Assembly: GCA_031270515.1 (NCBI GenBank)
Contig: JAISXM010000017.1
Span: 1 to 46,792, forward strand
From: Holosporales bacterium
Lineage (GTDB): Bacteria; Pseudomonadota; Alphaproteobacteria; BNTO01
DNA length: 46,792 nucleotides
Direction of reading: 5' to 3'
The notes beneath the pieces were generated by a model. It was not told where the DNA came from and ran no database searches. It saw nothing but the letters and a program-made list of their open reading frames with translations. Below, piece after piece: positions 1-46,792 of the stretch. How positions within the stretch are numbered: the stretch's first letter is position 1; each line of letters starts with the position of its first letter. Both the position numbers and the translations under genes were made by a program.

Positions 1-560
1 CAGATCTCCGGCCTGTTTACGGGTATAGGCATCCTGGAGCTCGCGTCCACGCAGCCTCTGACCATGAACACGCCCGCAGGCTCAGACGCACAGACGCTGA
101 GCATTAAATCCGGCAGCGCGATGTGGCTCGGCAAAGCTGGCACAGGCGCTCTGGCGACAGGCAGCGTAAGCGTGGCGGGCGTGCTGCACATTGGCGACGG
201 GACGCAGGCGACGGATAGAGGGACGCTGTCGGCTACTGGAAATATGACCGTGGGGAGCGGGGCCTCGGTTGTTATAGGGAACAACACTTTGGGGCGCGGC
301 TCCCTGCACGTTGGAGGCAAGTATACTAATAACGGGACCACGGTCGCAAATGCAATCCGCGATGATGGCGAGTTTTATATTGGTGGATTAACCGGTGACG
401 GGACGCTAACACTTAACAATATTGTAGATATGCTTATTCGTAATGCTGAGGCGGAGACGGACAGGTACATTGGCACCCTTGCTAGCGCGATTGGCACCTG
501 CATCACCAAGGATGGGCTGGGGACGCAGGTGTTCGCAGGCGACGCCGTGAATCACACGGG
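1..560 (+). repeat. Intragenic module A, copy 1 (direct repeat, 1152-bp offset to copy 2)
   Basis: Aligns codon-for-codon with 1153..1712. It includes an identical 26-mer, gcaaatgcaatccgcgatgatggcga, at 346-371 and 1498-1523, and aataacgggacc at 328-339 and 1480-1491. Confidence 0.85.
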
Positions 561-3500
561 GCGGACCCTTATTAAAGAAGGGGTCGTCATCTTAGAAACG
601 GCGTTTGGCAGCGGGGACGTTGTAAACGATACATCTTTGATCTTTGATAACGCGCTCAATACTGTCTACAACAGCACGTTTTCTGGTGGAGGAGCCGTAG
701 AGAAGCGTGGCAGCGCGACCGCACTATTAACACGCGCCAACAATGTTAGCGGGCCTACGACTGTGACAGAAGGGCGCTTGGCACTGAATGATGTGCTGGG
801 CACGGGCACTGTTTATGTCAATGCTGAAACCACATTAGAGCTGCGAAACGTAGCGAATGTTACATATGACAACGAGATCACGCTGGATGGTGTGCTCATG
901 AAGACAATGACGGGGGCAACCTCTGTTACGAACTTAATCACGCATAGCGGCGGCGACATAGACGTCTATGACGGCGTGTTGCGCGTTTTGGGGCACAGCG
1001 GGGATGCAGATTTTGCGCTGAACCACCTGAGTGTCGCATCCGATGGCACGTATGTGTTGCTGTGCGACCAGACCTGGAATAGCATAGACAGCACGGGCAG
1101 CATTAATGCATCTGGAAGCAAGCTGACGATTGTTGGAACATCTACGCCGTCGTTTATTTCCGGGATGCTGACCGGTATTGGCACGCTGGATCTGCTTTCG
1201 TTGCAGCCCCTGACCATCAACACACTGCAGGGCTCGGGGGTATATGAGCTGAACATCAACACCGGCACCTCAGTGTGGATTGGAAAAGGTGGCTCAGGCT
1301 CTCTGGATACAAACAGCGTAAATTTTTCTGGAGAGCTGCATATTGGCGACGGGGCGCTGGGTACGGACAAGGGGTGGCTCTATGTTGCGGAAGGCATGGA
1401 GGTGGAGCACGGGGCCACGCTTGTCATAGGGAACAATGCGCTAGGACGCGGAGCCCTCAGTGTTGCGGGGAAGTTTGCCAATAACGGGACCTCCATCGCA
1501 AATGCAATCCGCGATGATGGCGAATTTTATGTTGGTGGGTTGATTGGTGACGGAACGCTAACGCTTAATAACGTTGCCGACATACTTATTCACAATGCTG
1601 AGAATGAGACGGATACGTATATTGGAACAATAGTTGGGACAGGGTCAATTCTAAAAGAAGGACCTGGAATACAAGTACTGCGCACGCTAAATAGCTATAC
1701 TGGGGGCACAACTATTACGCATGGCATGCTGTGTGGCGAAATCGGCTTTAACGGAAATTTAAATATTGAGGCCGAGGGCACGTACCGACTGACGCTAACT
1801 CCGGACGAAGCTATGGATGACACAGACAGCTTAAATAAGACGCTGACGGGCTTGCTCAGCGGGTACGGAACGTTGGACTTGGCGAAAGGCTTTTTGGCAA
1901 TTGGGAACGCCACAGGGGCTCCAAGTGTAATGACGTTTAATGGCGAAATAAAGAATACAGATACGGATGAAAATAAAAATATTTTAAGAATAAATAGCGC
2001 ACAACTTGATGCTGGAACTCACGAAAACGTTAACCTTATTGGGACTATAACGTACAGCAACGTTGATGAATGGCACAGCATTGCTGGGAACTTTCCGTAT
2101 TGCAATCTCGTTCAAGACACTGGACAGCCGAAAACGTGCATCGACTTGACTCCTCACGGCTCCAGCTTTAAAACGCTGCGCAGTGCTGGCGCGATTTACC
2201 TGAGGGGCACTCACGCACTAATCATCACAAAAGGGTTTGAGTACAACGACTTTCGCAGCGTCGTATTAGCAGGCAATTGGACCGAGTACGGCACATTTGA
2301 TGGCGCAATTGTAAAGCAAGGCAATGGACGCCAGATTATTCGATTTAGCAATAAACCTAAGGATGCCCAGACTCATACCGGGCAAACGCGAGTCGAAGGA
2401 GGTACGCTGTCGGGCGTGCTGTCGCCGAATGCTCCGCTGTTTGTTGCGGCGGATGCGCTGTATCAGATTTGCTGCTATAACGGCGCGACTAATGTCACAG
2501 GCATTACGGCCCAGACGGTTGCAGGGCTGTCTGGCGAGGGCATTGTTGAGCTTGGGGACTTTGCTAACGCTAAGGACGGTTTATTAACTTTCGCATTTCC
2601 CGCAGAGACAGATGCCGCCCATAGCCGATTTGCTGGGCAGATCAAAGGGAAGACAACGCTTACGAAAACTGGAACCGGCACCCAAATTGTTTCAGCTCAG
2701 CAGGATGATTTTCATGGGTCGATTAATGTAAAAGAGGGGGAGCTCCACTTTGGAGGATTTACGTCGACAAATGGAAAGATAGTGCTCAGCGGCTCTGCTA
2801 TTTACAAGATGCTTGGTCATCAATATATAACTGCTGTTAGCTCATTATCTGCGTCAACAATATATAATTTAAATGGAAAAACATTGACCTTGTATGGAAC
2901 AAGTTCTCATGAATATTACCTTGGAAAGTTTACAGGTGGCGGAAAAATATTCATTGATTCAAAAATCCCGATTTCTGCTCATATATTCAATATAGTAGAA
3001 GACTCCTCAATTACTACACTTGAACTGAACGCGGGGTTAGTTGCTCTTGGGTTTGGAAACGATACTAGCGCATATTTGAATACCACTAATACTATTGTTA
3101 AAAGTGGGACCTTTTATGTTGGATACGATGCAAGTGGGACGCTAACCGCGAGCACCACCACTATTTCTGGCGGCACGGTCACCGTTGGCGGAGGCGCGGT
3201 CGGCTCAACGTGCTCTGGACATGGGAGCTTTACAGCCGGAAAAGTAACGATGACCGGTGGCGTTCTGAACATCGGGACAAAAGATCGCGAGGATAATACG
3301 GGAGTCGTTGCGGCGACGAGCTTTGCCCAAAGTGCAGGGCTCACCATCACGATTGGCGCTGGGGCAGGGCAGGGGGCTTTTATCGTGAGCGGCGTACTGA
3401 CATGCAGTGGAACCATTATTGCGAATAGTTTGAGCGCGGGCGAAGCTTTTTACGCTGGCTCGCTGCAGGGTGCTGGGACGGTTTACCTAAATAACGCATC

Positions 3501-6500
3501 CACACTTGTGTTGCGAGGTGCTCAATGGAGCGGCTCAATTATCGACAATACGAAGACTGCAACGGTGTTGATCCGCGACTTTGGCGAAGGGAAACAGCGG
3601 TTCGATTTAAAAGCAGGGTCGAAGTTTGGCTCTCTGCAGATTAAAGGCGGAGCAAGCGTCGTGTGCGGCTGGACTGGTGGCACGTGCGACCTCCAGTGCG
3701 TAGATATCGCTGTCGCGGCTGATGGGAGCTTGGTCATTGGGGATGCTGGGACAGGCTATATCGTATGCGACTCCATTACCAGCAGCGGCGCTTTTGACAT
3801 AGGGAGCAACAACGGCACATCAGAAGTCCTTTGTAACGGGAATATTAATGTGAATGGCGGACATTTTGGTGTTGGTACCAGTTTCTATGGAGGAAGCAAC
3901 GATCATCCTGGTGTTGGGAAACTAACATGTCAGGTGTTGAACTTAAACGCCGGCATTTTAAACATGGCAAGCGCTGGCTATGGAACGTCGTCGATTGTGT
4001 CCGTGAGCGAGTTCAACATTGCGGTAGGCGCGTCCGCATACCTTGGGCCAGCCGAGCGCAGTGGCGTAACCGCTAGCTTGGTTGTAGCAAACACTATGAC
4101 GTGCGATGGAGCGATGGAGGCTCGCGCATCTAAGTTTGAGATAAAAGGGCTAGCTGGGGCTGCAACTGGTGCAATTACTGTACACACAGGATCAAATCTA
4201 ACGATTACTCACGGGAGCGGCTGTGTGTATCACGGAACAATTTTAGGTGCCGGAAGCATCATCAAAGCGGGGGCTGGTTCGCAAATCTTTACGAACCCAT
4301 CAAGCTATGTTGGTGGGACATTTATCAATGGCGGCATGCTGTGCGGAGAGATCGGCTTTGGCGGGGAGCTTGCAATTGCGGAGAATACCACGTATCGGCT
4401 GGCAAGGAACGTGGACGGCAGCACGGACAGCACAGACAGCCTCCATGGCGATACGTTGCTGGGGGCGCTGAGCGGCTACGGAACAATGGATCTGGCTCAA
4501 GGTGACTTGGCGCTTGGGGCGACATCAGGAAGCAGCATGTCGATGACGTTTAATGGCGACATAAAGAATACGTACACGCAAAGTAATGTCGAATCAATGA
4601 TCTTGCAAATAAATAATGTGCACTTTTATGCTGGAGAGAATAATCACACAGAACTTATTGGCACAATCAAATATGGGGATAGTTCGCAGCTTAAAAGTAT
4701 TTCAGGATATTTCCCTAATTGTCATTTGTTATCCGACAGTCCTTCAGGATATTCGTGCATAAACCTAAGTGATCATGACTCAACGTTTGCTGCACTGTGG
4801 GGAGACGCTGTGCATTTGAAAGGAAGTAATACGTTAACTATCACCAAAGGGCTGGATTATGATGACTTCCGTGCCATGACGTTGTCTTGTAATTGGGCCG
4901 ACTACGGATCGTTTACGGGGGCGATTGTAAAGCAAGGGAGCGGCCGCCAAATCTTTCGCCAGCGGACTGCGCCTGAATGGCTCGATCATGATGCGCCAAT
5001 TCACACAGGCGAAACCCGCATTGAAGGCGGAACGCTGGTTGGCGTGGTGTCGCCGAATGCGCCGCTGTATGTGGCAAACGGGACGACGTATCAGGTCAGT
5101 TGTTACGATGGCGATGACAACATGTCGCAAACCACAGCGCAAACAGCAAAAGGCTTGCGTGGAAGCGGCTTTGTTAAGCTGGCGGACGTAGGGCGGCCAA
5201 TTGACGTGTTTACGATAGACGTGGATTCAGGCATAGAGGAGCAGTTTAGTGGGGAAGTTTCGGGGAATGGAACTCTGCAAAAAATTGGATTGGGGAACCA
5301 AGTTATATCGGGGGCGTTGTTCAACCCAGTCGTCGAAGTTCTAGAGGGTGAGCTCACGCTGATCTCTATCATACAAGGGCCCAATACGGTCGACATCGCG
5401 CACAACGCGACATTGCGTGTCACTGGCGGCTTGCGCAATGCGACGGTCAATATGGAGCCAGACGCTTCGTGCTTTGAGATCGGGACTCAAAACGTCGCAA
5501 TTAACTTAAATGGAGGTGGCGTAGTTAAGACAATCACCCCAAGTCGCATGCTTTGTAATATGCAGGCAGCGCTGGGGGCGGAAATCCAAACAAATCATGA
5601 ACTGCGAATCGATGGGACGTTACGTGAAACGAATGTGATTAACAAAACTGGGGATGATGTACTTGTACTAGGCGAAATGTGTGCGCGCAAGTCTAGCTCT
5701 ATTAGTGTCAAGGAAGGGGTATTGTGCATATCAAATAAAGCGGACATGGGAGACAGTACATACCTAGATATACTGTCGCCTGCATCCGTTGATATGTATT
5801 CGACTCAAACGTTTGCCTCTCTATCAGGAGACGGCACAATTCGCCTGCATAAACAAAACATCTACACGTTGCTTGATATAATATATTCAGGGCACATCAT
5901 TGGCGAAACAACCAGTAACGTGATCGGCGCGAGTGGGAATGCGACGTTCTCAAATGAGGCGCTGTCCGAATTCTTTGGATATCTGGAGGCAAAAGACTCC
6001 GGCAATGTCGTAATTGACGGCGTAGTTGATCCGCGGTTGAAACTGCGTATTTTGGACAATTCACAAATAAAAGTGATCGGACCACGGACGTTTGAGGGGT
6101 TAAAGGGGAGCGGACTCTTAATCGGAGACGGAAATACGCTGACGATTCATTCTGACAACAGACAGATCTTTACGGGAGACTTTGCGGCGACTGGCGTGGA
6201 ACTTTCTGGCGATCAGACATTCCTCTGGGGTGGAGGCATCAAGCATCACACCCAGGGCATTGTACTGAAGGATAAGGCTCAGTTGATTATTGACCGGGGG
6301 GTCGTGTTACATAGCCACGAGCGCATCCACTTGCAGGATGAGACGTCCAGCGTGTGGTTCGAAAGCGCGCAAACGATTGCAGGCATTACAGGAAACGGTG
6401 TTTTGTATGCATCAAATGTAGATATGGTGCTTTATGAAGACGTGGTGTTTGCTGGGGACATTGTGGGCGATGGCGTGATTACGTTGACGGCAAGTGAGCC

Positions 6501-9500
6501 TGTTACGTTTACTCTTTCTGGCGATAGGAAGCGGTCGTTTAAGGGGACGTTTTTGACAGATAGCAATGTTACGTTGGTGTATAACCAAGAGATATTTGAT
6601 CCAACGGTAATTATACATGGACAAAAGCAAAGCTTAACTGGAAATAGAGCACTGCATAATGAGCATTTGTCCGAAAACTTAGAGCTGAACGGCTACACCG
6701 TACAAGTCACAAGCACAGAAGACATCTTAAACAGCGCATGGATCAAGGGCCCAGGCACTGTGAACATTGATTGCGCAGGCACGTTTACGATCAACAGGGG
6801 GATACAATCTGGCTCCAATGGGGTCGTGTTTAATGTCGAGCGCGGCACTGTCATCGCAGCGGCGGAATCGCGCCTAAAAGGGGCCACGGTAAATCTGGTG
6901 GGAAGTGGAACAACGCTTGAGATTCAGGGGGATCTGGTCGCTGATGGCGCGGATGTGCTGATTAATGCGGATACGGGAATACTGCGCTTCACTGGGCCGG
7001 AAGAGATCGATACGGTTGCCGATATTGCAATGAACAAGCCGGTGCGCATTCAAACCATGACAAACGTTGTGTTTAGTGGCGATATCACTGGCGCGGCTGA
7101 CGTCTCTAAAGAGGGGCCGGCCACGTTAACCATCAACGGCACAGATGCATTGGCACACACGTGGGTCGTGAAAGAAGGGCGCTTGGATGGGGATGCATTC
7201 GCGGATGGCAGCCGGTTTGAGCTGTTGGATGGAACAACGCTGGCGCCGTCTTCGTTGCTGGTTGACGCAGTAAATAGTGATAGCGCGACGGCTCGCTTCA
7301 TTACTCACGAAGGATTAACACTTACTGGTCAGAGCGCATACTCCGGAATATTTGACAACGACGGCGGGTTCACTTTGACCGGGGAGCTGAGCATTAATGG
7401 TCCATCGCGCGATTGCGGAGGATTTGTGCTAAATGAGGGGAAGTTGAACGCAAATACAGACATACTGTGTGCGTTGAGCGGCAATGGATACGTAGCTAGC
7501 GACCATAACATTACTTTAACTGGGGCGGGCAATAGTTGGACTGGCATCTGGCAAGGGCGCGGAGATATCGTAGTTAACGGCGAATCGCAAGCTTTGGATG
7601 GGAAGTTTAGATCTCACACCGGAAAGTACTACATAAACACTGTGTCGAATCGGTTAGGACCAAATGCCGAGCTGGGGGATGGCTACATTTTCATCAGCAG
7701 CGCCGGAGAGCTGTTGGCGTCTTGCTCTGAGAACATTAACAGCCCCGTCGTCGTGAATGGTGGTGCGTTTGGCGCGTTTGCGACTATGACGCTTGGGTAT
7801 CGGATCATCGTAAACGAGAGCGCTCGCATTGTCGTGCAAGACGAGAGCGTGCTGACGTTGGCCCAGCGCCTGGAGGGGCAATCTATTGTGACGAAAGAAG
7901 GGCTTGGCGTGCTGAGGCTTTTGGCGGAGTACAGTGACCCAATTGACTTGCGGATCAATAGCGGCGCCGTCGAAGTGCATGGCACGCTGCACGCGTTGAC
8001 GCAGATTGATGTTGCGGACACGTTGCACATAATGAGCCCTCAGAAGATCGAGTTCCTGAGTGGTGGTGGACTTGTGGATATACAGAGTGACCTGGCGCTG
8101 GAGAGCTCGCGTGAGACCGTGTTTGACGGGCAGCTAACAGGCACAGGGCGGTTGGTTTTACATGACAACATGCAAGTGTCGCTCTCTCGGAGCGATTGGA
8201 ATAACGGCTTCGTTGGGCAGATCTATACGCACCAAGGTTCGATATTGCACATTCATGGGAATCAGACGCTCAGTCAAATCGAAGGCTTCGGTACGTTTGA
8301 ATTTGGGGGCGCCGATTTGAGTGTCGTCATGAATGCATCGCAAACGTTTTATGGCGTGCTGGAAAATGTTGGCGCAATGACGTTTGAAGGTGCGTATACG
8401 TTCAACATGAGGCATGCCATTGCGTGCAGTAGTCTTAGCGTCGCGGAGGGAAGCACGTTTGTTGCAGAGCGTGAGATCGAGTTCAACGAATTAGTTGCGG
8501 ACGGCGAAGTGGAATTCCGACAGCTTGCCCAGGGCGCGCGCATCAGCGGGGGCGGCATCATTCGCGCGATCGAGGATTTTATTCTGAATGCGTCCGAAGA
8601 CTGCGTTTTTGACGGAGGCATTATTGGTGCAAGGAATATAAATATTGATGGCGCGAATGTGACGTTTAACAATGTCGAGTTGTTTACTGGCACATTTAAC
8701 ATCGGCAGCGTAGACATCACGTTTGGGGAGAATGCAAAGTTAAACAAGAACCTTGTTTTAAATTTAAGCGCCGGTGCAACGGTTACCTTGAATGCGGATG
8801 AAACCATATCTGACATCATCGGCCACGGAACCGTAATCTCTAGCGCCTCCATGACCCTGCTGCAGTTGACCGATTGTTTGCACAAGTTTGAAGGGCTAGT
8901 CGCGTGTAGCGAGCTTATCGTGGATTCCAATAGCCCCTGGTATTGGCAATACAGCGGAGATCCTAACTTTGAAGGGACGCTGGGTGCCACCGCAAAATCG
9001 CACGTGGTCTTAGACGTGGGGAGTCTGGCGCACTCGACGTTGGCGTGCGATGGGTTGCTGGAGGTCATGCAAAACGACATAGCCGTTGGCTCATTAACAG
9101 GCAGCGGGCACTTTAAATATTTGAATCGATGCATATTTGAGGCGGATTCTGATTTTGCCGGCATCATCGAAGGCTCAGGGCCGCTGGAAGTGCGCAGCGG
9201 GTGCTTTACTTGGAGCGGGCCAAGTAAGTCGCCAACTGGTTTAGTGATTGTATCGACATTTGAGGCAAATGCTTGCTTAGATCAAAATGAACACATCGTG
9301 TTCAATGCCGGCAGTGTGCTGCTGTTGGGTGTGGATCACGTGTTTTCATCCTTGGAAGGGAGCGACGGAATCATTGACGCGAGGCAAAACGGGGTCGCCA
9401 TAAACGGTTCTATGGCGTTCCTAGGTACAGTGCAAAATGCGGGTTATTTAAATATGCGTGGGGAAATATATGTCCAAGCGCTAGAAGGGTGCGGAAATAT

Positions 9501-11487
9501 AAACATTGAGAATGATTCAGAGTGGCAATTTTATGTGGATACTTCTATTTTTGGCATAACGCTTGAATACCCAAGTAGCATTCTCGTGTACTACACATAC
9601 GCGGTCCTAACACTGCAGCACATCGCAGGCTCAGGACGTGTGCAGCTCAATGACATAGGGACTGTACACATAACAGGCAACCAAACGTCGGCGTTTGATG
9701 GCGACTTTGCGTCAGGGAAGTTGCACATGTATGAGCAAAGTCGTTTAGTGTGGGGAGGACGTGGCATCAAGTCGTTGGTTGGAGAAATAGTTTTACATGA
9801 GCAAAGTATACTTGAAGTAACTGATACCGCGGCTTTGAACGAGTTCGAGCAAATATATATTGAGCCTGACGCAAGTTTGAAGTTGCATGGGTGGCAGAAG
9901 GCTCGACCAATAAATGGCTCAGGACATCTTGAATTCGATAAATTAACTATTAATTTGGACGGGGACTTTACGTTGGATGCGAATATTATAAGTTCGGGCA
10001 GTCTTACATTTATGAGTTCGGAGCCGCGCGAAGTACACATTGGGTCATCCAATCCATATTTCACTGGAAGCATATATAACATGGGGCAATTCCTTGAGTT
10101 AGACGGCACGTGTTATCTGAACAATACGTCACTTGTGTTGCAAGACGAAGCTACCTTGATTTTGCATTCGGACGCAACGCTAAATGCGAACTCTGCGCTA
10201 GTGTCAGCTGGGGCGCGCAATGAACTGGTGCTGATGGGGACGAACATGAGCTTGCCGCAGGTTATCTTTGTCGCAAATGATTCGGAGCTTATAATTAATG
10301 TAGATCATAGTGATGTCACAATAACCGGGGATATTCAAGGCACGTCTATTATCACGAAAAATGGTGCGAAAACTTTACGTATTGCGAGTGATAACAACTT
10401 TGGTGGCGTGTATAACGTGCAATATGGATGCATTGAGTTTGACCAATTGATTGTGGCGTCATTGACGTCTCTGAAGCTGGCTGAGGACACGAGCGCGTTT
10501 GCAAATAATGATTTGGTTTTGCACGATATGTCAGGGCTTGGGAGCTTGTTGTTGAGCGACCACGTTACCGCGAGCCTGTACCTATCTGCGGACTTTAGTA
10601 CAAATACGGCGATTCGCGGAGGGTGCTTTGAGGTGCTGAGCGAACTTGGGCAGGAGCACAACGTGACGTTGTTGTCTGACGTGGTAAGCCCTGAGACATT
10701 AACGATTGGCCAGAACATAGTGTGTTCGGCGCCTAATCTTGAAAATGACGTGATCGTTAACATCGCGGGGTATTTGTTTTTGGAGGAGGAGCGGACGTTT
10801 GCGTCGATGAATGTTACGGGGTTTGCCCTTGTTCCTACGATCACGATTCGAAATACGTCGCAGATGTCTACTTTTTCGAGCGGAGTCATTCAAGCCGATG
10901 TGCTGGACTATGACTGTAGCAATGCTTTGTTCAACTTGGTCGGCGACGCAAAAATGAGACTACACGAATTTAATATTCACGCGGGCAAGGTTTGTGCCTC
11001 TTTGGGGACTTTGATTGACACAGATGTGGTGCGCCTCGGCAGCGACTGTACGCTGCAAGCTGTGGGGGATATCAATTACTTTGAGACTTCTGGGTGCATT
11101 ATCCCGGAGCGCAGCAATGTGGAGCCTGGGGAGTTGCCGTATGGCGTGCTCCGAGTCAAAGAGCTGCATGCGCAAGTTGGGGCGGTTGCGCTGATGAGGC
11201 TGAGCTGCTTGATGGATAACGCGCTGAACGGGGTCATCCACATTACGGAGAGTGCGGAGGGGCTGGGCAATTTGTCCATTGTGTTGGAGAGTGATGATCC
11301 TCTTTCGCTGCGCAATAATGTGTTTCCGTTGATGTCCTTTCCTGCGGGATATGCGGGGGATGAATTGCCGGAGATTGCGATGGACCGCGGGATATGTCCT
11401 TTGATTGAGGCTCCGAGTAGCGCGTTTCAGCTGGACGTGTTGCTAGACAGTTTGGTGCTTATTACAAAAGACTTTCAGCTGAAATAG
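1..11487 (+). CDS. Giant PATR-repeat, beta-helix/adhesin-like (autotransporter-passenger-like) protein; 5' end lies outside the window
   Basis: The ORF track gives 64..11487 (3807 aa), but frame 1 is open from nt 1. The 21 upstream codons (QISGLFTGIGILELASTQPLT) align with the internal segment FISGMLTGIGTLDLLSLQPLT about 1152 nt downstream, so the CDS continues upstream. At least 10 copies of the PATR-type motif are present, e.g. ILKEGPGIQVLRTLNSYTGGTTITHGML, IIKAGAGSQIFTNPSSYVGGTFINGGML, LTKTGTGTQIVSAQQDDFHGSINVKEGEL, VSKEGPATLTINGTDALAHTWVVKEGRL. Composition is G/T/N/S/V-rich and beta-strand-like. Stop at 11485-11487. Confidence 0.9.
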   Translation, partial: QISGLFTGIGILELASTQPLTMNTPAGSDAQTLSIKSGSAMWLGKAGTGALATGSVSVAGVLHIGDGTQATDRGTLSATGNMTVGSGASVVIGNNTLGRGSLHVGGKYTNNGTTVANAIRDDGEFYIGGLTGDGTLTLNNIVDMLIRNAEAETDRYIGTLASAIGTCITKDGLGTQVFAGDAVNHTGRTLIKEGVVILETAFGSGDVVNDTSLIFDNALNTVYNSTFSGGGAVEKRGSATALLTRANNVSGPTTVTEGRLALNDVLGTGTVYVNAETTLELRNVANVTYDNEITLDGVLMKTMTGATSVTNLITHSGGDIDVYDGVLRVLGHSGDADFALNHLSVASDGTYVLLCDQTWNSIDSTGSINASGSKLTIVGTSTPSFISGMLTGIGTLDLLSLQPLTINTLQGSGVYELNINTGTSVWIGKGGSGSLDTNSVNFSGELHIGDGALGTDKGWLYVAEGMEVEHGATLVIGNNALGRGALSVAGKFANNGTSIANAIRDDGEFYVGGLIGDGTLTLNNVADILIHNAENETDTYIGTIVGTGSILKEGPGIQVLRTLNSYTGGTTITHGMLCGEIGFNGNLNIEAEGTYRLTLTPDEAMDDTDSLNKTLTGLLSGYGTLDLAKGFLAIGNATGAPSVMTFNGEIKNTDTDENKNILRINSAQLDAGTHENVNLIGTITYSNVDEWHSIAGNFPYCNLVQDTGQPKTCIDLTPHGSSFKTLRSAGAIYLRGTHALIITKGFEYNDFRSVVLAGNWTEYGTFDGAIVKQGNGRQIIRFSNKPKDAQTHTGQTRVEGGTLSGVLSPNAPLFVAADALYQICCYNGATNVTGITAQTVAGLSGEGIVELGDFANAKDGLLTFAFPAETDAAHSRFAGQIKGKTTLTKTGTGTQIVSAQQDDFHGSINVKEGELHFGGFTSTNGKIVLSGSAIYKMLGHQYITAVSSLSASTIYNLNGKTLTLYGTSSHEYYLGKFTGGGKIFIDSKIPISAHIFNIVEDSSITTLELNAGLVALGFGNDTSAYLNTTNTIVKSGTFYVGYDASGTLTASTTTISGGTVTVGGGAVGSTCSGHGSFTAGKVTMTGGVLNIGTKDREDNTGVVAATSFAQSAGLTITIGAGAGQGAFIVSGVLTCSGTIIANSLSAGEAFYAGSLQGAGTVYLNNASTLVLRGAQWSGSIIDNTKTATVLIRDFGEGKQRFDLKAGSKFGSLQIKGGASVVCGWTGGTCDLQCVDIAVAADGSLVIGDAGTGYIVCDSITSSGAFDIGSNNGTSEVLCNGNINVNGGHFGVGTSFYGGSNDHPGVGKLTCQVLNLNAGILNMASAGYGTSSIVSVSEFNIAVGASAYLGPAERSGVTASLVVANTMTCDGAMEARASKFEIKGLAGAATGAITVHTGSNLTITHGSGCVYHGTILGAGSIIKAGAGSQIFTNPSSYVGGTFINGGMLCGEIGFGGELAIAENTTYRLARNVDGSTDSTDSLHGDTLLGALSGYGTMDLAQGDLALGATSGSSMSMTFNGDIKNTYTQSNVESMILQINNVHFYAGENNHTELIGTIKYGDSSQLKSISGYFPNCHLLSDSPSGYSCINLSDHDSTFAALWGDAVHLKGSNTLTITKGLDYDDFRAMTLSCNWADYGSFTGAIVKQGSGRQIFRQRTAPEWLDHDAPIHTGETRIEGGTLVGVVSPNAPLYVANGTTYQVSCYDGDDNMSQTTAQTAKGLRGSGFVKLADVGRPIDVFTIDVDSGIEEQFSGEVSGNGTLQKIGLGNQVISGALFNPVVEVLEGELTLISIIQGPNTVDIAHNATLRVTGGLRNATVNMEPDASCFEIGTQNVAINLNGGGVVKTITPSRMLCNMQAALGAEIQTNHELRIDGTLRETNVINKTGDDVLVLGEMCARKSSSISVKEGVLCISNKADMGDSTYLDILSPASVDMYSTQTFASLSGDGTIRLHKQNIYTLLDIIYSGHIIGETTSNVIGASGNATFSNEALSEFFGYLEAKDSGNVVIDGVVDPRLKLRILDNSQIKVIGPRTFEGLKGSGLLIGDGNTLTIHSDNRQIFTGDFAATGVELSGDQTFLWGGGIKHHTQGIVLKDKAQLIIDRGVVLHSHERIHLQDETSSVWFESAQTIAGITGNGVLYASNVDMVLYEDVVFAGDIVGDGVITLTASEPVTFTLSGDRKRSFKGTFLTDSNVTLVYNQEIFDPTVIIHGQKQSLTGNRALHNEHLSENLELNGYTVQVTSTEDILNSAWIKGPGTVNIDCAGTFTINRGIQSGSNGVVFNVERGTVIAAAESRLKGATVNLVGSGTTLEIQGDLVADGADVLINADTGILRFTGPEEIDTVADIAMNKPVRIQTMTNVVFSGDITGAADVSKEGPATLTINGTDALAHTWVVKEGRLDGDAFADGSRFELLDGTTLAPSSLLVDAVNSDSATARFITHEGLTLTGQSAYSGIFDNDGGFTLTGELSINGPSRDCGGFVLNEGKLNANTDILCALSGNGYVASDHNITLTGAGNSWTGIWQGRGDIVVNGESQALDGKFRSHTGKYYINTVSNRLGPNAELGDGYIFISSAGELLASCSENINSPVVVNGGAFGAFATMTLGYRIIVNESARIVVQDESVLTLAQRLEGQSIVTKEGLGVLRLLAEYSDPIDLRINSGAVEVHGTLHALTQIDVADTLHIMSPQKIEFLSGGGLVDIQSDLALESSRETVFDGQLTGTGRLVLHDNMQVSLSRSDWNNGFVGQIYTHQGSILHIHGNQTLSQIEGFGTFEFGGADLSVVMNASQTFYGVLENVGAMTFEGAYTFNMRHAIACSSLSVAEGSTFVAEREIEFNELVADGEVEFRQLAQGARISGGGIIRAIEDFILNASEDCVFDGGIIGARNINIDGANVTFNNVELFTGTFNIGSVDITFGENAKLNKNLVLNLSAGATVTLNADETISDIIGHGTVISSASMTLLQLTDCLHKFEGLVACSELIVDSNSPWYWQYSGDPNFEGTLGATAKSHVVLDVGSLAHSTLACDGLLEVMQNDIAVGSLTGSGHFKYLNRCIFEADSDFAGIIEGSGPLEVRSGCFTWSGPSKSPTGLVIVSTFEANACLDQNEHIVFNAGSVLLLGVDHVFSSLEGSDGIIDARQNGVAINGSMAFLGTVQNAGYLNMRGEIYVQALEGCGNINIENDSEWQFYVDTSIFGITLEYPSSILVYYTYAVLTLQHIAGSGRVQLNDIGTVHITGNQTSAFDGDFASGKLHMYEQSRLVWGGRGIKSLVGEIVLHEQSILEVTDTAALNEFEQIYIEPDASLKLHGWQKARPINGSGHLEFDKLTINLDGDFTLDANIISSGSLTFMSSEPREVHIGSSNPYFTGSIYNMGQFLELDGTCYLNNTSLVLQDEATLILHSDATLNANSALVSAGARNELVLMGTNMSLPQVIFVANDSELIINVDHSDVTITGDIQGTSIITKNGAKTLRIASDNNFGGVYNVQYGCIEFDQLIVASLTSLKLAEDTSAFANNDLVLHDMSGLGSLLLSDHVTASLYLSADFSTNTAIRGGCFEVLSELGQEHNVTLLSDVVSPETLTIGQNIVCSAPNLENDVIVNIAGYLFLEEERTFASMNVTGFALVPTITIRNTSQMSTFSSGVIQADVLDYDCSNALFNLVGDAKMRLHEFNIHAGKVCASLGTLIDTDVVRLGSDCTLQAVGDINYFETSGCIIPERSNVEPGELPYGVLRVKELHAQVGAVALMRLSCLMDNALNGVIHITESAEGLGNLSIVLESDDPLSLRNNVFPLMSFPAGYAGDELPEIAMDRGICPLIEAPSSAFQLDVLLDSLVLITKDFQLK
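1153..1712 (+). repeat. Intragenic module A, copy 2
   Basis: See copy 1. At protein level, ...HIGDGxxxTDxGxL...VIGNNxLGRGxLxVxGKxxNNGTxxANAIRDDGEFYxGGLxGDGTLTLNN...NAExETDxYIGT is shared. Confidence 0.85.
1650..2560 (+). repeat. Intragenic module B (about 300 aa), copy 1
   Basis: Homologous to 4260..5190 with an offset of 2610-2628 nt. Shared blocks: GMLCGEIGF, YRL, TDSL, LSGYGT(L/M)DLA, MTFNG(E/D)IKNT, LIGTI(T/K)Y, AIVKQG(N/S)GRQI, HTG(Q/E)TR(V/I)EGGTL, SPNAPL(F/Y)VA. Confidence 0.85.
4260..5190 (+). repeat. Intragenic module B, copy 2
   Basis: See copy 1. For example, ggcatgctgtg(t/c)gg(c/a)ga(a/g)atcggcttt occurs at 1723 and 4333, and tcgccgaatgc(t/g)ccgctgt at 2422 and 5050. Confidence 0.85.
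6088..6590 (+). repeat. Intragenic module C (divergent), copy 1
   Basis: Protein-level similarity to 9613..10107. Shared blocks: G-SG, F-GDFA, L-WGG-GIK, G-IVL, I-G-G-L, SEP, F-G-. Confidence 0.6.
9613..10107 (+). repeat. Intragenic module C, copy 2
   Basis: See copy 1. LQHIAGSGRVQL...FDGDFASGKL...LVWGGRGIKSLVGEIVLHEQ...INGSGHLEF...SSEPREV...FTGSI. Confidence 0.6.
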
Positions 11488-11596
11488 GGGGCTGGCGCGG
11501 CGCGGGGGGAGCGTGTGCATGAAGACAGATAGTAAACACGTAAAATTTATATCGTGATTTTTTTTTAAGAAAAGTGTTCCGCTTTGTGTTGAATAA

Positions 11597-11624
11597 TTAT
11601 CAAAAACAATATACCATTGATAAT
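11597..11624 (+). promoter_or_regulatory. Candidate sigma70-type promoter for the 717-aa gene
   Basis: TTATCA (11597-11602), 16 nt spacer, GATAAT (11619-11624), about 29 nt upstream of ATG 11653. The region is AT-rich, so a chance match is quite possible. Confidence 0.2.
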
Positions 11625-11652
11625 AGAAAGAAGTAATACGGTAGGTTGAGTT

Positions 11653-13806
11653 ATGAAAAATATTCCGCTGCTTATGATCGCAATGTTGGCCGTAGAGGGA
11701 GGCGCGTCAAGTCAGGAACTCGCAGTTGCAGTATCTCCTGCTGATTCTGATCAAAATTCCGATCCAATAAATGGACTTCAGAACGAAATAATAAAAAAGA
11801 TCGGTATCATAAAGAACGAGCTGCTACAACCTCTTCGCCTGCATATAGAAATTCCCGAGACAACTAGTCGTATTCCTGATCTGGAAAATGAAGCAAAATC
11901 TATAGTACAGCTGTGGAAAGAAGCCAATATAATGTGTTCTATGTACGCGGTGAATCAGTTTAGAAGACTCCATGCTGAAGGGCCAAGCTCATGGCTCAGG
12001 GACCGAAACAATCCGTGGCGACCACTGTGGGACTCGACTATCCGTCCTGAGGACTTAAATACTGGCTTAGATTTGGTCGCATATTTGAGGGAGGCGTGGA
12101 TAAAGTGGGGATCGAGCATAGAACAAGCGATGGCAAATAATAACACTTATAGTGTGTTTAATGTACTGAATATTTTGAAGAAATGGAATGGAGATCCGAC
12201 TAGAACGATAAGCGCAAAGCTTGATGAAATTTCAGATAATATACACGCGTTTTATGACGAGAAATCTCTTAAAAAAGTATCAGGCTTGCTCGACATCTTT
12301 AGTACAATAGTTAACACTTATAACGATCGATATGAACAAAGAGCTCAACTTTTAAAAGACAAATGGGCTGTAGACATGAGCCAAGATCAAGGCTTTGTTG
12401 AATTTAACGACCGCATTCGTTTGGCAAAACAAAGGAGCGAACAGCTTTCGTCCGCGGAACAACTTGATCGCAGAGGTGATGAAGCACAGCTTCCGCCCGA
12501 CGTATCTACAAAAGCATTCTTTGATATGGTCGAAAAATCACAAGACGCTCGCATTGCAATACAGCACAAATTTGAGGCGCTTGCAAATTCTGTTCAGCCA
12601 ATTAGATTCATCCATCTAGGTATTTTGCCAATTGAAGTTGCCGTGAATAGAATTTTGGATGCAGTAAAATGTGCACGGACACTATCTAATGAAAAAAACA
12701 GGAATTCCTCTTTAAGAGATAAGCTTTTTTTAGCACATAATCGTGACCTACCGAAATTGGTGAGTTATCTGCAATCGGAGGATCGTCTAAAGCAATTCGA
12801 GCCGATGGTACCCGTTCTCAATGAGATAAACGGAGGTCTTGGTCTTATAAAAGGGATGTTGCGTAATGAACCTGTGTCTATAACTAGTAGATGTCTTAGA
12901 TATGGAACAGAATCTCTAAATGCTATGCACAATATCGTTGCATTGAGGCGCGATGTAATGAACACTAAGGCACGATTGCAAAACTTTAATCCACATTTTT
13001 CAGCAGAGGCGACACAACAGCTAATTCAGAGCAGTCCCAAAGAGTCAAGTCAATATTCGTGGCTATGTAATCACGAGCATCCTGATCTCGATATACAGAG
13101 CAGTGATCCTCATAGGAAACAAATATTAGCCGTTAGGAAAGGGAAGTGGATACCTTCAGCTGGGGTAAGTCCTAGCGCAGAGGTCGCAATGGTTTTATTA
13201 GAGGAATGGTTCGCTAGATGGCAGCGCAGCATCATAGAGAGTACAACCCTATGTTCAACGCAGCTCTGTAACCTACTTAACACTCTAGAATTGGAAAAAG
13301 AACTCCCTGTCGTTACGATTGAAGCAATCATTGATGGGATATCAGCGAATCTGGGGCAATTTGATGACGTAAATTCTCTCCGTTCGGTTTTAGATAATGT
13401 CAGTTTTGTAAGCAAGACTCCTAGAGGAAACAAGAATCCTAGAGGAAATTTGAGGAATGCAATTAGTCAAGAGTTAAAAAGTCCTCCGGATTACTTGCAA
13501 GCGCCTATACGTTGGCAAAATGCAAGGACGAAAAAGGTAGATGCGAGCAAAAATCAGGTGTACATCAACGCGATGGCGTTTTTGAATGACTTGAAACAAA
13601 CCTGCGGAGGCGCACTACCAGAATTATTATCGAATGAAATTAACGAGAAACAAAAATTACTTTTTTCAATACAGGATAAATATATCGATTTATTCAATAC
13701 GTTTAAGCCAATTGCATTAGATCGCTCACGTTTTGATGGAGTGAAGCAAATACTTGATGAGTTTGTGATAGACAATAAGATTGAGTTGCTGTACCCATGC
13801 TTCTAA
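11653..13806 (+). CDS. Hypothetical secreted protein (717 aa), helical, with a two-fold internal duplication
   Basis: ATG ORF with an N-terminal signal-like segment MKNIPLLMIAMLAVEGGASS. GGTAGG lies about 10 nt upstream of the ATG. Two homologous halves are visible: LVAYLREAWIKWGSSIEQAM...LDEISDNIHAFYDEKSLKKVSGLLDIFS versus VAMVLLEEWFARWQRSIIEST...IDGISANLGQFDDVNSLRSVLDNVSF. I recognise no known domain. It is AT-richer than the flanking giant gene. Confidence 0.75.
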   Translation: MKNIPLLMIAMLAVEGGASSQELAVAVSPADSDQNSDPINGLQNEIIKKIGIIKNELLQPLRLHIEIPETTSRIPDLENEAKSIVQLWKEANIMCSMYAVNQFRRLHAEGPSSWLRDRNNPWRPLWDSTIRPEDLNTGLDLVAYLREAWIKWGSSIEQAMANNNTYSVFNVLNILKKWNGDPTRTISAKLDEISDNIHAFYDEKSLKKVSGLLDIFSTIVNTYNDRYEQRAQLLKDKWAVDMSQDQGFVEFNDRIRLAKQRSEQLSSAEQLDRRGDEAQLPPDVSTKAFFDMVEKSQDARIAIQHKFEALANSVQPIRFIHLGILPIEVAVNRILDAVKCARTLSNEKNRNSSLRDKLFLAHNRDLPKLVSYLQSEDRLKQFEPMVPVLNEINGGLGLIKGMLRNEPVSITSRCLRYGTESLNAMHNIVALRRDVMNTKARLQNFNPHFSAEATQQLIQSSPKESSQYSWLCNHEHPDLDIQSSDPHRKQILAVRKGKWIPSAGVSPSAEVAMVLLEEWFARWQRSIIESTTLCSTQLCNLLNTLELEKELPVVTIEAIIDGISANLGQFDDVNSLRSVLDNVSFVSKTPRGNKNPRGNLRNAISQELKSPPDYLQAPIRWQNARTKKVDASKNQVYINAMAFLNDLKQTCGGALPELLSNEINEKQKLLFSIQDKYIDLFNTFKPIALDRSRFDGVKQILDEFVIDNKIELLYPCF

Positions 13807-13821
13807 GCTGTGTCCTTGCAA

Positions 13822-13980
13822 ATAAAAACGATTGGACGTGTTATTTTCGTTTAAGCCTTGTATTATAACGAACCTTCCAATCGTTTCCTCTGGTGAATCT
13901 AGGCAGGGGCTCCGTAACAAACAATTTGAAAGTTGTTGCCCAACAAGGCTTAGACAATAAAGATTCAAATCGTTTTTATT
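13822..13980. repeat. Intergenic element bounded by a perfect 13-bp inverted repeat (MITE-like / palindromic element)
   Basis: aataaaaacgatt (13822-13834) and aatcgtttttatt (13968-13980). An internal alternative partner, ccaatcgttt (13878-13887), pairs with aaacgattgg (13828-13837). The element fills most of the gap between the 717-aa gene and the AI-2E gene. Confidence 0.6.
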
Positions 13981-14059
13981 GCAATGTTTACATACGCACA
14001 CATTCCTCTGCGTGCTAGAATGAGCAAGCAAAGTTGCCTTCCCTGGCTTGTGAGGCCGT

Positions 14060-15157
14060 ATGTTTGCTCTGATAAAAAAGTTGTACAAGGACGAAGAAGC
14101 TTTTCGTGCTGCTGTCGTTTGGGTCGCGATTGCGTTCATTGTTGGCGCACTTTTCATCCAGCTAGCCCCCGCCGTCAAGCCATTTCTGTTCGCCATGTTT
14201 TTCGCCGCACTGTTGAATTCGGGCGTGAACAAGCTGCAAAAAGTCGGCATTCCGCGCTATGCGGGCGCGGCTGTCCTGACGATAGCGACGGTTTCAATAC
14301 TTATGCTGGCCGTCACCCTATTTTATTTCGCGGTGCACAAACACATAATTTCTTATTCGAAGGACATCAAAACCGCGATCGAATTTCTTGCGGACTGGAT
14401 TCCCCGGGCATTGCACAAGTTGAGTGAACGAATACATTTGCCAATTGAAATAAAAACAGAAAACATTCGCGATTACTTAATGTCAAACTTGGGGGACATC
14501 GCGGAAAAACTTGGAGTATATGTGCTCTCTATTTATGACAGTGCAAAGTCTGTCGTTAGTGTGTTTTCTTTTATGTTTTTAACACCTATATTAACTTTTT
14601 ACATGTTGAAAGACTGGCCGATTTGCATAGCGAAGGTAAGGGCATGCCTTTCGAATAAAGCGCTGTCGTTTGCGGATTTTGCAATTCCGCAGGCGAAGGT
14701 CGCCCTCAAGCACCAAATGGCTGGGCAACTCAAAGTGTCGCTAATCGTGCTGGTGTTATATGGGGCGGGGCTGGCTGGGATTGGGCTGGCTCCCGTCGCA
14801 TTGCTTAGCACAATTAGCGCTGTACTTACATTTATTCCGTTTATTGGGATTTTTGTCGCATTTTTGATTACATTTGCAGTCGCGGTAACTCAGGGGCTTT
14901 CATTCGCGCAAATTGGTGGCGTTGCCGCATTGTACTTTATTGGTTCATCTATTGAATCCAACTTTTTAACTCCGCACTTTGTTGGCAATAAGATCGGGCT
15001 GCACCCTCTTGGGATATTTTTCGCTGTGTTGAGCATGTCCATTTGCGTAGGGCTCGGCGGAGTAATTTTTGTCATGCCCGTTGCGACGTTGATTTGGAGC
15101 ATGATCCAAAGTTTGTCGCTGTGGTTGAAGCGCGAGCGCGATAAAACTGCGTACTGA
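14060..15157 (+). CDS. AI-2E family transporter (UPF0118/PerM-type permease)
   Basis: 365 aa and polytopic. Family-typical segments are present: FLTPILTFYMLKDWP, LTFIPFIGIFVAF and IESNFLTPHFVGNKIGLHPLGIFFAVL (compare the family consensus ...legn.l.P.l.G....lhPl.v...). Confidence 0.88.
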   Translation: MFALIKKLYKDEEAFRAAVVWVAIAFIVGALFIQLAPAVKPFLFAMFFAALLNSGVNKLQKVGIPRYAGAAVLTIATVSILMLAVTLFYFAVHKHIISYSKDIKTAIEFLADWIPRALHKLSERIHLPIEIKTENIRDYLMSNLGDIAEKLGVYVLSIYDSAKSVVSVFSFMFLTPILTFYMLKDWPICIAKVRACLSNKALSFADFAIPQAKVALKHQMAGQLKVSLIVLVLYGAGLAGIGLAPVALLSTISAVLTFIPFIGIFVAFLITFAVAVTQGLSFAQIGGVAALYFIGSSIESNFLTPHFVGNKIGLHPLGIFFAVLSMSICVGLGGVIFVMPVATLIWSMIQSLSLWLKRERDKTAY

Positions 15158-15217
15158 TTAAAAAGTATTTACGTATATTTAACTAATTTTCACTAGTATT
15201 TTATTAAGACATGTGGC

Positions 15218-17200
15218 TTGGAGACAGCTTTGAGCGATACATCGAAAGTAAATATATGGCGAATTGCCAGTTTGTTCATAGTGTTTATTGGGAACAAAAC
15301 TGGAGGCGAAACTGCTGACGCGGGGGGGACTTTGTCTCGTGCTGCAAAGTTTCGTGCGGCGACTGCGCTTTTGGATTCGAAATTGCAGGAGCTTCGGAAG
15401 CAGAATGATCTCATAAAGCAATGGCAGGAAGACGAAGCGGTGCGCCAACGGGGCGATTTTTCGGTGAGCTCGAGTCGCCGCAGGGGGGGGGCTTCGCGTC
15501 GGAATAGGGACGGGACGTCGCCCGGGGATGGCGCGATGCCTACAGATGAAGCATGCGAAATTGAGGACGTGGTAGAGCGATCCGTACTTGATTTGGATGC
15601 GGCTGACCAATCCATACTTGATCCGGATGCTGTGGACACAGGAATTGGCCCGGACGCGGCTGACACAGGACTAGACCTGGATGTTGTGGAGCGATCAATA
15701 CTAGACCCGGATGCGGCTGACATTAGTGCGATTGCCGCGGATGCCGGTGCGTCTGATGACCTGACCCGTGGTGCCACAGAGCCAAATTCGCTATTAAATA
15801 CATCGGCGGCAGATGAGCAAGGACGCAACAACCTCCTCGAAGCGCCTCCCCCCGCCGCCAGGGTGCCGTTGACTCAGCGCCGCCAAATGCGATCGCAGGA
15901 GTCTATTGATCGGGCAAATCGCAGGCAGCGCCTCAACGACGAGGCGACAAGTTCGCTAGCAGATGCGGTGGCGCTGTCATCAAGGGTTAGGGAATTGCAA
16001 TCCGGTTATCCCAACATAACTCAGGGGACGGCTCTGCAATCCGGTTATCCCAGTGTCACCCAGAGTGCGGCTCTGCGAAGTGGGCGCTCTCTTGCTCGCG
16101 TGGTTGCACGCAGGGGGGCGGCGTCGGCGTCGGCGCGGGTAGCTCGCCAACTTGTGCAGGTGAGCGGCTTAGGCCAGGAAAATGTGCGCGCATTAGCCCA
16201 AACGATACTGCTCGAGCTGGAGCAAGTGCACGAGCCCTCCGCCGCCGCTACCACAGAGGCAGTTGCGGAGTGTGTATTGCGCAATTTCGTCCAGTTAATC
16301 GGAGGGGATGTGCGCGCCGCATTGAGCGACAGTACGCAAGTAGCGCATATAAATGAATTGTTCCAATATTTATTGGAGCAAGTGTTGATTGTTTTTCCTG
16401 ATGTTGAGATTGATAAAAAAGTGCTATTTATTGAGTTTTTTAAGAAATGGCAGCACCTAGTTGCAAATAAAAGGAGGGGGTTTAACCTAGATTATTCGCC
16501 AACGGCGCGCCAAGCGTATAAGTTGGAGCACGAAAGGGCGTCTGTCTTGCAGTCGGAGGATGCGCGTCGGCTACGTCAGGAGGAGCTGTCAGATCGCTGG
16601 AGGAACAGGTATGGCATGGACGCGGATCACACATCGAGCAACCCGATTGAGTCTATGCATTCGAGGATAAGCGCTATGCGGTCGAATCGTTCTTCCTTGA
16701 TTGAAAAAATCGAAATGAGGCACTCCTCGGATGAAGTGTTCTTTAAGCCTGAGGACCGGCTGTTTATTCCAAAGGGGAGGACCTTCGATCACAGAAACTT
16801 CGCAGGGAAGACGCCTATAGGCAATGCGAAGAGTAGCGAATTGAATGATGGACAAGGACAGAGGGAGGCCGCGTCGCCTCGTGGGTTGGCGCGCTCATCT
16901 GTTAATCCATCGAAGCAGGGGCTTGCATCCAAGTCCGAGGCTGTTCAAGCGAATGACGAAGTTGAGATGATTGAGGGGCAAGGTCCTCGCAACGTGGAGG
17001 GCGCGCCATATGTAAATCCGCAGCACGACGACTCTTACAATGTGGATGGAAAACCATTGTTGCGAAAAAAACGCCAATATAGCAATGAGCCAACCGAAGA
17101 CGCAGAAGAGTATACGTCCAACCCGCAATACTTAGCGGCGTCATTCACGGCTTCGCCATTTGATGATCCTGCGTTTGTAGATGTGACGTTTGCAGGATAG
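15218..17200 (+). CDS. Acidic tandem-repeat protein (660 aa), function unknown; start codon uncertain
   Basis: The long ORF starts at TTG 15218, and the first in-frame ATG is about 105 codons in. A hydrophobic N-terminal stretch (IWRIASLFIVFIG) is present. There are degenerate xxILDPDAAD repeats (15569..15760) and a 39-bp tandem LQSGYPxxTQxxA x2 (15995..16084). A G9 tract lies at 15483..15491, inside the reading frame. Confidence 0.7.
   Translation: METALSDTSKVNIWRIASLFIVFIGNKTGGETADAGGTLSRAAKFRAATALLDSKLQELRKQNDLIKQWQEDEAVRQRGDFSVSSSRRRGGASRRNRDGTSPGDGAMPTDEACEIEDVVERSVLDLDAADQSILDPDAVDTGIGPDAADTGLDLDVVERSILDPDAADISAIAADAGASDDLTRGATEPNSLLNTSAADEQGRNNLLEAPPPAARVPLTQRRQMRSQESIDRANRRQRLNDEATSSLADAVALSSRVRELQSGYPNITQGTALQSGYPSVTQSAALRSGRSLARVVARRGAASASARVARQLVQVSGLGQENVRALAQTILLELEQVHEPSAAATTEAVAECVLRNFVQLIGGDVRAALSDSTQVAHINELFQYLLEQVLIVFPDVEIDKKVLFIEFFKKWQHLVANKRRGFNLDYSPTARQAYKLEHERASVLQSEDARRLRQEELSDRWRNRYGMDADHTSSNPIESMHSRISAMRSNRSSLIEKIEMRHSSDEVFFKPEDRLFIPKGRTFDHRNFAGKTPIGNAKSSELNDGQGQREAASPRGLARSSVNPSKQGLASKSEAVQANDEVEMIEGQGPRNVEGAPYVNPQHDDSYNVDGKPLLRKKRQYSNEPTEDAEEYTSNPQYLAASFTASPFDDPAFVDVTFAG
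15483..15491 (+). repeat. Homopolymeric G9 tract inside the 660-aa ORF
   Basis: agg ggg ggg g(ct) encodes RGG(A) within SSRRRGGASRR. A second G7 tract lies at 15322-15328. Both are upstream of the first in-frame ATG. Confidence 0.9.
15569..15760 (+). repeat. Degenerate acidic tandem repeats (114-bp unit built from about 27-30-bp subrepeats)
   Basis: VVERSVLDLDAADQSILDPDAVDTGIGPDAADTGLDLD is followed by VVERSILDPDAADISAIAADAGASDD. gt(g/t)gt(a/g)gagcgatc occurs at 15569 and 15683. Confidence 0.8.
15995..16084 (+). repeat. 39-bp tandem repeat x2 plus a partial unit
   Basis: ttgcaatccggttatcccaacataactcaggggacggct (15995-16033) and ctgcaatccggttatcccagtgtcacccagagtgcggct (16034-16072), followed by ctgcgaagtggg. 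Confidence 0.85.
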
Positions 17201-17471
17201 CAGCTTCAACAAATATGTGGCATTTAACCACAGCTCATCCATCGTATAACGGGACCTCAGCCCAACGTTTAAAGTGGTCCCACGGTTCCGCCAACGTTAT
17301 GCAGCGTGCAACCATAGCTTTCCCATCGCTGTCGCGTAAGTGGACATTGAAGGCTCGCACCTCAAAAAAGTTATTATCTTAAAAAAAGCTAAATTTTTGT
17401 GTGGTGTAAAGAGTTTGTTAACACAAATGTCAGTAAAATGAAGGCGAATATGGATTAATTGTGCGAACTGC

Positions 17472-20400
17472 ATGTTCCTAGCCAAGCGCCATTTTGTTTC
17501 CCGATTTGCAGCAGTCGCCGCGTTGTGGCTAGGTTGCGACGACATTGTGCATGCGACGCTTGATTATACAACGATAGAAACTGGTATTGGAACGGTTGAT
17601 ACAATTCAACAAATGAGCGCAAAGTGGGCCCCCGGGAATCAAAGAACTTTATATAACGGGACAGGCGCAGTTTGGATCGTCGGTTCAGGTGCTCAAACGT
17701 TATTGGCCTATTCAACTGGACAAAATGACATCCCTTCTCATGAAGAGACTTATATTAGCGGTTTTGGAAAGATTAAAAAGATTGTTAATATTATTAGTCA
17801 AATTAAAGCGGGTCAATCTTTTTGGGATGTAAGTAGTTGTGCGACATCGTTGGTAGATAAGCTAGAATCAAGCAGTGTTAATAAAGTCGATTGGCCAATA
17901 ACAGCACTCCTTGGACAGATGAGAAATAATTCAAATCAAATTCAAGGATTACTTGGAGCTCCTAGTGATATTAGTGCATCTATTACATATTTTAGTTGTT
18001 TGAATACAATTATTGAAGAACTGCACAAAGCAAGGATTAAAACTGGCGAGACCACCTTTGATGGCACTGCAGATGATGATGCGGCGACCTTGTTCGCGCT
18101 TACGCAAATTGGATCCAGGGGTTATTCCCCAACCTTAGCCGGGGCGATTGCCGGCATAACCGCCACTGGCCCAACGACCGCCACCACCGTCCTGAAAGGG
18201 ACCGCATGTTGGCGCACCATATGGGGCACTGAGTCAGATACAGCGTCGCACTCCGGCTCCATGATCTCCCAGCTGCTTGCGGCGGGGGTGGGTAGCACAA
18301 CTGGCGTAGGCGGAAAGTCACTACTCGAAAATTTCAAAGAAATAGCAGCGTCGTTTGAAATAGGCAAGTTCAACGGGAACGTGAAGATGAGTGATTTCTA
18401 TAAATACATAATCCCTACAACTCCTGCAGACTATATTTTATTAGATAGACTTTCGACAGATTCAAGCAATGAGTCTTCGAGGAGTAAAATAATAGAGGCA
18501 CGCCTTAACACTTTGTCAATCCAAGAATGCTTGTTGTTTATATTGTCAGAGGAAACCGCTCCGTCCGGAACCCAAATAATGAGCAATAGTATTGCAATTG
18601 GTAAAACAGATACCGTACTCAATCATCTTACCAACCGCATTAAAACGTGTTGTGAAGCAATGCTCGGTAAATTCAAGGTCGTATGTTGCGACAACGTGTA
18701 CAAATCCCTGCGCCAATTGGGCGATGATTTGTACGCGAACACTCAATTTCTGCAAACGTTTGCGCTGGACCCTTTTACGGCAATCAGGGCGACTGACGCT
18801 ATTGTTAGCAAACAGACGGAGCTCAGCAACGCCATAAGCGCATTCAACAGTATCAAAGAGGTTGACGCGCAAAATTGCGACGACTCAGAGATCGTTAGCA
18901 AAGTTGATGCATTAGATACGATAATTAAAGCAATCAATAATGCGTTCTTTAGTACGATTTCCAAAAATGAAGTTTTGACTTCGCCTCTTAACGCGGCGCT
19001 TACGGTTCCGGTCCTATCATACGAATATTGCGTTAGCGTGCATACAATAATTACGCAACATGTCCCACAATATTTGGATATGCTTTACAGTGCGATCAAT
19101 AATATTAACACTTGGATCAATGATATAGATATTACGGCGAGTGCGGCCGATGTCATTCACGATGGTTTAGGAACATTACGCACATTTTTGCAAGCTCTGC
19201 ACGGCGTGTTTCCGGGCAGCGCGATCGTATTTAAGTCTTTTTGCAAAACCGAATACGCAGACGCATCTGGTGACCTTGAAGTTCCACCCGTTGGTCCACT
19301 TATTCCGCAATGTCGACACATTACGAACAGCAGCGATGAAATATTAAGTATAAACACAAAAATCCCGCAAATAATGGAAAGTCTGACCACGGGAATAGGT
19401 TATATTGATGCCCTGCAAACTAAGTTGCTGCACATCATTGAGCAACAACGTCTTGCGACATCGCTGCGAATATTGGACGAAAGCGTGTTTCATTTATCAC
19501 AGTTAATTGGACAGGTGGATCCAAGCACGCTGGTATATAATTCGCTGTCTGTAACCGACGTTACGCAGTGCATCTACAATATTGTACACCAAGTAATAAT
19601 TCCACCCGCGTCCGCGTTTGATTATCCCAGCGCGATCCTGGAGCTAGCCACGGCTCTGAATACGCTACTCGGCAATCCACTCAGCGGATCGTACACGGAG
19701 CCGCTGTCGTTTGACGTTGACGGTTGCGAGCCATGCACAACCATCAACAGCGTATTGCGCAATGGTATCCCTGTGTATTTGACTCAAATATTGCAATCCA
19801 TATGCAGCATTAATGATTATATTCGCACTACCCCGCCCGAGGTTATTGCGTTTGATACTGAGCGCAGGAGGGAGAGTCTCGCGGAGTTGCAGGCCTTTCT
19901 TACGGATATTCAGCCCCTGTTTGACCTAAGCATCACCGCGAGTGCGTTCTGTGAAGAGGAAGCACAATGCCTCAATTTTAGTGTGGCCCCAATAAACGCA
20001 TCGATCCTCGCCATAAAGAACGCCATGTCGCTTGGCATACAGGACATTACCTTTGTCACTCCATTTGTCGACCACCTTGCAGAGTGCAGTGCAAACGACG
20101 ACGTTCACATTGAAATATTGGGACACGTGCATGCTATTGCAGAATGCTGGAACATTATATTTACTGACGAAAATACGATGGCTCTATTTGATACATGGGA
20201 CGGTGAACAAAATGTTATGGTTGGCGTCATTGGGAAGTTGACAAGCGCTCTGTCGGCGTATCCTCTAACGCTACCGGAACATTCTGGACATATATATGAC
20301 ATCGACAGCAGTTCGTTTAGTGCGTTCGTCGGGCTGTTAGTCGAAGCACAAGGATCGCTTAGCGTACTTGCTGGCAACTATGCTCTTCCAGACACCTGGC

Positions 20401-23400
20401 ACGCTCCGTCAAACACCGCAGATTTGTGGCGAGCTATCGTGGATGAGCTATCGCAAATAAGCGTAAACATTTCCAGCTGGGGCGTGCGTATAGCCAGCAT
20501 CCGCGATTGCGTAATTCCAGTCGTGGGGGAGGCCTTTTTGGGCCTTAATGTCGCGCTGAATGACGTGCTAGCTTGCTTTGGTACGGAAGAAGATGGGCAA
20601 ATAACAATCAACCGCAGCATTTGTATACATCACAACGTTCCGCCCGCTACGTGGCCGCTGAATCAGCTGACGTCATTGGCGGCGCTGTTTGGGGACCCGG
20701 ACCCGTGTGGGGATCCTATGCATGACTGTGGTAGCGCGGCAACGAACTTGGTTGCAATTTACAATGCTCTGTCTACAGATGTTACGCCAGCCTACGTATA
20801 CAGCAAGTTCGATGAAATAATGGCGTGTTTAGATGGCATGATAACTACCCACAATCTTGGAAAACTTGCATCTGATGTATTATATGAACTAACAGGTGAA
20901 TTGAACGCACCTTCGCTATCCGCCACAGAGCTGCGTTATGGATATGCTGCATGTATGGTGAATGCGCTCGATAAAATTGTGCGCATGATTCCGTGTATAC
21001 ACAACCAATTGCAACATATAATAATGACGAAAGATGCTGATTTGTTTAGGATAGAATCGTTTAATACATTAATCGAAAAAGTCCGCGCTGTATTAGCAAT
21101 ATTAGAAGTGCGACCTTGCCCAACTGCAAGCATTGTAGAATGGAGATTTCCGCGCATTGAAAAAAAGTGGGAGGATTTTTTAGAAGCACTGCTTTTGTTA
21201 AAGGACGATATCCTGCTGAACGCATTCGTCAATGATGAGCTTGCACCAGTAGCAGGCTTGCTATCGTCCATCAACGGAAGGATCATCGTCATGGCCACCA
21301 ATGCGGTGCAGCTTGATGGGTTGACCGCGTTGTTTCATGCGATTGCATCACGCCAGCTCGCGGATACGACTGTGGAGCAAGAGCTAACGTTTTGGAATAC
21401 CCAATTGGAAACTTACGTTTCGGATGCAGGTGCAGTATTTGAGCCCATCCCCGCGTACACAACGGACGTCCGCAGCCTAGTTGAATTGCTTAACGGGTTC
21501 GTATGCCGCATGGTCGGCTCCATCTTCACGTATGCACGCCAGCTCACTGCGTCCCCTGCGTCTGTCGACAACGAGCACTATCGTGCTGACCTAATCCAGC
21601 ATCTGAACACAGTTATTAATGTGCTGCCACATTGCAAGGCGATGTTGCACAAACTGATTGATCGGTTCAAGTTGCTGAATGCACTGCATGCAGAAGGGGC
21701 AATTGACGAGCTTCATTACAACTTGCAACAGTACATGGACGCGCTTTTAGTGCCTCCAACGTGCATTGCATCCGTAAACAATGCGGTGTACTCCATCCAG
21801 CGAGTGATTGGGGCGTTTATTGACGGCAACCCTGTGGCCTTTCCTGCTATTTCGGTGTTCCCAGGGGCGCCAGAGGGATGCACGGTGATGGATTCACTGC
21901 TGCAAATGTCAAGCAACATAGAGGAGCAGGACGCGCCAACGCTGCTGCCTGCGACAATTCAACGCACATTGGAGATGTTTGCAAAGCTGCCGGAAGTGAT
22001 TTTTGATTTGCGCCTTACGTTTGGGGATGCTCCAGATTGGCTGGAGGACCTGAAACAATTTCAGTTTGACGCATTCAGGTTGCTGCGCAATATGCGCACC
22101 TCGGATGTGGCGGCGCTGTTTTGTGGATATGCATTGTATGACGACGCAATCAAAGTCATCGAAATGTATCCGCTCGAGCAACTGCACTTGACGATAAACG
22201 CAGCGATCTCGGATTACGAGAAGGCCATACATAAATGTGCGCTCTTGGACAATGTTCGCCAAACTGCACAGGCGGCGTCGACTTTGCATCAGAAGCTTGC
22301 GCTGTTGCCTCTGGCGGAAATATTAGAGCCTCCGACGACGCTTGATTCTATATTGGTGCAGGTTGAACAATGTATTGCCGCTGAACTGACGCTTGAATAC
22401 GCGCAGCAACCTGATGATATATTTTCTTATTCAGATGTAATACTCAAAATTCTCAATGAATTCTTTTTTCCTACATTTAGTGATACTGCTTATGAGGCCG
22501 CTCCTTCGTTACAGCAAATATTAGATGACGCCGCCGCATACATATTAAATATAGCCAAGTGGTTTCGTTCCTTGGCCAACCACAGCGACTGGTCGACCGT
22601 GAAGTACCACCTCCAGTTGAGCTCGCAATTGCGGACGCTGGCCCAGCTATTGCAAGGGCCTATCGCCAGCATTCCAGACGGCGCCCTCTGTAACAGGTGC
22701 AAAGTAGATGTTGGCGCTTTCTTCAATGGATACGTCCCCATGATCGGCGACATACGAGAGTCGTGCTTGGTGATTGCGGAGCGTTGCGCTGTGTGCAATG
22801 CGTGCAAGCCGCTTGTTGCGGCGGCGTCCGGGCTGGCAGCACTGGTGGAAAGCCTGGAAGCTTACAGTGCTGACTTTCCGCAGTACGACAAAATCAACAG
22901 CGTCATGAGCATCATGAGCGAGCTGAGCGCGCTACCGGAAACGCAAATGAATCTGTCGTGCGAAAACAGCGTGGGGTTCATCACGACGCTGTGCTCCAAA
23001 ATCGAGGCGATGTGCGCGGCCCTGGATCTCACGCCAAAGGTGCCGGACTTAGTGACCGGGGAGCACTACGATTGCAGCATCCTCGAGGCGATGTGCGTTC
23101 GTATGCTTAGCAGCGTCACAAAAATCGCAGACAAAATGACGGACGTCTTGTACAACGCTCAGGCGCCTCCACATGGCAACTGGGTGGCGATGGCGGAGTT
23201 GCTTCAGGGAACGTCGACTTTGGTCAGCGCAATAAAAACGGTGTTTTACAACATCCAGTATTGTGGCCTGTGTAATAGTGTGGCGTTTTCGTACATATTC
23301 GCAGATATAGAGACACAAATGGATCGCCTCGTAGATTATGTGTCACAGCTGAATGAGCAATGGAATACATATGCGGATTACAATGACAACAAACAAATAT

Positions 23401-26400
23401 TAACGAAGCTATTTAACTTTTTCGAATTACAGAATACCATCGACGGATATATAAATAGTGCAGCATCCGTTAGTGAGATGTGCAGCAGAGTTGAATCCTG
23501 GGGGCAATTTTTACGCGAATTTGAGTCACTGGAGAAAATTAAAGAAGAGTACGACTTTTTTACACTACTGCCGTACGAGTGGCTGTCTCCGCAGTTTTTG
23601 CATTCGACTCGCACTTTTCTTGCAAACTACATTAACGAGATTACATATGTCGCAACGAAGAATATTCATACGCTTCGTTTTGTGCATGATTACTTGAACA
23701 CCAATGTCACAAACATATCCCAAGAAACATTTGCTCTCGTTCGGGGCATAAAAAATGTTAAATCGAATTGGGTGCGTTTTATTGCCGCAATATCTCTGCC
23801 GCAAATAGTGACGCCCAACTCTATTCTTTTAACTTTGCCTACATCGTTCATGCAAGCATTGGAGGAAGTACTTGCCATATTTGACGAGATCGTCCGCGAT
23901 CTGTCGGAAAAACCATCAATCTGTAAGGATCGCGCATTCCACTTGTTCGACATAAACCAAGTTGTGCGTGCTATTTGTGACAAAACCTCGATTGCCGATA
24001 TTTGCAGCAACGACACCACTGACCGCGTTACTGGTATTGGCGCACTGCTGACTGCGATCGCCGACGCAACCGCTGCCGATCCCGCGCATCCGGAGCTGCC
24101 GTTTGATGCGGACTGCAGTGGCGTGGAAGTGTCGCTGAGCAACATCGTTTATGGGTTGGAGTTGATCGACGGCAACGTTAGGCACGCAAGCAAAGAAACC
24201 GATTGGTCCAGCTTAAGTCCCGACAACATCCCAGATTATCAAGCATTCGGGTCTGCGCTACACGAAATGCTTGCCGCGTTTCCGCTGAATGTGCACATGT
24301 GCGACCTTTGTAATGTTACTGCAAATGAAATATATATAGCCCGCTGCCGGGAATTAGTACGCTCAATTACAATAAACATTGTGTACATATGTGATCAGCT
24401 GAGCAAGCCATCGTACACATCCGACGCACGAGAACTTGCGGTGGTGTCGGAGTTTTGCGAACGCATGGCTGCTTTTTTTGAGTCAAAAATCGAAGACCCA
24501 GGCACCCGTGATGTTGATGCGTTTCGTTCGTTGGTTGATGTTCTGCAGACGAGCAGCGTTTTGTCCTGGGGGCAGGGGGACTTTGCGCTCCTGGAGGCGG
24601 ACATCGCAAGCATTCAAGCGAATGCATCAATCAACCTGTCCGTCGTTACATTGCCGCGCGATAGGCGCCTCGAGTGGTATCACTTAAGTTTGCTGCGCTC
24701 CTTTAATCGGATTTATGCCAGCCTTGTAAACGCAGGATTATCGCTCAACAACCACCTTGACCTGATTCACACAGGGGCCAGGTTTTCTGCATTTGCGGAA
24801 GAGCTGCACTCTGTCCTAAAGCAAGCCTGGGGCCAGCGCCCGGAGAACTCGCAGGAAGTCAGCTCGCGCAATGTATGGCCGCTGCTGAATATTATTGCGC
24901 ACATTGCAGAGGAAGGGCGTCGCTGGTTTTATGTCGCGCCCGTACAAACGTCGGAGGCGCTTGAGGATGCATGGCCCCGGATCGAACGCTTGGCACGCAA
25001 CTTAAAGGCATTGGATAACCACTTGGATGGCGGGTGGGGCGCCATAGCGGATGTGCCGGGCATTTTCGATGTGCAGGATGAAAATGCGGTTGGCGTGCTG
25101 GACGAAGTGGTTAACAACATTGCCGCGGCGCTGGTTGCGTCATCTGACATCAAGGACGTTGCGACTCATAGCATTGCGGCGCTGTTTACTCGTTACAACT
25201 TCCACTTGGGCGAAATAGTTGCGTCGTTACAGAGTATTGCGCTAAAAGTGGAGGCTGATTATTCGCACTCTATTTCGGAAAACATACGGAATTACCTGCT
25301 GTCGTATGCGCCGTTAACTATACCCGCGTTTGACGCAACAAATACGGAGCAGGTGCTTATCTCGTCAGAAACGGTCGCGCTGCTGGCTTTGTTTCGTGAT
25401 GCAACATTAAGGATAATTGATGCGCTGAATGGGAAGTGTTGCGCTCCAGAGTCGTTATATTACAGCGAGTTGGCGGATGAGTTCTACAAGGTGCGGCATT
25501 TCTTTCGCACGTTAACGGCCGAGCAACTCACGTCCGACATGCCAGAGGTTGCCGCGATTTGTGCGTACATTCAAAGCTTACCGTCCGCGGAGTACGTTGA
25601 GCACCAGGTTCAGCCCGAATTGTTGCTGCACATCAGGGCGCTGGCGTCGCACTTGTGCCCCGACGCGATTGATTTGCCAAAGCGATACACGCGGCATAAT
25701 GAACGACGAAAACAACTTGAGTTGATTAGAATACAGGAGTGTATAGATGGAATTAATCGAAAGTTATATGCGTTAATAATAGACGTTAAGCAGCGTGTCT
25801 TTACATATACGCCGGACGCAATCACCATGCTGCGGGCGTTTCAACACTTCCGCGGCGTTATGGACCGTGCGCTTCCACATGCATTGTCACATAACGACCC
25901 TACGGACTTGTTTTCGCAACCGTTGGATACGCTGCAAGAAAGGCTTGACGCTTTAGTTGACGCGCTGTTGAATTACCGCTGTTGTGTCGAATACGCCAAC
26001 AACATACTTGCACTTCTTAACGCAGTTGAAGGGGCGCAAGTTGGAATTGCCGACGCTGTACACAACAATATTGAGCACGGCATTGCGTTTGACGCCTTGT
26101 TTGCTCAGTTGGTGCACGCGTTCGAATCCGTGGTAGAGCACACGCGTTCGTTCGACACGTTGTTCGACATAGTCGGCGACCTGCAGGGCATTGTGCCGGT
26201 TGGTTACACTCGCGCGTACAGCATTCCGCAGTGTGAGGCATGGCCGTTTGCGCTGCACAAAAGTGCGGAGGCCGTGCAGAATATGTCGATGATATTCGAC
26301 GAGGTCCTTACTTATTGGGGCAATACTCCTCCGGCGTATTCGCAGGCGCTCTATGAGAATATTGTTAAACTCCAAGGATTTATACTAAACGTACGCAATA

Positions 26401-29400
26401 ACTTGCTGCAAACGTTGGATCAGCCCCCAGCGCATTTCGCCGTGTGTCGCACTTGTGTTGCGCCAATTGCGCGGCTGAAGACGGATCTGTGCAGTCGCAT
26501 ACATGCTCAAACGCTGGCAACGCTGGCATCGGTTTTGTTCCAGCGCCAATATGCGGAGGTGCGTCACCGCCAGTTTCGGATTGCGGAGGCGCTGCAAGCG
26601 CTGGAGAATGCGGTTGCTTCGTGTGTTGAGCTGCCCCTAATGGCGGTTAATATTGACGCGGTTTCGTACAATATTACGAATACAACGGTGGCGAACAATT
26701 GGTTTTGTGCTTTGTTGGCGAACTTGCGCACTGTGTCCCAAGAGTATTGTAATGAATCTTTTGATGATAATACGTTTATTGCAAGTATTCACGCGTTTAG
26801 CTCAAATTTATTGCAAGAATATATCAACATAGGTGGCACAGCATTACCTGCGCCGATCCCTTTGGTTGAGCAATATGCGACACCAGATTCTGTTATATTT
26901 GAGCGGTTAGTTGAATATGTAACGAACACATGTAATCGTGTGTATTTATTGTTCAAGTCGTATTTCGAACAACCGTACTCTGGGAACTCAACTGTGCGCG
27001 ACGCCGTTATTATTACGGCGCGTTTTTGCCAAGACACTGCAGCATTGCTGGCGACGCCTTCCTTTGCAGGGCACTATTCGCTTCCAAAGGACGTGCACTT
27101 TAAATTCGCTGCACAGCTGCAATTGCTTGCGAAGCACTTAAATGAAGCGCTGGCGGATTACTCCCCCAAGTGTTGCGAGAACAACAGAGCGAGCCTCGTG
27201 CAGCGCACGTTCGCCCAGTTCGCGGAGGAAGTTGCGTTGCTGACGGACGCTCTTGTTACGCAGTCTGCTCAGGATGGCGACGCGTTTACTTGCAGTGCAA
27301 ACATAACATCGCTCAGCACGTCGCTTGGCTCATTTATAACTCAGCTGGAAAGCGTAGTCACTCATCTCGGGGTGGCGCCTGCGCCTGAAGTTTTGTGCTA
27401 TGACGCAAGCGCGCAAATTATGCAAATTGTGCCAAAACTAAACTTGGTGGTTGGCGCTGCGCATGATATATCAAGCACCGTTGACGCAAGCATCTTGCCT
27501 GCGCAACTTCCGCCAGCATGGGGCGCGGACATGGGGCCAACGGAGGAAAACTTGGTCGCGTTGGCGCGTGTGCTCAGTGCGCTAAGAGATGGACCGCGGT
27601 CTTTGAATCAAAGCTTGGTGCGCTTGCGCGAATATTTCGCACGCACGGGGGAGGTTGCGTACCAGGCGTTGCATGTGCCCAATTTAAAAAACATAAACAC
27701 CGTCCTTACAAGCATGGTCGCGCAGCTTCAGCTTTTGCAAGCTAACATGGTGAAGGCATGTCAGTCATATCAGTACTCGTTGATTATTGTGGATATTGCA
27801 CAAGAAATTAGCAAGTACCCTCCGATTATTGAAGAAATAATCGAGAGCATTAAGCTGCGCTTTTGGGCGCCGTATTCTCATGCGATACATCGCCTACGCA
27901 CGTACATTAGGGCGCAAACGCATGCGATGGCTTTGCTTCGGGATATTGGAGCCACGAATGAGGCCCTAACTGGTGCGGACAAGGATGATAAATATACTCT
28001 GCTGAGGCAATATCTCACGGCGATTAAAGGGCAATTGCAAACGTTCGCGTTGATAACGATTGACGACCTTGAAAGCGTCCACAATGAAGCGGAGATAAGC
28101 CATGTCCTTGATCAATTCGTAGCATTTGCAGATGGCCTTGGAGGTACGTCGACGTCAACACAGCTCGCGCAAATTGGGGGCATATTCGGGCGGTCGCTTC
28201 CTCCTCTTGCCCCAAGCGTCATCCCCGCGACAAATGTGTTTCAGTACATAAATGACAATATTAACTCTATCCTCGAAGAATTGCTTGCGCAGGCTGTGAG
28301 CTTGGGGATTGCCCAAAACGTCAACACAGGGCTTGGGTGCATCACAACACAAGGTTTGTTGACGACTATTGCCGCGTATTTCGAAGCGTCCGGTCCAATT
28401 GCGCGCAACATCGTCAATATGCTTGATCTGTACTCGGTGTTGTCGGATACGTTCTATGGCGGCGAGCGCATGCCTATCCATAATGTTTCTGCACAAGTAA
28501 GCAATACGTTTACTGATATATACGAAAAGATCATACAACTATCTGACTTATTCAATATTGAGCGATGTGGCTTTCTGTTTAATACATACTCATTGGGCAT
28601 CCATCCACAACTTCAGCGGCTCTCCAGTATATTGCAAGCAATTGACGTCGTTGCCGAGTTCAACTGGGCGCTACTGGATGAGCCCAATGGGGACGAGGGG
28701 ACTTCGGTGTTGGAGCTCATTGAAGGAATGACGATGTCTCTGTACAACCTCAGCGAGCATTTGCCTGCGCACTATTACTACATGGCGGATAAGTTGCGGT
28801 ATTGTTCAGCGGGGATTGTTAACGTTTACGTGGAGCAGGTATATGCGGATTTGAACCGCGTAAATAATTTGCTCGCTGGTCAACACAGTGCGCTACAGGC
28901 GCTCCCGCTTACGACGGACAACAGTGCATGCGGGGATACGCTGAATGGAGCACGATTAGATAATTTGAGCGTGACCAACAACATCGCCACATTTCTTACA
29001 CGACTTGTTGAGTTTGTTCGCTCCAGTGGGCCAAGGATCCCATTGAATAACATCCAGAAGCTAATATCATTGCAAAACGCCCTCATGCGCTTGTGCGATG
29101 TGCTGCGCGATGTTAATGGCGTAATTCAGGAAATGTGCACATTTTGTGAGAACGAAGCGGCGAGTCGGACCTTTATTTCCGGCATGGAAGCGTGTGTTAC
29201 GATCATGTACAAAAACTTGGCCGAATTAAGCGATACGCTGGCAGCATTCTGCTGTAGTGTTGACGTCGAAAATGCGCTGATATCGATTGCTCATGGTGTG
29301 AAGGCGCTGGCGGATTACATCACGGGGCAATCGTTCGACGCCGCAAAGCCAGACGCGCTGTTGGACTTTGTCCGCATAATGAACTTGCTGGAGGCGCCCA

Positions 29401-32400
29401 TCGCTGCGTATTTTAGCGCCCCCATACACAGCCCCACCCAGGACGTTGCGCTCACAGGGCTGGCGGCGCTATTGGCGTCTGGGCTCGGGTTGCCGGAGGT
29501 GCCCAGCGAAGAATACATGCGAATTGTTCCATTCAACGAATACGCAAAGAAACAATACGTGAATCAAATAATTGATCATGTTGTTACTATTCCGCGTGTA
29601 TTTGCCCAATGGCGAGCAATATTACAGGGAATGACATTGTCGAAAAATGATTATGCCGTACGCGTGGTCAGTACGTGCATCAATCGCATTGCAAAATTTG
29701 CAGAATTGTTCGAGGGCGCAACGCCAGCAAACTCCTTCCTGCACGACACGGAAGGCGTACTGTTCGTTCGTCAACATATAAGGGTGACACTTATTTCTGT
29801 CGTGGAGGAGTTGGTCGCGCTCAGGAATATATATTTGAACCATGCCGCAGAAAAGGTGGTGATGGAAGAACTGGATGTAACTCAGAATATTCTTGGCGTA
29901 TTGCCTGATGTATTAAATTTAGTATTAGCCAGAATAGAGCAGAACACATCAGACATCAATTCGCACACAGAAAGCATTGTCGCTCGCTTAATCCAACTGC
30001 CGCCTCAAAGCTTGGAGCACTTGCAGCCAGCGTTGGCGCGCCTTGGGGACGCATGGACGGCGGCGACACAACAGCGGCCGGTGGCGTCGTTCGATGACGT
30101 GTGTGGCGGCATTTCAGATATAAACAAATGCCTGTACGCGTACGTTACAAGCTTGCTGAACGCGCAGGGGCAAAACGCATCCATCGCGCACGACAGCACG
30201 AGTCCGGTTGGGGGGCGACTGACGAAGTTCAAGGATGAGCTTGAGCATTTCTTGCAGGCGCTGAACCGCGTTTCCGTCGCTGTAAAAAATCTGGAGTTTG
30301 ATGAAGAGTACGTCGCCTCGCTTGTGAATGAAAGCAGCCCAATCCTCCTGATCCTTGCTGCGAAAGAGCCAATCATGGCGCTGGCACAGACGTTGCGCGG
30401 TCAACTGGCATATGAGAGCAATGAATGGGCATATATACTTGAGTCTTTGGATGGAATGTTTGCCAAGCTCTTGGTTACTATTACAAGCATCAGGGATACA
30501 ATTGCGAATCAGGGCCCAGTCAGAGTATTGTGCACATATAAAGATGTCCTGAACCGCGTGCATTTACTCTCCCAGCAAATAGATAAGATCGTGGGCAACA
30601 GCACCATCGAAGACGCAGAGGCGTTCTTCCGCCAGCTTGTCACGCAAATTGCGGATGCGGCGGAGTTGGCTCCGGTGACTCATGCCGCGCAGTTGGATGC
30701 GATCATTGCGCTGGTCAATAGCGCTTTTTCCGTGACAGTATCTGATGCGTTTATTGAGCCAAACAGGTTGGATGTTGGGTCCATACCTGAGATACAGTAC
30801 AAGACGGAAATAAAGGTCGAGCGCATTCTTACGCAGTGCGATCGCCTCACGCATTTGTGGCTGCAAACTCCGTATGTCCTTAAGCCTGAGTTGATCAATA
30901 ATGTGTCACTTGTACTGGAAAAGGTAAAAGCGTCGCCCAGCAGCTGGAGTAAAGTCGCGAGCATCTTGGAGCGCTTCCTCGGCGAGCTTCGTGTTCCGAC
31001 ATTTTGCCTTGGGCGCAATGCGGTGCTTTGTCAAATTGAAGCAAGCACGGCGAATATGGTTCATGCACTGAATAGTGTTGCGTTGAATATGCATGTTCTT
31101 GCAGAACAAAAGTACGGGGAGCTTCTTGCTGTATTATCCGAATTGTCACCAAATATACACGGTATAAATGATGCGTATAAAACGCTTGTACACGCAGACT
31201 ATTTTGATGTGCAGTATATCAACACGTTGACACAGTTGTCTGTAATAATTGCAAATATTCAGAATAACGTAAATGCTATTGCTACAATATTTAACTGCGT
31301 GCCTAAAGTCGCCCCCCCTTTGACTCCAGCTTTGTGCGAGCAAACAGACCTCCTCATTTCGCGCATTGGGACAAATGTATGCAATGCGCAGAGGGAGCTA
31401 TTCTCGCTGATCGACAGCATCGTTCCTGAGGTAGGGCAAGTCATGCCACTTCGCCAAGAGGTAATCACGGCAATGGCGGACACGTTCGCGCCAATATTCG
31501 CCGAGTTGTGCGATGCCCTGCAATACGTAGCCGCGCATGTTTCTGGCATGACGAACTGTGTCCTCCACAACAGCGTATATCGCCGCGCGTTTGTGACGGA
31601 GCTGGTGCGGCAAGGGGTGATCATGGAGGCGTACCCCGGTAAGTTGGAGCGGCGCTTGCGGCAGTTCAAGGATTCCTACGTGGGCAGCGTCGTTCATGAG
31701 CTGCGTGGAAACGTGGAAAATCTCATGATTTTGGTGCGTGGGTTGGCTCAGGTTGACTGGGATAACAGCAAGCTGGCCTTGGTGAATGCTCGCTTTGAGC
31801 AGCTGCGCGCAAATCTGTACAGCGATGTGAATGCGTGGCTCCACCGCACGGACGACGGCCAGTGGCATGAGTTCGTTAGCCAATTGAAGTTTGGGGACTA
31901 TGTAACGATTCTGCAAAATATTTACTCTGATGTCGGTGCACCTGCTCCTGTGTTGCCAAATCTGCTGCAAACGGTGTTTGGGGAGCGTCAAATCCGTGAA
32001 GATATTACGGCGATATCTCAATTCATGGATACGGTGGTTGGTGTGATTGCGACGGACATTTACCCTGATTTTAGACAAAAACGCTTATATAACCCCGCGC
32101 TTGCTCAGGTGTTTGACGCTGTAATCGCGTTTAGCGCTGTTGCACGTGTGGATTCGTCTGATCCAATTCAGCAGCAATTGTTGGAGTGCTTGTGCCCTGC
32201 TATTGCGCGTGAAGGCTTGAGTCCCATTGTCGCGCGTGAATCGCTGAGTCCTGCGCTTTCGCTTGAAGTCCTGCGCCATTTGGAGTTCATATTGAGCCAC
32301 AATACGTGCTGCGAACCACATACAAGCAAGATGAGCAGCATATTGGATACGTATGCCGCAATTAAGCTCAATTTGCACAGAATGAGTGCTTCCACATTTG

Positions 32401-35400
32401 GTGTGCGCTCCCAAGACGTATTTTTAAAGAGTGGGCCAATCGGCGCCATGGCAGGCAAGCTGGTGGCTATGGTCACCACGCTGGGGACAACATATGCGCA
32501 GACGCAGAACTTGTTGCTTCAGTTGGAAATCTCATCCAACGGCTTGTGCATCAGTTCGCTTGATGAAGGATTGACGCAAGCGTTGGCACATTTCGCGGAC
32601 CAAATGGACGCACTGCAAGCGCACACCGCGAACATGGCGTCGCTGCACTGCGACATTAATGACTTGCAGCTTGGTGAGGCACTGGGCACGGAATTCATGC
32701 AGTTCGACACGAATATTCGTCAGCTAAATTTGTACTACGACGACAACATCGCAACGGCATGGGGCAACTTGAACCAGGCCTTGGCGCAGCAGCACTCGGC
32801 CATGCTTGCTGTAAAGGCAATGCTCACACATAACGAGATTTGTTTCTTGAGGGGGGATGTTCTCGTTGCGCAGTTCAATGAGTTTGATGACTTCCGTGCG
32901 TACATCGCAAGCTCAATCCGCGCGCTGGCTGTGTATAAGGAGTGTGCTCTCGCCCGCAGTGGTATGCATATGTATAGGATTTATCAGCAACTAGCTCCGG
33001 TTGTAATGATTTCGGATATTCTATTTAGGAATGCAACAATCAAAGATGCGCTGATTTTCATAAATAAATTGACGGTTAGTATAAATAATATCGCAGCAGT
33101 GTTGGAGGGAATTCACGACTCCAAAGTTTACGAGGTCTCATATTTGCACGGATTATTAAATCTGGAATATATTGTTTGCGACATAACTGCGGATTTATCC
33201 ACATATATAGCGAAATACGGCGTCGTTATTTCTGCAACACTGGAGGAGAACCTAACGTTCCAATCGAGCGATTTCGCCTTATATTTAGGCCAAATTATCG
33301 ACACAATGGGCACGTCAGGCAGCATATTACTTGCGCTGAAGGATTGGCGCACAAGCATAGCGGCCGAGGACGGAAGCAACCACAACGAGCGCTGCTACAC
33401 GGATATTTTTGCTGCGTTGTGTGCAAAGGTTGAAGTATTGCGAACCATAATAAGTGGTGTAAACGCGAACTTTGCCCCTGTATACGCGCAAACATTCGTG
33501 TTCCCGCCAACGGAAGCGCCCGCTCCATTCAGCCAACCCGTGCTGCAGGCGCTATTTGCACAATTGGCGCAAAACCTCACGTTTGTGAAAAGCGAATTTA
33601 CCGGCCTGCACACGCTTGTGACCAATCCAACGTGCTGCTACAAGCGCTTACAACAGCAAGCATTAATTGCGGCCACCTTCGACAAGCTACGTCGTGCCGT
33701 ACTTGGAGCGGCGCGCAACCTTGTGCAAGATCCGTTTGTATGCGAGCAGGATTTAGCCCCATGGATATTGCGGACCCAAGAGGGAACGTTGGCGCTGCAG
33801 ACGCTGGCGTCTTCGTTAACGAGCATTGCCGTGGATGCGGAGCTTACTTGCCAAGCTAGCCTGATCAGCGACAAAACAGGTCAAGTGATTATTCCTGCGT
33901 TTCAGGCTATGGTGCTTGCCGTAAGCAACATGCTGGCAACAATCGCTCCGCTTGCACCAGAAGACGCGCCGCTTGCGCTCCCGGATTTTGCCAACATATG
34001 TGCCGCGATTATCTCAGGCAATGTGCAGCTGTCATCCATTGCTGCGGGAATGAAGCTTGCTATGCAGGAACTTAAGGTGCAATTAGCTCAAATTGATATA
34101 TTCGCGTACAGCCAAGCCTTTGTGGACGCGCTGAACGAGTTCCTGCTGGCCCTGCGCGCGGCTCGTGTGCAGCTTGGGGAGTTTTGCACGTCGTTTGAGG
34201 GCGAGAACTGTTACGTATGCAATGCCGTCAGCTATACATCGCTGTTGGGGTGTGTCATGGAGAGCTTGCGCGAGTTCGAAGACGTGATTCACTTGATTGA
34301 AGGCAACAGCAGTAAGCGCTATTCACGAACACTGCATGAGCTTGTTACTGCGGTGGAACTGTTTGGACAATACTCGCATGCATTTTTTACGCAAGACTTT
34401 GATGACTTTGATCCGCAAAGAATAGAGATACTTGAGCAAGCATTAAATCTTAACGCGCGCGTATTGACGCAAATAGGCGACAGCAACGGCAATTACACGG
34501 GGATCAAAAATATCATTCACGCCGCCACAGAAGAGTTTGCCGACATTTTATATGTCGCGGATGTGGCGCTGCCTGTCCTAATGCAGGAGGCTCCGGTTTA
34601 TGGGGCAAGCTTGATCGCGCAAGACAGAGTGCGGCTGATGTATGTGTTAACGCGCTTTATAACCCTGGTTGAGCATATGCCCACAGGGCGCGGTCACTTT
34701 GTTGTCCGGTCCACGTGGCAGCGTTTGGCGAATGTGGTTGAGTCGTTCGTCGCAAAGGTCAGGGGCTTCCATACGTCGGACCTTTCCCTTGCGCATGAAT
34801 TGGCCGATCAAGCAAGCGAGCTTGCCACCGCAGAGCAGGCGTTCCTTGAGAAGGTGCGTCAGGCAACGTACTGTGAACCTATCGATGCTGTGATATTTGC
34901 GTTTGTTAATTTCGTGGATGATCTGAACTACGCGTTTAGTACAAGTAGCGCTACATTCATAAACAACCTTTCTGCGCAGGATAGTGCAACGTTTGCGGCG
35001 CGTCTTGATGATGTAACAACTAATATTGCGTCGTTAATTACTGTGATTGCGGATATTACGACTGCTCCAGTAAATGCGTCCCCGTATGTTTGCTCTATTA
35101 ATATGGAGCACGTAACGCAATTGTCGCAACAATTGGACGCCACGAAAGGCGCAGTGTTCAATGTCGTCCAAGTCATGAATCCCTATTTGACGATGCCACT
35201 TCACGCAGAGCCCGCTCATTATCCCGACAAAGTGGTGCTCATTCGGCGCATTGTCGAAATATTAAAATTGTTGCAGAACTCCATGAACGCTGCGTGGCAG
35301 AGTGCCGCCAATTGTCAGGTCCGGGATTACCACAAAGGGACCATTGATTCGGCTAAATTGCTGAATGCAAAGTTAAATGCGCTGGTGCCATGTATTCCGT

Positions 35401-38400
35401 CGCTATTTAATCTTGTGAGCGTGTGCCAGTTTTGTGAGCGGACGGAGATTGCGTTAACGTTGAGCGAAATTCCCGCAATTGTGCAACAGATCCCGAATGA
35501 TATAAATGGGGCGATCCTTTATTTGGAACAAATGTGCTGTTCGCGTCTTGCTTTTCAGACGTGTAATGTGTACGACAAATCCTACGTTATATCTAATGCA
35601 ATGAACGCACTGGCGGGCGAATCTTTGGGGGGAATTGTTGAATTCCTTTGTAATGAGGACATCCAGGCGAATTCATCCGCCCTTATAGAGCTGCTGACGT
35701 CAAATCTGCCGGATAAAAACTTTAACTTAACGCAGTGGGTCAAACTTGCGCCATTGTTTGCTGTTCCTGGAAATGACCACTGTTCCGCCAGAGAGATCGA
35801 ATATTTCTTGGATCAGTGGGATAATGTTCTTGTCCAAATAATTGCAATGTTTCCCACACAATATACAACAGGACCAAATTCTCCTCTGGAGAGGCCGCTT
35901 GTGTATACTTGCGATATATTGCCGAATGTCGTGAATTTGTGCATGGATTCTGTATCGAGTTTGTCGGCTGCGCTTGGCATCCTCATAAACAAAGTGGAAT
36001 ATCATGTATTCGTTTACCCGAAAGTGCTGAATTTGTGTCGATTACTGGCGGAGTTCGTTGGGGCACTTAATTCTCTTTCGTCTATTAACTTGGCGCAGAC
36101 AACTGATGTATTTTGCACAAAGTGTCAGAGCGAAAGCGTTTTTATAAATGCACTGCGTAAAAAGAATGCGTCTGATGTATTAGTGTTCGATGAACTCAGA
36201 ATGCACGTAGAAACATTAATAAAAATATTATCAGATTATTGCGATAACGAAGCCGTTCAAGCCTTTGATTATTTCAGGTTTAACATTTCTTTGCTGAATA
36301 ATATACTTATAAATTTAAGTAGAGAACTTGTTCCTTTTTGGAATAGCAATCTTGTAGATGACTCGAAATACTACGAAATCTTGAATATCAACGACCTTTA
36401 CTCCCGTATGTCCAGCACAGACTACGGCTTAAACGAGTTGCTTCGCTTGATCGTAGCAAATGCGCCAACTGCAAGTACAACATATTGCCAAGTTGGCAAT
36501 ATCGCCCATTTGGCGACGTCGTTTGCCCATAAGTTCGCGGAGGTTGTTGCGCTTTTTGCTGAATTTACCAAGGACTTTAGATATGCAGAGCAGAAGAATG
36601 AATATCAAGAGCTTGCGCCGTCTAATGATAAGTTAGCGCTTGCCAGAGTGCTTAGCGACGTCAAAACTGAGATTGCAAACGTCTTTAGTTCCCTCGAACA
36701 GATATCTACGCAAATCAATTCAAATCAATTGACTACTAATATTAAAATCGCGTCTGGTGTACTTGAACTAAGTAATAACCTTAATGTGCAAATGTCACAT
36801 TTCGAAGCGCTATATCATGCGTGGGGCAACTTCCCTTGTCCGAAATGGAACGATTGTAAAGCATGCGAGATGCAGCTTAGCTTTTGTGACAATTGCGATA
36901 AGGTTCCGCCTCCAGGGTGTTTGTGTAATTTTATAAATGGAACACCTGTGCGTAAGCAAATATGGGATATAAGGTCCAAAATAAAAATGATGGCTGACTT
37001 TTTAGATAGATTGAGCCAAGTTATATCTCCAAACTGTTGCGTTGAGCCATTTAAACCATTATTTCAATTGCCGGATTCTATGCTGATAGTGCAGTGTAAC
37101 GTGTTGGACTTTTTTAGGTGGGCAGACATACTCAATAGTCCGAATTACCTTGTCGAATTCGTAGAATGTCTAAGCACAAATATTTCTTTCGTAGGCGAAG
37201 CATTACACGCAATACTTCAAAAGCGTGAAGAGACTCGTGATAATCCTAATAATTGTCGGATGAAATTGTTCTCCGATGAGCTAGTCCTATTACGTGACAA
37301 TACTTTGAAGCTTGTAAATGGAACAACCGAGATTATTGAGCTGCACCAAATTCCACAGTCATTTAGGCAAAGGTGGGACGATTTGAAACCGACTTGTACC
37401 GAGATACCGTCTATGCTGCCGATTTTTGGGAAGTGTGTTATTCAAATAACGGCGTACTTTGACAAATTCACAGAGCTGGTGCGTACTGCGGAGGAGATTG
37501 ACGCACATAAAGAAGCTCTAATAAACAAGTTGGCGCTCGACCCACTGCAGGTGCTGTACCAACAACTTATAGAGATAGAAGGTTTTGTATCGTCGTTAGT
37601 ATTGGTGGGGGATCAACGGCAAATTTGCGCAAACTGCAACAGAGATGTGATGAACGAAAACTTTACGTTGCTAAAAGAAAACCTTCACCTTTGGGCTGAC
37701 GCAGTACTCAATTTGAAGAATGCGTTTGTGTCAAAGTATTGCTGTGAGGGCACGGACGAGTCGTTTGCTAATGTGGAGTATATCACCAATATTATAAAAT
37801 TAAACGTGGACCAGTTGGCAACATATCGGTTCTCTGTCTATGAGATTTATTATGATATATATGCGGATGAAATAAAGGGGGTTGAGGGCGCCATTGATGT
37901 TGTGCGCGAATATTTGGTTAAATATTTGTCGATTCGCCAATCACTTCCAAAATCAACAGCCGTCGACTTCTGTTTTATGGCGCATATTGGCCCAACGTTT
38001 GTTGACTTGGGGAACATATTGCAGGGGAACGTGCTTGGTGCGATAAGCGCGCTGTTTAACCGCTTGGGGGTGACGTTTATATCGCCAGATCCCGGGATTA
38101 CATTTATCCACGGCACCTGCAGTTCGTTTGGCATACGGCTGGAGTCCGTCGCCAGCGCATTCGACGCCATAGCGACAAACATGCTTAGCATATTCAGCGA
38201 GTTGAGCGACGTCGCGCTGCATCGTTCGCCGGCTCACACCACGGAGGGATACAGCGCCGTTCAAGGGGTGGTGCGCGCGTTGGCGGATATGTCTGTGGTT
38301 ATGTTCGGGATATATACTAACGCAGAGCACAAGAAAATATGTGAAAACTGTAATCATGCCAACGTGTTGTCCCATATTTATAACGGACAGGCAACGCTTG

Positions 38401-40196
38401 CGCGAGTTGTCGGAAGTATACATGCGTATCTAGTAAATCATCGGCACATAAGCCTTGCGGTGGCTCTGAACAGATTCTTGGATGCGTATGGCAAGCTTAC
38501 GTCGACGTTTGATTCGCTGCACTTGGTGGGCGATATTAATCGCTACATAAACGACGCCAATACGGGGCACGCGGGGCAATTGCTATCCATTGTTTATGGC
38601 TGGATCCGGAGTCTTACCAAATTAACCGCGGTTATTCCTGAAATTAGAGGGCTGAAGGACAATTTTGCCCAGCAGTATGCGTTTATTCGCGAGTTGGATG
38701 AGACTAGCGCTCTGGTTAACGAAAGCGCCATTCGTACGCAAGCATTTTTGTCTGACGTGCTGGGGCAAGAGTTTGCGTTTTCCACGCTTGGCTCGATTGA
38801 GTTTTCTTTAGAACGGTATGTGTCGTCCGCGATTTCCATGCTTGATACGTATTCCGCAAACGCAGCCGAGGCGATTCAGTGGCTTTGTGAACACTGCGCA
38901 TACTTTAACATCACCGCAAACGATGCCAGCACATTTGCCGCGATCGCTAGGTTTGCGGATGTTGCTGTCGTCGTTAAGCAGCTGGAGGTTTATTGTGATG
39001 CGGCGTTGTGCCCGATTTCTTCTGGGACGAGGTTTTGGGCGGCGACCGTGCAGTTGAGGGATACGCTTGCGCCGAAAGAAAGAGGGATCATTGCGAATCT
39101 CAACGACATGACATGCTTGTTCATGATTGCGGCACAAAATTTGCGTTTTTCGCCTGAACACATTGATGATGTGGCAAGTTATAGTGAGGACGTGAACCAA
39201 TTTTTTGTGCAGCTATCCGCTTTTGCTGAGTGGATGCGGCAGGTTAAAGGGGGCGACGATTTGTTGGCGAGCACAGCGACATCCCCTGTGCTTGGGGTGC
39301 AGCAAATGACGCGGTGCATCGCGCAGCACATGGGGTATAACGAGGATGTGGTCAATGTGGTGCATGCAAATAGCGTGTCTCAATCGGTGATTCAATTGGC
39401 GGCGTCTGTTCATGCGTTTGGAAGGGATACTTTTGGGTTTATAAGTAAAGCGGCGGGGCTTCATGTGCAACACAGAATCAAAGTCGATTTGCATAACGTT
39501 GTTGTAGTGCCTACGTCTGTATTAGTAATAAAAAAGAACTTAACGCTGATACTTGATGCATATCGCGCGGGCACACTTCCGGAGGCGTGGCGGCTGGCGG
39601 CTGGCGGAGGCGTGGGCGCTGGCGCGAGTGGAGGAGCGGATGCTGGAGCTGGCGGAGGTGTGGGCGCTGGCGCGAGTGTGCTGAATGACGAAGGACAGGC
39701 TGCGCTAATTGAGTGCGTCGACGGGTTGTATCAAACGTTTCAGAGCGTGTATGTCTTGTTGAAAAATGTAAACCGCAGAATCGATGTTGCGCTGTTACAG
39801 GATAGGTTTAATGCGCGAACTCATGACGGAAATGGGATTCCCGTCATTGAAAGGCTGTTTGCCACGGTGTACGACACAACAGTAGGAGTTCCTGTTATCG
39901 TTCAATCTACGCCAGCCACTGATGTACGAGAGGCGTCTGGTGCTGGGGCCGGGGGGGCCGGTGATGTAGGAGGGCCTGGTGGTGATGCAGGAGTACCTAG
40001 CGGTGATGCAGGGGTTGCAGGAGATGAGTCCGGTAATGCAGAAGGGCAGGGCGGACCGCAGAGTGCGTTATTGCTTACGCCGCATGTGGTTATATCGGCT
40101 CAAAGCAGCTCCGTTGTTTCAACAACGGGCGTATTGCTGGACAGAGCTGATGCACTGCATACTAGAATGACGGGAAAGAAATACCTCCGCACGTAA
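17472..40196 (+). CDS. Giant (7,574 aa) signal-peptide-bearing, helix-rich, cysteine-motif repeat protein of unknown function
   Basis: One uninterrupted 22,725-nt ATG-initiated ORF. The N-terminus MFLAKRHFVSRFAAVAALWLGCDDIVHA has n/h/c signal-peptide organisation (VHA cleavage site or a weak LWLGC lipobox). Composition is L/A/I/E/Q-rich and helix-type. I count 15 CxxC and 11 CC motifs. Gly/Ala/Asp low-complexity repeats sit near the C-terminus. All antisense and overlapping ORFs are short. Confidence 0.9.
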   Translation: MFLAKRHFVSRFAAVAALWLGCDDIVHATLDYTTIETGIGTVDTIQQMSAKWAPGNQRTLYNGTGAVWIVGSGAQTLLAYSTGQNDIPSHEETYISGFGKIKKIVNIISQIKAGQSFWDVSSCATSLVDKLESSSVNKVDWPITALLGQMRNNSNQIQGLLGAPSDISASITYFSCLNTIIEELHKARIKTGETTFDGTADDDAATLFALTQIGSRGYSPTLAGAIAGITATGPTTATTVLKGTACWRTIWGTESDTASHSGSMISQLLAAGVGSTTGVGGKSLLENFKEIAASFEIGKFNGNVKMSDFYKYIIPTTPADYILLDRLSTDSSNESSRSKIIEARLNTLSIQECLLFILSEETAPSGTQIMSNSIAIGKTDTVLNHLTNRIKTCCEAMLGKFKVVCCDNVYKSLRQLGDDLYANTQFLQTFALDPFTAIRATDAIVSKQTELSNAISAFNSIKEVDAQNCDDSEIVSKVDALDTIIKAINNAFFSTISKNEVLTSPLNAALTVPVLSYEYCVSVHTIITQHVPQYLDMLYSAINNINTWINDIDITASAADVIHDGLGTLRTFLQALHGVFPGSAIVFKSFCKTEYADASGDLEVPPVGPLIPQCRHITNSSDEILSINTKIPQIMESLTTGIGYIDALQTKLLHIIEQQRLATSLRILDESVFHLSQLIGQVDPSTLVYNSLSVTDVTQCIYNIVHQVIIPPASAFDYPSAILELATALNTLLGNPLSGSYTEPLSFDVDGCEPCTTINSVLRNGIPVYLTQILQSICSINDYIRTTPPEVIAFDTERRRESLAELQAFLTDIQPLFDLSITASAFCEEEAQCLNFSVAPINASILAIKNAMSLGIQDITFVTPFVDHLAECSANDDVHIEILGHVHAIAECWNIIFTDENTMALFDTWDGEQNVMVGVIGKLTSALSAYPLTLPEHSGHIYDIDSSSFSAFVGLLVEAQGSLSVLAGNYALPDTWHAPSNTADLWRAIVDELSQISVNISSWGVRIASIRDCVIPVVGEAFLGLNVALNDVLACFGTEEDGQITINRSICIHHNVPPATWPLNQLTSLAALFGDPDPCGDPMHDCGSAATNLVAIYNALSTDVTPAYVYSKFDEIMACLDGMITTHNLGKLASDVLYELTGELNAPSLSATELRYGYAACMVNALDKIVRMIPCIHNQLQHIIMTKDADLFRIESFNTLIEKVRAVLAILEVRPCPTASIVEWRFPRIEKKWEDFLEALLLLKDDILLNAFVNDELAPVAGLLSSINGRIIVMATNAVQLDGLTALFHAIASRQLADTTVEQELTFWNTQLETYVSDAGAVFEPIPAYTTDVRSLVELLNGFVCRMVGSIFTYARQLTASPASVDNEHYRADLIQHLNTVINVLPHCKAMLHKLIDRFKLLNALHAEGAIDELHYNLQQYMDALLVPPTCIASVNNAVYSIQRVIGAFIDGNPVAFPAISVFPGAPEGCTVMDSLLQMSSNIEEQDAPTLLPATIQRTLEMFAKLPEVIFDLRLTFGDAPDWLEDLKQFQFDAFRLLRNMRTSDVAALFCGYALYDDAIKVIEMYPLEQLHLTINAAISDYEKAIHKCALLDNVRQTAQAASTLHQKLALLPLAEILEPPTTLDSILVQVEQCIAAELTLEYAQQPDDIFSYSDVILKILNEFFFPTFSDTAYEAAPSLQQILDDAAAYILNIAKWFRSLANHSDWSTVKYHLQLSSQLRTLAQLLQGPIASIPDGALCNRCKVDVGAFFNGYVPMIGDIRESCLVIAERCAVCNACKPLVAAASGLAALVESLEAYSADFPQYDKINSVMSIMSELSALPETQMNLSCENSVGFITTLCSKIEAMCAALDLTPKVPDLVTGEHYDCSILEAMCVRMLSSVTKIADKMTDVLYNAQAPPHGNWVAMAELLQGTSTLVSAIKTVFYNIQYCGLCNSVAFSYIFADIETQMDRLVDYVSQLNEQWNTYADYNDNKQILTKLFNFFELQNTIDGYINSAASVSEMCSRVESWGQFLREFESLEKIKEEYDFFTLLPYEWLSPQFLHSTRTFLANYINEITYVATKNIHTLRFVHDYLNTNVTNISQETFALVRGIKNVKSNWVRFIAAISLPQIVTPNSILLTLPTSFMQALEEVLAIFDEIVRDLSEKPSICKDRAFHLFDINQVVRAICDKTSIADICSNDTTDRVTGIGALLTAIADATAADPAHPELPFDADCSGVEVSLSNIVYGLELIDGNVRHASKETDWSSLSPDNIPDYQAFGSALHEMLAAFPLNVHMCDLCNVTANEIYIARCRELVRSITINIVYICDQLSKPSYTSDARELAVVSEFCERMAAFFESKIEDPGTRDVDAFRSLVDVLQTSSVLSWGQGDFALLEADIASIQANASINLSVVTLPRDRRLEWYHLSLLRSFNRIYASLVNAGLSLNNHLDLIHTGARFSAFAEELHSVLKQAWGQRPENSQEVSSRNVWPLLNIIAHIAEEGRRWFYVAPVQTSEALEDAWPRIERLARNLKALDNHLDGGWGAIADVPGIFDVQDENAVGVLDEVVNNIAAALVASSDIKDVATHSIAALFTRYNFHLGEIVASLQSIALKVEADYSHSISENIRNYLLSYAPLTIPAFDATNTEQVLISSETVALLALFRDATLRIIDALNGKCCAPESLYYSELADEFYKVRHFFRTLTAEQLTSDMPEVAAICAYIQSLPSAEYVEHQVQPELLLHIRALASHLCPDAIDLPKRYTRHNERRKQLELIRIQECIDGINRKLYALIIDVKQRVFTYTPDAITMLRAFQHFRGVMDRALPHALSHNDPTDLFSQPLDTLQERLDALVDALLNYRCCVEYANNILALLNAVEGAQVGIADAVHNNIEHGIAFDALFAQLVHAFESVVEHTRSFDTLFDIVGDLQGIVPVGYTRAYSIPQCEAWPFALHKSAEAVQNMSMIFDEVLTYWGNTPPAYSQALYENIVKLQGFILNVRNNLLQTLDQPPAHFAVCRTCVAPIARLKTDLCSRIHAQTLATLASVLFQRQYAEVRHRQFRIAEALQALENAVASCVELPLMAVNIDAVSYNITNTTVANNWFCALLANLRTVSQEYCNESFDDNTFIASIHAFSSNLLQEYINIGGTALPAPIPLVEQYATPDSVIFERLVEYVTNTCNRVYLLFKSYFEQPYSGNSTVRDAVIITARFCQDTAALLATPSFAGHYSLPKDVHFKFAAQLQLLAKHLNEALADYSPKCCENNRASLVQRTFAQFAEEVALLTDALVTQSAQDGDAFTCSANITSLSTSLGSFITQLESVVTHLGVAPAPEVLCYDASAQIMQIVPKLNLVVGAAHDISSTVDASILPAQLPPAWGADMGPTEENLVALARVLSALRDGPRSLNQSLVRLREYFARTGEVAYQALHVPNLKNINTVLTSMVAQLQLLQANMVKACQSYQYSLIIVDIAQEISKYPPIIEEIIESIKLRFWAPYSHAIHRLRTYIRAQTHAMALLRDIGATNEALTGADKDDKYTLLRQYLTAIKGQLQTFALITIDDLESVHNEAEISHVLDQFVAFADGLGGTSTSTQLAQIGGIFGRSLPPLAPSVIPATNVFQYINDNINSILEELLAQAVSLGIAQNVNTGLGCITTQGLLTTIAAYFEASGPIARNIVNMLDLYSVLSDTFYGGERMPIHNVSAQVSNTFTDIYEKIIQLSDLFNIERCGFLFNTYSLGIHPQLQRLSSILQAIDVVAEFNWALLDEPNGDEGTSVLELIEGMTMSLYNLSEHLPAHYYYMADKLRYCSAGIVNVYVEQVYADLNRVNNLLAGQHSALQALPLTTDNSACGDTLNGARLDNLSVTNNIATFLTRLVEFVRSSGPRIPLNNIQKLISLQNALMRLCDVLRDVNGVIQEMCTFCENEAASRTFISGMEACVTIMYKNLAELSDTLAAFCCSVDVENALISIAHGVKALADYITGQSFDAAKPDALLDFVRIMNLLEAPIAAYFSAPIHSPTQDVALTGLAALLASGLGLPEVPSEEYMRIVPFNEYAKKQYVNQIIDHVVTIPRVFAQWRAILQGMTLSKNDYAVRVVSTCINRIAKFAELFEGATPANSFLHDTEGVLFVRQHIRVTLISVVEELVALRNIYLNHAAEKVVMEELDVTQNILGVLPDVLNLVLARIEQNTSDINSHTESIVARLIQLPPQSLEHLQPALARLGDAWTAATQQRPVASFDDVCGGISDINKCLYAYVTSLLNAQGQNASIAHDSTSPVGGRLTKFKDELEHFLQALNRVSVAVKNLEFDEEYVASLVNESSPILLILAAKEPIMALAQTLRGQLAYESNEWAYILESLDGMFAKLLVTITSIRDTIANQGPVRVLCTYKDVLNRVHLLSQQIDKIVGNSTIEDAEAFFRQLVTQIADAAELAPVTHAAQLDAIIALVNSAFSVTVSDAFIEPNRLDVGSIPEIQYKTEIKVERILTQCDRLTHLWLQTPYVLKPELINNVSLVLEKVKASPSSWSKVASILERFLGELRVPTFCLGRNAVLCQIEASTANMVHALNSVALNMHVLAEQKYGELLAVLSELSPNIHGINDAYKTLVHADYFDVQYINTLTQLSVIIANIQNNVNAIATIFNCVPKVAPPLTPALCEQTDLLISRIGTNVCNAQRELFSLIDSIVPEVGQVMPLRQEVITAMADTFAPIFAELCDALQYVAAHVSGMTNCVLHNSVYRRAFVTELVRQGVIMEAYPGKLERRLRQFKDSYVGSVVHELRGNVENLMILVRGLAQVDWDNSKLALVNARFEQLRANLYSDVNAWLHRTDDGQWHEFVSQLKFGDYVTILQNIYSDVGAPAPVLPNLLQTVFGERQIREDITAISQFMDTVVGVIATDIYPDFRQKRLYNPALAQVFDAVIAFSAVARVDSSDPIQQQLLECLCPAIAREGLSPIVARESLSPALSLEVLRHLEFILSHNTCCEPHTSKMSSILDTYAAIKLNLHRMSASTFGVRSQDVFLKSGPIGAMAGKLVAMVTTLGTTYAQTQNLLLQLEISSNGLCISSLDEGLTQALAHFADQMDALQAHTANMASLHCDINDLQLGEALGTEFMQFDTNIRQLNLYYDDNIATAWGNLNQALAQQHSAMLAVKAMLTHNEICFLRGDVLVAQFNEFDDFRAYIASSIRALAVYKECALARSGMHMYRIYQQLAPVVMISDILFRNATIKDALIFINKLTVSINNIAAVLEGIHDSKVYEVSYLHGLLNLEYIVCDITADLSTYIAKYGVVISATLEENLTFQSSDFALYLGQIIDTMGTSGSILLALKDWRTSIAAEDGSNHNERCYTDIFAALCAKVEVLRTIISGVNANFAPVYAQTFVFPPTEAPAPFSQPVLQALFAQLAQNLTFVKSEFTGLHTLVTNPTCCYKRLQQQALIAATFDKLRRAVLGAARNLVQDPFVCEQDLAPWILRTQEGTLALQTLASSLTSIAVDAELTCQASLISDKTGQVIIPAFQAMVLAVSNMLATIAPLAPEDAPLALPDFANICAAIISGNVQLSSIAAGMKLAMQELKVQLAQIDIFAYSQAFVDALNEFLLALRAARVQLGEFCTSFEGENCYVCNAVSYTSLLGCVMESLREFEDVIHLIEGNSSKRYSRTLHELVTAVELFGQYSHAFFTQDFDDFDPQRIEILEQALNLNARVLTQIGDSNGNYTGIKNIIHAATEEFADILYVADVALPVLMQEAPVYGASLIAQDRVRLMYVLTRFITLVEHMPTGRGHFVVRSTWQRLANVVESFVAKVRGFHTSDLSLAHELADQASELATAEQAFLEKVRQATYCEPIDAVIFAFVNFVDDLNYAFSTSSATFINNLSAQDSATFAARLDDVTTNIASLITVIADITTAPVNASPYVCSINMEHVTQLSQQLDATKGAVFNVVQVMNPYLTMPLHAEPAHYPDKVVLIRRIVEILKLLQNSMNAAWQSAANCQVRDYHKGTIDSAKLLNAKLNALVPCIPSLFNLVSVCQFCERTEIALTLSEIPAIVQQIPNDINGAILYLEQMCCSRLAFQTCNVYDKSYVISNAMNALAGESLGGIVEFLCNEDIQANSSALIELLTSNLPDKNFNLTQWVKLAPLFAVPGNDHCSAREIEYFLDQWDNVLVQIIAMFPTQYTTGPNSPLERPLVYTCDILPNVVNLCMDSVSSLSAALGILINKVEYHVFVYPKVLNLCRLLAEFVGALNSLSSINLAQTTDVFCTKCQSESVFINALRKKNASDVLVFDELRMHVETLIKILSDYCDNEAVQAFDYFRFNISLLNNILINLSRELVPFWNSNLVDDSKYYEILNINDLYSRMSSTDYGLNELLRLIVANAPTASTTYCQVGNIAHLATSFAHKFAEVVALFAEFTKDFRYAEQKNEYQELAPSNDKLALARVLSDVKTEIANVFSSLEQISTQINSNQLTTNIKIASGVLELSNNLNVQMSHFEALYHAWGNFPCPKWNDCKACEMQLSFCDNCDKVPPPGCLCNFINGTPVRKQIWDIRSKIKMMADFLDRLSQVISPNCCVEPFKPLFQLPDSMLIVQCNVLDFFRWADILNSPNYLVEFVECLSTNISFVGEALHAILQKREETRDNPNNCRMKLFSDELVLLRDNTLKLVNGTTEIIELHQIPQSFRQRWDDLKPTCTEIPSMLPIFGKCVIQITAYFDKFTELVRTAEEIDAHKEALINKLALDPLQVLYQQLIEIEGFVSSLVLVGDQRQICANCNRDVMNENFTLLKENLHLWADAVLNLKNAFVSKYCCEGTDESFANVEYITNIIKLNVDQLATYRFSVYEIYYDIYADEIKGVEGAIDVVREYLVKYLSIRQSLPKSTAVDFCFMAHIGPTFVDLGNILQGNVLGAISALFNRLGVTFISPDPGITFIHGTCSSFGIRLESVASAFDAIATNMLSIFSELSDVALHRSPAHTTEGYSAVQGVVRALADMSVVMFGIYTNAEHKKICENCNHANVLSHIYNGQATLARVVGSIHAYLVNHRHISLAVALNRFLDAYGKLTSTFDSLHLVGDINRYINDANTGHAGQLLSIVYGWIRSLTKLTAVIPEIRGLKDNFAQQYAFIRELDETSALVNESAIRTQAFLSDVLGQEFAFSTLGSIEFSLERYVSSAISMLDTYSANAAEAIQWLCEHCAYFNITANDASTFAAIARFADVAVVVKQLEVYCDAALCPISSGTRFWAATVQLRDTLAPKERGIIANLNDMTCLFMIAAQNLRFSPEHIDDVASYSEDVNQFFVQLSAFAEWMRQVKGGDDLLASTATSPVLGVQQMTRCIAQHMGYNEDVVNVVHANSVSQSVIQLAASVHAFGRDTFGFISKAAGLHVQHRIKVDLHNVVVVPTSVLVIKKNLTLILDAYRAGTLPEAWRLAAGGGVGAGASGGADAGAGGGVGAGASVLNDEGQAALIECVDGLYQTFQSVYVLLKNVNRRIDVALLQDRFNARTHDGNGIPVIERLFATVYDTTVGVPVIVQSTPATDVREASGAGAGGAGDVGGPGGDAGVPSGDAGVAGDESGNAEGQGGPQSALLLTPHVVISAQSSSVVSTTGVLLDRADALHTRMTGKKYLRT
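32203..32255 (+). repeat. 27-bp tandem duplication (AREGLSPIV / ARESLSPAL) in the giant ORF
   Basis: gcgcgtgaaggcttgagtccc and gcgcgtgaatcgctgagtcct lie one 27-nt period apart. Confidence 0.7.
39603..39678 (+). repeat. 48-bp Gly/Ala-rich repeat (about 1.6 units) near the C-terminus of the giant ORF
   Basis: ggcggagg(c/t)gtgggcgctggcgcgagtg occurs at 39603-39630 and 39651-39678. It encodes GGGVGAGASGGADAGA GGGVGAGAS. Confidence 0.85.
39960..40040 (+). repeat. 21-bp (7-aa) degenerate tandem repeat, GD(V/A)G-type
   Basis: ggtgatg(t/c)agg occurs at 39960, 39981 and 40002. It encodes GDVGGPG GDAGVPS GDAGVAG DESGNAE. A G7 run lies just upstream at 39951-39957. Confidence 0.8.
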
Positions 40197-40352
40197 TATA
40201 TCTTTTCATAATAACCAACAGCAATACGCGCCATTACATTGGGCGATTTAGGCGAAGATCAAAAATCACGTCACGTAGCATCGAAATGGACGCCATTGGG
40301 AGCCGGATGCCTTAGTAGGGCACGTCCGGTTCTGTGGATGGGGATGCTATGG

Positions 40353-40385
40353 GCATCTCGACTCTAGGGGAGTCGAGTCAGATGC
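40353..40385. terminator. Hairpin between convergent genes (candidate bidirectional terminator)
   Basis: gcatc-tcgactc-taggg-gagtcga-gtca-gatgc. The core is an 8-bp perfect stem (ctcgactc/gagtcgag) extended by a 5-bp outer stem. It lies 157 nt after the giant ORF stop and 23 nt after the minus-strand gene stop. No T-tract. Confidence 0.3.
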
Positions 40386-40407
40386 TTAGTCGGGCGTCTC
40401 CTGTGGA

Positions 40408-41019
40408 TCATGAGACTTCCCCCAGTTCTTGGTATATTGTTTTAAACCTGTCTATTGTGTTGCGTAGTGCTTTTATGAACTGCTGAAGATATATTTCTTT
40501 TTTAGCCATGACTAAACAGTTACCTACGCGCAGCATACGATATGCCTTTCCAATCGATATTGAAAACGAGTCTGAAGTCTCTCCTCTTTTATACACTTGA
40601 TACTTCACATTTACTGCAGCGAGTTGATCATGCAAGTTAAACGCACAGAAGGTTCTCTGCAGAAGCATTACATGATTTGCGATAGTAGTCGCATACCAAT
40701 CAGAACCATAGGGACGTTTTTTGTTATAATGTTCGTTTACGAATGCTACTACGTCATCGTCGCTAGCGTTGATGCGTTGTATGTACCGAATCCCCTCCTC
40801 CCAGACTTCGGTTACGACGACTTTTCCGTCCACAGTTGAGTATAGTTCCGAATTCATATAACGTAACCATTCAGGAGTGAAGTTTAACTGCAATGCATCA
40901 GCTGGAGCCTTAAGTGGAGCTGAACTAAAAAGTGGAGCTGGGCCATAAAGTGGACATCCTTGCACGCATTGAGAGAGCGTAGCTAGGGCGATACACATGC
41001 CTAAGGATTTGATTGTCAT
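40408..41019 (-). CDS. Small secreted or lipoprotein-like hypothetical protein (about 203 aa)
   Basis: The ORF track extends to 41076 (222 aa). However, Met-20 (ATG at 41019-41017 on the minus strand) is preceded by GGAG 6 nt upstream and starts a signal peptide, MTIKSLGMCIALATLSQCVQGC. Alternative starts are 41031 and 41076. No recognisable domain. AT-richer than its neighbours. Confidence 0.65.
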   Translation of the reverse strand: MTIKSLGMCIALATLSQCVQGCPLYGPAPLFSSAPLKAPADALQLNFTPEWLRYMNSELYSTVDGKVVVTEVWEEGIRYIQRINASDDDVVAFVNEHYNKKRPYGSDWYATTIANHVMLLQRTFCAFNLHDQLAAVNVKYQVYKRGETSDSFSISIGKAYRMLRVGNCLVMAKKEIYLQQFIKALRNTIDRFKTIYQELGEVS

Positions 41020-41170
41020 AAAAGACTCCATAATAAAAAAACGCTCATTCTTTAATGTATCAGACGTGCGCAGCAATAGTCAACAGCATAAATCACGAAA
41101 AAAACGATTGACTTCCAATGCAAAGTAAGTGACACTACATCTTGGAACGAGGGGCAGAAAGCTCATCTGC

Positions 41171-41203
41171 TGCGCTTCGAAACGACGAACCAAACATCTT
41201 TTT
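41171..41203 (+). repeat. Conserved intergenic motif, copy A (TGCGCTYCGAAACGACGMAC...AAAC.TTTTT)
   Basis: tgcgcttcgaaacgacgaaccaaacatcttttt, in the divergent promoter region between the 203-aa (-) and 422-aa (+) genes. Confidence 0.7.
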
Positions 41204-41341
41204 AGGGCTGGGGGCATATCCAGTCATAAAAACATCGCGACTTCTTCGGGGGGGCATGCCGCAGAAAACCTGACTGCTTCCAAAACAATGTTTTCGCGTT
41301 TGGTGTGTAGGTTTAACAATTTAATTATTTAGGATGACGAT

Positions 41342-42610
41342 ATGAATAAAAGAAGTTTTTTAACGATGAATATAATGTTTTGCTTGGCATCGTTATTCCC
41401 AGATGAAGTACTCGCTACACATTTAGATGCGAGCCAAATAAAACAGCAAATAGCAGATGGGGCGCCGCTACATGATTTCAACGAATGCATAGAAAGCGGC
41501 AAAAAAACAGATACTCCCATTGCGGTGTATTACCTAACCTATTCACCAGGGATGCCACAGACACAGGCCCCATGGTATAAGGAGCTCCAGCTCGCGTGTC
41601 GCAATGAAGATCCTGAGCCAACGCAGATTCGTACTGATATTGACGATCCTGTGACGACGCTTAGCCGTCATATGGCCGAAACCAAGCCGATATACAAAAC
41701 AGAAGAGCAGATTTTCTTTGCGCTCGACAATGGCTACTATAGTGTGGTGATTCGCGATGACAGTCTTTTGCCGGGCCAACAACCTTCAAAAACTATTGTA
41801 TTTTGTTACGGGAGAACATGGGGCGGCAGTTTTTTATCGAGACACTCAACCTTCGGCCAGTTAATATTGGGCTGCAATGTTTTATTGGAAAACTTAACTA
41901 TAGGTGGAAGAATCATAATCTCAAGACTTGGGTACGTTGTTTTTAAAAATTGCGAAATCAGGTCCACTATGGACGGCATTACGTCTATAGAATGCTTTAC
42001 AGTTGTTACCTTTGAACACTGCACACTAAAACACGGCCCACTGAGAGGCGAAATGCTATCAAGCTTGGTTACACTCTCGAAAGAGAGTGTTGGCTGTTTT
42101 AACAATTGCCGTTTTGAAGTAGATGATCAATATTGGTGTGTATCGGTGTTTGGTTTCTCTCTAGCAAAATTCAAAGGATGCACATGTGTAAGAACGGCGA
42201 ACCGTCAAATAGATGCACTGAACGGAGATGAGATTCTACCGTCGGGTCAGCCCTCACGAAAACCGGACGTACCGGAACAATGTGATAGAGGATTCGCAGT
42301 GTATGGAGCATCTGGTATTTTCCAATTTGAGGACTGCGATTTCTTACAAGATCCAGACGATCTCTCACAAAATCCAAACGTATGGCTTCGTGCATATCTT
42401 AGTTCAAACGTTTCTCTGCAAAATTGCAGGGGGTTCGGTTTGATAGTAGAGTCGGCCGAAGCTCATCTGCAAAATTGCGATAGATTCGGTTTGATAGTAC
42501 GCAAGCCTTATTATCATGTAAAGATTAAGGATTCCACAAAGATGCTTTTTTCTAATGTTAGATACCCAGTCATAGAAGAGTGTACACTTCGTAGTGCCGA
42601 AACTGTGTAG
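41342..42610 (+). CDS. Secreted protein (422 aa) with right-handed parallel beta-helix (PbH1-like) repeats
   Basis: AGGA lies about 9 nt upstream of the ATG. Signal peptide MNKRSFLTMNIMFCLASLFPDEVLA. The hallmark motif (hydrophobic-x-F/L-x-N/H/D/G-C-x-hydrophobic) recurs: VVFKNCEI, VTFEHCTL, GCFNNCRF, AKFKGCTC, FQFEDCDF, VSLQNCRG, AHLQNCDR, VIEECTL. Confidence 0.75.
   Translation: MNKRSFLTMNIMFCLASLFPDEVLATHLDASQIKQQIADGAPLHDFNECIESGKKTDTPIAVYYLTYSPGMPQTQAPWYKELQLACRNEDPEPTQIRTDIDDPVTTLSRHMAETKPIYKTEEQIFFALDNGYYSVVIRDDSLLPGQQPSKTIVFCYGRTWGGSFLSRHSTFGQLILGCNVLLENLTIGGRIIISRLGYVVFKNCEIRSTMDGITSIECFTVVTFEHCTLKHGPLRGEMLSSLVTLSKESVGCFNNCRFEVDDQYWCVSVFGFSLAKFKGCTCVRTANRQIDALNGDEILPSGQPSRKPDVPEQCDRGFAVYGASGIFQFEDCDFLQDPDDLSQNPNVWLRAYLSSNVSLQNCRGFGLIVESAEAHLQNCDRFGLIVRKPYYHVKIKDSTKMLFSNVRYPVIEECTLRSAETV
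42416..42517 (+). repeat. 51-bp tandem duplication (17 aa) inside the beta-helix gene
   Basis: ctgcaaaattgcagggggttcggtttgatagta (42416) and ctgcaaaattgcgatagattcggtttgatagta (42467). They encode LQNCRGFGLIVESAEAH and LQNCDRFGLIVRKPYYH. Confidence 0.85.
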
Positions 42611-42629
42611 GTTCACAAAGATGTGAACC
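42610..42629 (+). terminator. Hairpin at the stop codon of the beta-helix gene (candidate intrinsic terminator)
   Basis: ggttcaca-aaga-tgtgaacc is a perfect 8-bp stem with a 4-nt loop, followed by aaattt. The downstream U-tract is weak. Confidence 0.4.
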
Positions 42630-42816
42630 AAATTTGAGCCCATGAGACCGGCTAGTTGATGCTAGAAAACCGCTGTTATGATGGGGTAGTTTTTTAGAAA
42701 AAGACCTTTAAAGTTTTAATTGACGGCCAATTCATATCACAAACGTTTAAATTTGCAAAATGCCCGGGGACTGAGCCGTAACAAAAGCGCCCACACAGTC
42801 GCACCCCGCCGCATTT

Positions 42817-42839
42817 TGGTATATAGTCACCATATGGTG
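42817..42839 (+). promoter_or_regulatory. Candidate extended -10 promoter of ndk followed by a 12-bp perfect palindrome
   Basis: TGgTATATA at 42817-42825, about 34 nt upstream of the ndk ATG. The palindrome caccatatggtg at 42828-42839 lies immediately downstream. I found no convincing -35. Confidence 0.25.
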
Positions 42840-42858
42840 TTTTTGTTTTCGGAAAAAA

Positions 42859-43281
42859 ATGAGTATTCAACGAACTCTATCTATCATTAAGCCTGATGCT
42901 ACGCGCAGGAATTTAATTGGAAAAATTAATGCAAAAATCGAAGATGCGGGTCTGAGTATTATTGCCCAAAAGATGCTGTGCGTCACGCAGGCACAAGCAA
43001 AAGCGTTCTATCAAGTGCACGCAGAGCGTTCGTTTTACGAAGATTTGTGCAACAATATGGTCAAGGGGCCAATCGTCGCGCAAGTGTTGGAAGGGGAGGA
43101 CGCGATCCATCTATACCGGACGATCATGGGGGCGACGAACCCGAGCAACGCTGAGCCGGGAACAATCCGCCATGATTTTGGCGAGTCGATTGACTTGAAC
43201 TCTGTGCATGGATCGGATGCGCCGGAGACTGCAGCGCAAGAGATTTCGTTCTTTTTTAGCTTAATTGAGCTTTGTAAGTAA
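42859..43281 (+). CDS. ndk: Nucleoside diphosphate kinase
   Basis: 140 aa. Canonical Ndk blocks are present: [39 protein letters not shown] and the active-site NSVHGSD. Very similar in layout to Rickettsiales Ndk proteins as I recall them. Confidence 0.97.
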
Positions 43282-43339
43282 CATCGCAGGGCAGGAGGAC
43301 GAGTGTCTACAGGGGGATCAGTTATAGATCCGGGTAGGG

Positions 43340-43364
43340 GGACGAATTTTTGAATAATTCGTCC
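43340..43364 (+). terminator. Hairpin in the ndk-pgsA spacer
   Basis: ggacgaatt-tttgaat-aattcgtcc, a 9-bp perfect stem 59 nt after the ndk stop. No T-tract, so it could be an attenuator or RNA-stability element rather than a terminator. Confidence 0.3.
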
Positions 43365-43412
43365 TATAAAGGACGCTCGAAAAGTAATAGTCTGAAGATT
43401 TGGTGTTTTTGT

Positions 43413-43997
43413 ATGAAACTTTTCCTCCGCTCCTCTCATTCGTTTTCGCGAAAACGTCGCGCAAGTGCAAACATCCCGAATATTCTGACTTTCCTTCGTA
43501 TTATAAGTGCCCCCTTCGTCTTATACTTTTGTTCAATTGATAAATATCTATACGCCGTTGCCTTGTTTTGGTTTGCCAGCGTTAGCGATTTTTTTGACGG
43601 TTTTCTTGCCCGTTATTTAAAATGCGAATCTCGCATGGGGCGCTTGTTAGACCCAGTCGCAGACAAAACATTAACTCTGTTTTCCTATTTAGCCATGCGC
43701 CACGAATACCCAGCGATCTTTGGGTTGGTGCTCGCGCGGGATATTGGAATTTTAGGCGCAATTGGTATTAGTGCAATATTTCGGCTTAATATCCGAATAT
43801 CTCCGCTTTTTATTGGTAAAGTAAATACAGCCTTTGTCCTATTATTTCCCTTTTTGTGGTTATGCGACAATGCTTGGTGCGGCTGCATGCCGAAATGTGT
43901 GTTGCTATATTTGAGCAAAATTATCATCGTTACGACAATTATTTCGGCTGCAGCATACGCCGTTGTTTTTGCTAAAAGCTGTACTAGGTCTCGCTAG
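43413..43997 (+). CDS. pgsA: CDP-diacylglycerol--glycerol-3-phosphate 3-phosphatidyltransferase (CDP-alcohol phosphatidyltransferase family)
   Basis: Exact CDP-alcohol phosphatidyltransferase signature DG(x2)AR(x8)G(x3)D(x3)D in DFFDGFLARYLKCESRMGRLLDPVADK. PgsA-type N-terminus IPNILTFLRIISAPFVLYF. The ORF track starts at TTG 43350, but that codon sits inside a 9-bp-stem hairpin (43340..43364). ATG 43413 gives a typical length of about 194 aa. Confidence 0.82.
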   Translation: MKLFLRSSHSFSRKRRASANIPNILTFLRIISAPFVLYFCSIDKYLYAVALFWFASVSDFFDGFLARYLKCESRMGRLLDPVADKTLTLFSYLAMRHEYPAIFGLVLARDIGILGAIGISAIFRLNIRISPLFIGKVNTAFVLLFPFLWLCDNAWCGCMPKCVLLYLSKIIIVTTIISAAAYAVVFAKSCTRSR

Positions 43998-44017
43998 TAA
44001 AAAATACATTTCAAGCT

Positions 44018-44050
44018 TGCGCTCCGAAACGACGCACTGATAAACTTTTT
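44018..44050 (+). repeat. Conserved intergenic motif, copy B
   Basis: tgcgctccgaaacgacgcactgataaacttttt. It matches copy A at 18/20 positions over the first 20 nt and lies 21 nt after the pgsA stop. Confidence 0.7.
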
Positions 44051-44073
44051 GTGTTTGGGTCTATTTAAAAAAT

Positions 44074-44093
44074 AAAAAAAGTGCACTTTTTTT
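44074..44093. promoter_or_regulatory. Perfect 20-bp palindrome A7-GTGCAC-T7
   Basis: aaaaaaagtgcacttttttt lies between pgsA and the 382-aa gene, about 10 nt upstream of a TATTAT box (44104-44109). It could be an operator, a weak bidirectional terminator, or a DNA-bending element. Confidence 0.3.
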
Positions 44094-44140
44094 CATAAAC
44101 GTGTATTATCGTCGCTGTGGGCTTTTGGCTAGGCTAACTT

Positions 44141-45289
44141 ATGGTGCTTTCTTCGGTTGATGCAATCACGTCAGCGTTTGGTTCATATCCGACGCAATTT
44201 TTCGACGACATGCTCAAGTATGGGGATGATTTTGCGCGCGATGTTTTGGAGCTCCACCAGTACCACTTATTCGACCCCATGGTTAGCGACCGTTCCTGCC
44301 AGCTCAGGGTCATTTGGATTGCTTGCTTTGCGCTCGAAAAACGCTGTCGTTCCCAAATGTCAGACGATGACTTGATCGTTTTTGGACTAAGCCGCTTCCT
44401 CACCGAGACGGCTTTTTTTGCAGACCATGAAATAATTGGGCACGTCCCGTTTCGTTCGAACGTAAAACTTTGGCCCAACGAATTGTCCAGCCTGGATAGT
44501 GCACGTCAGCGAAATTTGTTTTTTGGCTTGGCTAAGCAAATCGTTCAGGTCCGCGTATTACAGGACTTGTGCCGTTGGATGTCGGATGTGCCCCCCGGGT
44601 TGGTGCACGTGAACGGGCTATACCCGGTGCCATCGGAACTCGCCAAGCAAGAGCTGGTTGTGTTGTTTTCCCAGTTGCCAGAGTTTTCGTTTTCCGAGAT
44701 TCCAATTCCGCTGTTTCATTTTTTCCCTGGGCTGGTGGTTCTTGCTACGTTGGCGGCGGCATTTGACATCGTGGTTGCGGTGCTTTTGCGCAAAGCTGAG
44801 TCCATTTCGAGGGGGGAGTGGGGATGTTCGGCCCAAAAAATCTTTTACTTCAAGTACAATGCGCAGACCAAGCAGTTCGAAGTTTTTTCCCCAACAGAGT
44901 GCGATGCGGCGCGTCCCGTTGTCGTGTTTTCATCCCACTGTTGTGGCATAGATTCTGTTAATGCATCCGATGACTTTGTTGAGTCTTTGAATAATTTGTT
45001 TAACGTTAATGCCTCAATTTTTGACTATATATATGCGTCGGCGTCTACTCATGCGATGTTGACGGGCAACGATTTCGTCAACGAGAACGTCGACATCGAG
45101 GGCTCTCCTTCTTTGACTCAGTTGACTCGGCAATATTTGCAGCTGGCGAGAAAGACCGGTTTAGTTGTGCGAGACACGGGACCTCAGGTCGGGATGTTGT
45201 CCATGAAAAAGTTGGACCACATCACAGTGTTAGACACTCCATTTGAAATAACTCATGTTTTGTGTGCAGCACTTGGAAGTGAGGTTTGA
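44141..45289 (+). CDS. Hypothetical protein (382 aa) with one central hydrophobic segment
   Basis: ATG ORF. It has a single predicted TM-like stretch (FFPGLVVLATLAAAFDIVVAVLL) and no recognisable domain. HEIIGH is HExxxH, so it is not a zincin motif. Its stop TGA (45287-45289) lies 3 nt before the ATG of the next gene, which suggests an operon. Confidence 0.68.
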   Translation: MVLSSVDAITSAFGSYPTQFFDDMLKYGDDFARDVLELHQYHLFDPMVSDRSCQLRVIWIACFALEKRCRSQMSDDDLIVFGLSRFLTETAFFADHEIIGHVPFRSNVKLWPNELSSLDSARQRNLFFGLAKQIVQVRVLQDLCRWMSDVPPGLVHVNGLYPVPSELAKQELVVLFSQLPEFSFSEIPIPLFHFFPGLVVLATLAAAFDIVVAVLLRKAESISRGEWGCSAQKIFYFKYNAQTKQFEVFSPTECDAARPVVVFSSHCCGIDSVNASDDFVESLNNLFNVNASIFDYIYASASTHAMLTGNDFVNENVDIEGSPSLTQLTRQYLQLARKTGLVVRDTGPQVGMLSMKKLDHITVLDTPFEITHVLCAALGSEV

Positions 45290-45292
45290 TGA

Positions 45293-46585
45293 ATGTTTGC
45301 AACACTGAAAAATAAAATCACCGAATGCGGAGGAGAGCAATTCCTGTATTTCTCGGGAATATCTATCGCGTCGTACGCTGCCGCGAACGTATTGTTCCTC
45401 GGGTATTCCGTCTATGTCGCGTCAGGCATAATTGGCGCATTGCTTGTGTTCTTAATTTGCAGCTCCTTGCTTTATGCGGCGTCGCTTTCTTTGTTGCGGG
45501 TGTCCGTCCCTAGGAAGCTGACGTCGTTGGACCTGGTGTCCCACTATTTCGGGGCGCACGGGGCGCGGTTTTGTGCGCTTGTGCTTGCGTTGACGTTGCT
45601 GGGGTGGTTTTTGTGGCAGTTGAGCTTTTGTGTGCATTTCGTGCGGGATTACGCAATTGTGCGCATGCCAATATTTAAAGTGCTGTCCGAGGAGAAGCTG
45701 GGCGTTGCGCTTGGGTTGTTTTGTTGCGCGGTCGCGTGTTCGGACAAAGTCGGCCTTCGCATCGTCAGCGTATTGTTCGTTCCTGTTTTACTGTTTTTAT
45801 TGTGCTGCTTATTTTTCTTCCTCTCGTTTTACACGCCAACCCATCTGGCTGTACTGTCCACTATTGATTTTTCAACACTATCTATTTTGTTTGGAAGCTT
45901 AACCACGTTGATTATGTTTTCTCCAACATTCTTTAAGTCGGCCACATCCGTGGACATTGCTCGGCGCAGCATCAAGCTGACGTACCTCATTATTTTGCCC
46001 CTATTTTACGTGTCAGGCGTTTTTTTCGGCATGTTCTCTCCGTCAAACAATATTCTCAATATAGCGTACCTTCCGTCTGGGATTGGGCCGTTTGTGTTGA
46101 CTGCATTTGTGTTAATTTGCGGCATAAATATTTGTTCCACGAATTTACTTTACGGTGCTGACGTCATAACCCAAGTGACGTCGTCAAAAAGCAGAATGCC
46201 TGTCGTCTTCATGCTGAGTTCGGTCGGGGTCTTGTTTTACGGGCTGGTTAGCTCAAAAGTGAAGGCCGACATTGTGTACATCGAGTTTTTAGGAAGTTTA
46301 GTTATGGGCATGTTGTCCATTATCCTCACGAAGACGATTGCTAGCAATTTTCGCATAGACAAAGAGTCGCTGGAGCAGCAAAGGGGCAATTATTTGGCGC
46401 TGTTGGTGTCGTATGGAGTGGGTCTGTTTGTGTGGACGGGCGTGTTCCACATTACTGGGGTGCCGTTTTTTGATGTGGCGCTTAGCGCGTTTATCATGTG
46501 CTTGTATTACATGAGGTTCCCTCCTAAGCTGCGGATCTTTGACTGGATTAGGCATAAGGAGTGGGATCGGAGCAGTGTACACTGA
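45293..46585 (+). CDS. 12-TM inner-membrane permease, possibly NCS1/CodB-CytX-like (nucleobase/HMP-type) transporter
   Basis: 430 aa with about 12 hydrophobic helices. The segment GINICSTNLLYGADV resembles the NCS1/CodB TM8 motif (..TTN..NLYS..L). The family assignment comes from motif memory only. Confidence 0.75.
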   Translation: MFATLKNKITECGGEQFLYFSGISIASYAAANVLFLGYSVYVASGIIGALLVFLICSSLLYAASLSLLRVSVPRKLTSLDLVSHYFGAHGARFCALVLALTLLGWFLWQLSFCVHFVRDYAIVRMPIFKVLSEEKLGVALGLFCCAVACSDKVGLRIVSVLFVPVLLFLLCCLFFFLSFYTPTHLAVLSTIDFSTLSILFGSLTTLIMFSPTFFKSATSVDIARRSIKLTYLIILPLFYVSGVFFGMFSPSNNILNIAYLPSGIGPFVLTAFVLICGINICSTNLLYGADVITQVTSSKSRMPVVFMLSSVGVLFYGLVSSKVKADIVYIEFLGSLVMGMLSIILTKTIASNFRIDKESLEQQRGNYLALLVSYGVGLFVWTGVFHITGVPFFDVALSAFIMCLYYMRFPPKLRIFDWIRHKEWDRSSVH

Positions 46586-46599
46586 TACCCAAACACAAT

Positions 46600-46633
46600 A
46601 AGTTTATTCGTTCGTCGTTTCGTTTCTCGCGGG
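46600..46633 (-). repeat. Conserved intergenic motif, copy C (inverted)
   Basis: The reverse complement reads cccgcgagaaacgaaacgacgaacgaataaactt. It contains the exact 13-mer cgaaacgacgaac of copy A and the ataaactt tail of copy B. It lies 15 nt after the permease stop. Confidence 0.7.
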
Positions 46634-46792
46634 TGCCCATAAAAACAATTTGAACTTGGACCACGATAAAAACCTTAAACAGCAACGAAATTCAAATTGT
46701 TTGTTATGGGGAGCCGGTATACCTGCCCATAAAAACAATTTGAACGTGGAGCCCGATCTAGAGAAATAACGGCAACGAATTTCAAATTGTTT
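46634..46792. repeat. 90-bp tandem repeat (at least 1.8 units, cut by the window end); each unit is a long hairpin
   Basis: The units start with tgcccataaaaacaatttgaac at 46634 and 46724 (22/22 identical). Each unit has 12-bp perfect arms aaacaatttgaa / ttcaaattgttt (46643-54 with 46691-702; 46733-44 with 46781-92). Confidence 0.85.

Follow-up and report, generated by a model that had tools for sequence, protein, structure and literature searches.

The window analysed here is an entire contig of 46,792 bp, and its first gene, which we refer to as giant1, is cut at its 5' end by the contig edge (Table 1). Frame 1 of positions 1-11487 is open from base 1 and contains zero stops before the terminal stop codon. 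As the window is the whole contig, the N-terminus of giant1 was lost to assembly. The first ATG in the frame is at nt 64, from which 3807 aa would be encoded; an earlier note on this DNA had stated that the gene continues beyond the 5' edge and that its product is larger than 3,807 aa, and the 3828 open codons bear this out. Giant1 is also present among representative proteins (P0019), with the start called at the Met at aa 41. The encoded protein is acidic and very large, and the translation confirmed the earlier statement that it ends in ...ITKDFQLK and not in an aromatic residue.

Downstream of giant1 we found a gene for a protein of 717 aa whose N-terminus is signal-like, and then genes for an AI-2E transporter, a low-complexity protein of 660 aa and a second giant of 7574 aa. 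Further downstream lie small ORFs, ndk, pgsA and genes for two membrane proteins. In the 35 kb 3' of giant1 there was no barrel, TpsB, ABC/MFP, TolC or T1SS gene, in agreement with the earlier observation that no two-partner or barrel gene follows. The best named relatives of the NDK encoded in the window are all labelled 'MAG: Holosporales bacterium' (82, 78, 74, 72 and 71% identical). This single marker gene and the distribution of the giant1 family (see below) place the source organism in the Holosporales. A source among the Chlamydiae or other PVC bacteria, which Cys-rich giants and PATR repeats might suggest, was rejected on the same two grounds. Rfam and tRNA scans of the window returned nothing. 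The first 60 nt of the window had no exact match among genome or metagenome contigs, and exact look-ups of the 717-aa protein, of NDK and of the P0019 protein gave no record.

Table 1. Features of giant1, in positions of the window
Feature	Position	Strand	Basis
giant1 gene, 5'-truncated by the contig end	1..11487	+	3828 codons in the window, stop 11485-11487
Internal duplication, aa 2-202 versus aa 386-583	4..1749	+	56% identical, chunked self-BLASTP E=2e-62
PATR-bearing N-terminal half, seven K-x-G-x-G-x-Q-[IV] units	508..5373	+	PF12951, TIGR02601, regex
Second large duplicated module, aa 499-915 versus aa 1362-1785	1495..5355	+	44-47% identical
Conserved C-terminal 1200 aa (aa 2629-3828), family-defining	7885..11484	+	phmmer, BLASTP
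Terminal 450 aa, predicted right-handed β-solenoid and end cap, no barrel	10135..11484	+	AF2 with alignment A2
Last 32 aa, GICPLIEAPSSAFQLDVLLDSLVLITKDFQLK, predicted final β-hairpin of the cap	11389..11484	+	DSSP and pLDDT of the AF2 model

The earlier note had described giant1 as packed with PATR repeats. The repeat itself is real: PF12951 (Pfam) matched giant1 with E=2.4e-20 in 6 stretches (72.7 bits versus a cut-off of 27) and TIGR02601 (NCBIfam) with E=1.6e-12 in 7 stretches (46.9 bits versus a cut-off of 19.85), so that both scans were significant and giant1 scored above the curated cut-off that tests PATR membership in each model. The density of the repeat, in contrast, was overstated, because the seven clear units, which start at aa 170, 552, 772, 889, 1422, 1644 and 1761 (nt 508, 1654, 2314, 2665, 4264, 4930 and 5281; regex), are all confined to aa 170-1791, and beyond them there are only four degenerate units (aa 1882, 2370, 2632 and 3453). 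The second of the two duplicated modules of giant1 is also kept in two of its relatives, P0001 and P0002, and in the related locus L003 (alignment A1). GGA[ILV]/FxxN Pmp motifs were not enriched in giant1.

No match to an autotransporter barrel (PF03797 or TIGR01414) was obtained in giant1 even at E<=1 with Pfam and NCBIfam, and at the same threshold there was no TPS domain, inverse-autotransporter barrel or RTX. An aromatic β-signal is absent from the C-terminus of giant1 (...DFQLK); the tails of the family end in R, F, H, K or P, and an aromatic end is therefore not consistent among them.

We searched 1.84 billion representative proteins exhaustively with HMMER (phmmer), using the last 1200 aa of giant1 as the query. 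This gave 12 matches: 10 true relatives, the gene's own entry (P0019) and one marginal match (P0030). A word-indexed search for homologs of the last 800 aa gave 0 matches, a false negative of its prefilter, as the exhaustive search found the family. The ten relatives are 730-6327 aa long, and in 9 of them the best-matching stretch reaches to ~25 residues or less from the C-terminus (e.g. 5138-6321 of 6327, 2304-3499 of 3499, 194-1395 of 1396 and 688-1632 of 1643). P0029 is the exception, its best stretch stopping at 3676 of 3896; its last 450 aa still align in alignment A2. Some 10 members of the family, giant1 included, are <50% identical to each other and all end at the same conserved cap, and open frames of 3828 (giant1) and 6327 codons are stop-free. 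The tail pattern shared by the family, F.LM[ST]LP..LP.IDF..G.C.LIE.P..SL.L...D.L.L followed by a short variable end, spans the last ~60 residues (alignment A2). A genome scan with the conserved internal module (A1) revealed a homolog in 'Alphaproteobacteria bacterium LL52' (CP165730.1, complete, 1.33 Mb; locus L003), whose second ORF matched the last 1200 aa of giant1 with a BLASTP E of 2e-71 over ~1200 aa, nearly the full span. A metagenome scan with an alignment of the closer subset (A3) gave no relatives, and in the literature nothing was found on LL52 or CP165730.

The conserved C-terminal 1200 aa of giant1 have no Pfam model. In the relatives that we scanned the only Pfam content was PATR, which was usually weak and was lacking from P0023 and P0028. 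Matches to a barrel, TPS, inverse-autotransporter or RTX domain were found in no scanned member, P0020 included, and a PF03797-type barrel was missing from all 8 scanned homologs. As the homolog matches reach the C-termini of these proteins and no scanned member has a barrel, the absence of a translocator is a stable trait of the family and not a truncation peculiar to the giant1 contig. All named relatives come from Holosporales or unclassified Alphaproteobacteria: MDR2464446.1 and MDR1208507.1 are 'hypothetical protein' entries of a Holosporales bacterium, GHS91367.1 is from an Alphaproteobacteria bacterium, and two further members carry the generic JGI name 'autotransporter-associated beta strand protein'. 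Judged by these entries, the family of giant1, which is small and has so far not been characterised, seems to be restricted to Holosporales-type alphaproteobacterial symbionts.

The structure of the C-terminus was predicted with AF2 for the last 450 aa of giant1 from alignment A2, which is shallow (n=11 sequences). The model had a pLDDT of 90.4 and a pTM of 0.85, with 57% strand and 3% helix, the strands being short and regular as in a solenoid. A single-sequence AF2 model of the last 600 aa (pLDDT 45) was uninformative and was superseded by the alignment-based one. When the latter was compared with the PDB by Foldseek, the best matches were the passengers of EspC, IgA1 protease, Hbp, pertactin, Hap and EspP, with probabilities of 0.75-1.0, and Ssp and Ag43 were also among them. 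The TM-scores were low (0.2-0.4), as expected of long curved solenoids. There was no outer-membrane barrel among the 48 PDB matches, and the secretion domains of HMW1 and EtpA matched weakly (E=0.6-2). A profile search of the PDB gave only weak passenger matches, via a PATR-like segment. The earlier claim that the C-terminus holds no translocator barrel is thus supported both by the empty PF03797 scan and by the barrel-free model and Foldseek results for the last 450 aa.

The earlier note had also called the C-terminal tail T1SS-like, on the ground that 23 of the last 32 residues come from the set L/D/A/V/T/S/I/F. A C-terminal type I secretion signal is expected to lie uncleaved in the last ~50 aa, outside folded domains, and to be rich in LDAVTSIF and poor in KHPMWC. 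The count of 23/32 is correct, but it is no excess over background: the share of these residues in the whole protein is 58.7% (binomial P=0.09), and 261 of 3797 internal 32-aa windows of giant1 score as high. In the last 50 aa of giant1 LDAVTSIF residues make up 64% versus 59% protein-wide (74th percentile), while KHPMWC residues, at 16% versus 10% protein-wide (87th percentile), are enriched and not depleted, over the last 50-60 aa. The tails of the homologs behave in the same way; their LDAVTSIF fraction (0.50-0.62) is no richer than that of their own bodies (0.54-0.61), and KHPMWC is likewise enriched. No GGxGxD/RTX motif was present in the 3828 aa of giant1, and PF00353 had no match in giant1 or in the scanned homologs. 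In the AF2 model the 32-aa tail forms a short helix and then the two final strands, FQLDVL and DSLVLI, in a block with a pLDDT of 90-95, and an alternating make-up of L/D/V/S/I is what such a predicted β-hairpin looks like. The model thus presents the C-terminal tail as a folded end-cap element and not as a type I secretion signal, and with a background composition, enriched KHPMWC, no RTX, a conserved tail that is predicted to be folded and signal-like segments at the N-termini of homologs (see below), the T1SS-like label does not hold. A basic tail of the T4SS type was also considered and rejected, the net charge of the last 20 aa being -1 in giant1 and ranging inconsistently from -3 to +3 in the family.

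With the start of giant1 lying off the contig, the N-termini of its homologs were judged by eye and with an 11-residue hydrophobicity heuristic. Each of the six homologs whose 5' end is intact has a hydrophobic start that resembles a signal peptide. The N-terminus of P0027 reads MKTLCLIASLCLSVAVTSNA followed by TQ, with an AxA-type site, and AGGAG precedes its ATG. P0026, when extended to an upstream ATG with AGGAG, starts with MKIRSATLFVCLPILSSSVQA followed by TN, again with an AxA-type site, and the extension matches the size of a member of its cluster (P0153, 1676 aa). P0001 starts with MHKLALLLGAAAPVVG followed by C, which gives a lipobox (VVG/C). ORF1 of L003, P0020 and extended P0024 have weaker, comparable segments, those of extended P0024 and P0020 being weak or atypical. 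The maximal KD(11) of the homolog N-termini was 1.6-2.9, mostly exceeding the internal 95th and 99th percentiles of giant1 (1.8 and 2.2). In homologs with intact N-termini the signal segment leads directly into the PATR-type solenoid: PF05860 (TPS) is absent in L003 ORF1, P0027, P0026, P0024 and P0001, and the PF11924 inverse-autotransporter barrel is absent in the homologs with intact N-termini, the start of giant1 itself lying off the contig. These signal-like N-termini point to putative export by Sec and not by a one-step type I system.

The genes of the family adjoin unrelated housekeeping genes at all loci viewed. The neighbours are pntB/alanine symporter and tsaD/mnmA at L007; argS together with a SPOR protein and DUF167 to one side, and era/tyrS or carD to the other, at L008 and L010; sua5, ppiD and degP at L011; and rnpA-like and bioY genes at L003. 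At L012 a 3499-aa member lies beside pgsA-ndk, and the NDK encoded there is 78% identical to that of the window. We found no translocator gene near the relatives in L003, L007, L008/L009, L010, L011 or L012, no TpsB gene on either side in L003, L007, L008, L010 and L011 or on the downstream side, the one shown, in L012, and no ABC/MFP/TolC gene in the window or the six related loci. When the other proteins of the window were compared with L001-L012 by tblastn, there was no conserved partner gene; only ndk and pgsA were shared, both with L012. In LL52 the homolog is split into two ORFs, and a (CCTCT)12 repeat lies exactly at the split. This repeat would constitute a phase-variation-like switch, of a kind typical of surface proteins.

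Holosporales are obligate, 'professional' intracellular alphaproteobacterial symbionts, mostly of protists, and to our knowledge almost nothing is known of their host-interaction molecules. Their main conserved envelope machines are the type VI system and the pilus/secretin genes. According to published surveys, Sec is found in most Holosporales, together with type IV pili that are incomplete and a T6SS that is reduced; T1SS, T4SS and T5SS are confined to certain lineages (PMC9992710; PMC11909080). A 2025 review considers the type VI system the most credible means by which such molecules could be delivered and makes no mention of adhesins or autotransporters in Holosporales (PMC11909080).

Taken together, these results suggest that giant1 is probably a Sec-exported, barrel-less β-helix protein of the envelope or the surface. 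The proteins of the family would be built like a type Va passenger, as a right-handed β-helix with PATR rungs, in which a variable, duplication-prone N-terminal part is joined to a conserved C-terminal region of ~1200 aa, and a folded β-helix cap would stand in place of the linker and 12-stranded barrel. An N-terminal signal peptide, as seen in the homologs and presumed for giant1, would direct the protein to Sec. The solenoid would then fold, the conserved core at the C-terminus forming its stable end, and the variable N-terminal half with its duplicated modules could be the end that interacts. At the envelope or surface of an intracellular symbiont such a protein may serve as an adhesin or in another host-interaction role. 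Any passage through the outer membrane would have to use a machine encoded elsewhere, as none is present in cis, in the window or in the six related loci. The central claim of the earlier note, a passenger-like β-helix giant that has no barrel in cis and whose export route is unclear, therefore stands, and no adjacent partner gene was found either.

How far such a protein travels can be read in more than one way. It could be retained in the periplasm or envelope with no dedicated outer-membrane secretion, stored there and released at host invasion. The Sec-type signals of the homologs and the lack of an outer-membrane translocator in cis would fit this, and there is a precedent in Holospora, which has kept Sec while most of its other secretion systems were lost and which releases periplasmic proteins of 89, 63, 39 and 15 kDa at invasion (PMC5911502). 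We nevertheless consider retention unlikely: there is no sign that the organism carrying giant1 has an infectious form, the PATR β-helix proteins characterised to date are surface or secreted proteins, and the phase-variation-like repeat of LL52 suits an exposed protein better. It is also rather improbable, in our estimate, that giant1 is a passenger-type β-helix displayed on or outside the cell by another route that needs neither a barrel in cis nor a TpsB. The type VI system, which is non-standard, or the pilus/secretin genes could provide such a route, as could a stand-alone translocator acting in trans on the conserved cap at the C-terminus. In that case the PATR solenoid and the conserved C-terminal domain of 1200 aa would together represent a new class of secretion substrate.

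Two further readings derive giant1 from known type V systems, and we regard each of them as very improbable. One is a two-partner (type Vb) exoprotein with a divergent TPS domain whose TpsB is encoded elsewhere. TpsA proteins are giant, Sec-dependent, barrel-less β-helices, the very architecture found here, the HMW1 and EtpA secretion domains did appear among the weak Foldseek matches, and the N-terminus of giant1 lies beyond the contig edge. However, in no homolog with an intact N-terminus was PF05860 detected, the signal segment running straight into the PATR-type solenoid instead; no TpsB/POTRA gene adjoins the family gene in any of the six loci, and the model lies structurally closest to type Va passengers and not to TpsA. 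The other is a classical autotransporter that has lost its barrel, and is stuck in the periplasm or non-functional, or whose barrel has become a separate gene that acts in trans. Type Va passengers have the same fold and PATR repeats, reduced symbiont genomes often hold degraded autotransporter genes, and the LL52 copy is in two ORFs. Against decay, the open reading frames are long and intact, the split in LL52 lies on a reversible pentanucleotide repeat and is not random damage, and the fact that ~10 members with <50% mutual identity share the same terminal cap argues for a stable ancestral design and not for independent truncations.

The last reading, a type I substrate exported in one step by ABC/MFP/TolC via its uncleaved C-terminal ~50 aa, is highly improbable, for although giant1 has the 23/32 tail, shares its acidity and great size with some T1SS adhesins, and is related to lineages of which Hepatincola and some Caedimonadaceae and Paracaedimonadaceae encode T1SS (PMC9992710), the Sec-type signal segments of the homologs, the conserved tail confidently predicted to fold as a hairpin, the lack of GGxGxD/RTX and PF00353, and the absence of ABC/MFP genes from the window and the six related loci together weigh against it, as does the tail composition, which is not above background in LDAVTSIF and is enriched in KHPMWC.

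The preferred reading, a Sec-exported and barrel-less β-helix protein, can be set against four groups of known proteins. The PATR subtype of type Va passengers includes IcsA/VirG, Ssp and BmaC (Doyle et al. 2015, as cited in PMC12636525). Like these passengers, giant1 and its family would form a right-handed β-solenoid with PATR rungs and a stable, conserved C-terminal end of the helix, and the homologs of giant1 carry a Sec-type signal. Unlike them, giant1 has no linker, no 12-stranded barrel (PF03797/TIGR01414) and no terminal aromatic residue, its conserved 1200-aa C-terminal region is without a Pfam model, and the family is far larger, with giant1 of at least 3828 aa and members of up to 6327 aa. 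As the barrel test failed, giant1 should not be classed as type Va. TpsA proteins (FHA, HMW1, EtpA) resemble the family in being giant, Sec-type β-helices with no barrel of their own, and differ from it in that the homologs with intact N-termini have no TPS domain and the family genes have no adjacent TpsB. Giant T1SS adhesins and Rickettsiales effectors (LapA/SiiE; Ehrlichia TRP/Ank) are, like giant1, large, acidic and barrel-less. Giant1, in contrast to them, has no RTX, no Ig-like repeats and no ABC/MFP neighbours, and has a conserved tail that is predicted to be folded, with signal segments in its homologs.

Barrel-less PATR-repeat proteins are also frequent in Planctomycetota and Verrucomicrobiota, and many proteins of this kind are filed in databases under the generic name 'autotransporter-associated beta strand repeat-containing protein'. 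In Omnitrophota, giant PATR proteins have been described with up to 38 copies of PF12951, with signal peptides and with no barrel calls (bioRxiv 10.64898/2026.06.07.730766). Giant1 is like them very long, PATR-bearing and without a barrel, with signal segments in its homologs. No sequence relationship to the Omnitrophota giants is detectable outside the PATR motif, and the giant1 family differs from them in belonging to Holosporales-like symbionts with small genomes and in having a C-terminal domain of its own. Since barrel-less PATR giants are already documented and are common in databases, the family is not a new kind of protein. It is, rather, a new, lineage-restricted addition to the known, mechanistically unexplained barrel-less PATR giants. 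It yields candidates for surface or host-contact proteins, of up to 6327 aa, one copy of which lies behind a phase-variation-like repeat, and it offers a clean, conserved case in which to ask how barrel-less PATR β-helix giants reach the cell surface.

The second giant of the window, giant2, is perhaps a more unusual case than giant1, the 5′-truncated PATR β-helix protein. When the 7574-aa sequence was scanned against Pfam we obtained zero matches, and tblastn found no giant2 homolog among the loci with giant1-related genes (L001–L012). Giant2 is Leu/Ala-rich (helical), with a hydrophobic N-terminus (MFLAKRHFVSRFAAVAALWLGCDDIVHA) and a Gly/Ala/Asp low-complexity region near its C-terminus. It contains 16 CxxC motifs (often CxxC[NE]) and 11 CC pairs; several of these pairs lie ∼38 aa downstream of a CxxC, a spacing that suggests very degenerate repeats of ∼250–400 aa.

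Features described in this part and their coordinates
Feature	Position	Strand	Source	Remark
717-aa orphan ORF	window 11653-13806	+		directly after giant1; signal-like N-terminus
660-aa ORF	window 15218-17200	+		no family match
giant2 ORF, 7574 aa	window 17472-40196	+		open frame; no Pfam match
222-aa orphan ORF	window 40408-41076	-		signal-like N-terminus
422-aa orphan ORF	window 41342-42610	+		signal-like N-terminus
P0001, 759 aa	L001 758-3037		Logan SRR10605906	related to giant1 internal module
(CCTCT)x12.4 perfect pentanucleotide repeat	L003 13474-13535		CP165730.1, Alphaproteobacteria bacterium LL52	

Giant2 lies between giant1 and ndk-pgsA, in a stretch of ∼31 kb (window 11488-42858) that also holds the 717-aa, AI-2E, 660-aa, 222-aa and 422-aa genes. 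In the corresponding stretch (10511-11648) of L012, the related contig with the 3499-aa family member, the convergent pgsA and ndk start at most ∼120 bp past the giant's stop codon, whereas in the window the pair is both separated from giant1 by these ∼31 kb and inverted. This difference in gene order indicates a rearrangement or insertion that carried giant2.

Three of the neighboring ORFs have signal-like N-termini: the 717-aa protein, which starts with MKNIPLLMIAMLAVEGGASS, the 222-aa ORF, which contains CIALATLSQCVQGC, and the 422-aa protein, for which Pfam gave a weak Beta_helix match (PF13229, E = 9e-4) that falls under the cut-off. No homologs of these three ORFs were found by tblastn near the other giant1-family members (L001–L012). 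The 660-aa ORF, for which the family search returned no match, is highly charged and of low complexity, with repeated acidic ‘ILDPDA(A/V)D...’ motifs and Arg-rich stretches; it is possibly a secreted effector-like protein.

With respect to giant1 relatives, a word-indexed homolog search with the C-terminal 800 aa of giant1 gave 0 matches. This is a false negative, since the window's own protein is present in the representative library, as are 11 relatives with E values as low as 1e-189. P0001, related to the duplicated internal module of giant1, has a lipoprotein-type N-terminal signal (LLGAAAPVVG|C); a coiled-coil region precedes its solenoid module, and the protein ends shortly past a PATR unit. 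P0001 could represent either a fragment or a short paralog of lipoprotein type.

The giant1 homolog of LL52 consists of two ORFs (1741 and 1222 aa), and the pentanucleotide repeat sits exactly at their junction. Neither giant1 nor the 5 other homologs checked contained a (CCTCT)-type repeat. The frame of the second ORF continues through (CCTCT)n into the PATR-like ‘VVKTGNGILAF’, and one (CCTCT) unit fewer would join both ORFs. The repeat looks like a slipped-strand phase-variation switch, for which the CTCTT repeats of Neisseria opa genes are the comparison case.

Follow-up and report, generated by a model that had tools for sequence, protein, structure and literature searches.

A giant, probably Sec-exported protein with a candidate cysteine-marked helical module in an uncultured Holosporales-type bacterium

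Introduction

Holosporales are obligate symbionts of protists, and their interaction with the host is essentially unknown. A 2025 review of the order has only the T6SS to point to for this interaction (PMC11909080). Giant bacterial proteins, for their part, nearly all fall into two groups, repeat adhesins rich in beta structure and NRPS/PKS (PMC11573180). Here we ask what is encoded by a 22.7-kb open reading frame found in a 46,792-nucleotide stretch of DNA (the window), whether the frame is a sound gene, and what its product might do for the bacterium that carries it.

Results

Reading frame and assembly

The giant gene occupies 17472..40196 on the forward strand, with an ATG start and 7,574 codons plus stop, and the product read from the frame scan is identical to a deposited protein (P0083). 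The mature product has a computed mass of ~831 kDa and a computed pI of 4.9. Across the gene span the coding frame holds one stop, versus 199-453 in each of the five other frames, whose longest internal ORF is 226 aa (31398..32078, minus strand). GC1 exceeds GC2 and the position-1 purine fraction is ~0.6 in all 1.5-kb slices, so that the full length of the gene looks coding. These observations confirm the single frame and the 226-aa maximum elsewhere that an earlier sequence-only reading of this DNA had described. Given the ~49% GC and the number of stops in the other frames, a chance origin of a 7,574-codon frame would be impossible.

The sole DNA-level repeats within the gene belong to a 48-nt unit in low-complexity sequence of the C-terminal region, which makes an assembly collapse unlikely. 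Intact collinear homologues of 7,197-7,329 aa are present in three other independent MAG assemblies and, for two of these three, 14.4 kb of homologue DNA was read without interruption. That the frame has no function, being chimeric through misassembly, in decay or open by chance, is scarcely credible and effectively refuted: the source is a short-read MAG contig and GC falls to 0.40-0.42 at 35-38 kb, but against this stand the one-stop frame with its unbroken codon-position signal, the lack of internal DNA repeats able to mislead an assembler, four independent assemblies with collinear proteins of 7,197-7,574 aa whose identity is uniform through the low-GC stretch, and a ranking of conservation by residue (C, W, F and L at the top) that is typical of a folded protein. 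The gene is real and intact.

Family of homologues and host taxon

The product had been called an orphan, which is strictly wrong. The window protein was already deposited in NCBI nr and JGI/IMG, and among 1.84 billion representatives, all scanned with HMMER, five clusters matched: its own and four others, all of the latter labelled 'hypothetical protein' and all from Holosporales MAGs. The family comprises P0083 (window), P0084/P0088 (including MDR0631182.1), P0085 (JGI/IMG only), P0086 (MDR1908151.1) and P0087/P0089 (including MDR2464494.1), with E-values of 1e-68 to 1e-112 for a 1,200-aa tile as query. Three of the four other clusters contain full-length relatives of 7,197-7,329 aa, as against 7,574 aa in the window, and these are collinear with the window protein from end to end at 28.6-32% identity over ~7,000 aligned residues; over all collinear comparisons within the family the range is 28.6-39% over ~7,000 aligned residues. 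The comparisons below use the four full-length proteins (P0083, P0088, P0085 and P0087), which share collinearity over ~7,200-7,600 aa, an aligned signal peptide, and N- and C-terminal motifs.

Conservation along the family alignment is uniform, with a largest indel of 65 aa and no mosaic pattern, and the host genomes of the members range from 34% to 49% GC. Uniform collinear conservation across hosts of such different composition points to long-term purifying selection over the entire length of the protein. No Holospora protein was among the matches of the HMMER scan, and two metagenome scans gave no family matches. A profile scan of genome contigs recovered homologues with the family alignment as query and returned no matches with a single-tile query. 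By these searches, the family appears to be tiny, uncharacterised and confined to a few related uncultured bacteria.

The AI-2E transporter encoded beside the giant gene shares 50-61% identity with proteins that bear the name 'Holosporales bacterium', and the host is, on this evidence, probably an uncultured Holosporales-type alphaproteobacterium of the endosymbiont type. The giant family, at ~30% identity, has evolved faster than this neighbouring housekeeping protein. Flanks of up to 10 kb read around three AI-2E transporter homologues, including one from the complete genome CP165730.1 (1.33 Mb), hold no giant gene. Downstream of two homologous giants lie unrelated housekeeping genes, and on that side of these two loci no conserved neighbour, operon partner or secretion partner was found. 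In the window, the adjoining ORF1 is a PATR autotransporter-like giant whose PATR repeats were detected by domain scan, and several nearby ORFs have signal-peptide-like N-termini. Kinship of ORF1 or other neighbours to the giant protein was rejected, the family HMM being negative against the neighbouring ORFs, and exact look-up of the flanking proteins returned no record. For the MAGs themselves a termite-gut origin is a tentative lead: contig names of the k119_ type accord with the maximum k-mer of 119 in one paper's assemblies. The sample codes Cd354 and Pcl387 did not turn up in the papers searched.

Signal peptide and export

The first 28 residues (17472..17555, +) form a putative signal peptide, with n-region MFLAKRHFVSR, h-region FAAVAALWLG and c-region CDDIVHA, and SPase I cleavage is predicted after VHA. 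By inspection, the N-termini of all four full-length members start with a basic n-region, continue with a hydrophobic h-region of 10-12 residues and have small residues at -3/-1; the aligned signal peptides end in VHA (window), MHS (P0088), VHS (P0085) and VYS (P0087). The Sec-like signal that the sequence-only reading had proposed is thus borne out across the family, and its alternative of a weak LWLGC lipobox is not. P0088 lacks an equivalent to the cysteine of that motif (aa 22), with which the cysteines of P0085 and P0087 do not line up either. We therefore reject a lipoprotein and take cleavage after VHA as the better reading, since the small-x-small site is what is conserved instead. A Tat substrate is likewise rejected: the n-regions carry KR or a single R only and lack the S/T-R-R-x-F-L-K motif.

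No transmembrane anchor follows the signal peptide anywhere in the protein, the sole weakly hydrophobic segment containing KK. Pfam and NCBIfam searches (E <= 1) found none of the known C-terminal sorting signals T9SS CTD, PEP-CTERM, GlyGly-CTERM and LPXTG; the C-terminal motif is specific to the giant family. The best reading is that the protein is exported via Sec and would be associated with the envelope.

Regions along the protein

An N-terminal region rich in S/T/G spans aa 29-340 (17556..18491, +). Here lies the block that ranks second in conservation within the family, aa 206-265, with the motif TLFALTQIGSRG (nt 18087-18122); LDRL and LSIQEC motifs come after it. The region is followed, according to the cysteine map, HH matches and AlphaFold2 (AF2) models, by a putative array of ~30 highly diverged all-alpha modules of ~230 aa (aa ~340-7120, 18489..38831, +); we infer the number of modules in the centre of the array. 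An N-proximal module copy lies at aa 377-559 (18600..19148, +), as indicated by an iterated HMM and an HH match (aa 405-552, probability 82%). The most conserved 60-aa block in the family alignment, with 57% mean identity and including YRIYQQL, is at aa 5134-5193 (32871..33050, +).

Five clear tandem modules occupy aa 5965-7118 (35364..38825, +), with CxxC motifs at aa 5985, 6215, 6462/6472, 6719 and 6957. The same stretch is where the GC of the gene is low (0.40-0.46), and its third module carries a cysteine-cluster insert, CPKWNDCKACEMQLSFCDNCDKVPPPGCLC, at aa 6456-6485 (36837..36926, +) that is conserved in all four proteins. The C-terminal region, aa 7119-7574 (38826..40193, +), has two family-conserved motifs, DG[IV]PV..RLF (nt 39825-39860) and [VI][IV]S.TG.L.D (nt 40113-40142). 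It also contains two window-specific insertions of Gly/Ala/Asp-rich low complexity, one at aa 7369-7412 (39576..39707, +), which is encoded by a 48-nt DNA repeat, and the other at aa 7478-7542 (39903..40097, +).

Conserved cysteines and a cryptic module

Cysteine is the best-conserved residue of the family: in the four-protein comparison 95 of 170 cysteine positions are invariant (56%), versus 12% of all columns. Altogether 114 cysteines are conserved in at least three of the four proteins, with recurrent spacing. The recurring pattern is CxxC-(~36)-CC-(~76)-C-(~46)-C, and the CxxC, often placed just before a predicted helix, returns every 230-247 aa at conserved positions. This spacing is accompanied by similarity between units. 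HMMs built from single units match other units in register at 9-15 bits, versus a null maximum of 2-6 bits, and a unit profile scores above every reversed-tile null at nine central tiles, with consecutive starts ~230 aa apart (Mann-Whitney p = 3e-6 for central tiles versus the reversed-tile null).

The copies are strongly diverged. BLAST self-comparison of the giant protein shows almost no repeat, and an iterated repeat HMM did not extend past six units, its null rising to 11-17 bits and the centre staying no higher than that null. As for strict periodicity of the conserved cysteines, the Fourier spectrum peaks at ~235 aa without reaching family-wise significance. Across the central 5,000 aa, homology between repeats is a statistical finding and not one made unit by unit. 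Taken together, the family data describe a cryptic tandem module of ~230 aa with about six predicted helices of ~30 residues each, and, with its strongly conserved cysteines, the protein is not featureless.

Units do not always have an even number of cysteines, and a test for paired gain and loss (disulfide parity and co-loss) is marginal (p = 0.036). None of the 16 CxxC motifs is followed by H, which rejects a multihaem c-type cytochrome. An intracellular niche without oxygen would not guarantee that disulfides form.

Predicted fold and searches against known families

For aa 29-1000 and aa 5965-6936, AF2 with the family alignment predicts 64-72% helix, in helices ~25-35 aa long, and no beta domain. 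Confidence is moderate (mean pLDDT 57-58, pTM 0.36-0.37), and at these values the models do not fix how the modules pack (rod, solenoid or globule). The giant protein is thus predicted, at moderate confidence, to be all-alpha, in line with the helix-like character first noted for it. Its composition had been given as L/A/I/E/Q-rich; L, A and I hold, and E and Q are not notable, the actual enrichment being L/A/V/I/S.

Searches of the giant protein against Pfam, NCBIfam, PDB sequences and PDB profiles gave nothing significant, which upholds the earlier statement that no enzymatic, RTX, Ig-like, ankyrin, PATR or beta-barrel signature can be recognised. Two Foldseek searches of the low-confidence AF2 models returned noise (no E below 0.28, query-normalised TM-scores <= 0.13), the top non-significant neighbours being the eukaryotic long-helix proteins alpha-actinin, talin and the dynein stalk. 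In the homologues, too, Pfam finds no PATR, TPS, beta-barrel, RTX, Ig-like, cadherin, Rhs/YD or toxin domain.

These results reject several familiar classes. An autotransporter or TPS (T5SS) passenger is rejected by the lack of PATR, beta-helix, TPS and C-terminal barrel matches in Pfam and NCBIfam; the scan is able to detect PATR repeats, as it found them in ORF1. An RTX/T1SS adhesin is rejected because RTX, Ig-like and cadherin repeats are missing and a signal-peptide-like N-terminus is present; T1SS substrates are without an N-terminal signal peptide. A spectrin repeat is 106 aa long with three helices, and a spectrin-repeat protein is rejected by the lack of a Pfam spectrin match, the fold-level result, from low-confidence models, being weak.

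Discussion

We tentatively favour, at a little short of an even chance, a Sec-exported, envelope-associated rod of cysteine-locked helical-bundle modules that serves as a structural or attachment element at the symbiont-host interface. The polypeptide would be threaded through Sec into the periplasm, where ~30 helical-bundle modules would fold successively and be locked by the conserved cysteines, as disulfides or as metal sites. The outcome would be a long, stiff, modular rod kept at the cell envelope, in the periplasm or at the surface, and acting as a structural or spacing/attachment element between the symbiont and the eukaryotic host cell. A host-interaction or surface role, as the sequence-only reading suggested, is plausible.

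Ebh of Staphylococcus aureus and Embp of S. epidermidis seem to offer the best functional analogy. Both are giants with an export signal and alpha-helical bundle repeats that form rigid rods of ~320 nm (PMC7587433). The window protein would share with them the ~1-MDa class, the N-terminal export signal, an almost wholly alpha-helical (here predicted) build, and tens of tandem helical-bundle modules with low identity between copies. Sequence kinship is lacking: unlike them, it and its homologues have no FIVAR, GA or DUF1542 match in Pfam (E <= 1), and it has neither a YSIRK motif nor a C-terminal transmembrane anchor. Its modules are ~230 aa long with conserved CxxC/CC, whereas the repeats of Ebh/Embp are 125-170 aa, and its copies are diverged almost beyond the reach of BLAST. 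The host here is a Gram-negative endosymbiont rather than a Gram-positive coccus.

Two other groups of giants bear comparison. The rods of spectrin, plakin and talin resemble the window protein in their long antiparallel helical-bundle arrays (here predicted) and very low identity between repeats, but they are cytoplasmic and Cys-poor, whereas a signal peptide and conserved cysteines characterise the window protein. Giant beta-rich surface proteins, such as PATR passengers (for example ORF1), RTX adhesins and Giant1-5 of Apilactobacillus, which make up 6% of a 1.5-Mb genome (PMC12863079), have in common with it their giant size, an exported or surface location (here inferred) and a large share of a small symbiont genome. 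They are beta-solenoid or Ig-like and recognised by Pfam, whereas the window protein is predicted to be all-alpha and has no such domain. Within the order itself, the infectious form of Holospora has periplasmic invasion proteins of 89 kDa and 63 kDa. Set beside the window protein by their description, they are a precedent for Sec-exported, periplasm-stored proteins in host interaction, although they are some ten times smaller.

Among the alternatives, a secreted host-cell effector or scaffold survives best, though we consider it unlikely. The protein would be exported by Sec and then released through some outer-membrane route into the host cytoplasm, its long helical array binding or mimicking cytoskeletal or membrane-tethering proteins of the host that are of the spectrin, plakin or talin kind. 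Host interaction in Holosporales is effector-dependent (PMC11909080), and an acidic, soluble-like, helical protein with neither membrane anchor nor sorting signal would suit such a role, as would the faster evolution of the family and the identity of its only structural neighbours, alpha-actinin, talin and the dynein stalk, which are non-significant. However, no known route takes an 830-kDa Sec-exported protein across the outer and host membranes. The T6SS highlighted by the review takes cytoplasmic cargo, which has no signal peptide. The ~114 conserved cysteines, unless metal-bound, suit an oxidising, extracytoplasmic site better than the reducing host cytosol, and for an effector caught up in an arms race the family is unusually rigid in length and collinearity.

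We give still less credence to a periplasmic metal-binding or thiol-redox protein, in which the CxxC...CC sites and the CxxC-x6-CxxC cluster would serve as binding sites for Zn, Fe or Cu, or in the transfer of electrons or thiols, with the helical array a mere carrier. The conservation of cysteine above all other residues, the fixed CxxC positions near helix starts and the dense cluster at aa 6456-6485 are what such a protein might show, and odd numbers of cysteines in a unit sit badly with a model in which all are disulfides. Yet the CxxCH haem motif is absent, Pfam, NCBIfam and PDB give no thioredoxin, rubredoxin, ferredoxin or other metal-domain match, and without a twin-arginine motif there would be no export with cofactors already bound. 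Cysteine makes up ~2% of residues, roughly 4-6 per 230 aa, which suits structural staples over storage or redox.

On a reading slightly less probable again, the protein would belong to a known secretion class (T5SS, T1SS or Rhs-like) as a giant adhesin or a polymorphic toxin, with a functional domain that has diverged past recognition. Bacterial proteins of >5,000 aa outside NRPS/PKS are mostly surface or adhesion proteins (PMC11573180), and the gene adjoins the PATR-repeat giant ORF1 as well as ORFs with signal-peptide-like N-termini. But no PATR, TPS, beta-barrel, RTX, Ig-like, cadherin, Rhs/YD or toxin domain was found in the protein or its homologues, the prediction is all-alpha and not beta-rich, and the C-terminus is conserved in the family, not polymorphic. 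A T1SS substrate, moreover, would have no N-terminal signal peptide.

Returning to the envelope-associated rod, we put forward an extended version more doubtfully: a new class of megadalton 'skeletal' protein, Sec-exported and built of ~30 Cys-stapled six-helix modules into a rod of the order of 150-300 nm in the periplasm or at the surface of protist endosymbionts. Such a class might have evolved independently of Ebh/Embp and of spectrin-like rods, its constant length serving as a ruler, spacer or tether between symbiont and host. With an all-alpha fold, the window protein would stand out as a rarity among giants of Gram-negative bacteria, with a new ~230-aa Cys-marked module outside the domain databases.

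Whatever its function, the gene is very likely important to its host bacteria, since it has been kept intact and at constant length despite GC drift from 34% to 49% and divergence to ~30% identity. In a genome the size of the complete 1.33-Mb relative it would fill ~1.7%, against the ~2% of the chromosome estimated in the sequence-only reading. The definition of the module provides an HMM handle for finding relatives, as well as tractable fragments of 230-700 aa for work on structure and localisation.

The giant ORF and its family

The giant ORF is confirmed where the sequence-only reading had placed it (17472..40196, + strand, ATG start, 7,574 aa) and lies far beyond chance expectation. Its frame holds a single stop over this interval, against 199-453 in each of the five other frames, and the longest other-frame ORF inside the gene is the 226 aa originally reported. 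Every 1.5-kb slice of the gene shows GC1 > GC2 and about 60% purine at codon position 1, a signal that also holds through a lower-GC stretch at 35-38 kb. There, GC falls from ~0.50 to 0.40-0.42 (35000-38000 in the window). This dip overlaps the five best-preserved copies of the ~230-aa module described below, copies in which N and K are more frequent, and since identity to homologues is unaltered across it, the dip is no evidence for a chimera. DNA repeats within the gene are limited to a 48-nt unit in the C-terminal low-complexity tract. NCBI nr and JGI/IMG already hold a sequence identical to the translation. An artefactual ORF is effectively excluded.

The protein had been called an orphan, which proved wrong: it has a very small family. 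In an exhaustive HMMER search of 1.84 billion representatives, aa 601-1800 matched only five proteins, one of them the query and the other four its relatives (E 1e-68 to 1e-112), and two metagenome scans added no further members. All four relatives come from Holosporales MAGs and are deposited as 'hypothetical protein' (MDR0631182.1, MDR2464494.1, MDR1908151.1 and one JGI-only sequence); three measure 7,197-7,329 aa and the fourth is a fragment of 3,825 aa. Giant 'hypothetical' proteins in general are numerous in MAGs. The full-length members align collinearly across ~7,000 residues at 28.6-39% identity. Conservation is even whether binned by 200 or by 500 aa, no indel exceeds 65 aa, and there is no mosaic pattern. 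This pattern of conservation argues for an important function. Conserved blocks peculiar to the family mark either end of the protein, among them TLFALTQIGSRG...TATxVLK (aa 206-265) and the C-terminal motifs DG[IV]PV..RLF and [VI][IV]S.TG.L.D; its most conserved block lies at aa 5134-5193.

Two homologous loci were found in species-representative genomes (isolates Pcl387_bin139 and Cd354_bin25), with GC of 34% and 47% compared with 49% for the window, and each carries an unbroken 4,790-4,817-codon suffix of its deposited protein. Unrelated housekeeping genes lie 3' of both homologous genes, which means that synteny has not been kept, and these downstream sides reveal no operon partner. We further note a 1,374-aa orphan ORF directly 3' of the homologous gene in Cd354_bin25 (L006 14587-18711, +), which has a hydrophobic N-terminus and neither a Pfam match nor similarity to any window protein.

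A cryptic, cysteine-marked module

BLAST self-comparison of the giant protein finds almost no internal repeat, and the sequence-only reading had described none. The chain is nevertheless not repeat-free: a cryptic module of ~230 aa is shown by CxxC spacing, unit HMMs and HH-suite. Cysteine is the best-conserved residue: 95 of 170 (56%) are invariant in all four proteins, a share that is 12% over all alignment columns, 44% among Trp and 26% among Phe. Counting conservation in three or more of the four gives 114 cysteines. The cysteines recur in the order CxxC, ~36 residues, CC, ~76 residues, C, ~46 residues, C, a pattern traceable from ~aa 350 to 7180. Towards the C-terminus, CxxC sites at aa 5985, 6215, 6462/72, 6719 and 6957 are spaced by 230-247 aa and occupy orthologous positions in 4/4 proteins.

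HMMs made from the four orthologues of a single unit match other units in register and near full length, at 9-15 bits compared with 2-6 bits for shuffled and reversed nulls. When the unit profile was compared by HH-suite with 260-aa tiles of the family alignment, nine non-seed tiles scored higher than any of 57 reversed-tile nulls. Top among these is aa 405-552 (probability 82%), followed by aa 3675-3880, 3430-3614, 5361-5548 and 2790-2963, and the implied unit starts run consecutively (~3169/3398/3632 and 5320/5550). Real scores exceed the nulls (Mann-Whitney p = 3e-6, with overlapping tiles that are not independent). An iterated repeat HMM did not extend beyond six units because its null rose, and a strict Fourier peak at ~235 aa reaches significance pointwise, not family-wise. 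The chain therefore has five clear modules towards the C-terminus and one near the N-terminus, and a central array of ~30 modules is supported statistically, without unit-by-unit resolution.

Export signal and predicted fold

By inspection, 4/4 full-length members share, at aligned positions, a basic n-region followed by 10-12 hydrophobic residues and a small-x-small site (VHA, MHS, VHS and VYS), which upholds the proposed Sec-type export signal and marks the N-terminus as probably of the Sec/SPase I type. The weak LWLGC lipobox also suggested earlier does not hold, as its Cys is not conserved among full-length members, and the protein is not a lipoprotein. A Tat substrate was likewise rejected, the four N-termini having no twin-arginine motif. 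In the mature protein (831 kDa, pI 4.9), low complexity is confined to two Gly/Ala/Asp insertions close to the C-terminus, both of them window-specific.

The earlier impression of a helix-like protein lacking recognisable domains stands. Pfam and NCBIfam over the whole length, Pfam on the homologues, and PDB sequence and profile searches gave nothing significant. AlphaFold2 models of aa 5965-6936 and aa 29-1000, based on the four-sequence family alignment, are predicted all-alpha (64-72% helix, no beta domain) at moderate confidence (mean pLDDT 57-58, pTM 0.36-0.37). Foldseek with these models against the PDB returned nothing at E < 0.28, its list comprising generic long-helix proteins only.

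Proposed working and relation to known systems

From this anatomy, the giant chain would leave the cytoplasm unfolded via Sec, and its modules would fold one after another outside, then be locked by their cysteines, either through disulfides or through bound metal. This would give a long rod of modules at the cell envelope that acts structurally at the symbiont-host interface, and the protein might stay in the periplasm, reach the surface or be released; we infer a surface or host-interaction role on this basis. Were modules of ~six 30-residue helices to stack in a line, the length of the rod might be roughly 150-300 nm, judging from the 320 nm estimated for Ebh (PMC7587433).

The closest known system in presumed way of working is staphylococcal Ebh/Embp, giants with an export signal and tens of alpha-helical bundle repeats forming a rigid rod (PMC7587433). 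Unlike these, the giant protein has no FIVAR, GA or DUF1542 domains, YSIRK motif or C-terminal anchor, and membership of Ebh/Embp is therefore rejected. Bacterial proteins >5,000 aa in surveys are mainly NRPS/PKS and surface proteins whose domains are known (PMC11573180), in other symbionts the giant surface proteins are built on beta-solenoids (PMC12863079), and a 2025 Holosporales review makes no mention of such a giant protein (PMC11909080). The cysteine-marked module is new to databases, and an all-alpha module of this kind in a predicted exported rod of Gram-negative endosymbionts would be new as well.

Other readings compete with the envelope-associated rod. The protein might instead be a secreted scaffold in the host cytoplasm; the mature chain has no transmembrane-like segment, and the conserved terminal blocks match no known sorting signal (NCBIfam). 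It could also be a metal/redox protein: all members share a dense group of Cys at aa 6456-6485, Cys counts per unit are not consistently even, and paired gain or loss of Cys is marginal (p = 0.036). A multihaem cytochrome was rejected, as 0 CxxC motifs are CxxCH. An unrecognised adhesin or toxin is a further rival; autotransporter, RTX adhesin and recognisable spectrin-repeat protein were all rejected as identities.

Genomic neighbourhood

The window, 46,792 bp long, appears to be a complete contig. The neighbouring AI-2E transporter (14060-15157) shares 50-61% identity with 'Holosporales bacterium' proteins; members of this alphaproteobacterial order live as obligate symbionts, chiefly in protists (PMC11909080). 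In a relative's complete 1.33-Mb genome (CP165730.1, L001 9434-11098), pgsA and the AI-2E gene directly adjoin, whereas in the window 28 kb, holding the giant gene and several orphan ORFs, separate the AI-2E gene from the pgsA-like gene (43350-43997). This suggests that the giant gene lies in a lineage-specific insertion or rearrangement.

Upstream, a second giant ORF (ORF1, 1-11487, +), open to the contig's left edge and at least 3,828 aa long, is unrelated to the 7,574-aa protein. It carries four PATR autotransporter-passenger repeats and DNA-level direct repeats spaced ~1.15 kb and 2.6 kb, and no C-terminal beta-barrel domain was detected in it. Several window ORFs have no family match, some with signal-peptide-like N-termini, and the window holds no tRNA or Rfam families. 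A same-strand orphan ORF of 660 aa (15218-17200, +; TTG start uncertain) directly precedes the giant gene; it is charged and disordered-looking, without a signal peptide, and contains tandem 30-nt and 39-nt coding repeats of DxxxLDPDA type.

Inverted 36-nt arms at 44025-44060 and 46587-46622, 89% complementary to each other, flank two orphan ORFs (44141-45289 and 45293-46585), and a similar arm occurs at 41178-41212. The repeat could be the boundary of a small mobile cassette, or else a terminator-like element used in common. Two direct copies of a 69-nt intergenic repeat (46634-46702 and 46724-46792, 81% identical) close the contig on its right, and part of the repeat recurs in inverted orientation at 13912-13939, upstream of the AI-2E gene. 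These copies may represent a small dispersed element, and perhaps explain why the assembly stopped there.

Follow-up and report, generated by a model that had tools for sequence, protein, structure and literature searches.

Cysteine stations mark a highly diverged, predicted helical repeat in a giant Holosporales protein

Does the recurrence of CxxC and CC motifs along a giant protein of a Holosporales bacterium mark a repeated unit, and what might the cysteines do in it? The window, a stretch of 46,792 nucleotides, carries an open reading frame of 7,574 amino acids with 170 cysteines (17472..40196, + strand), and this one gene takes up almost half of the contig. An exhaustive search found 13 homologs, most of them 5.7 to 7.9 k aa long, with E values from 7e-14 to 5e-179 and matches at corresponding positions. 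The protein aligned collinearly with the family over its full length, the cysteine stations being common to the members at an overall identity of 17–32%. The named homologs (e.g., MDR0631182.1, MDR2464494.1 and MDR0633123.1) are annotated as "hypothetical protein [Holosporales bacterium]" and the closest relatives come from Holosporales MAGs; as judged from these alignments, the protein is a member of an unnamed giant Holosporales family. A Pfam search of the giant protein gave no family at E ≤ 0.01 except for one sub-threshold chance match. No match was obtained in a homolog search with aa 5901–7574, in a scan of genome contigs with the giant protein or in a scan of metagenome contigs with one of our alignments (A2), and looking up a neighbouring protein by exact sequence likewise gave no entry.

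Excess and conservation of the cysteine motifs

We counted 16 CxxC and 11 CC motifs in the 7,574 residues, against 3.8 ± 1.9 of each expected from 5,000 shuffles (P < 2e-4 and P = 8e-4, respectively), and shuffling inside 500-aa blocks gave the same result. Other close spacings, CxC (2), CxxxC (0) and CxxxxC (1), were not enriched, and the excess is thus specific to CxxC and CC. The shuffle control thereby bears out the original prediction that both motifs lie above chance. Its count of 11 CC was right and its count of 15 CxxC one too low, the sixteenth being an overlapping CNAC at aa 1775; an additional CKAC lies at aa 6462 (nt 36855). Two of its descriptions are amended here: 170 cysteines amount to 2.24% of the residues, which we do not judge low, and the pattern is not limited to the C-terminal fifth, as both motifs occur repeatedly in the sequence after aa 393 is reached.

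The coordinates given earlier for three modules and six anchors all agreed with the translation. The modules consist of CTFC at aa 3889/3892 (29136/29145) with CC at 3927/3928 (29250–29255) and 34 residues between, CQFC at 5985/5988 (35424/35433) with CC at 6022 (35535) and 33 residues between, and CANC at 6719/6722 (37626/37635) with CC at 6757 (37740) and again 34 residues between. The first cysteine codons of the six anchors fall at 35424, 36114, 36885, 37626, 38340 and 38886. Even when intact motifs were placed at random, three CxxC-(33–34)-CC modules had a P value of about 3e-4 to 6e-4.

The same CxxC and CC excess was present in all 13 homologs, the full-length ones having 13–21 CxxC in comparison with 2.3–7.7 expected. 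Cysteine was the most conserved residue type in the family, 36% of its positions being invariant against 5% or less for most other residues. Motif cysteines stood out further, with 81% conserved at the level of at least 80%, compared with 34% of the other cysteines, and those of the C-terminal part were nearly all invariant across homologs. Within aa 5860–6860, the near-invariant columns were 19 Cys, one Ser and one Pro.

A repeat ladder in family profiles

Comparison of the single sequence with itself, the check suggested for the repeat, rose barely above reversed-sequence decoys. BLASTP of the giant protein against itself returned the identity match only. A phmmer self-search with fragments gave real and reversed-decoy hits in numbers of 14 and 2 at E < 1e-3, 25 and 16 at 1e-2, and 74 and 54 at 0.1, and most of these self-matches are helical texture. 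An HMM seeded on CxxC windows recovered its own seeds only, and an iterative jackhmmer-like search did not expand. Leave-one-out tests of CxxC were mostly contaminated by neighbours or negative, the sole clean result being aa 2277 with 23.6 bits, and leave-one-out HMMs built around CC with the cysteines masked detected nothing. The autocorrelation of Cys, Pro and hydropathy was indecisive as to periodicity.

Profiles built from the family gave a different picture. Profile-profile comparison revealed matches at offsets of 235–251 aa, near 500 aa and near 735 aa. The top score was 88.6, the best reversed decoy reaching 47.1, and the cysteine stations aligned across five tandem units covering aa 5885–7095. 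Family-wide, the spacings peaked at 34–39 aa from CxxC to CC, 232–255 aa from CxxC to CxxC, and 70–75 aa from CC to the next Cys. On this profile evidence, the motifs are markers of a genuine tandem repeat whose units of about 240 aa have diverged strongly, in agreement with the periodicity first proposed. The case also has a methodological side, as the repeat was missed by single-sequence self-comparison and was revealed only through the cysteines together with family profiles.

The five units, all on the + strand, differ in how completely they carry the stations. Unit A (aa 5885–6125; 35124..35846) has C5948, CQFC 5985/5988, CC 6022/6023 and C6104. Unit B (aa 6126–6370; 35847..36581) has C6147, CTKC 6215/6218, a single C6257 at the CC station and C6339. 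In unit C (aa 6385–6628; 36624..37355), C6456 opens a cysteine knot that is followed by CC 6522/6523 and C6595; the knot (aa 6456–6485; 36837..36926, +) reads C-x5-CxxC-x6-CxxC-x7-CxC, placing seven cysteines in 30 residues, and three homologs have a longer version of it. Unit D (aa 6629–6868; 37356..38075), with C6642, CANC 6719/6722, CC 6757/6758 and C6834, has all six cysteines invariant in 13 sequences. Unit E (aa 6869–7095; 38076..38756) has C6883 and CENC 6957/6960, and its CC and C1 stations are absent from every homolog. At least six units had been expected, and five are supported; the sixth anchor, CEHC (aa 7139–7142; 38886..38897, +), is not conserved and no unit aligns there, C7139 being unique to this protein among the aligned homologs and C7142 occurring in 11 of 13 sequences.

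The unit is also used upstream in a looser or longer form, with a period of about 410–440 aa over aa 4000–5900. The stretch aa 3831–4040 (28962..29591, +), which contains CTFC 3889/3892 and CC 3927/3928, matched the profile of unit D with a score of 51.1, the best decoy reaching 46.0. A further stretch, aa 5357–5585 (33540..34226, +), shows the unit-like order CC 5388/5389, C5460, C5510 and CYVC 5580/5583, with these cysteines invariant in 13 sequences and no CC after CYVC. Scanned over the rest of the protein, as had been proposed, an HMM of the five units in 13 homologs gave marginal scores of 16.4, 15.7 and 12.9 bits for upstream units, the best decoy scoring 13.9.

The weak self-comparisons, hardly better than reversed-sequence decoys, and the empty cysteine-masked HMMs are what one could cite for reading the pattern as something that composition or chance produced in a cysteine-containing protein of great length, with no repeat at all. 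That reading is hardly credible. Shuffles exclude it, and it is already refuted by the motif excess in every homolog, by cysteines that are near-invariant despite the low overall identity, and by a profile-profile ladder well above decoy scores.

Predicted helical fold and the place of the cysteines

The AlphaFold model of aa 5860–6860 computed from an alignment of 14 sequences had a pLDDT of 81.5 and was all-helical with essentially no strands, in line with the helical units anticipated earlier; prediction from the single sequence gave a pLDDT of 36. In the alignment-based model, all conserved cysteines fall in loops that connect helices or at helix termini. Read along a unit, one helix separates CxxC from CC, two helices follow before C1, one more leads to C2, and another two lead to the next CxxC. 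The helix between CxxC and CC is 22–31 residues long and, in units A and B, is briefly interrupted once or twice. As CxxC and CC flank one helix in the model, they would sit at opposite poles and therefore could not staple each other. If the helices pack up and down, as we assume, stations two helices apart would share a pole. The idea of disulfide-stapled hairpins thus changes in form: CxxC and CC are not stapled to each other, and the likely clamps are C2 to CxxC and CC to C1, each spanning two main helices.

Structural searches found no relative of this model. Foldseek gave no meaningful match in PDB (best E 0.018, TM ≤ 0.13) or in BFVD (TM ≤ 0.15), and a profile search against PDB sequences returned designed coiled-coil bundles only, at E ≥ 1e-4. 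The units thus form an undescribed helical repeat family with no name, Pfam domain or solved relative, in keeping with the novelty claimed at the outset. With no relative in Pfam, PDB or BFVD, the fold would, if confirmed, constitute a new class of repeat. The cysteine ladder gives a handle for recognising family members, suggests where domains naturally begin and end for work on expression and structure, and leads to the testable hypothesis of disulfide-clamped helical hairpins.

Possible roles of the cysteines

Holosporales are obligate symbionts of protists, and to our knowledge almost nothing is known of their envelope and host-interaction proteins. Read by eye, the giant protein has a signal-peptide-like N-terminus, MFLAKRHFVSRFAAVAALWLGCDDIVHA, with a lipobox-like LWLGC (17472..17555, +), and most full-length homologs start similarly; a twin arginine is absent. 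This sequence agrees with the earlier view of an exported protein and suggests export through Sec. A Pfam search of the giant protein gave none of the domains typical of autotransporter, two-partner or type I secretion substrates (a C-terminal beta-barrel, an N-terminal TPS domain, RTX or C-terminal secretion signals), and its C-terminus (...KKYLRT) is non-aromatic and poorly conserved.

We consider it probable, on balance, that the cysteines form the conserved framework of a new helical repeat, about 237 residues long, and serve as structural disulfides in a Sec-exported array of helical bundles. Each unit would consist of six main helices with four cysteine stations in the connecting loops, running from CxxC through helix a, CC, helices b and c, C1, helix d, C2, and helices e and f to the next CxxC. 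Sec export would bring the protein into an oxidising compartment, where disulfides could connect the beginning of a helix with the end of the next helix but one. In the proposed scheme, C2 would bond with the second Cys of CxxC, and C1 with one Cys of CC, each bond holding a helix-loop-helix hairpin together at one of the poles of the bundle. The giant protein, placed in the envelope or at the surface of an intracellular symbiont, would thereby become a rigid array that withstands proteases.

Joint losses of cysteines point to these partners. C6883 and C6960 were lost together in two separate lineages, the loss of C5948 was confined to sequences also lacking C5988, and C2837 and C2921 co-occur; from such co-loss patterns, the doublet would be paired with the single Cys about 75 aa away. 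The co-loss is imperfect, as C5948 persists in three homologs that lack C5988, and C1 is present in unit B although the first Cys of CC is missing there. C3186 and C3234 co-occur across the would-be helix a, a hint that the cysteines of that unit may be paired differently.

Several observations sit uneasily with disulfides. The conserved cysteines number three per pole, which is odd, and unit E and aa 5357–5585 keep CxxC without a following CC and C1, leaving the invariant first Cys of CxxC without an obvious partner. The proposed pairings leave over the two cysteines that vary least, namely the first in CxxC and the second in CC. The host setting may be anoxic, as the isolate name of the closest MAG might point to a termite gut.

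The three invariant cysteines per pole would be less odd if each trio (C2 with CxxC, and CC with C1) were a metal site, e.g., structural zinc with water or a carboxylate as the fourth ligand. Such sites would suit work in reducing or anoxic surroundings, e.g., the host cytosol or an anaerobic flagellate, and the Holosporales MAG relatives are suspected to come from anoxic termite guts. A parity test, with an even Cys count per unit in 38 of 64 cases, was not significant, which leaves room for this reading, and the unit C knot contains CxxC-x6-CxxC, which the three homologs with the longer version expand with Cx2Cx2Cx3C spacing. Outside this exception, the metal-binding knuckles of the original prediction found no support: a second pair close to the one CxxC is missing from units A, B, D and E, unlike in zinc knuckles, ribbons or treble clefs, and no His is conserved across units. 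Neither is any Asp or Glu conserved across units as a fourth ligand, and an adjacent CC chelates a single ion poorly. The joint loss of C6883 and C6960 beside an invariant C6957 fits a lost disulfide better than a degraded site, and the Sec-like N-terminus without twin arginine implies that the protein would cross the membrane unfolded and hence carry no Fe–S cluster through it. We regard metal sites as unlikely.

Assigning both covarying pairs leaves one invariant cysteine per pole, and CxxC persists in units without CC and C1. Some of the invariant cysteines, the first in CxxC and the second in CC, could then be unpaired in the monomer and act in intermolecular cross-linking or thiol-disulfide exchange. 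This argument proceeds by elimination alone, the leftover cysteines may pair in ways hidden from a secondary-structure summary, and no thioredoxin fold is present; we find such a role distinctly unlikely, and a lattice or fibre of joined giant proteins equally so. Still more speculative, and in our view quite improbable, is a combination of the disulfide and cross-linking ideas, a "cysteine-ladder" helical rod with an undescribed fold specific to Holosporales endosymbionts. Two covarying disulfides per unit would clamp its helical hairpins, and one invariant, unpaired Cys at either pole of every unit would cross-link neighbouring molecules, by which the protein could build a covalent periplasmic or surface lattice. 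If true, the lattice could be the dense periplasmic or fibrous surface material of infectious Holospora-type bacteria. Such material has been described for these infectious forms, in an account that does not mention the giant protein (PMC11909080).

Known cysteine and repeat families were also compared with the protein. Thioredoxin-fold CxxC oxidoreductases (Trx, DsbA) have no Pfam match in it, and the model of aa 5860–6860 is essentially strandless. The CxxCH of c-type cytochromes was rejected, as His follows none of the 16 CxxC (the next residues being T, K, N, K, N, N, V, E, N, E, Q, E, D, N, N and A), and spectrin or other catalogued helical-bundle repeats gave neither a Pfam nor a significant structural match. 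The twin Cx3C/Cx9C motifs of CHCH proteins were likewise discarded, with 0 CxxxC against 3.8 expected and no excess at a Cys–Cys distance of 10. The idea of disulfides clamping a helix-loop-helix hairpin is shared with CHCH proteins, but here the clamp would join a loop doublet and a single Cys about 75 aa off, spanning two long helices.

Other systems offer looser parallels. The plant nsLTP/prolamin eight-cysteine motif (C...C...CC...CxC...C...C) forms a single domain of about 90 aa with four disulfides, in which the two cysteines of CC bond different partners. It resembles our units in being a helical bundle with an adjacent CC at a helix-helix turn, and differs from the tandem units of about 237 aa with six cysteines and CxxC in place of CxC. 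The DBL/CIDR domains of Plasmodium PfEMP1 are disulfide-stapled helical domains in a large surface protein. In both cases, tandem helical domains of a few hundred residues retain conserved cysteines amid high divergence in a very large exported protein; DBL/CIDR domains are, however, eukaryotic and unrelated in sequence, with no Pfam DBL or Foldseek PDB match, and the number and spacing of their cysteines differ. Ebh of Staphylococcus aureus is a giant cell-wall-associated protein of about 1.1 MDa with tandem helical-bundle repeats of about 126 aa, for which we know of no cysteine pattern. It too is a very large exported bacterial protein with many tandem all-helical bundle units, presumably elongated, but there is no relationship in sequence or Pfam, and the unit of about 237 aa found here is defined by six conserved cysteines. 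PATR repeats, which the giant protein lacks, are carried by the neighbouring 3,807-aa ORF.

Cysteine motifs and their conservation in homologs

The 7,574-codon ORF on the forward strand at 17472-40196 encodes a giant protein with 170 Cys (2.24%), 16 CxxC motifs and 11 CC dipeptides. Shuffling the protein 5,000 times gave a chance expectation of 3.8 ± 1.9 for each motif (P < 2e-4 for CxxC, P = 8e-4 for CC), with the same outcome when shuffling was done inside 500-aa blocks. The counts thus lie above chance, as the original prediction had it, and the coordinates quoted there were all right on re-check; one overlapping motif (CNAC, aa 1775) had been missed, and the Cys content, described as low, is in our judgement not low. 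As CxC (2), CxxxC (0) and CxxxxC (1) were at or below the shuffle expectation, the excess is specific to the CxxC and CC spacings. Three modules have CxxC and CC separated by 33-34 residues, an arrangement with P values of approximately 3e-4 to 6e-4 when the motifs were kept intact and placed at random. A hydrophobic residue directly precedes CxxC in 12 of the 16 motifs and Asn directly follows it in 6 (P = 1.4e-4), and after CC comes an acidic or small residue and, beyond it, hydrophobic positions in a heptad-like pattern.

An exhaustive phmmer search with aa 5901-7100 identified 13 homologs matching at corresponding positions (E 7e-14 to 5e-179); a word-index protein search with aa 5901-7574 returned none, nor the giant protein itself. 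Ten are giant (5,687-7,880 aa), and three are shorter (1,003-2,577 aa) and presumably fragmentary; the named ones come from MAGs and are annotated "hypothetical protein [Holosporales bacterium]", e.g. MDR0631182.1, MDR2464494.1 and MDR0633123.1. The motif excess was seen in every homolog, the full-length ones containing 13-21 CxxC and 9-20 CC in comparison with 2.3-7.7 expected, while CxC was enriched in none and CxxxC was at or above expectation in only a few. Over the full-length alignment, full-length homologs were 17-32% identical to the window protein and fragments up to 38%, and Cys was the most conserved residue type, invariant in 36% of columns in comparison with 23% for Trp and at most 5% for others. 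Conservation at 80% or more was found for 81% of motif Cys and 34% of other Cys. Within aa 4500-7000 motif Cys are invariant almost without exception, and the near-invariant columns of aa 5860-6860 consist of 19 Cys, one Ser and one Pro. An exception is C7139 of CEHC (nt 38886), which had been proposed as the anchor of a sixth repeat unit and, among the aligned homologs, is present in the window protein only.

Repeat units and cysteine stations

Self-comparison of the single sequence, the check originally proposed, mostly failed: phmmer fragment matches barely outnumbered reversed-sequence matches, motif-seeded HMMs recovered their own seeds and nothing more, and leave-one-out repeat tests within the protein were largely negative. 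Outside the Cys, the units have diverged past single-sequence detection. For profile-profile comparison by hhalign, the family alignment was divided into windows of 260 aa, with reversed decoys as control. Many window pairs scored above the best decoy (47.1), the top score being 88.6 (probability 97.7%), with offsets of 235, 240, 241 and 251 aa between adjacent units, ~495-507 aa between units two apart and ~735 aa between those three apart. Scanned over the whole protein (best decoy 46.0), the profile of unit D, the clearest repeat, matched aa 6132-6359 (score 73.6), 6390-6628 (71.8), 6866-7088 (67.0), 3831-4040 (51.1; the first of the modules originally noted) and 5263-5484 (47.6), and showed no significant alignment at aa 7117-7272. 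When five units from the 13 homologs were aligned, all four conserved Cys positions ("stations") were in register, with little else in common beyond hydrophobic positions. The family-profile ladder and the register of the stations thus support five tandem units (A-E, aa 5885-7095): the predicted periodicity of ~240 aa stands, the predicted count of six does not, and the upstream matches, such as aa 3831-4040, show that the module is not confined to the C-terminal fifth. Within aa ~4000-5900 (window 29500-35100) the offsets are ~403-412, 864-884 and 1268-1297 aa, not multiples of 240, which suggests that the unit here is longer, ~410-440 aa, or that units are interspersed with inserts lacking Cys, e.g. 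aa 5584-5800.

The stations, CxxC, CC, C1 and C2, are separated by intervals that vary somewhat between units. In unit D, CxxC is followed after 38 aa by CC, after a further 77 aa by C1, after 48-49 aa by C2 and after 74 aa by the next CxxC, summing to ~237 aa, and spacing histograms across the family peak at the same distances. Unit A has C2 at 5948, CxxC at 5985/5988, CC at 6022/6023 and C1 at 6104; unit B has C2 at 6147, CxxC at 6215/6218, a single Cys, 6257, at the CC station and C1 at 6339; and unit C has C2 at 6456, CxxC within a Cys knot, CC at 6522/6523 and C1 at 6595. In unit D the stations are C2 6642, CxxC 6719/6722, CC 6757/6758 and C1 6834; unit E has C2 at 6883 and CxxC at 6957/6960, with CC and C1 absent.

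The knot of unit C (window 36837-36926, aa 6456-6485) holds seven Cys in 30 residues and is longer in homologs P0008, P0009 and P0010, where its Cx2Cx2Cx3C spacing is reminiscent of ferredoxin-type cluster motifs; this insertion at the CxxC station may bind metal or form a small knot of disulfides. GC falls at 35472-37271 (aa 6001-6600; GC 0.40-0.41, third-position GC 0.42), a dip spanning the last part of unit A together with units B and C. Most of the gene has GC of ~0.50 and third-position GC of 0.53-0.62, the first 900 codons also being somewhat lower. The segment with the dip could be mosaic or have been acquired by recombination from a relative of lower GC.

Predicted fold and roles of the cysteines

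A single-sequence structure model was uninformative (pLDDT 36); a model of aa 5860-6860 from the 14-sequence alignment was all-helical with mean pLDDT 81.5 and pTM 0.57. In it, the conserved station Cys all fall in loops between helices or at helix ends; the one Cys within a helix, C6157, is less conserved. In unit D (model numbering), helix 783-817 opens with C783, CxxC 860/863 lies ahead of helix 865-895 and CC 898/899 after it, and C975 falls between helices 939-965 and 977-1000; successive stations are separated by 1, 2, 1 and 2 main helices. With up-and-down packing of the helices, the single helix between CxxC and CC, 31 residues or roughly 45 Å by estimate in unit D, would place the two at opposite ends where they could not bond each other, contrary to the stapling first envisaged; C2 would then lie at the CxxC pole and C1 at the CC pole. 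Foldseek searches of PDB and BFVD gave no meaningful match (TM ≤ 0.15), and a profile search of PDB sequences gave designed coiled-coil bundles only.

Patterns of joint loss identify candidate pairs. In the P0008/P0009/P0010 clade, C6883 (C2) and C6960, the second Cys of its CxxC, are both replaced; the same joint replacement occurs as a separate event in P0013, and all other sequences keep both. Loss of C5948 is restricted to sequences that have also lost C5988. C2837, the first Cys of a CC, occurs together with C2921, 84 aa downstream, in four of the five sequences having it, and C2921 is missing in all five without it. Units E and 5357-5585 keep the trio of C2 and CxxC and lack that of CC and C1 in all homologs, a pattern that fits two putatively independent pole clusters. 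Against tidy pairing, each pole has three Cys, only 38 of 64 units have an even Cys count, unit B has C1 without the first CC Cys, and C3186 and C3234 co-occur across would-be helix a. The candidate pairs involve neither the first Cys of CxxC nor the second of CC, although both are invariant.

By eye, the N-terminus resembles a Sec signal peptide and contains LWLGC, which is lipobox-like; a similar start is seen in most full-length homologs. Given this apparent export signal, the invariant loop-located Cys and their paired co-loss, we lean slightly towards structural disulfides that would hold helix-loop-helix hairpins together within a giant array of helical bundles. The lack of CxxCH, of a His or acidic residue conserved as fourth ligand and of a thioredoxin fold also points this way. 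Binding of metal by the Cys trios is unlikely, and it is quite unlikely that Cys are unpaired, intermolecular or redox-active. The doubt about structural disulfides would be greater if the host were anaerobic.

Family affiliation and neighboring genes

In architecture the giant protein resembles giant repeat proteins built of helical bundles, such as staphylococcal Ebh, and in logic helical domains stapled by disulfides, such as PfEMP1 DBL domains or the plant eight-cysteine motif. Tests against named families yielded no assignment; as regards zinc-knuckle-like sites, units A, B, D and E have no second pair near their one CxxC, and the unit C knot does carry CxxC-x6-CxxC. A term search of a recent review of the Holosporales order found no mention of such a protein. 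The protein is best described as representing a lineage-restricted repeat family that is new to description and has a cysteine ladder as its defining feature. The C-terminal tail contains two Gly/Ala/Asp-rich low-complexity stretches (39597-39680, aa 7376-7403; 39930-40046, aa 7487-7525) and is poorly conserved across homologs, with a "(V/I)(I/M)(E/K)RLF...D..G.P"-type motif recurring near the C-terminus in several.

A second giant ORF (3,807 aa, 64-11487, forward strand), starting 64 nt from the window edge, contains PATR (passenger-associated transport) repeats (E = 2e-20), which are characteristic of the passengers of autotransporters. With 49 Cys and no CxxC, it did not seem on inspection to resemble the 7,574-aa protein. 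Five neighboring ORFs, 11653-13806, 15218-17200, 40408-41076 (reverse strand), 44141-45289 and 45293-46585, had no Pfam or NCBIfam match. The recognizable neighbors are an AI-2E-family transporter (14060-15157), a weak beta-helix protein (41342-42610) and a PgsA-like CDP-alcohol phosphatidyltransferase (43350-43997), the best match of the last, at 58% identity, also being in a Holosporales MAG. With the homologs of the giant protein, this makes an uncultured Holosporales-type symbiont the most likely source of the window. The 717-aa neighboring ORF has a signal-peptide-like start and sits in a low-GC stretch (GC 0.40 at 12-14 kb).
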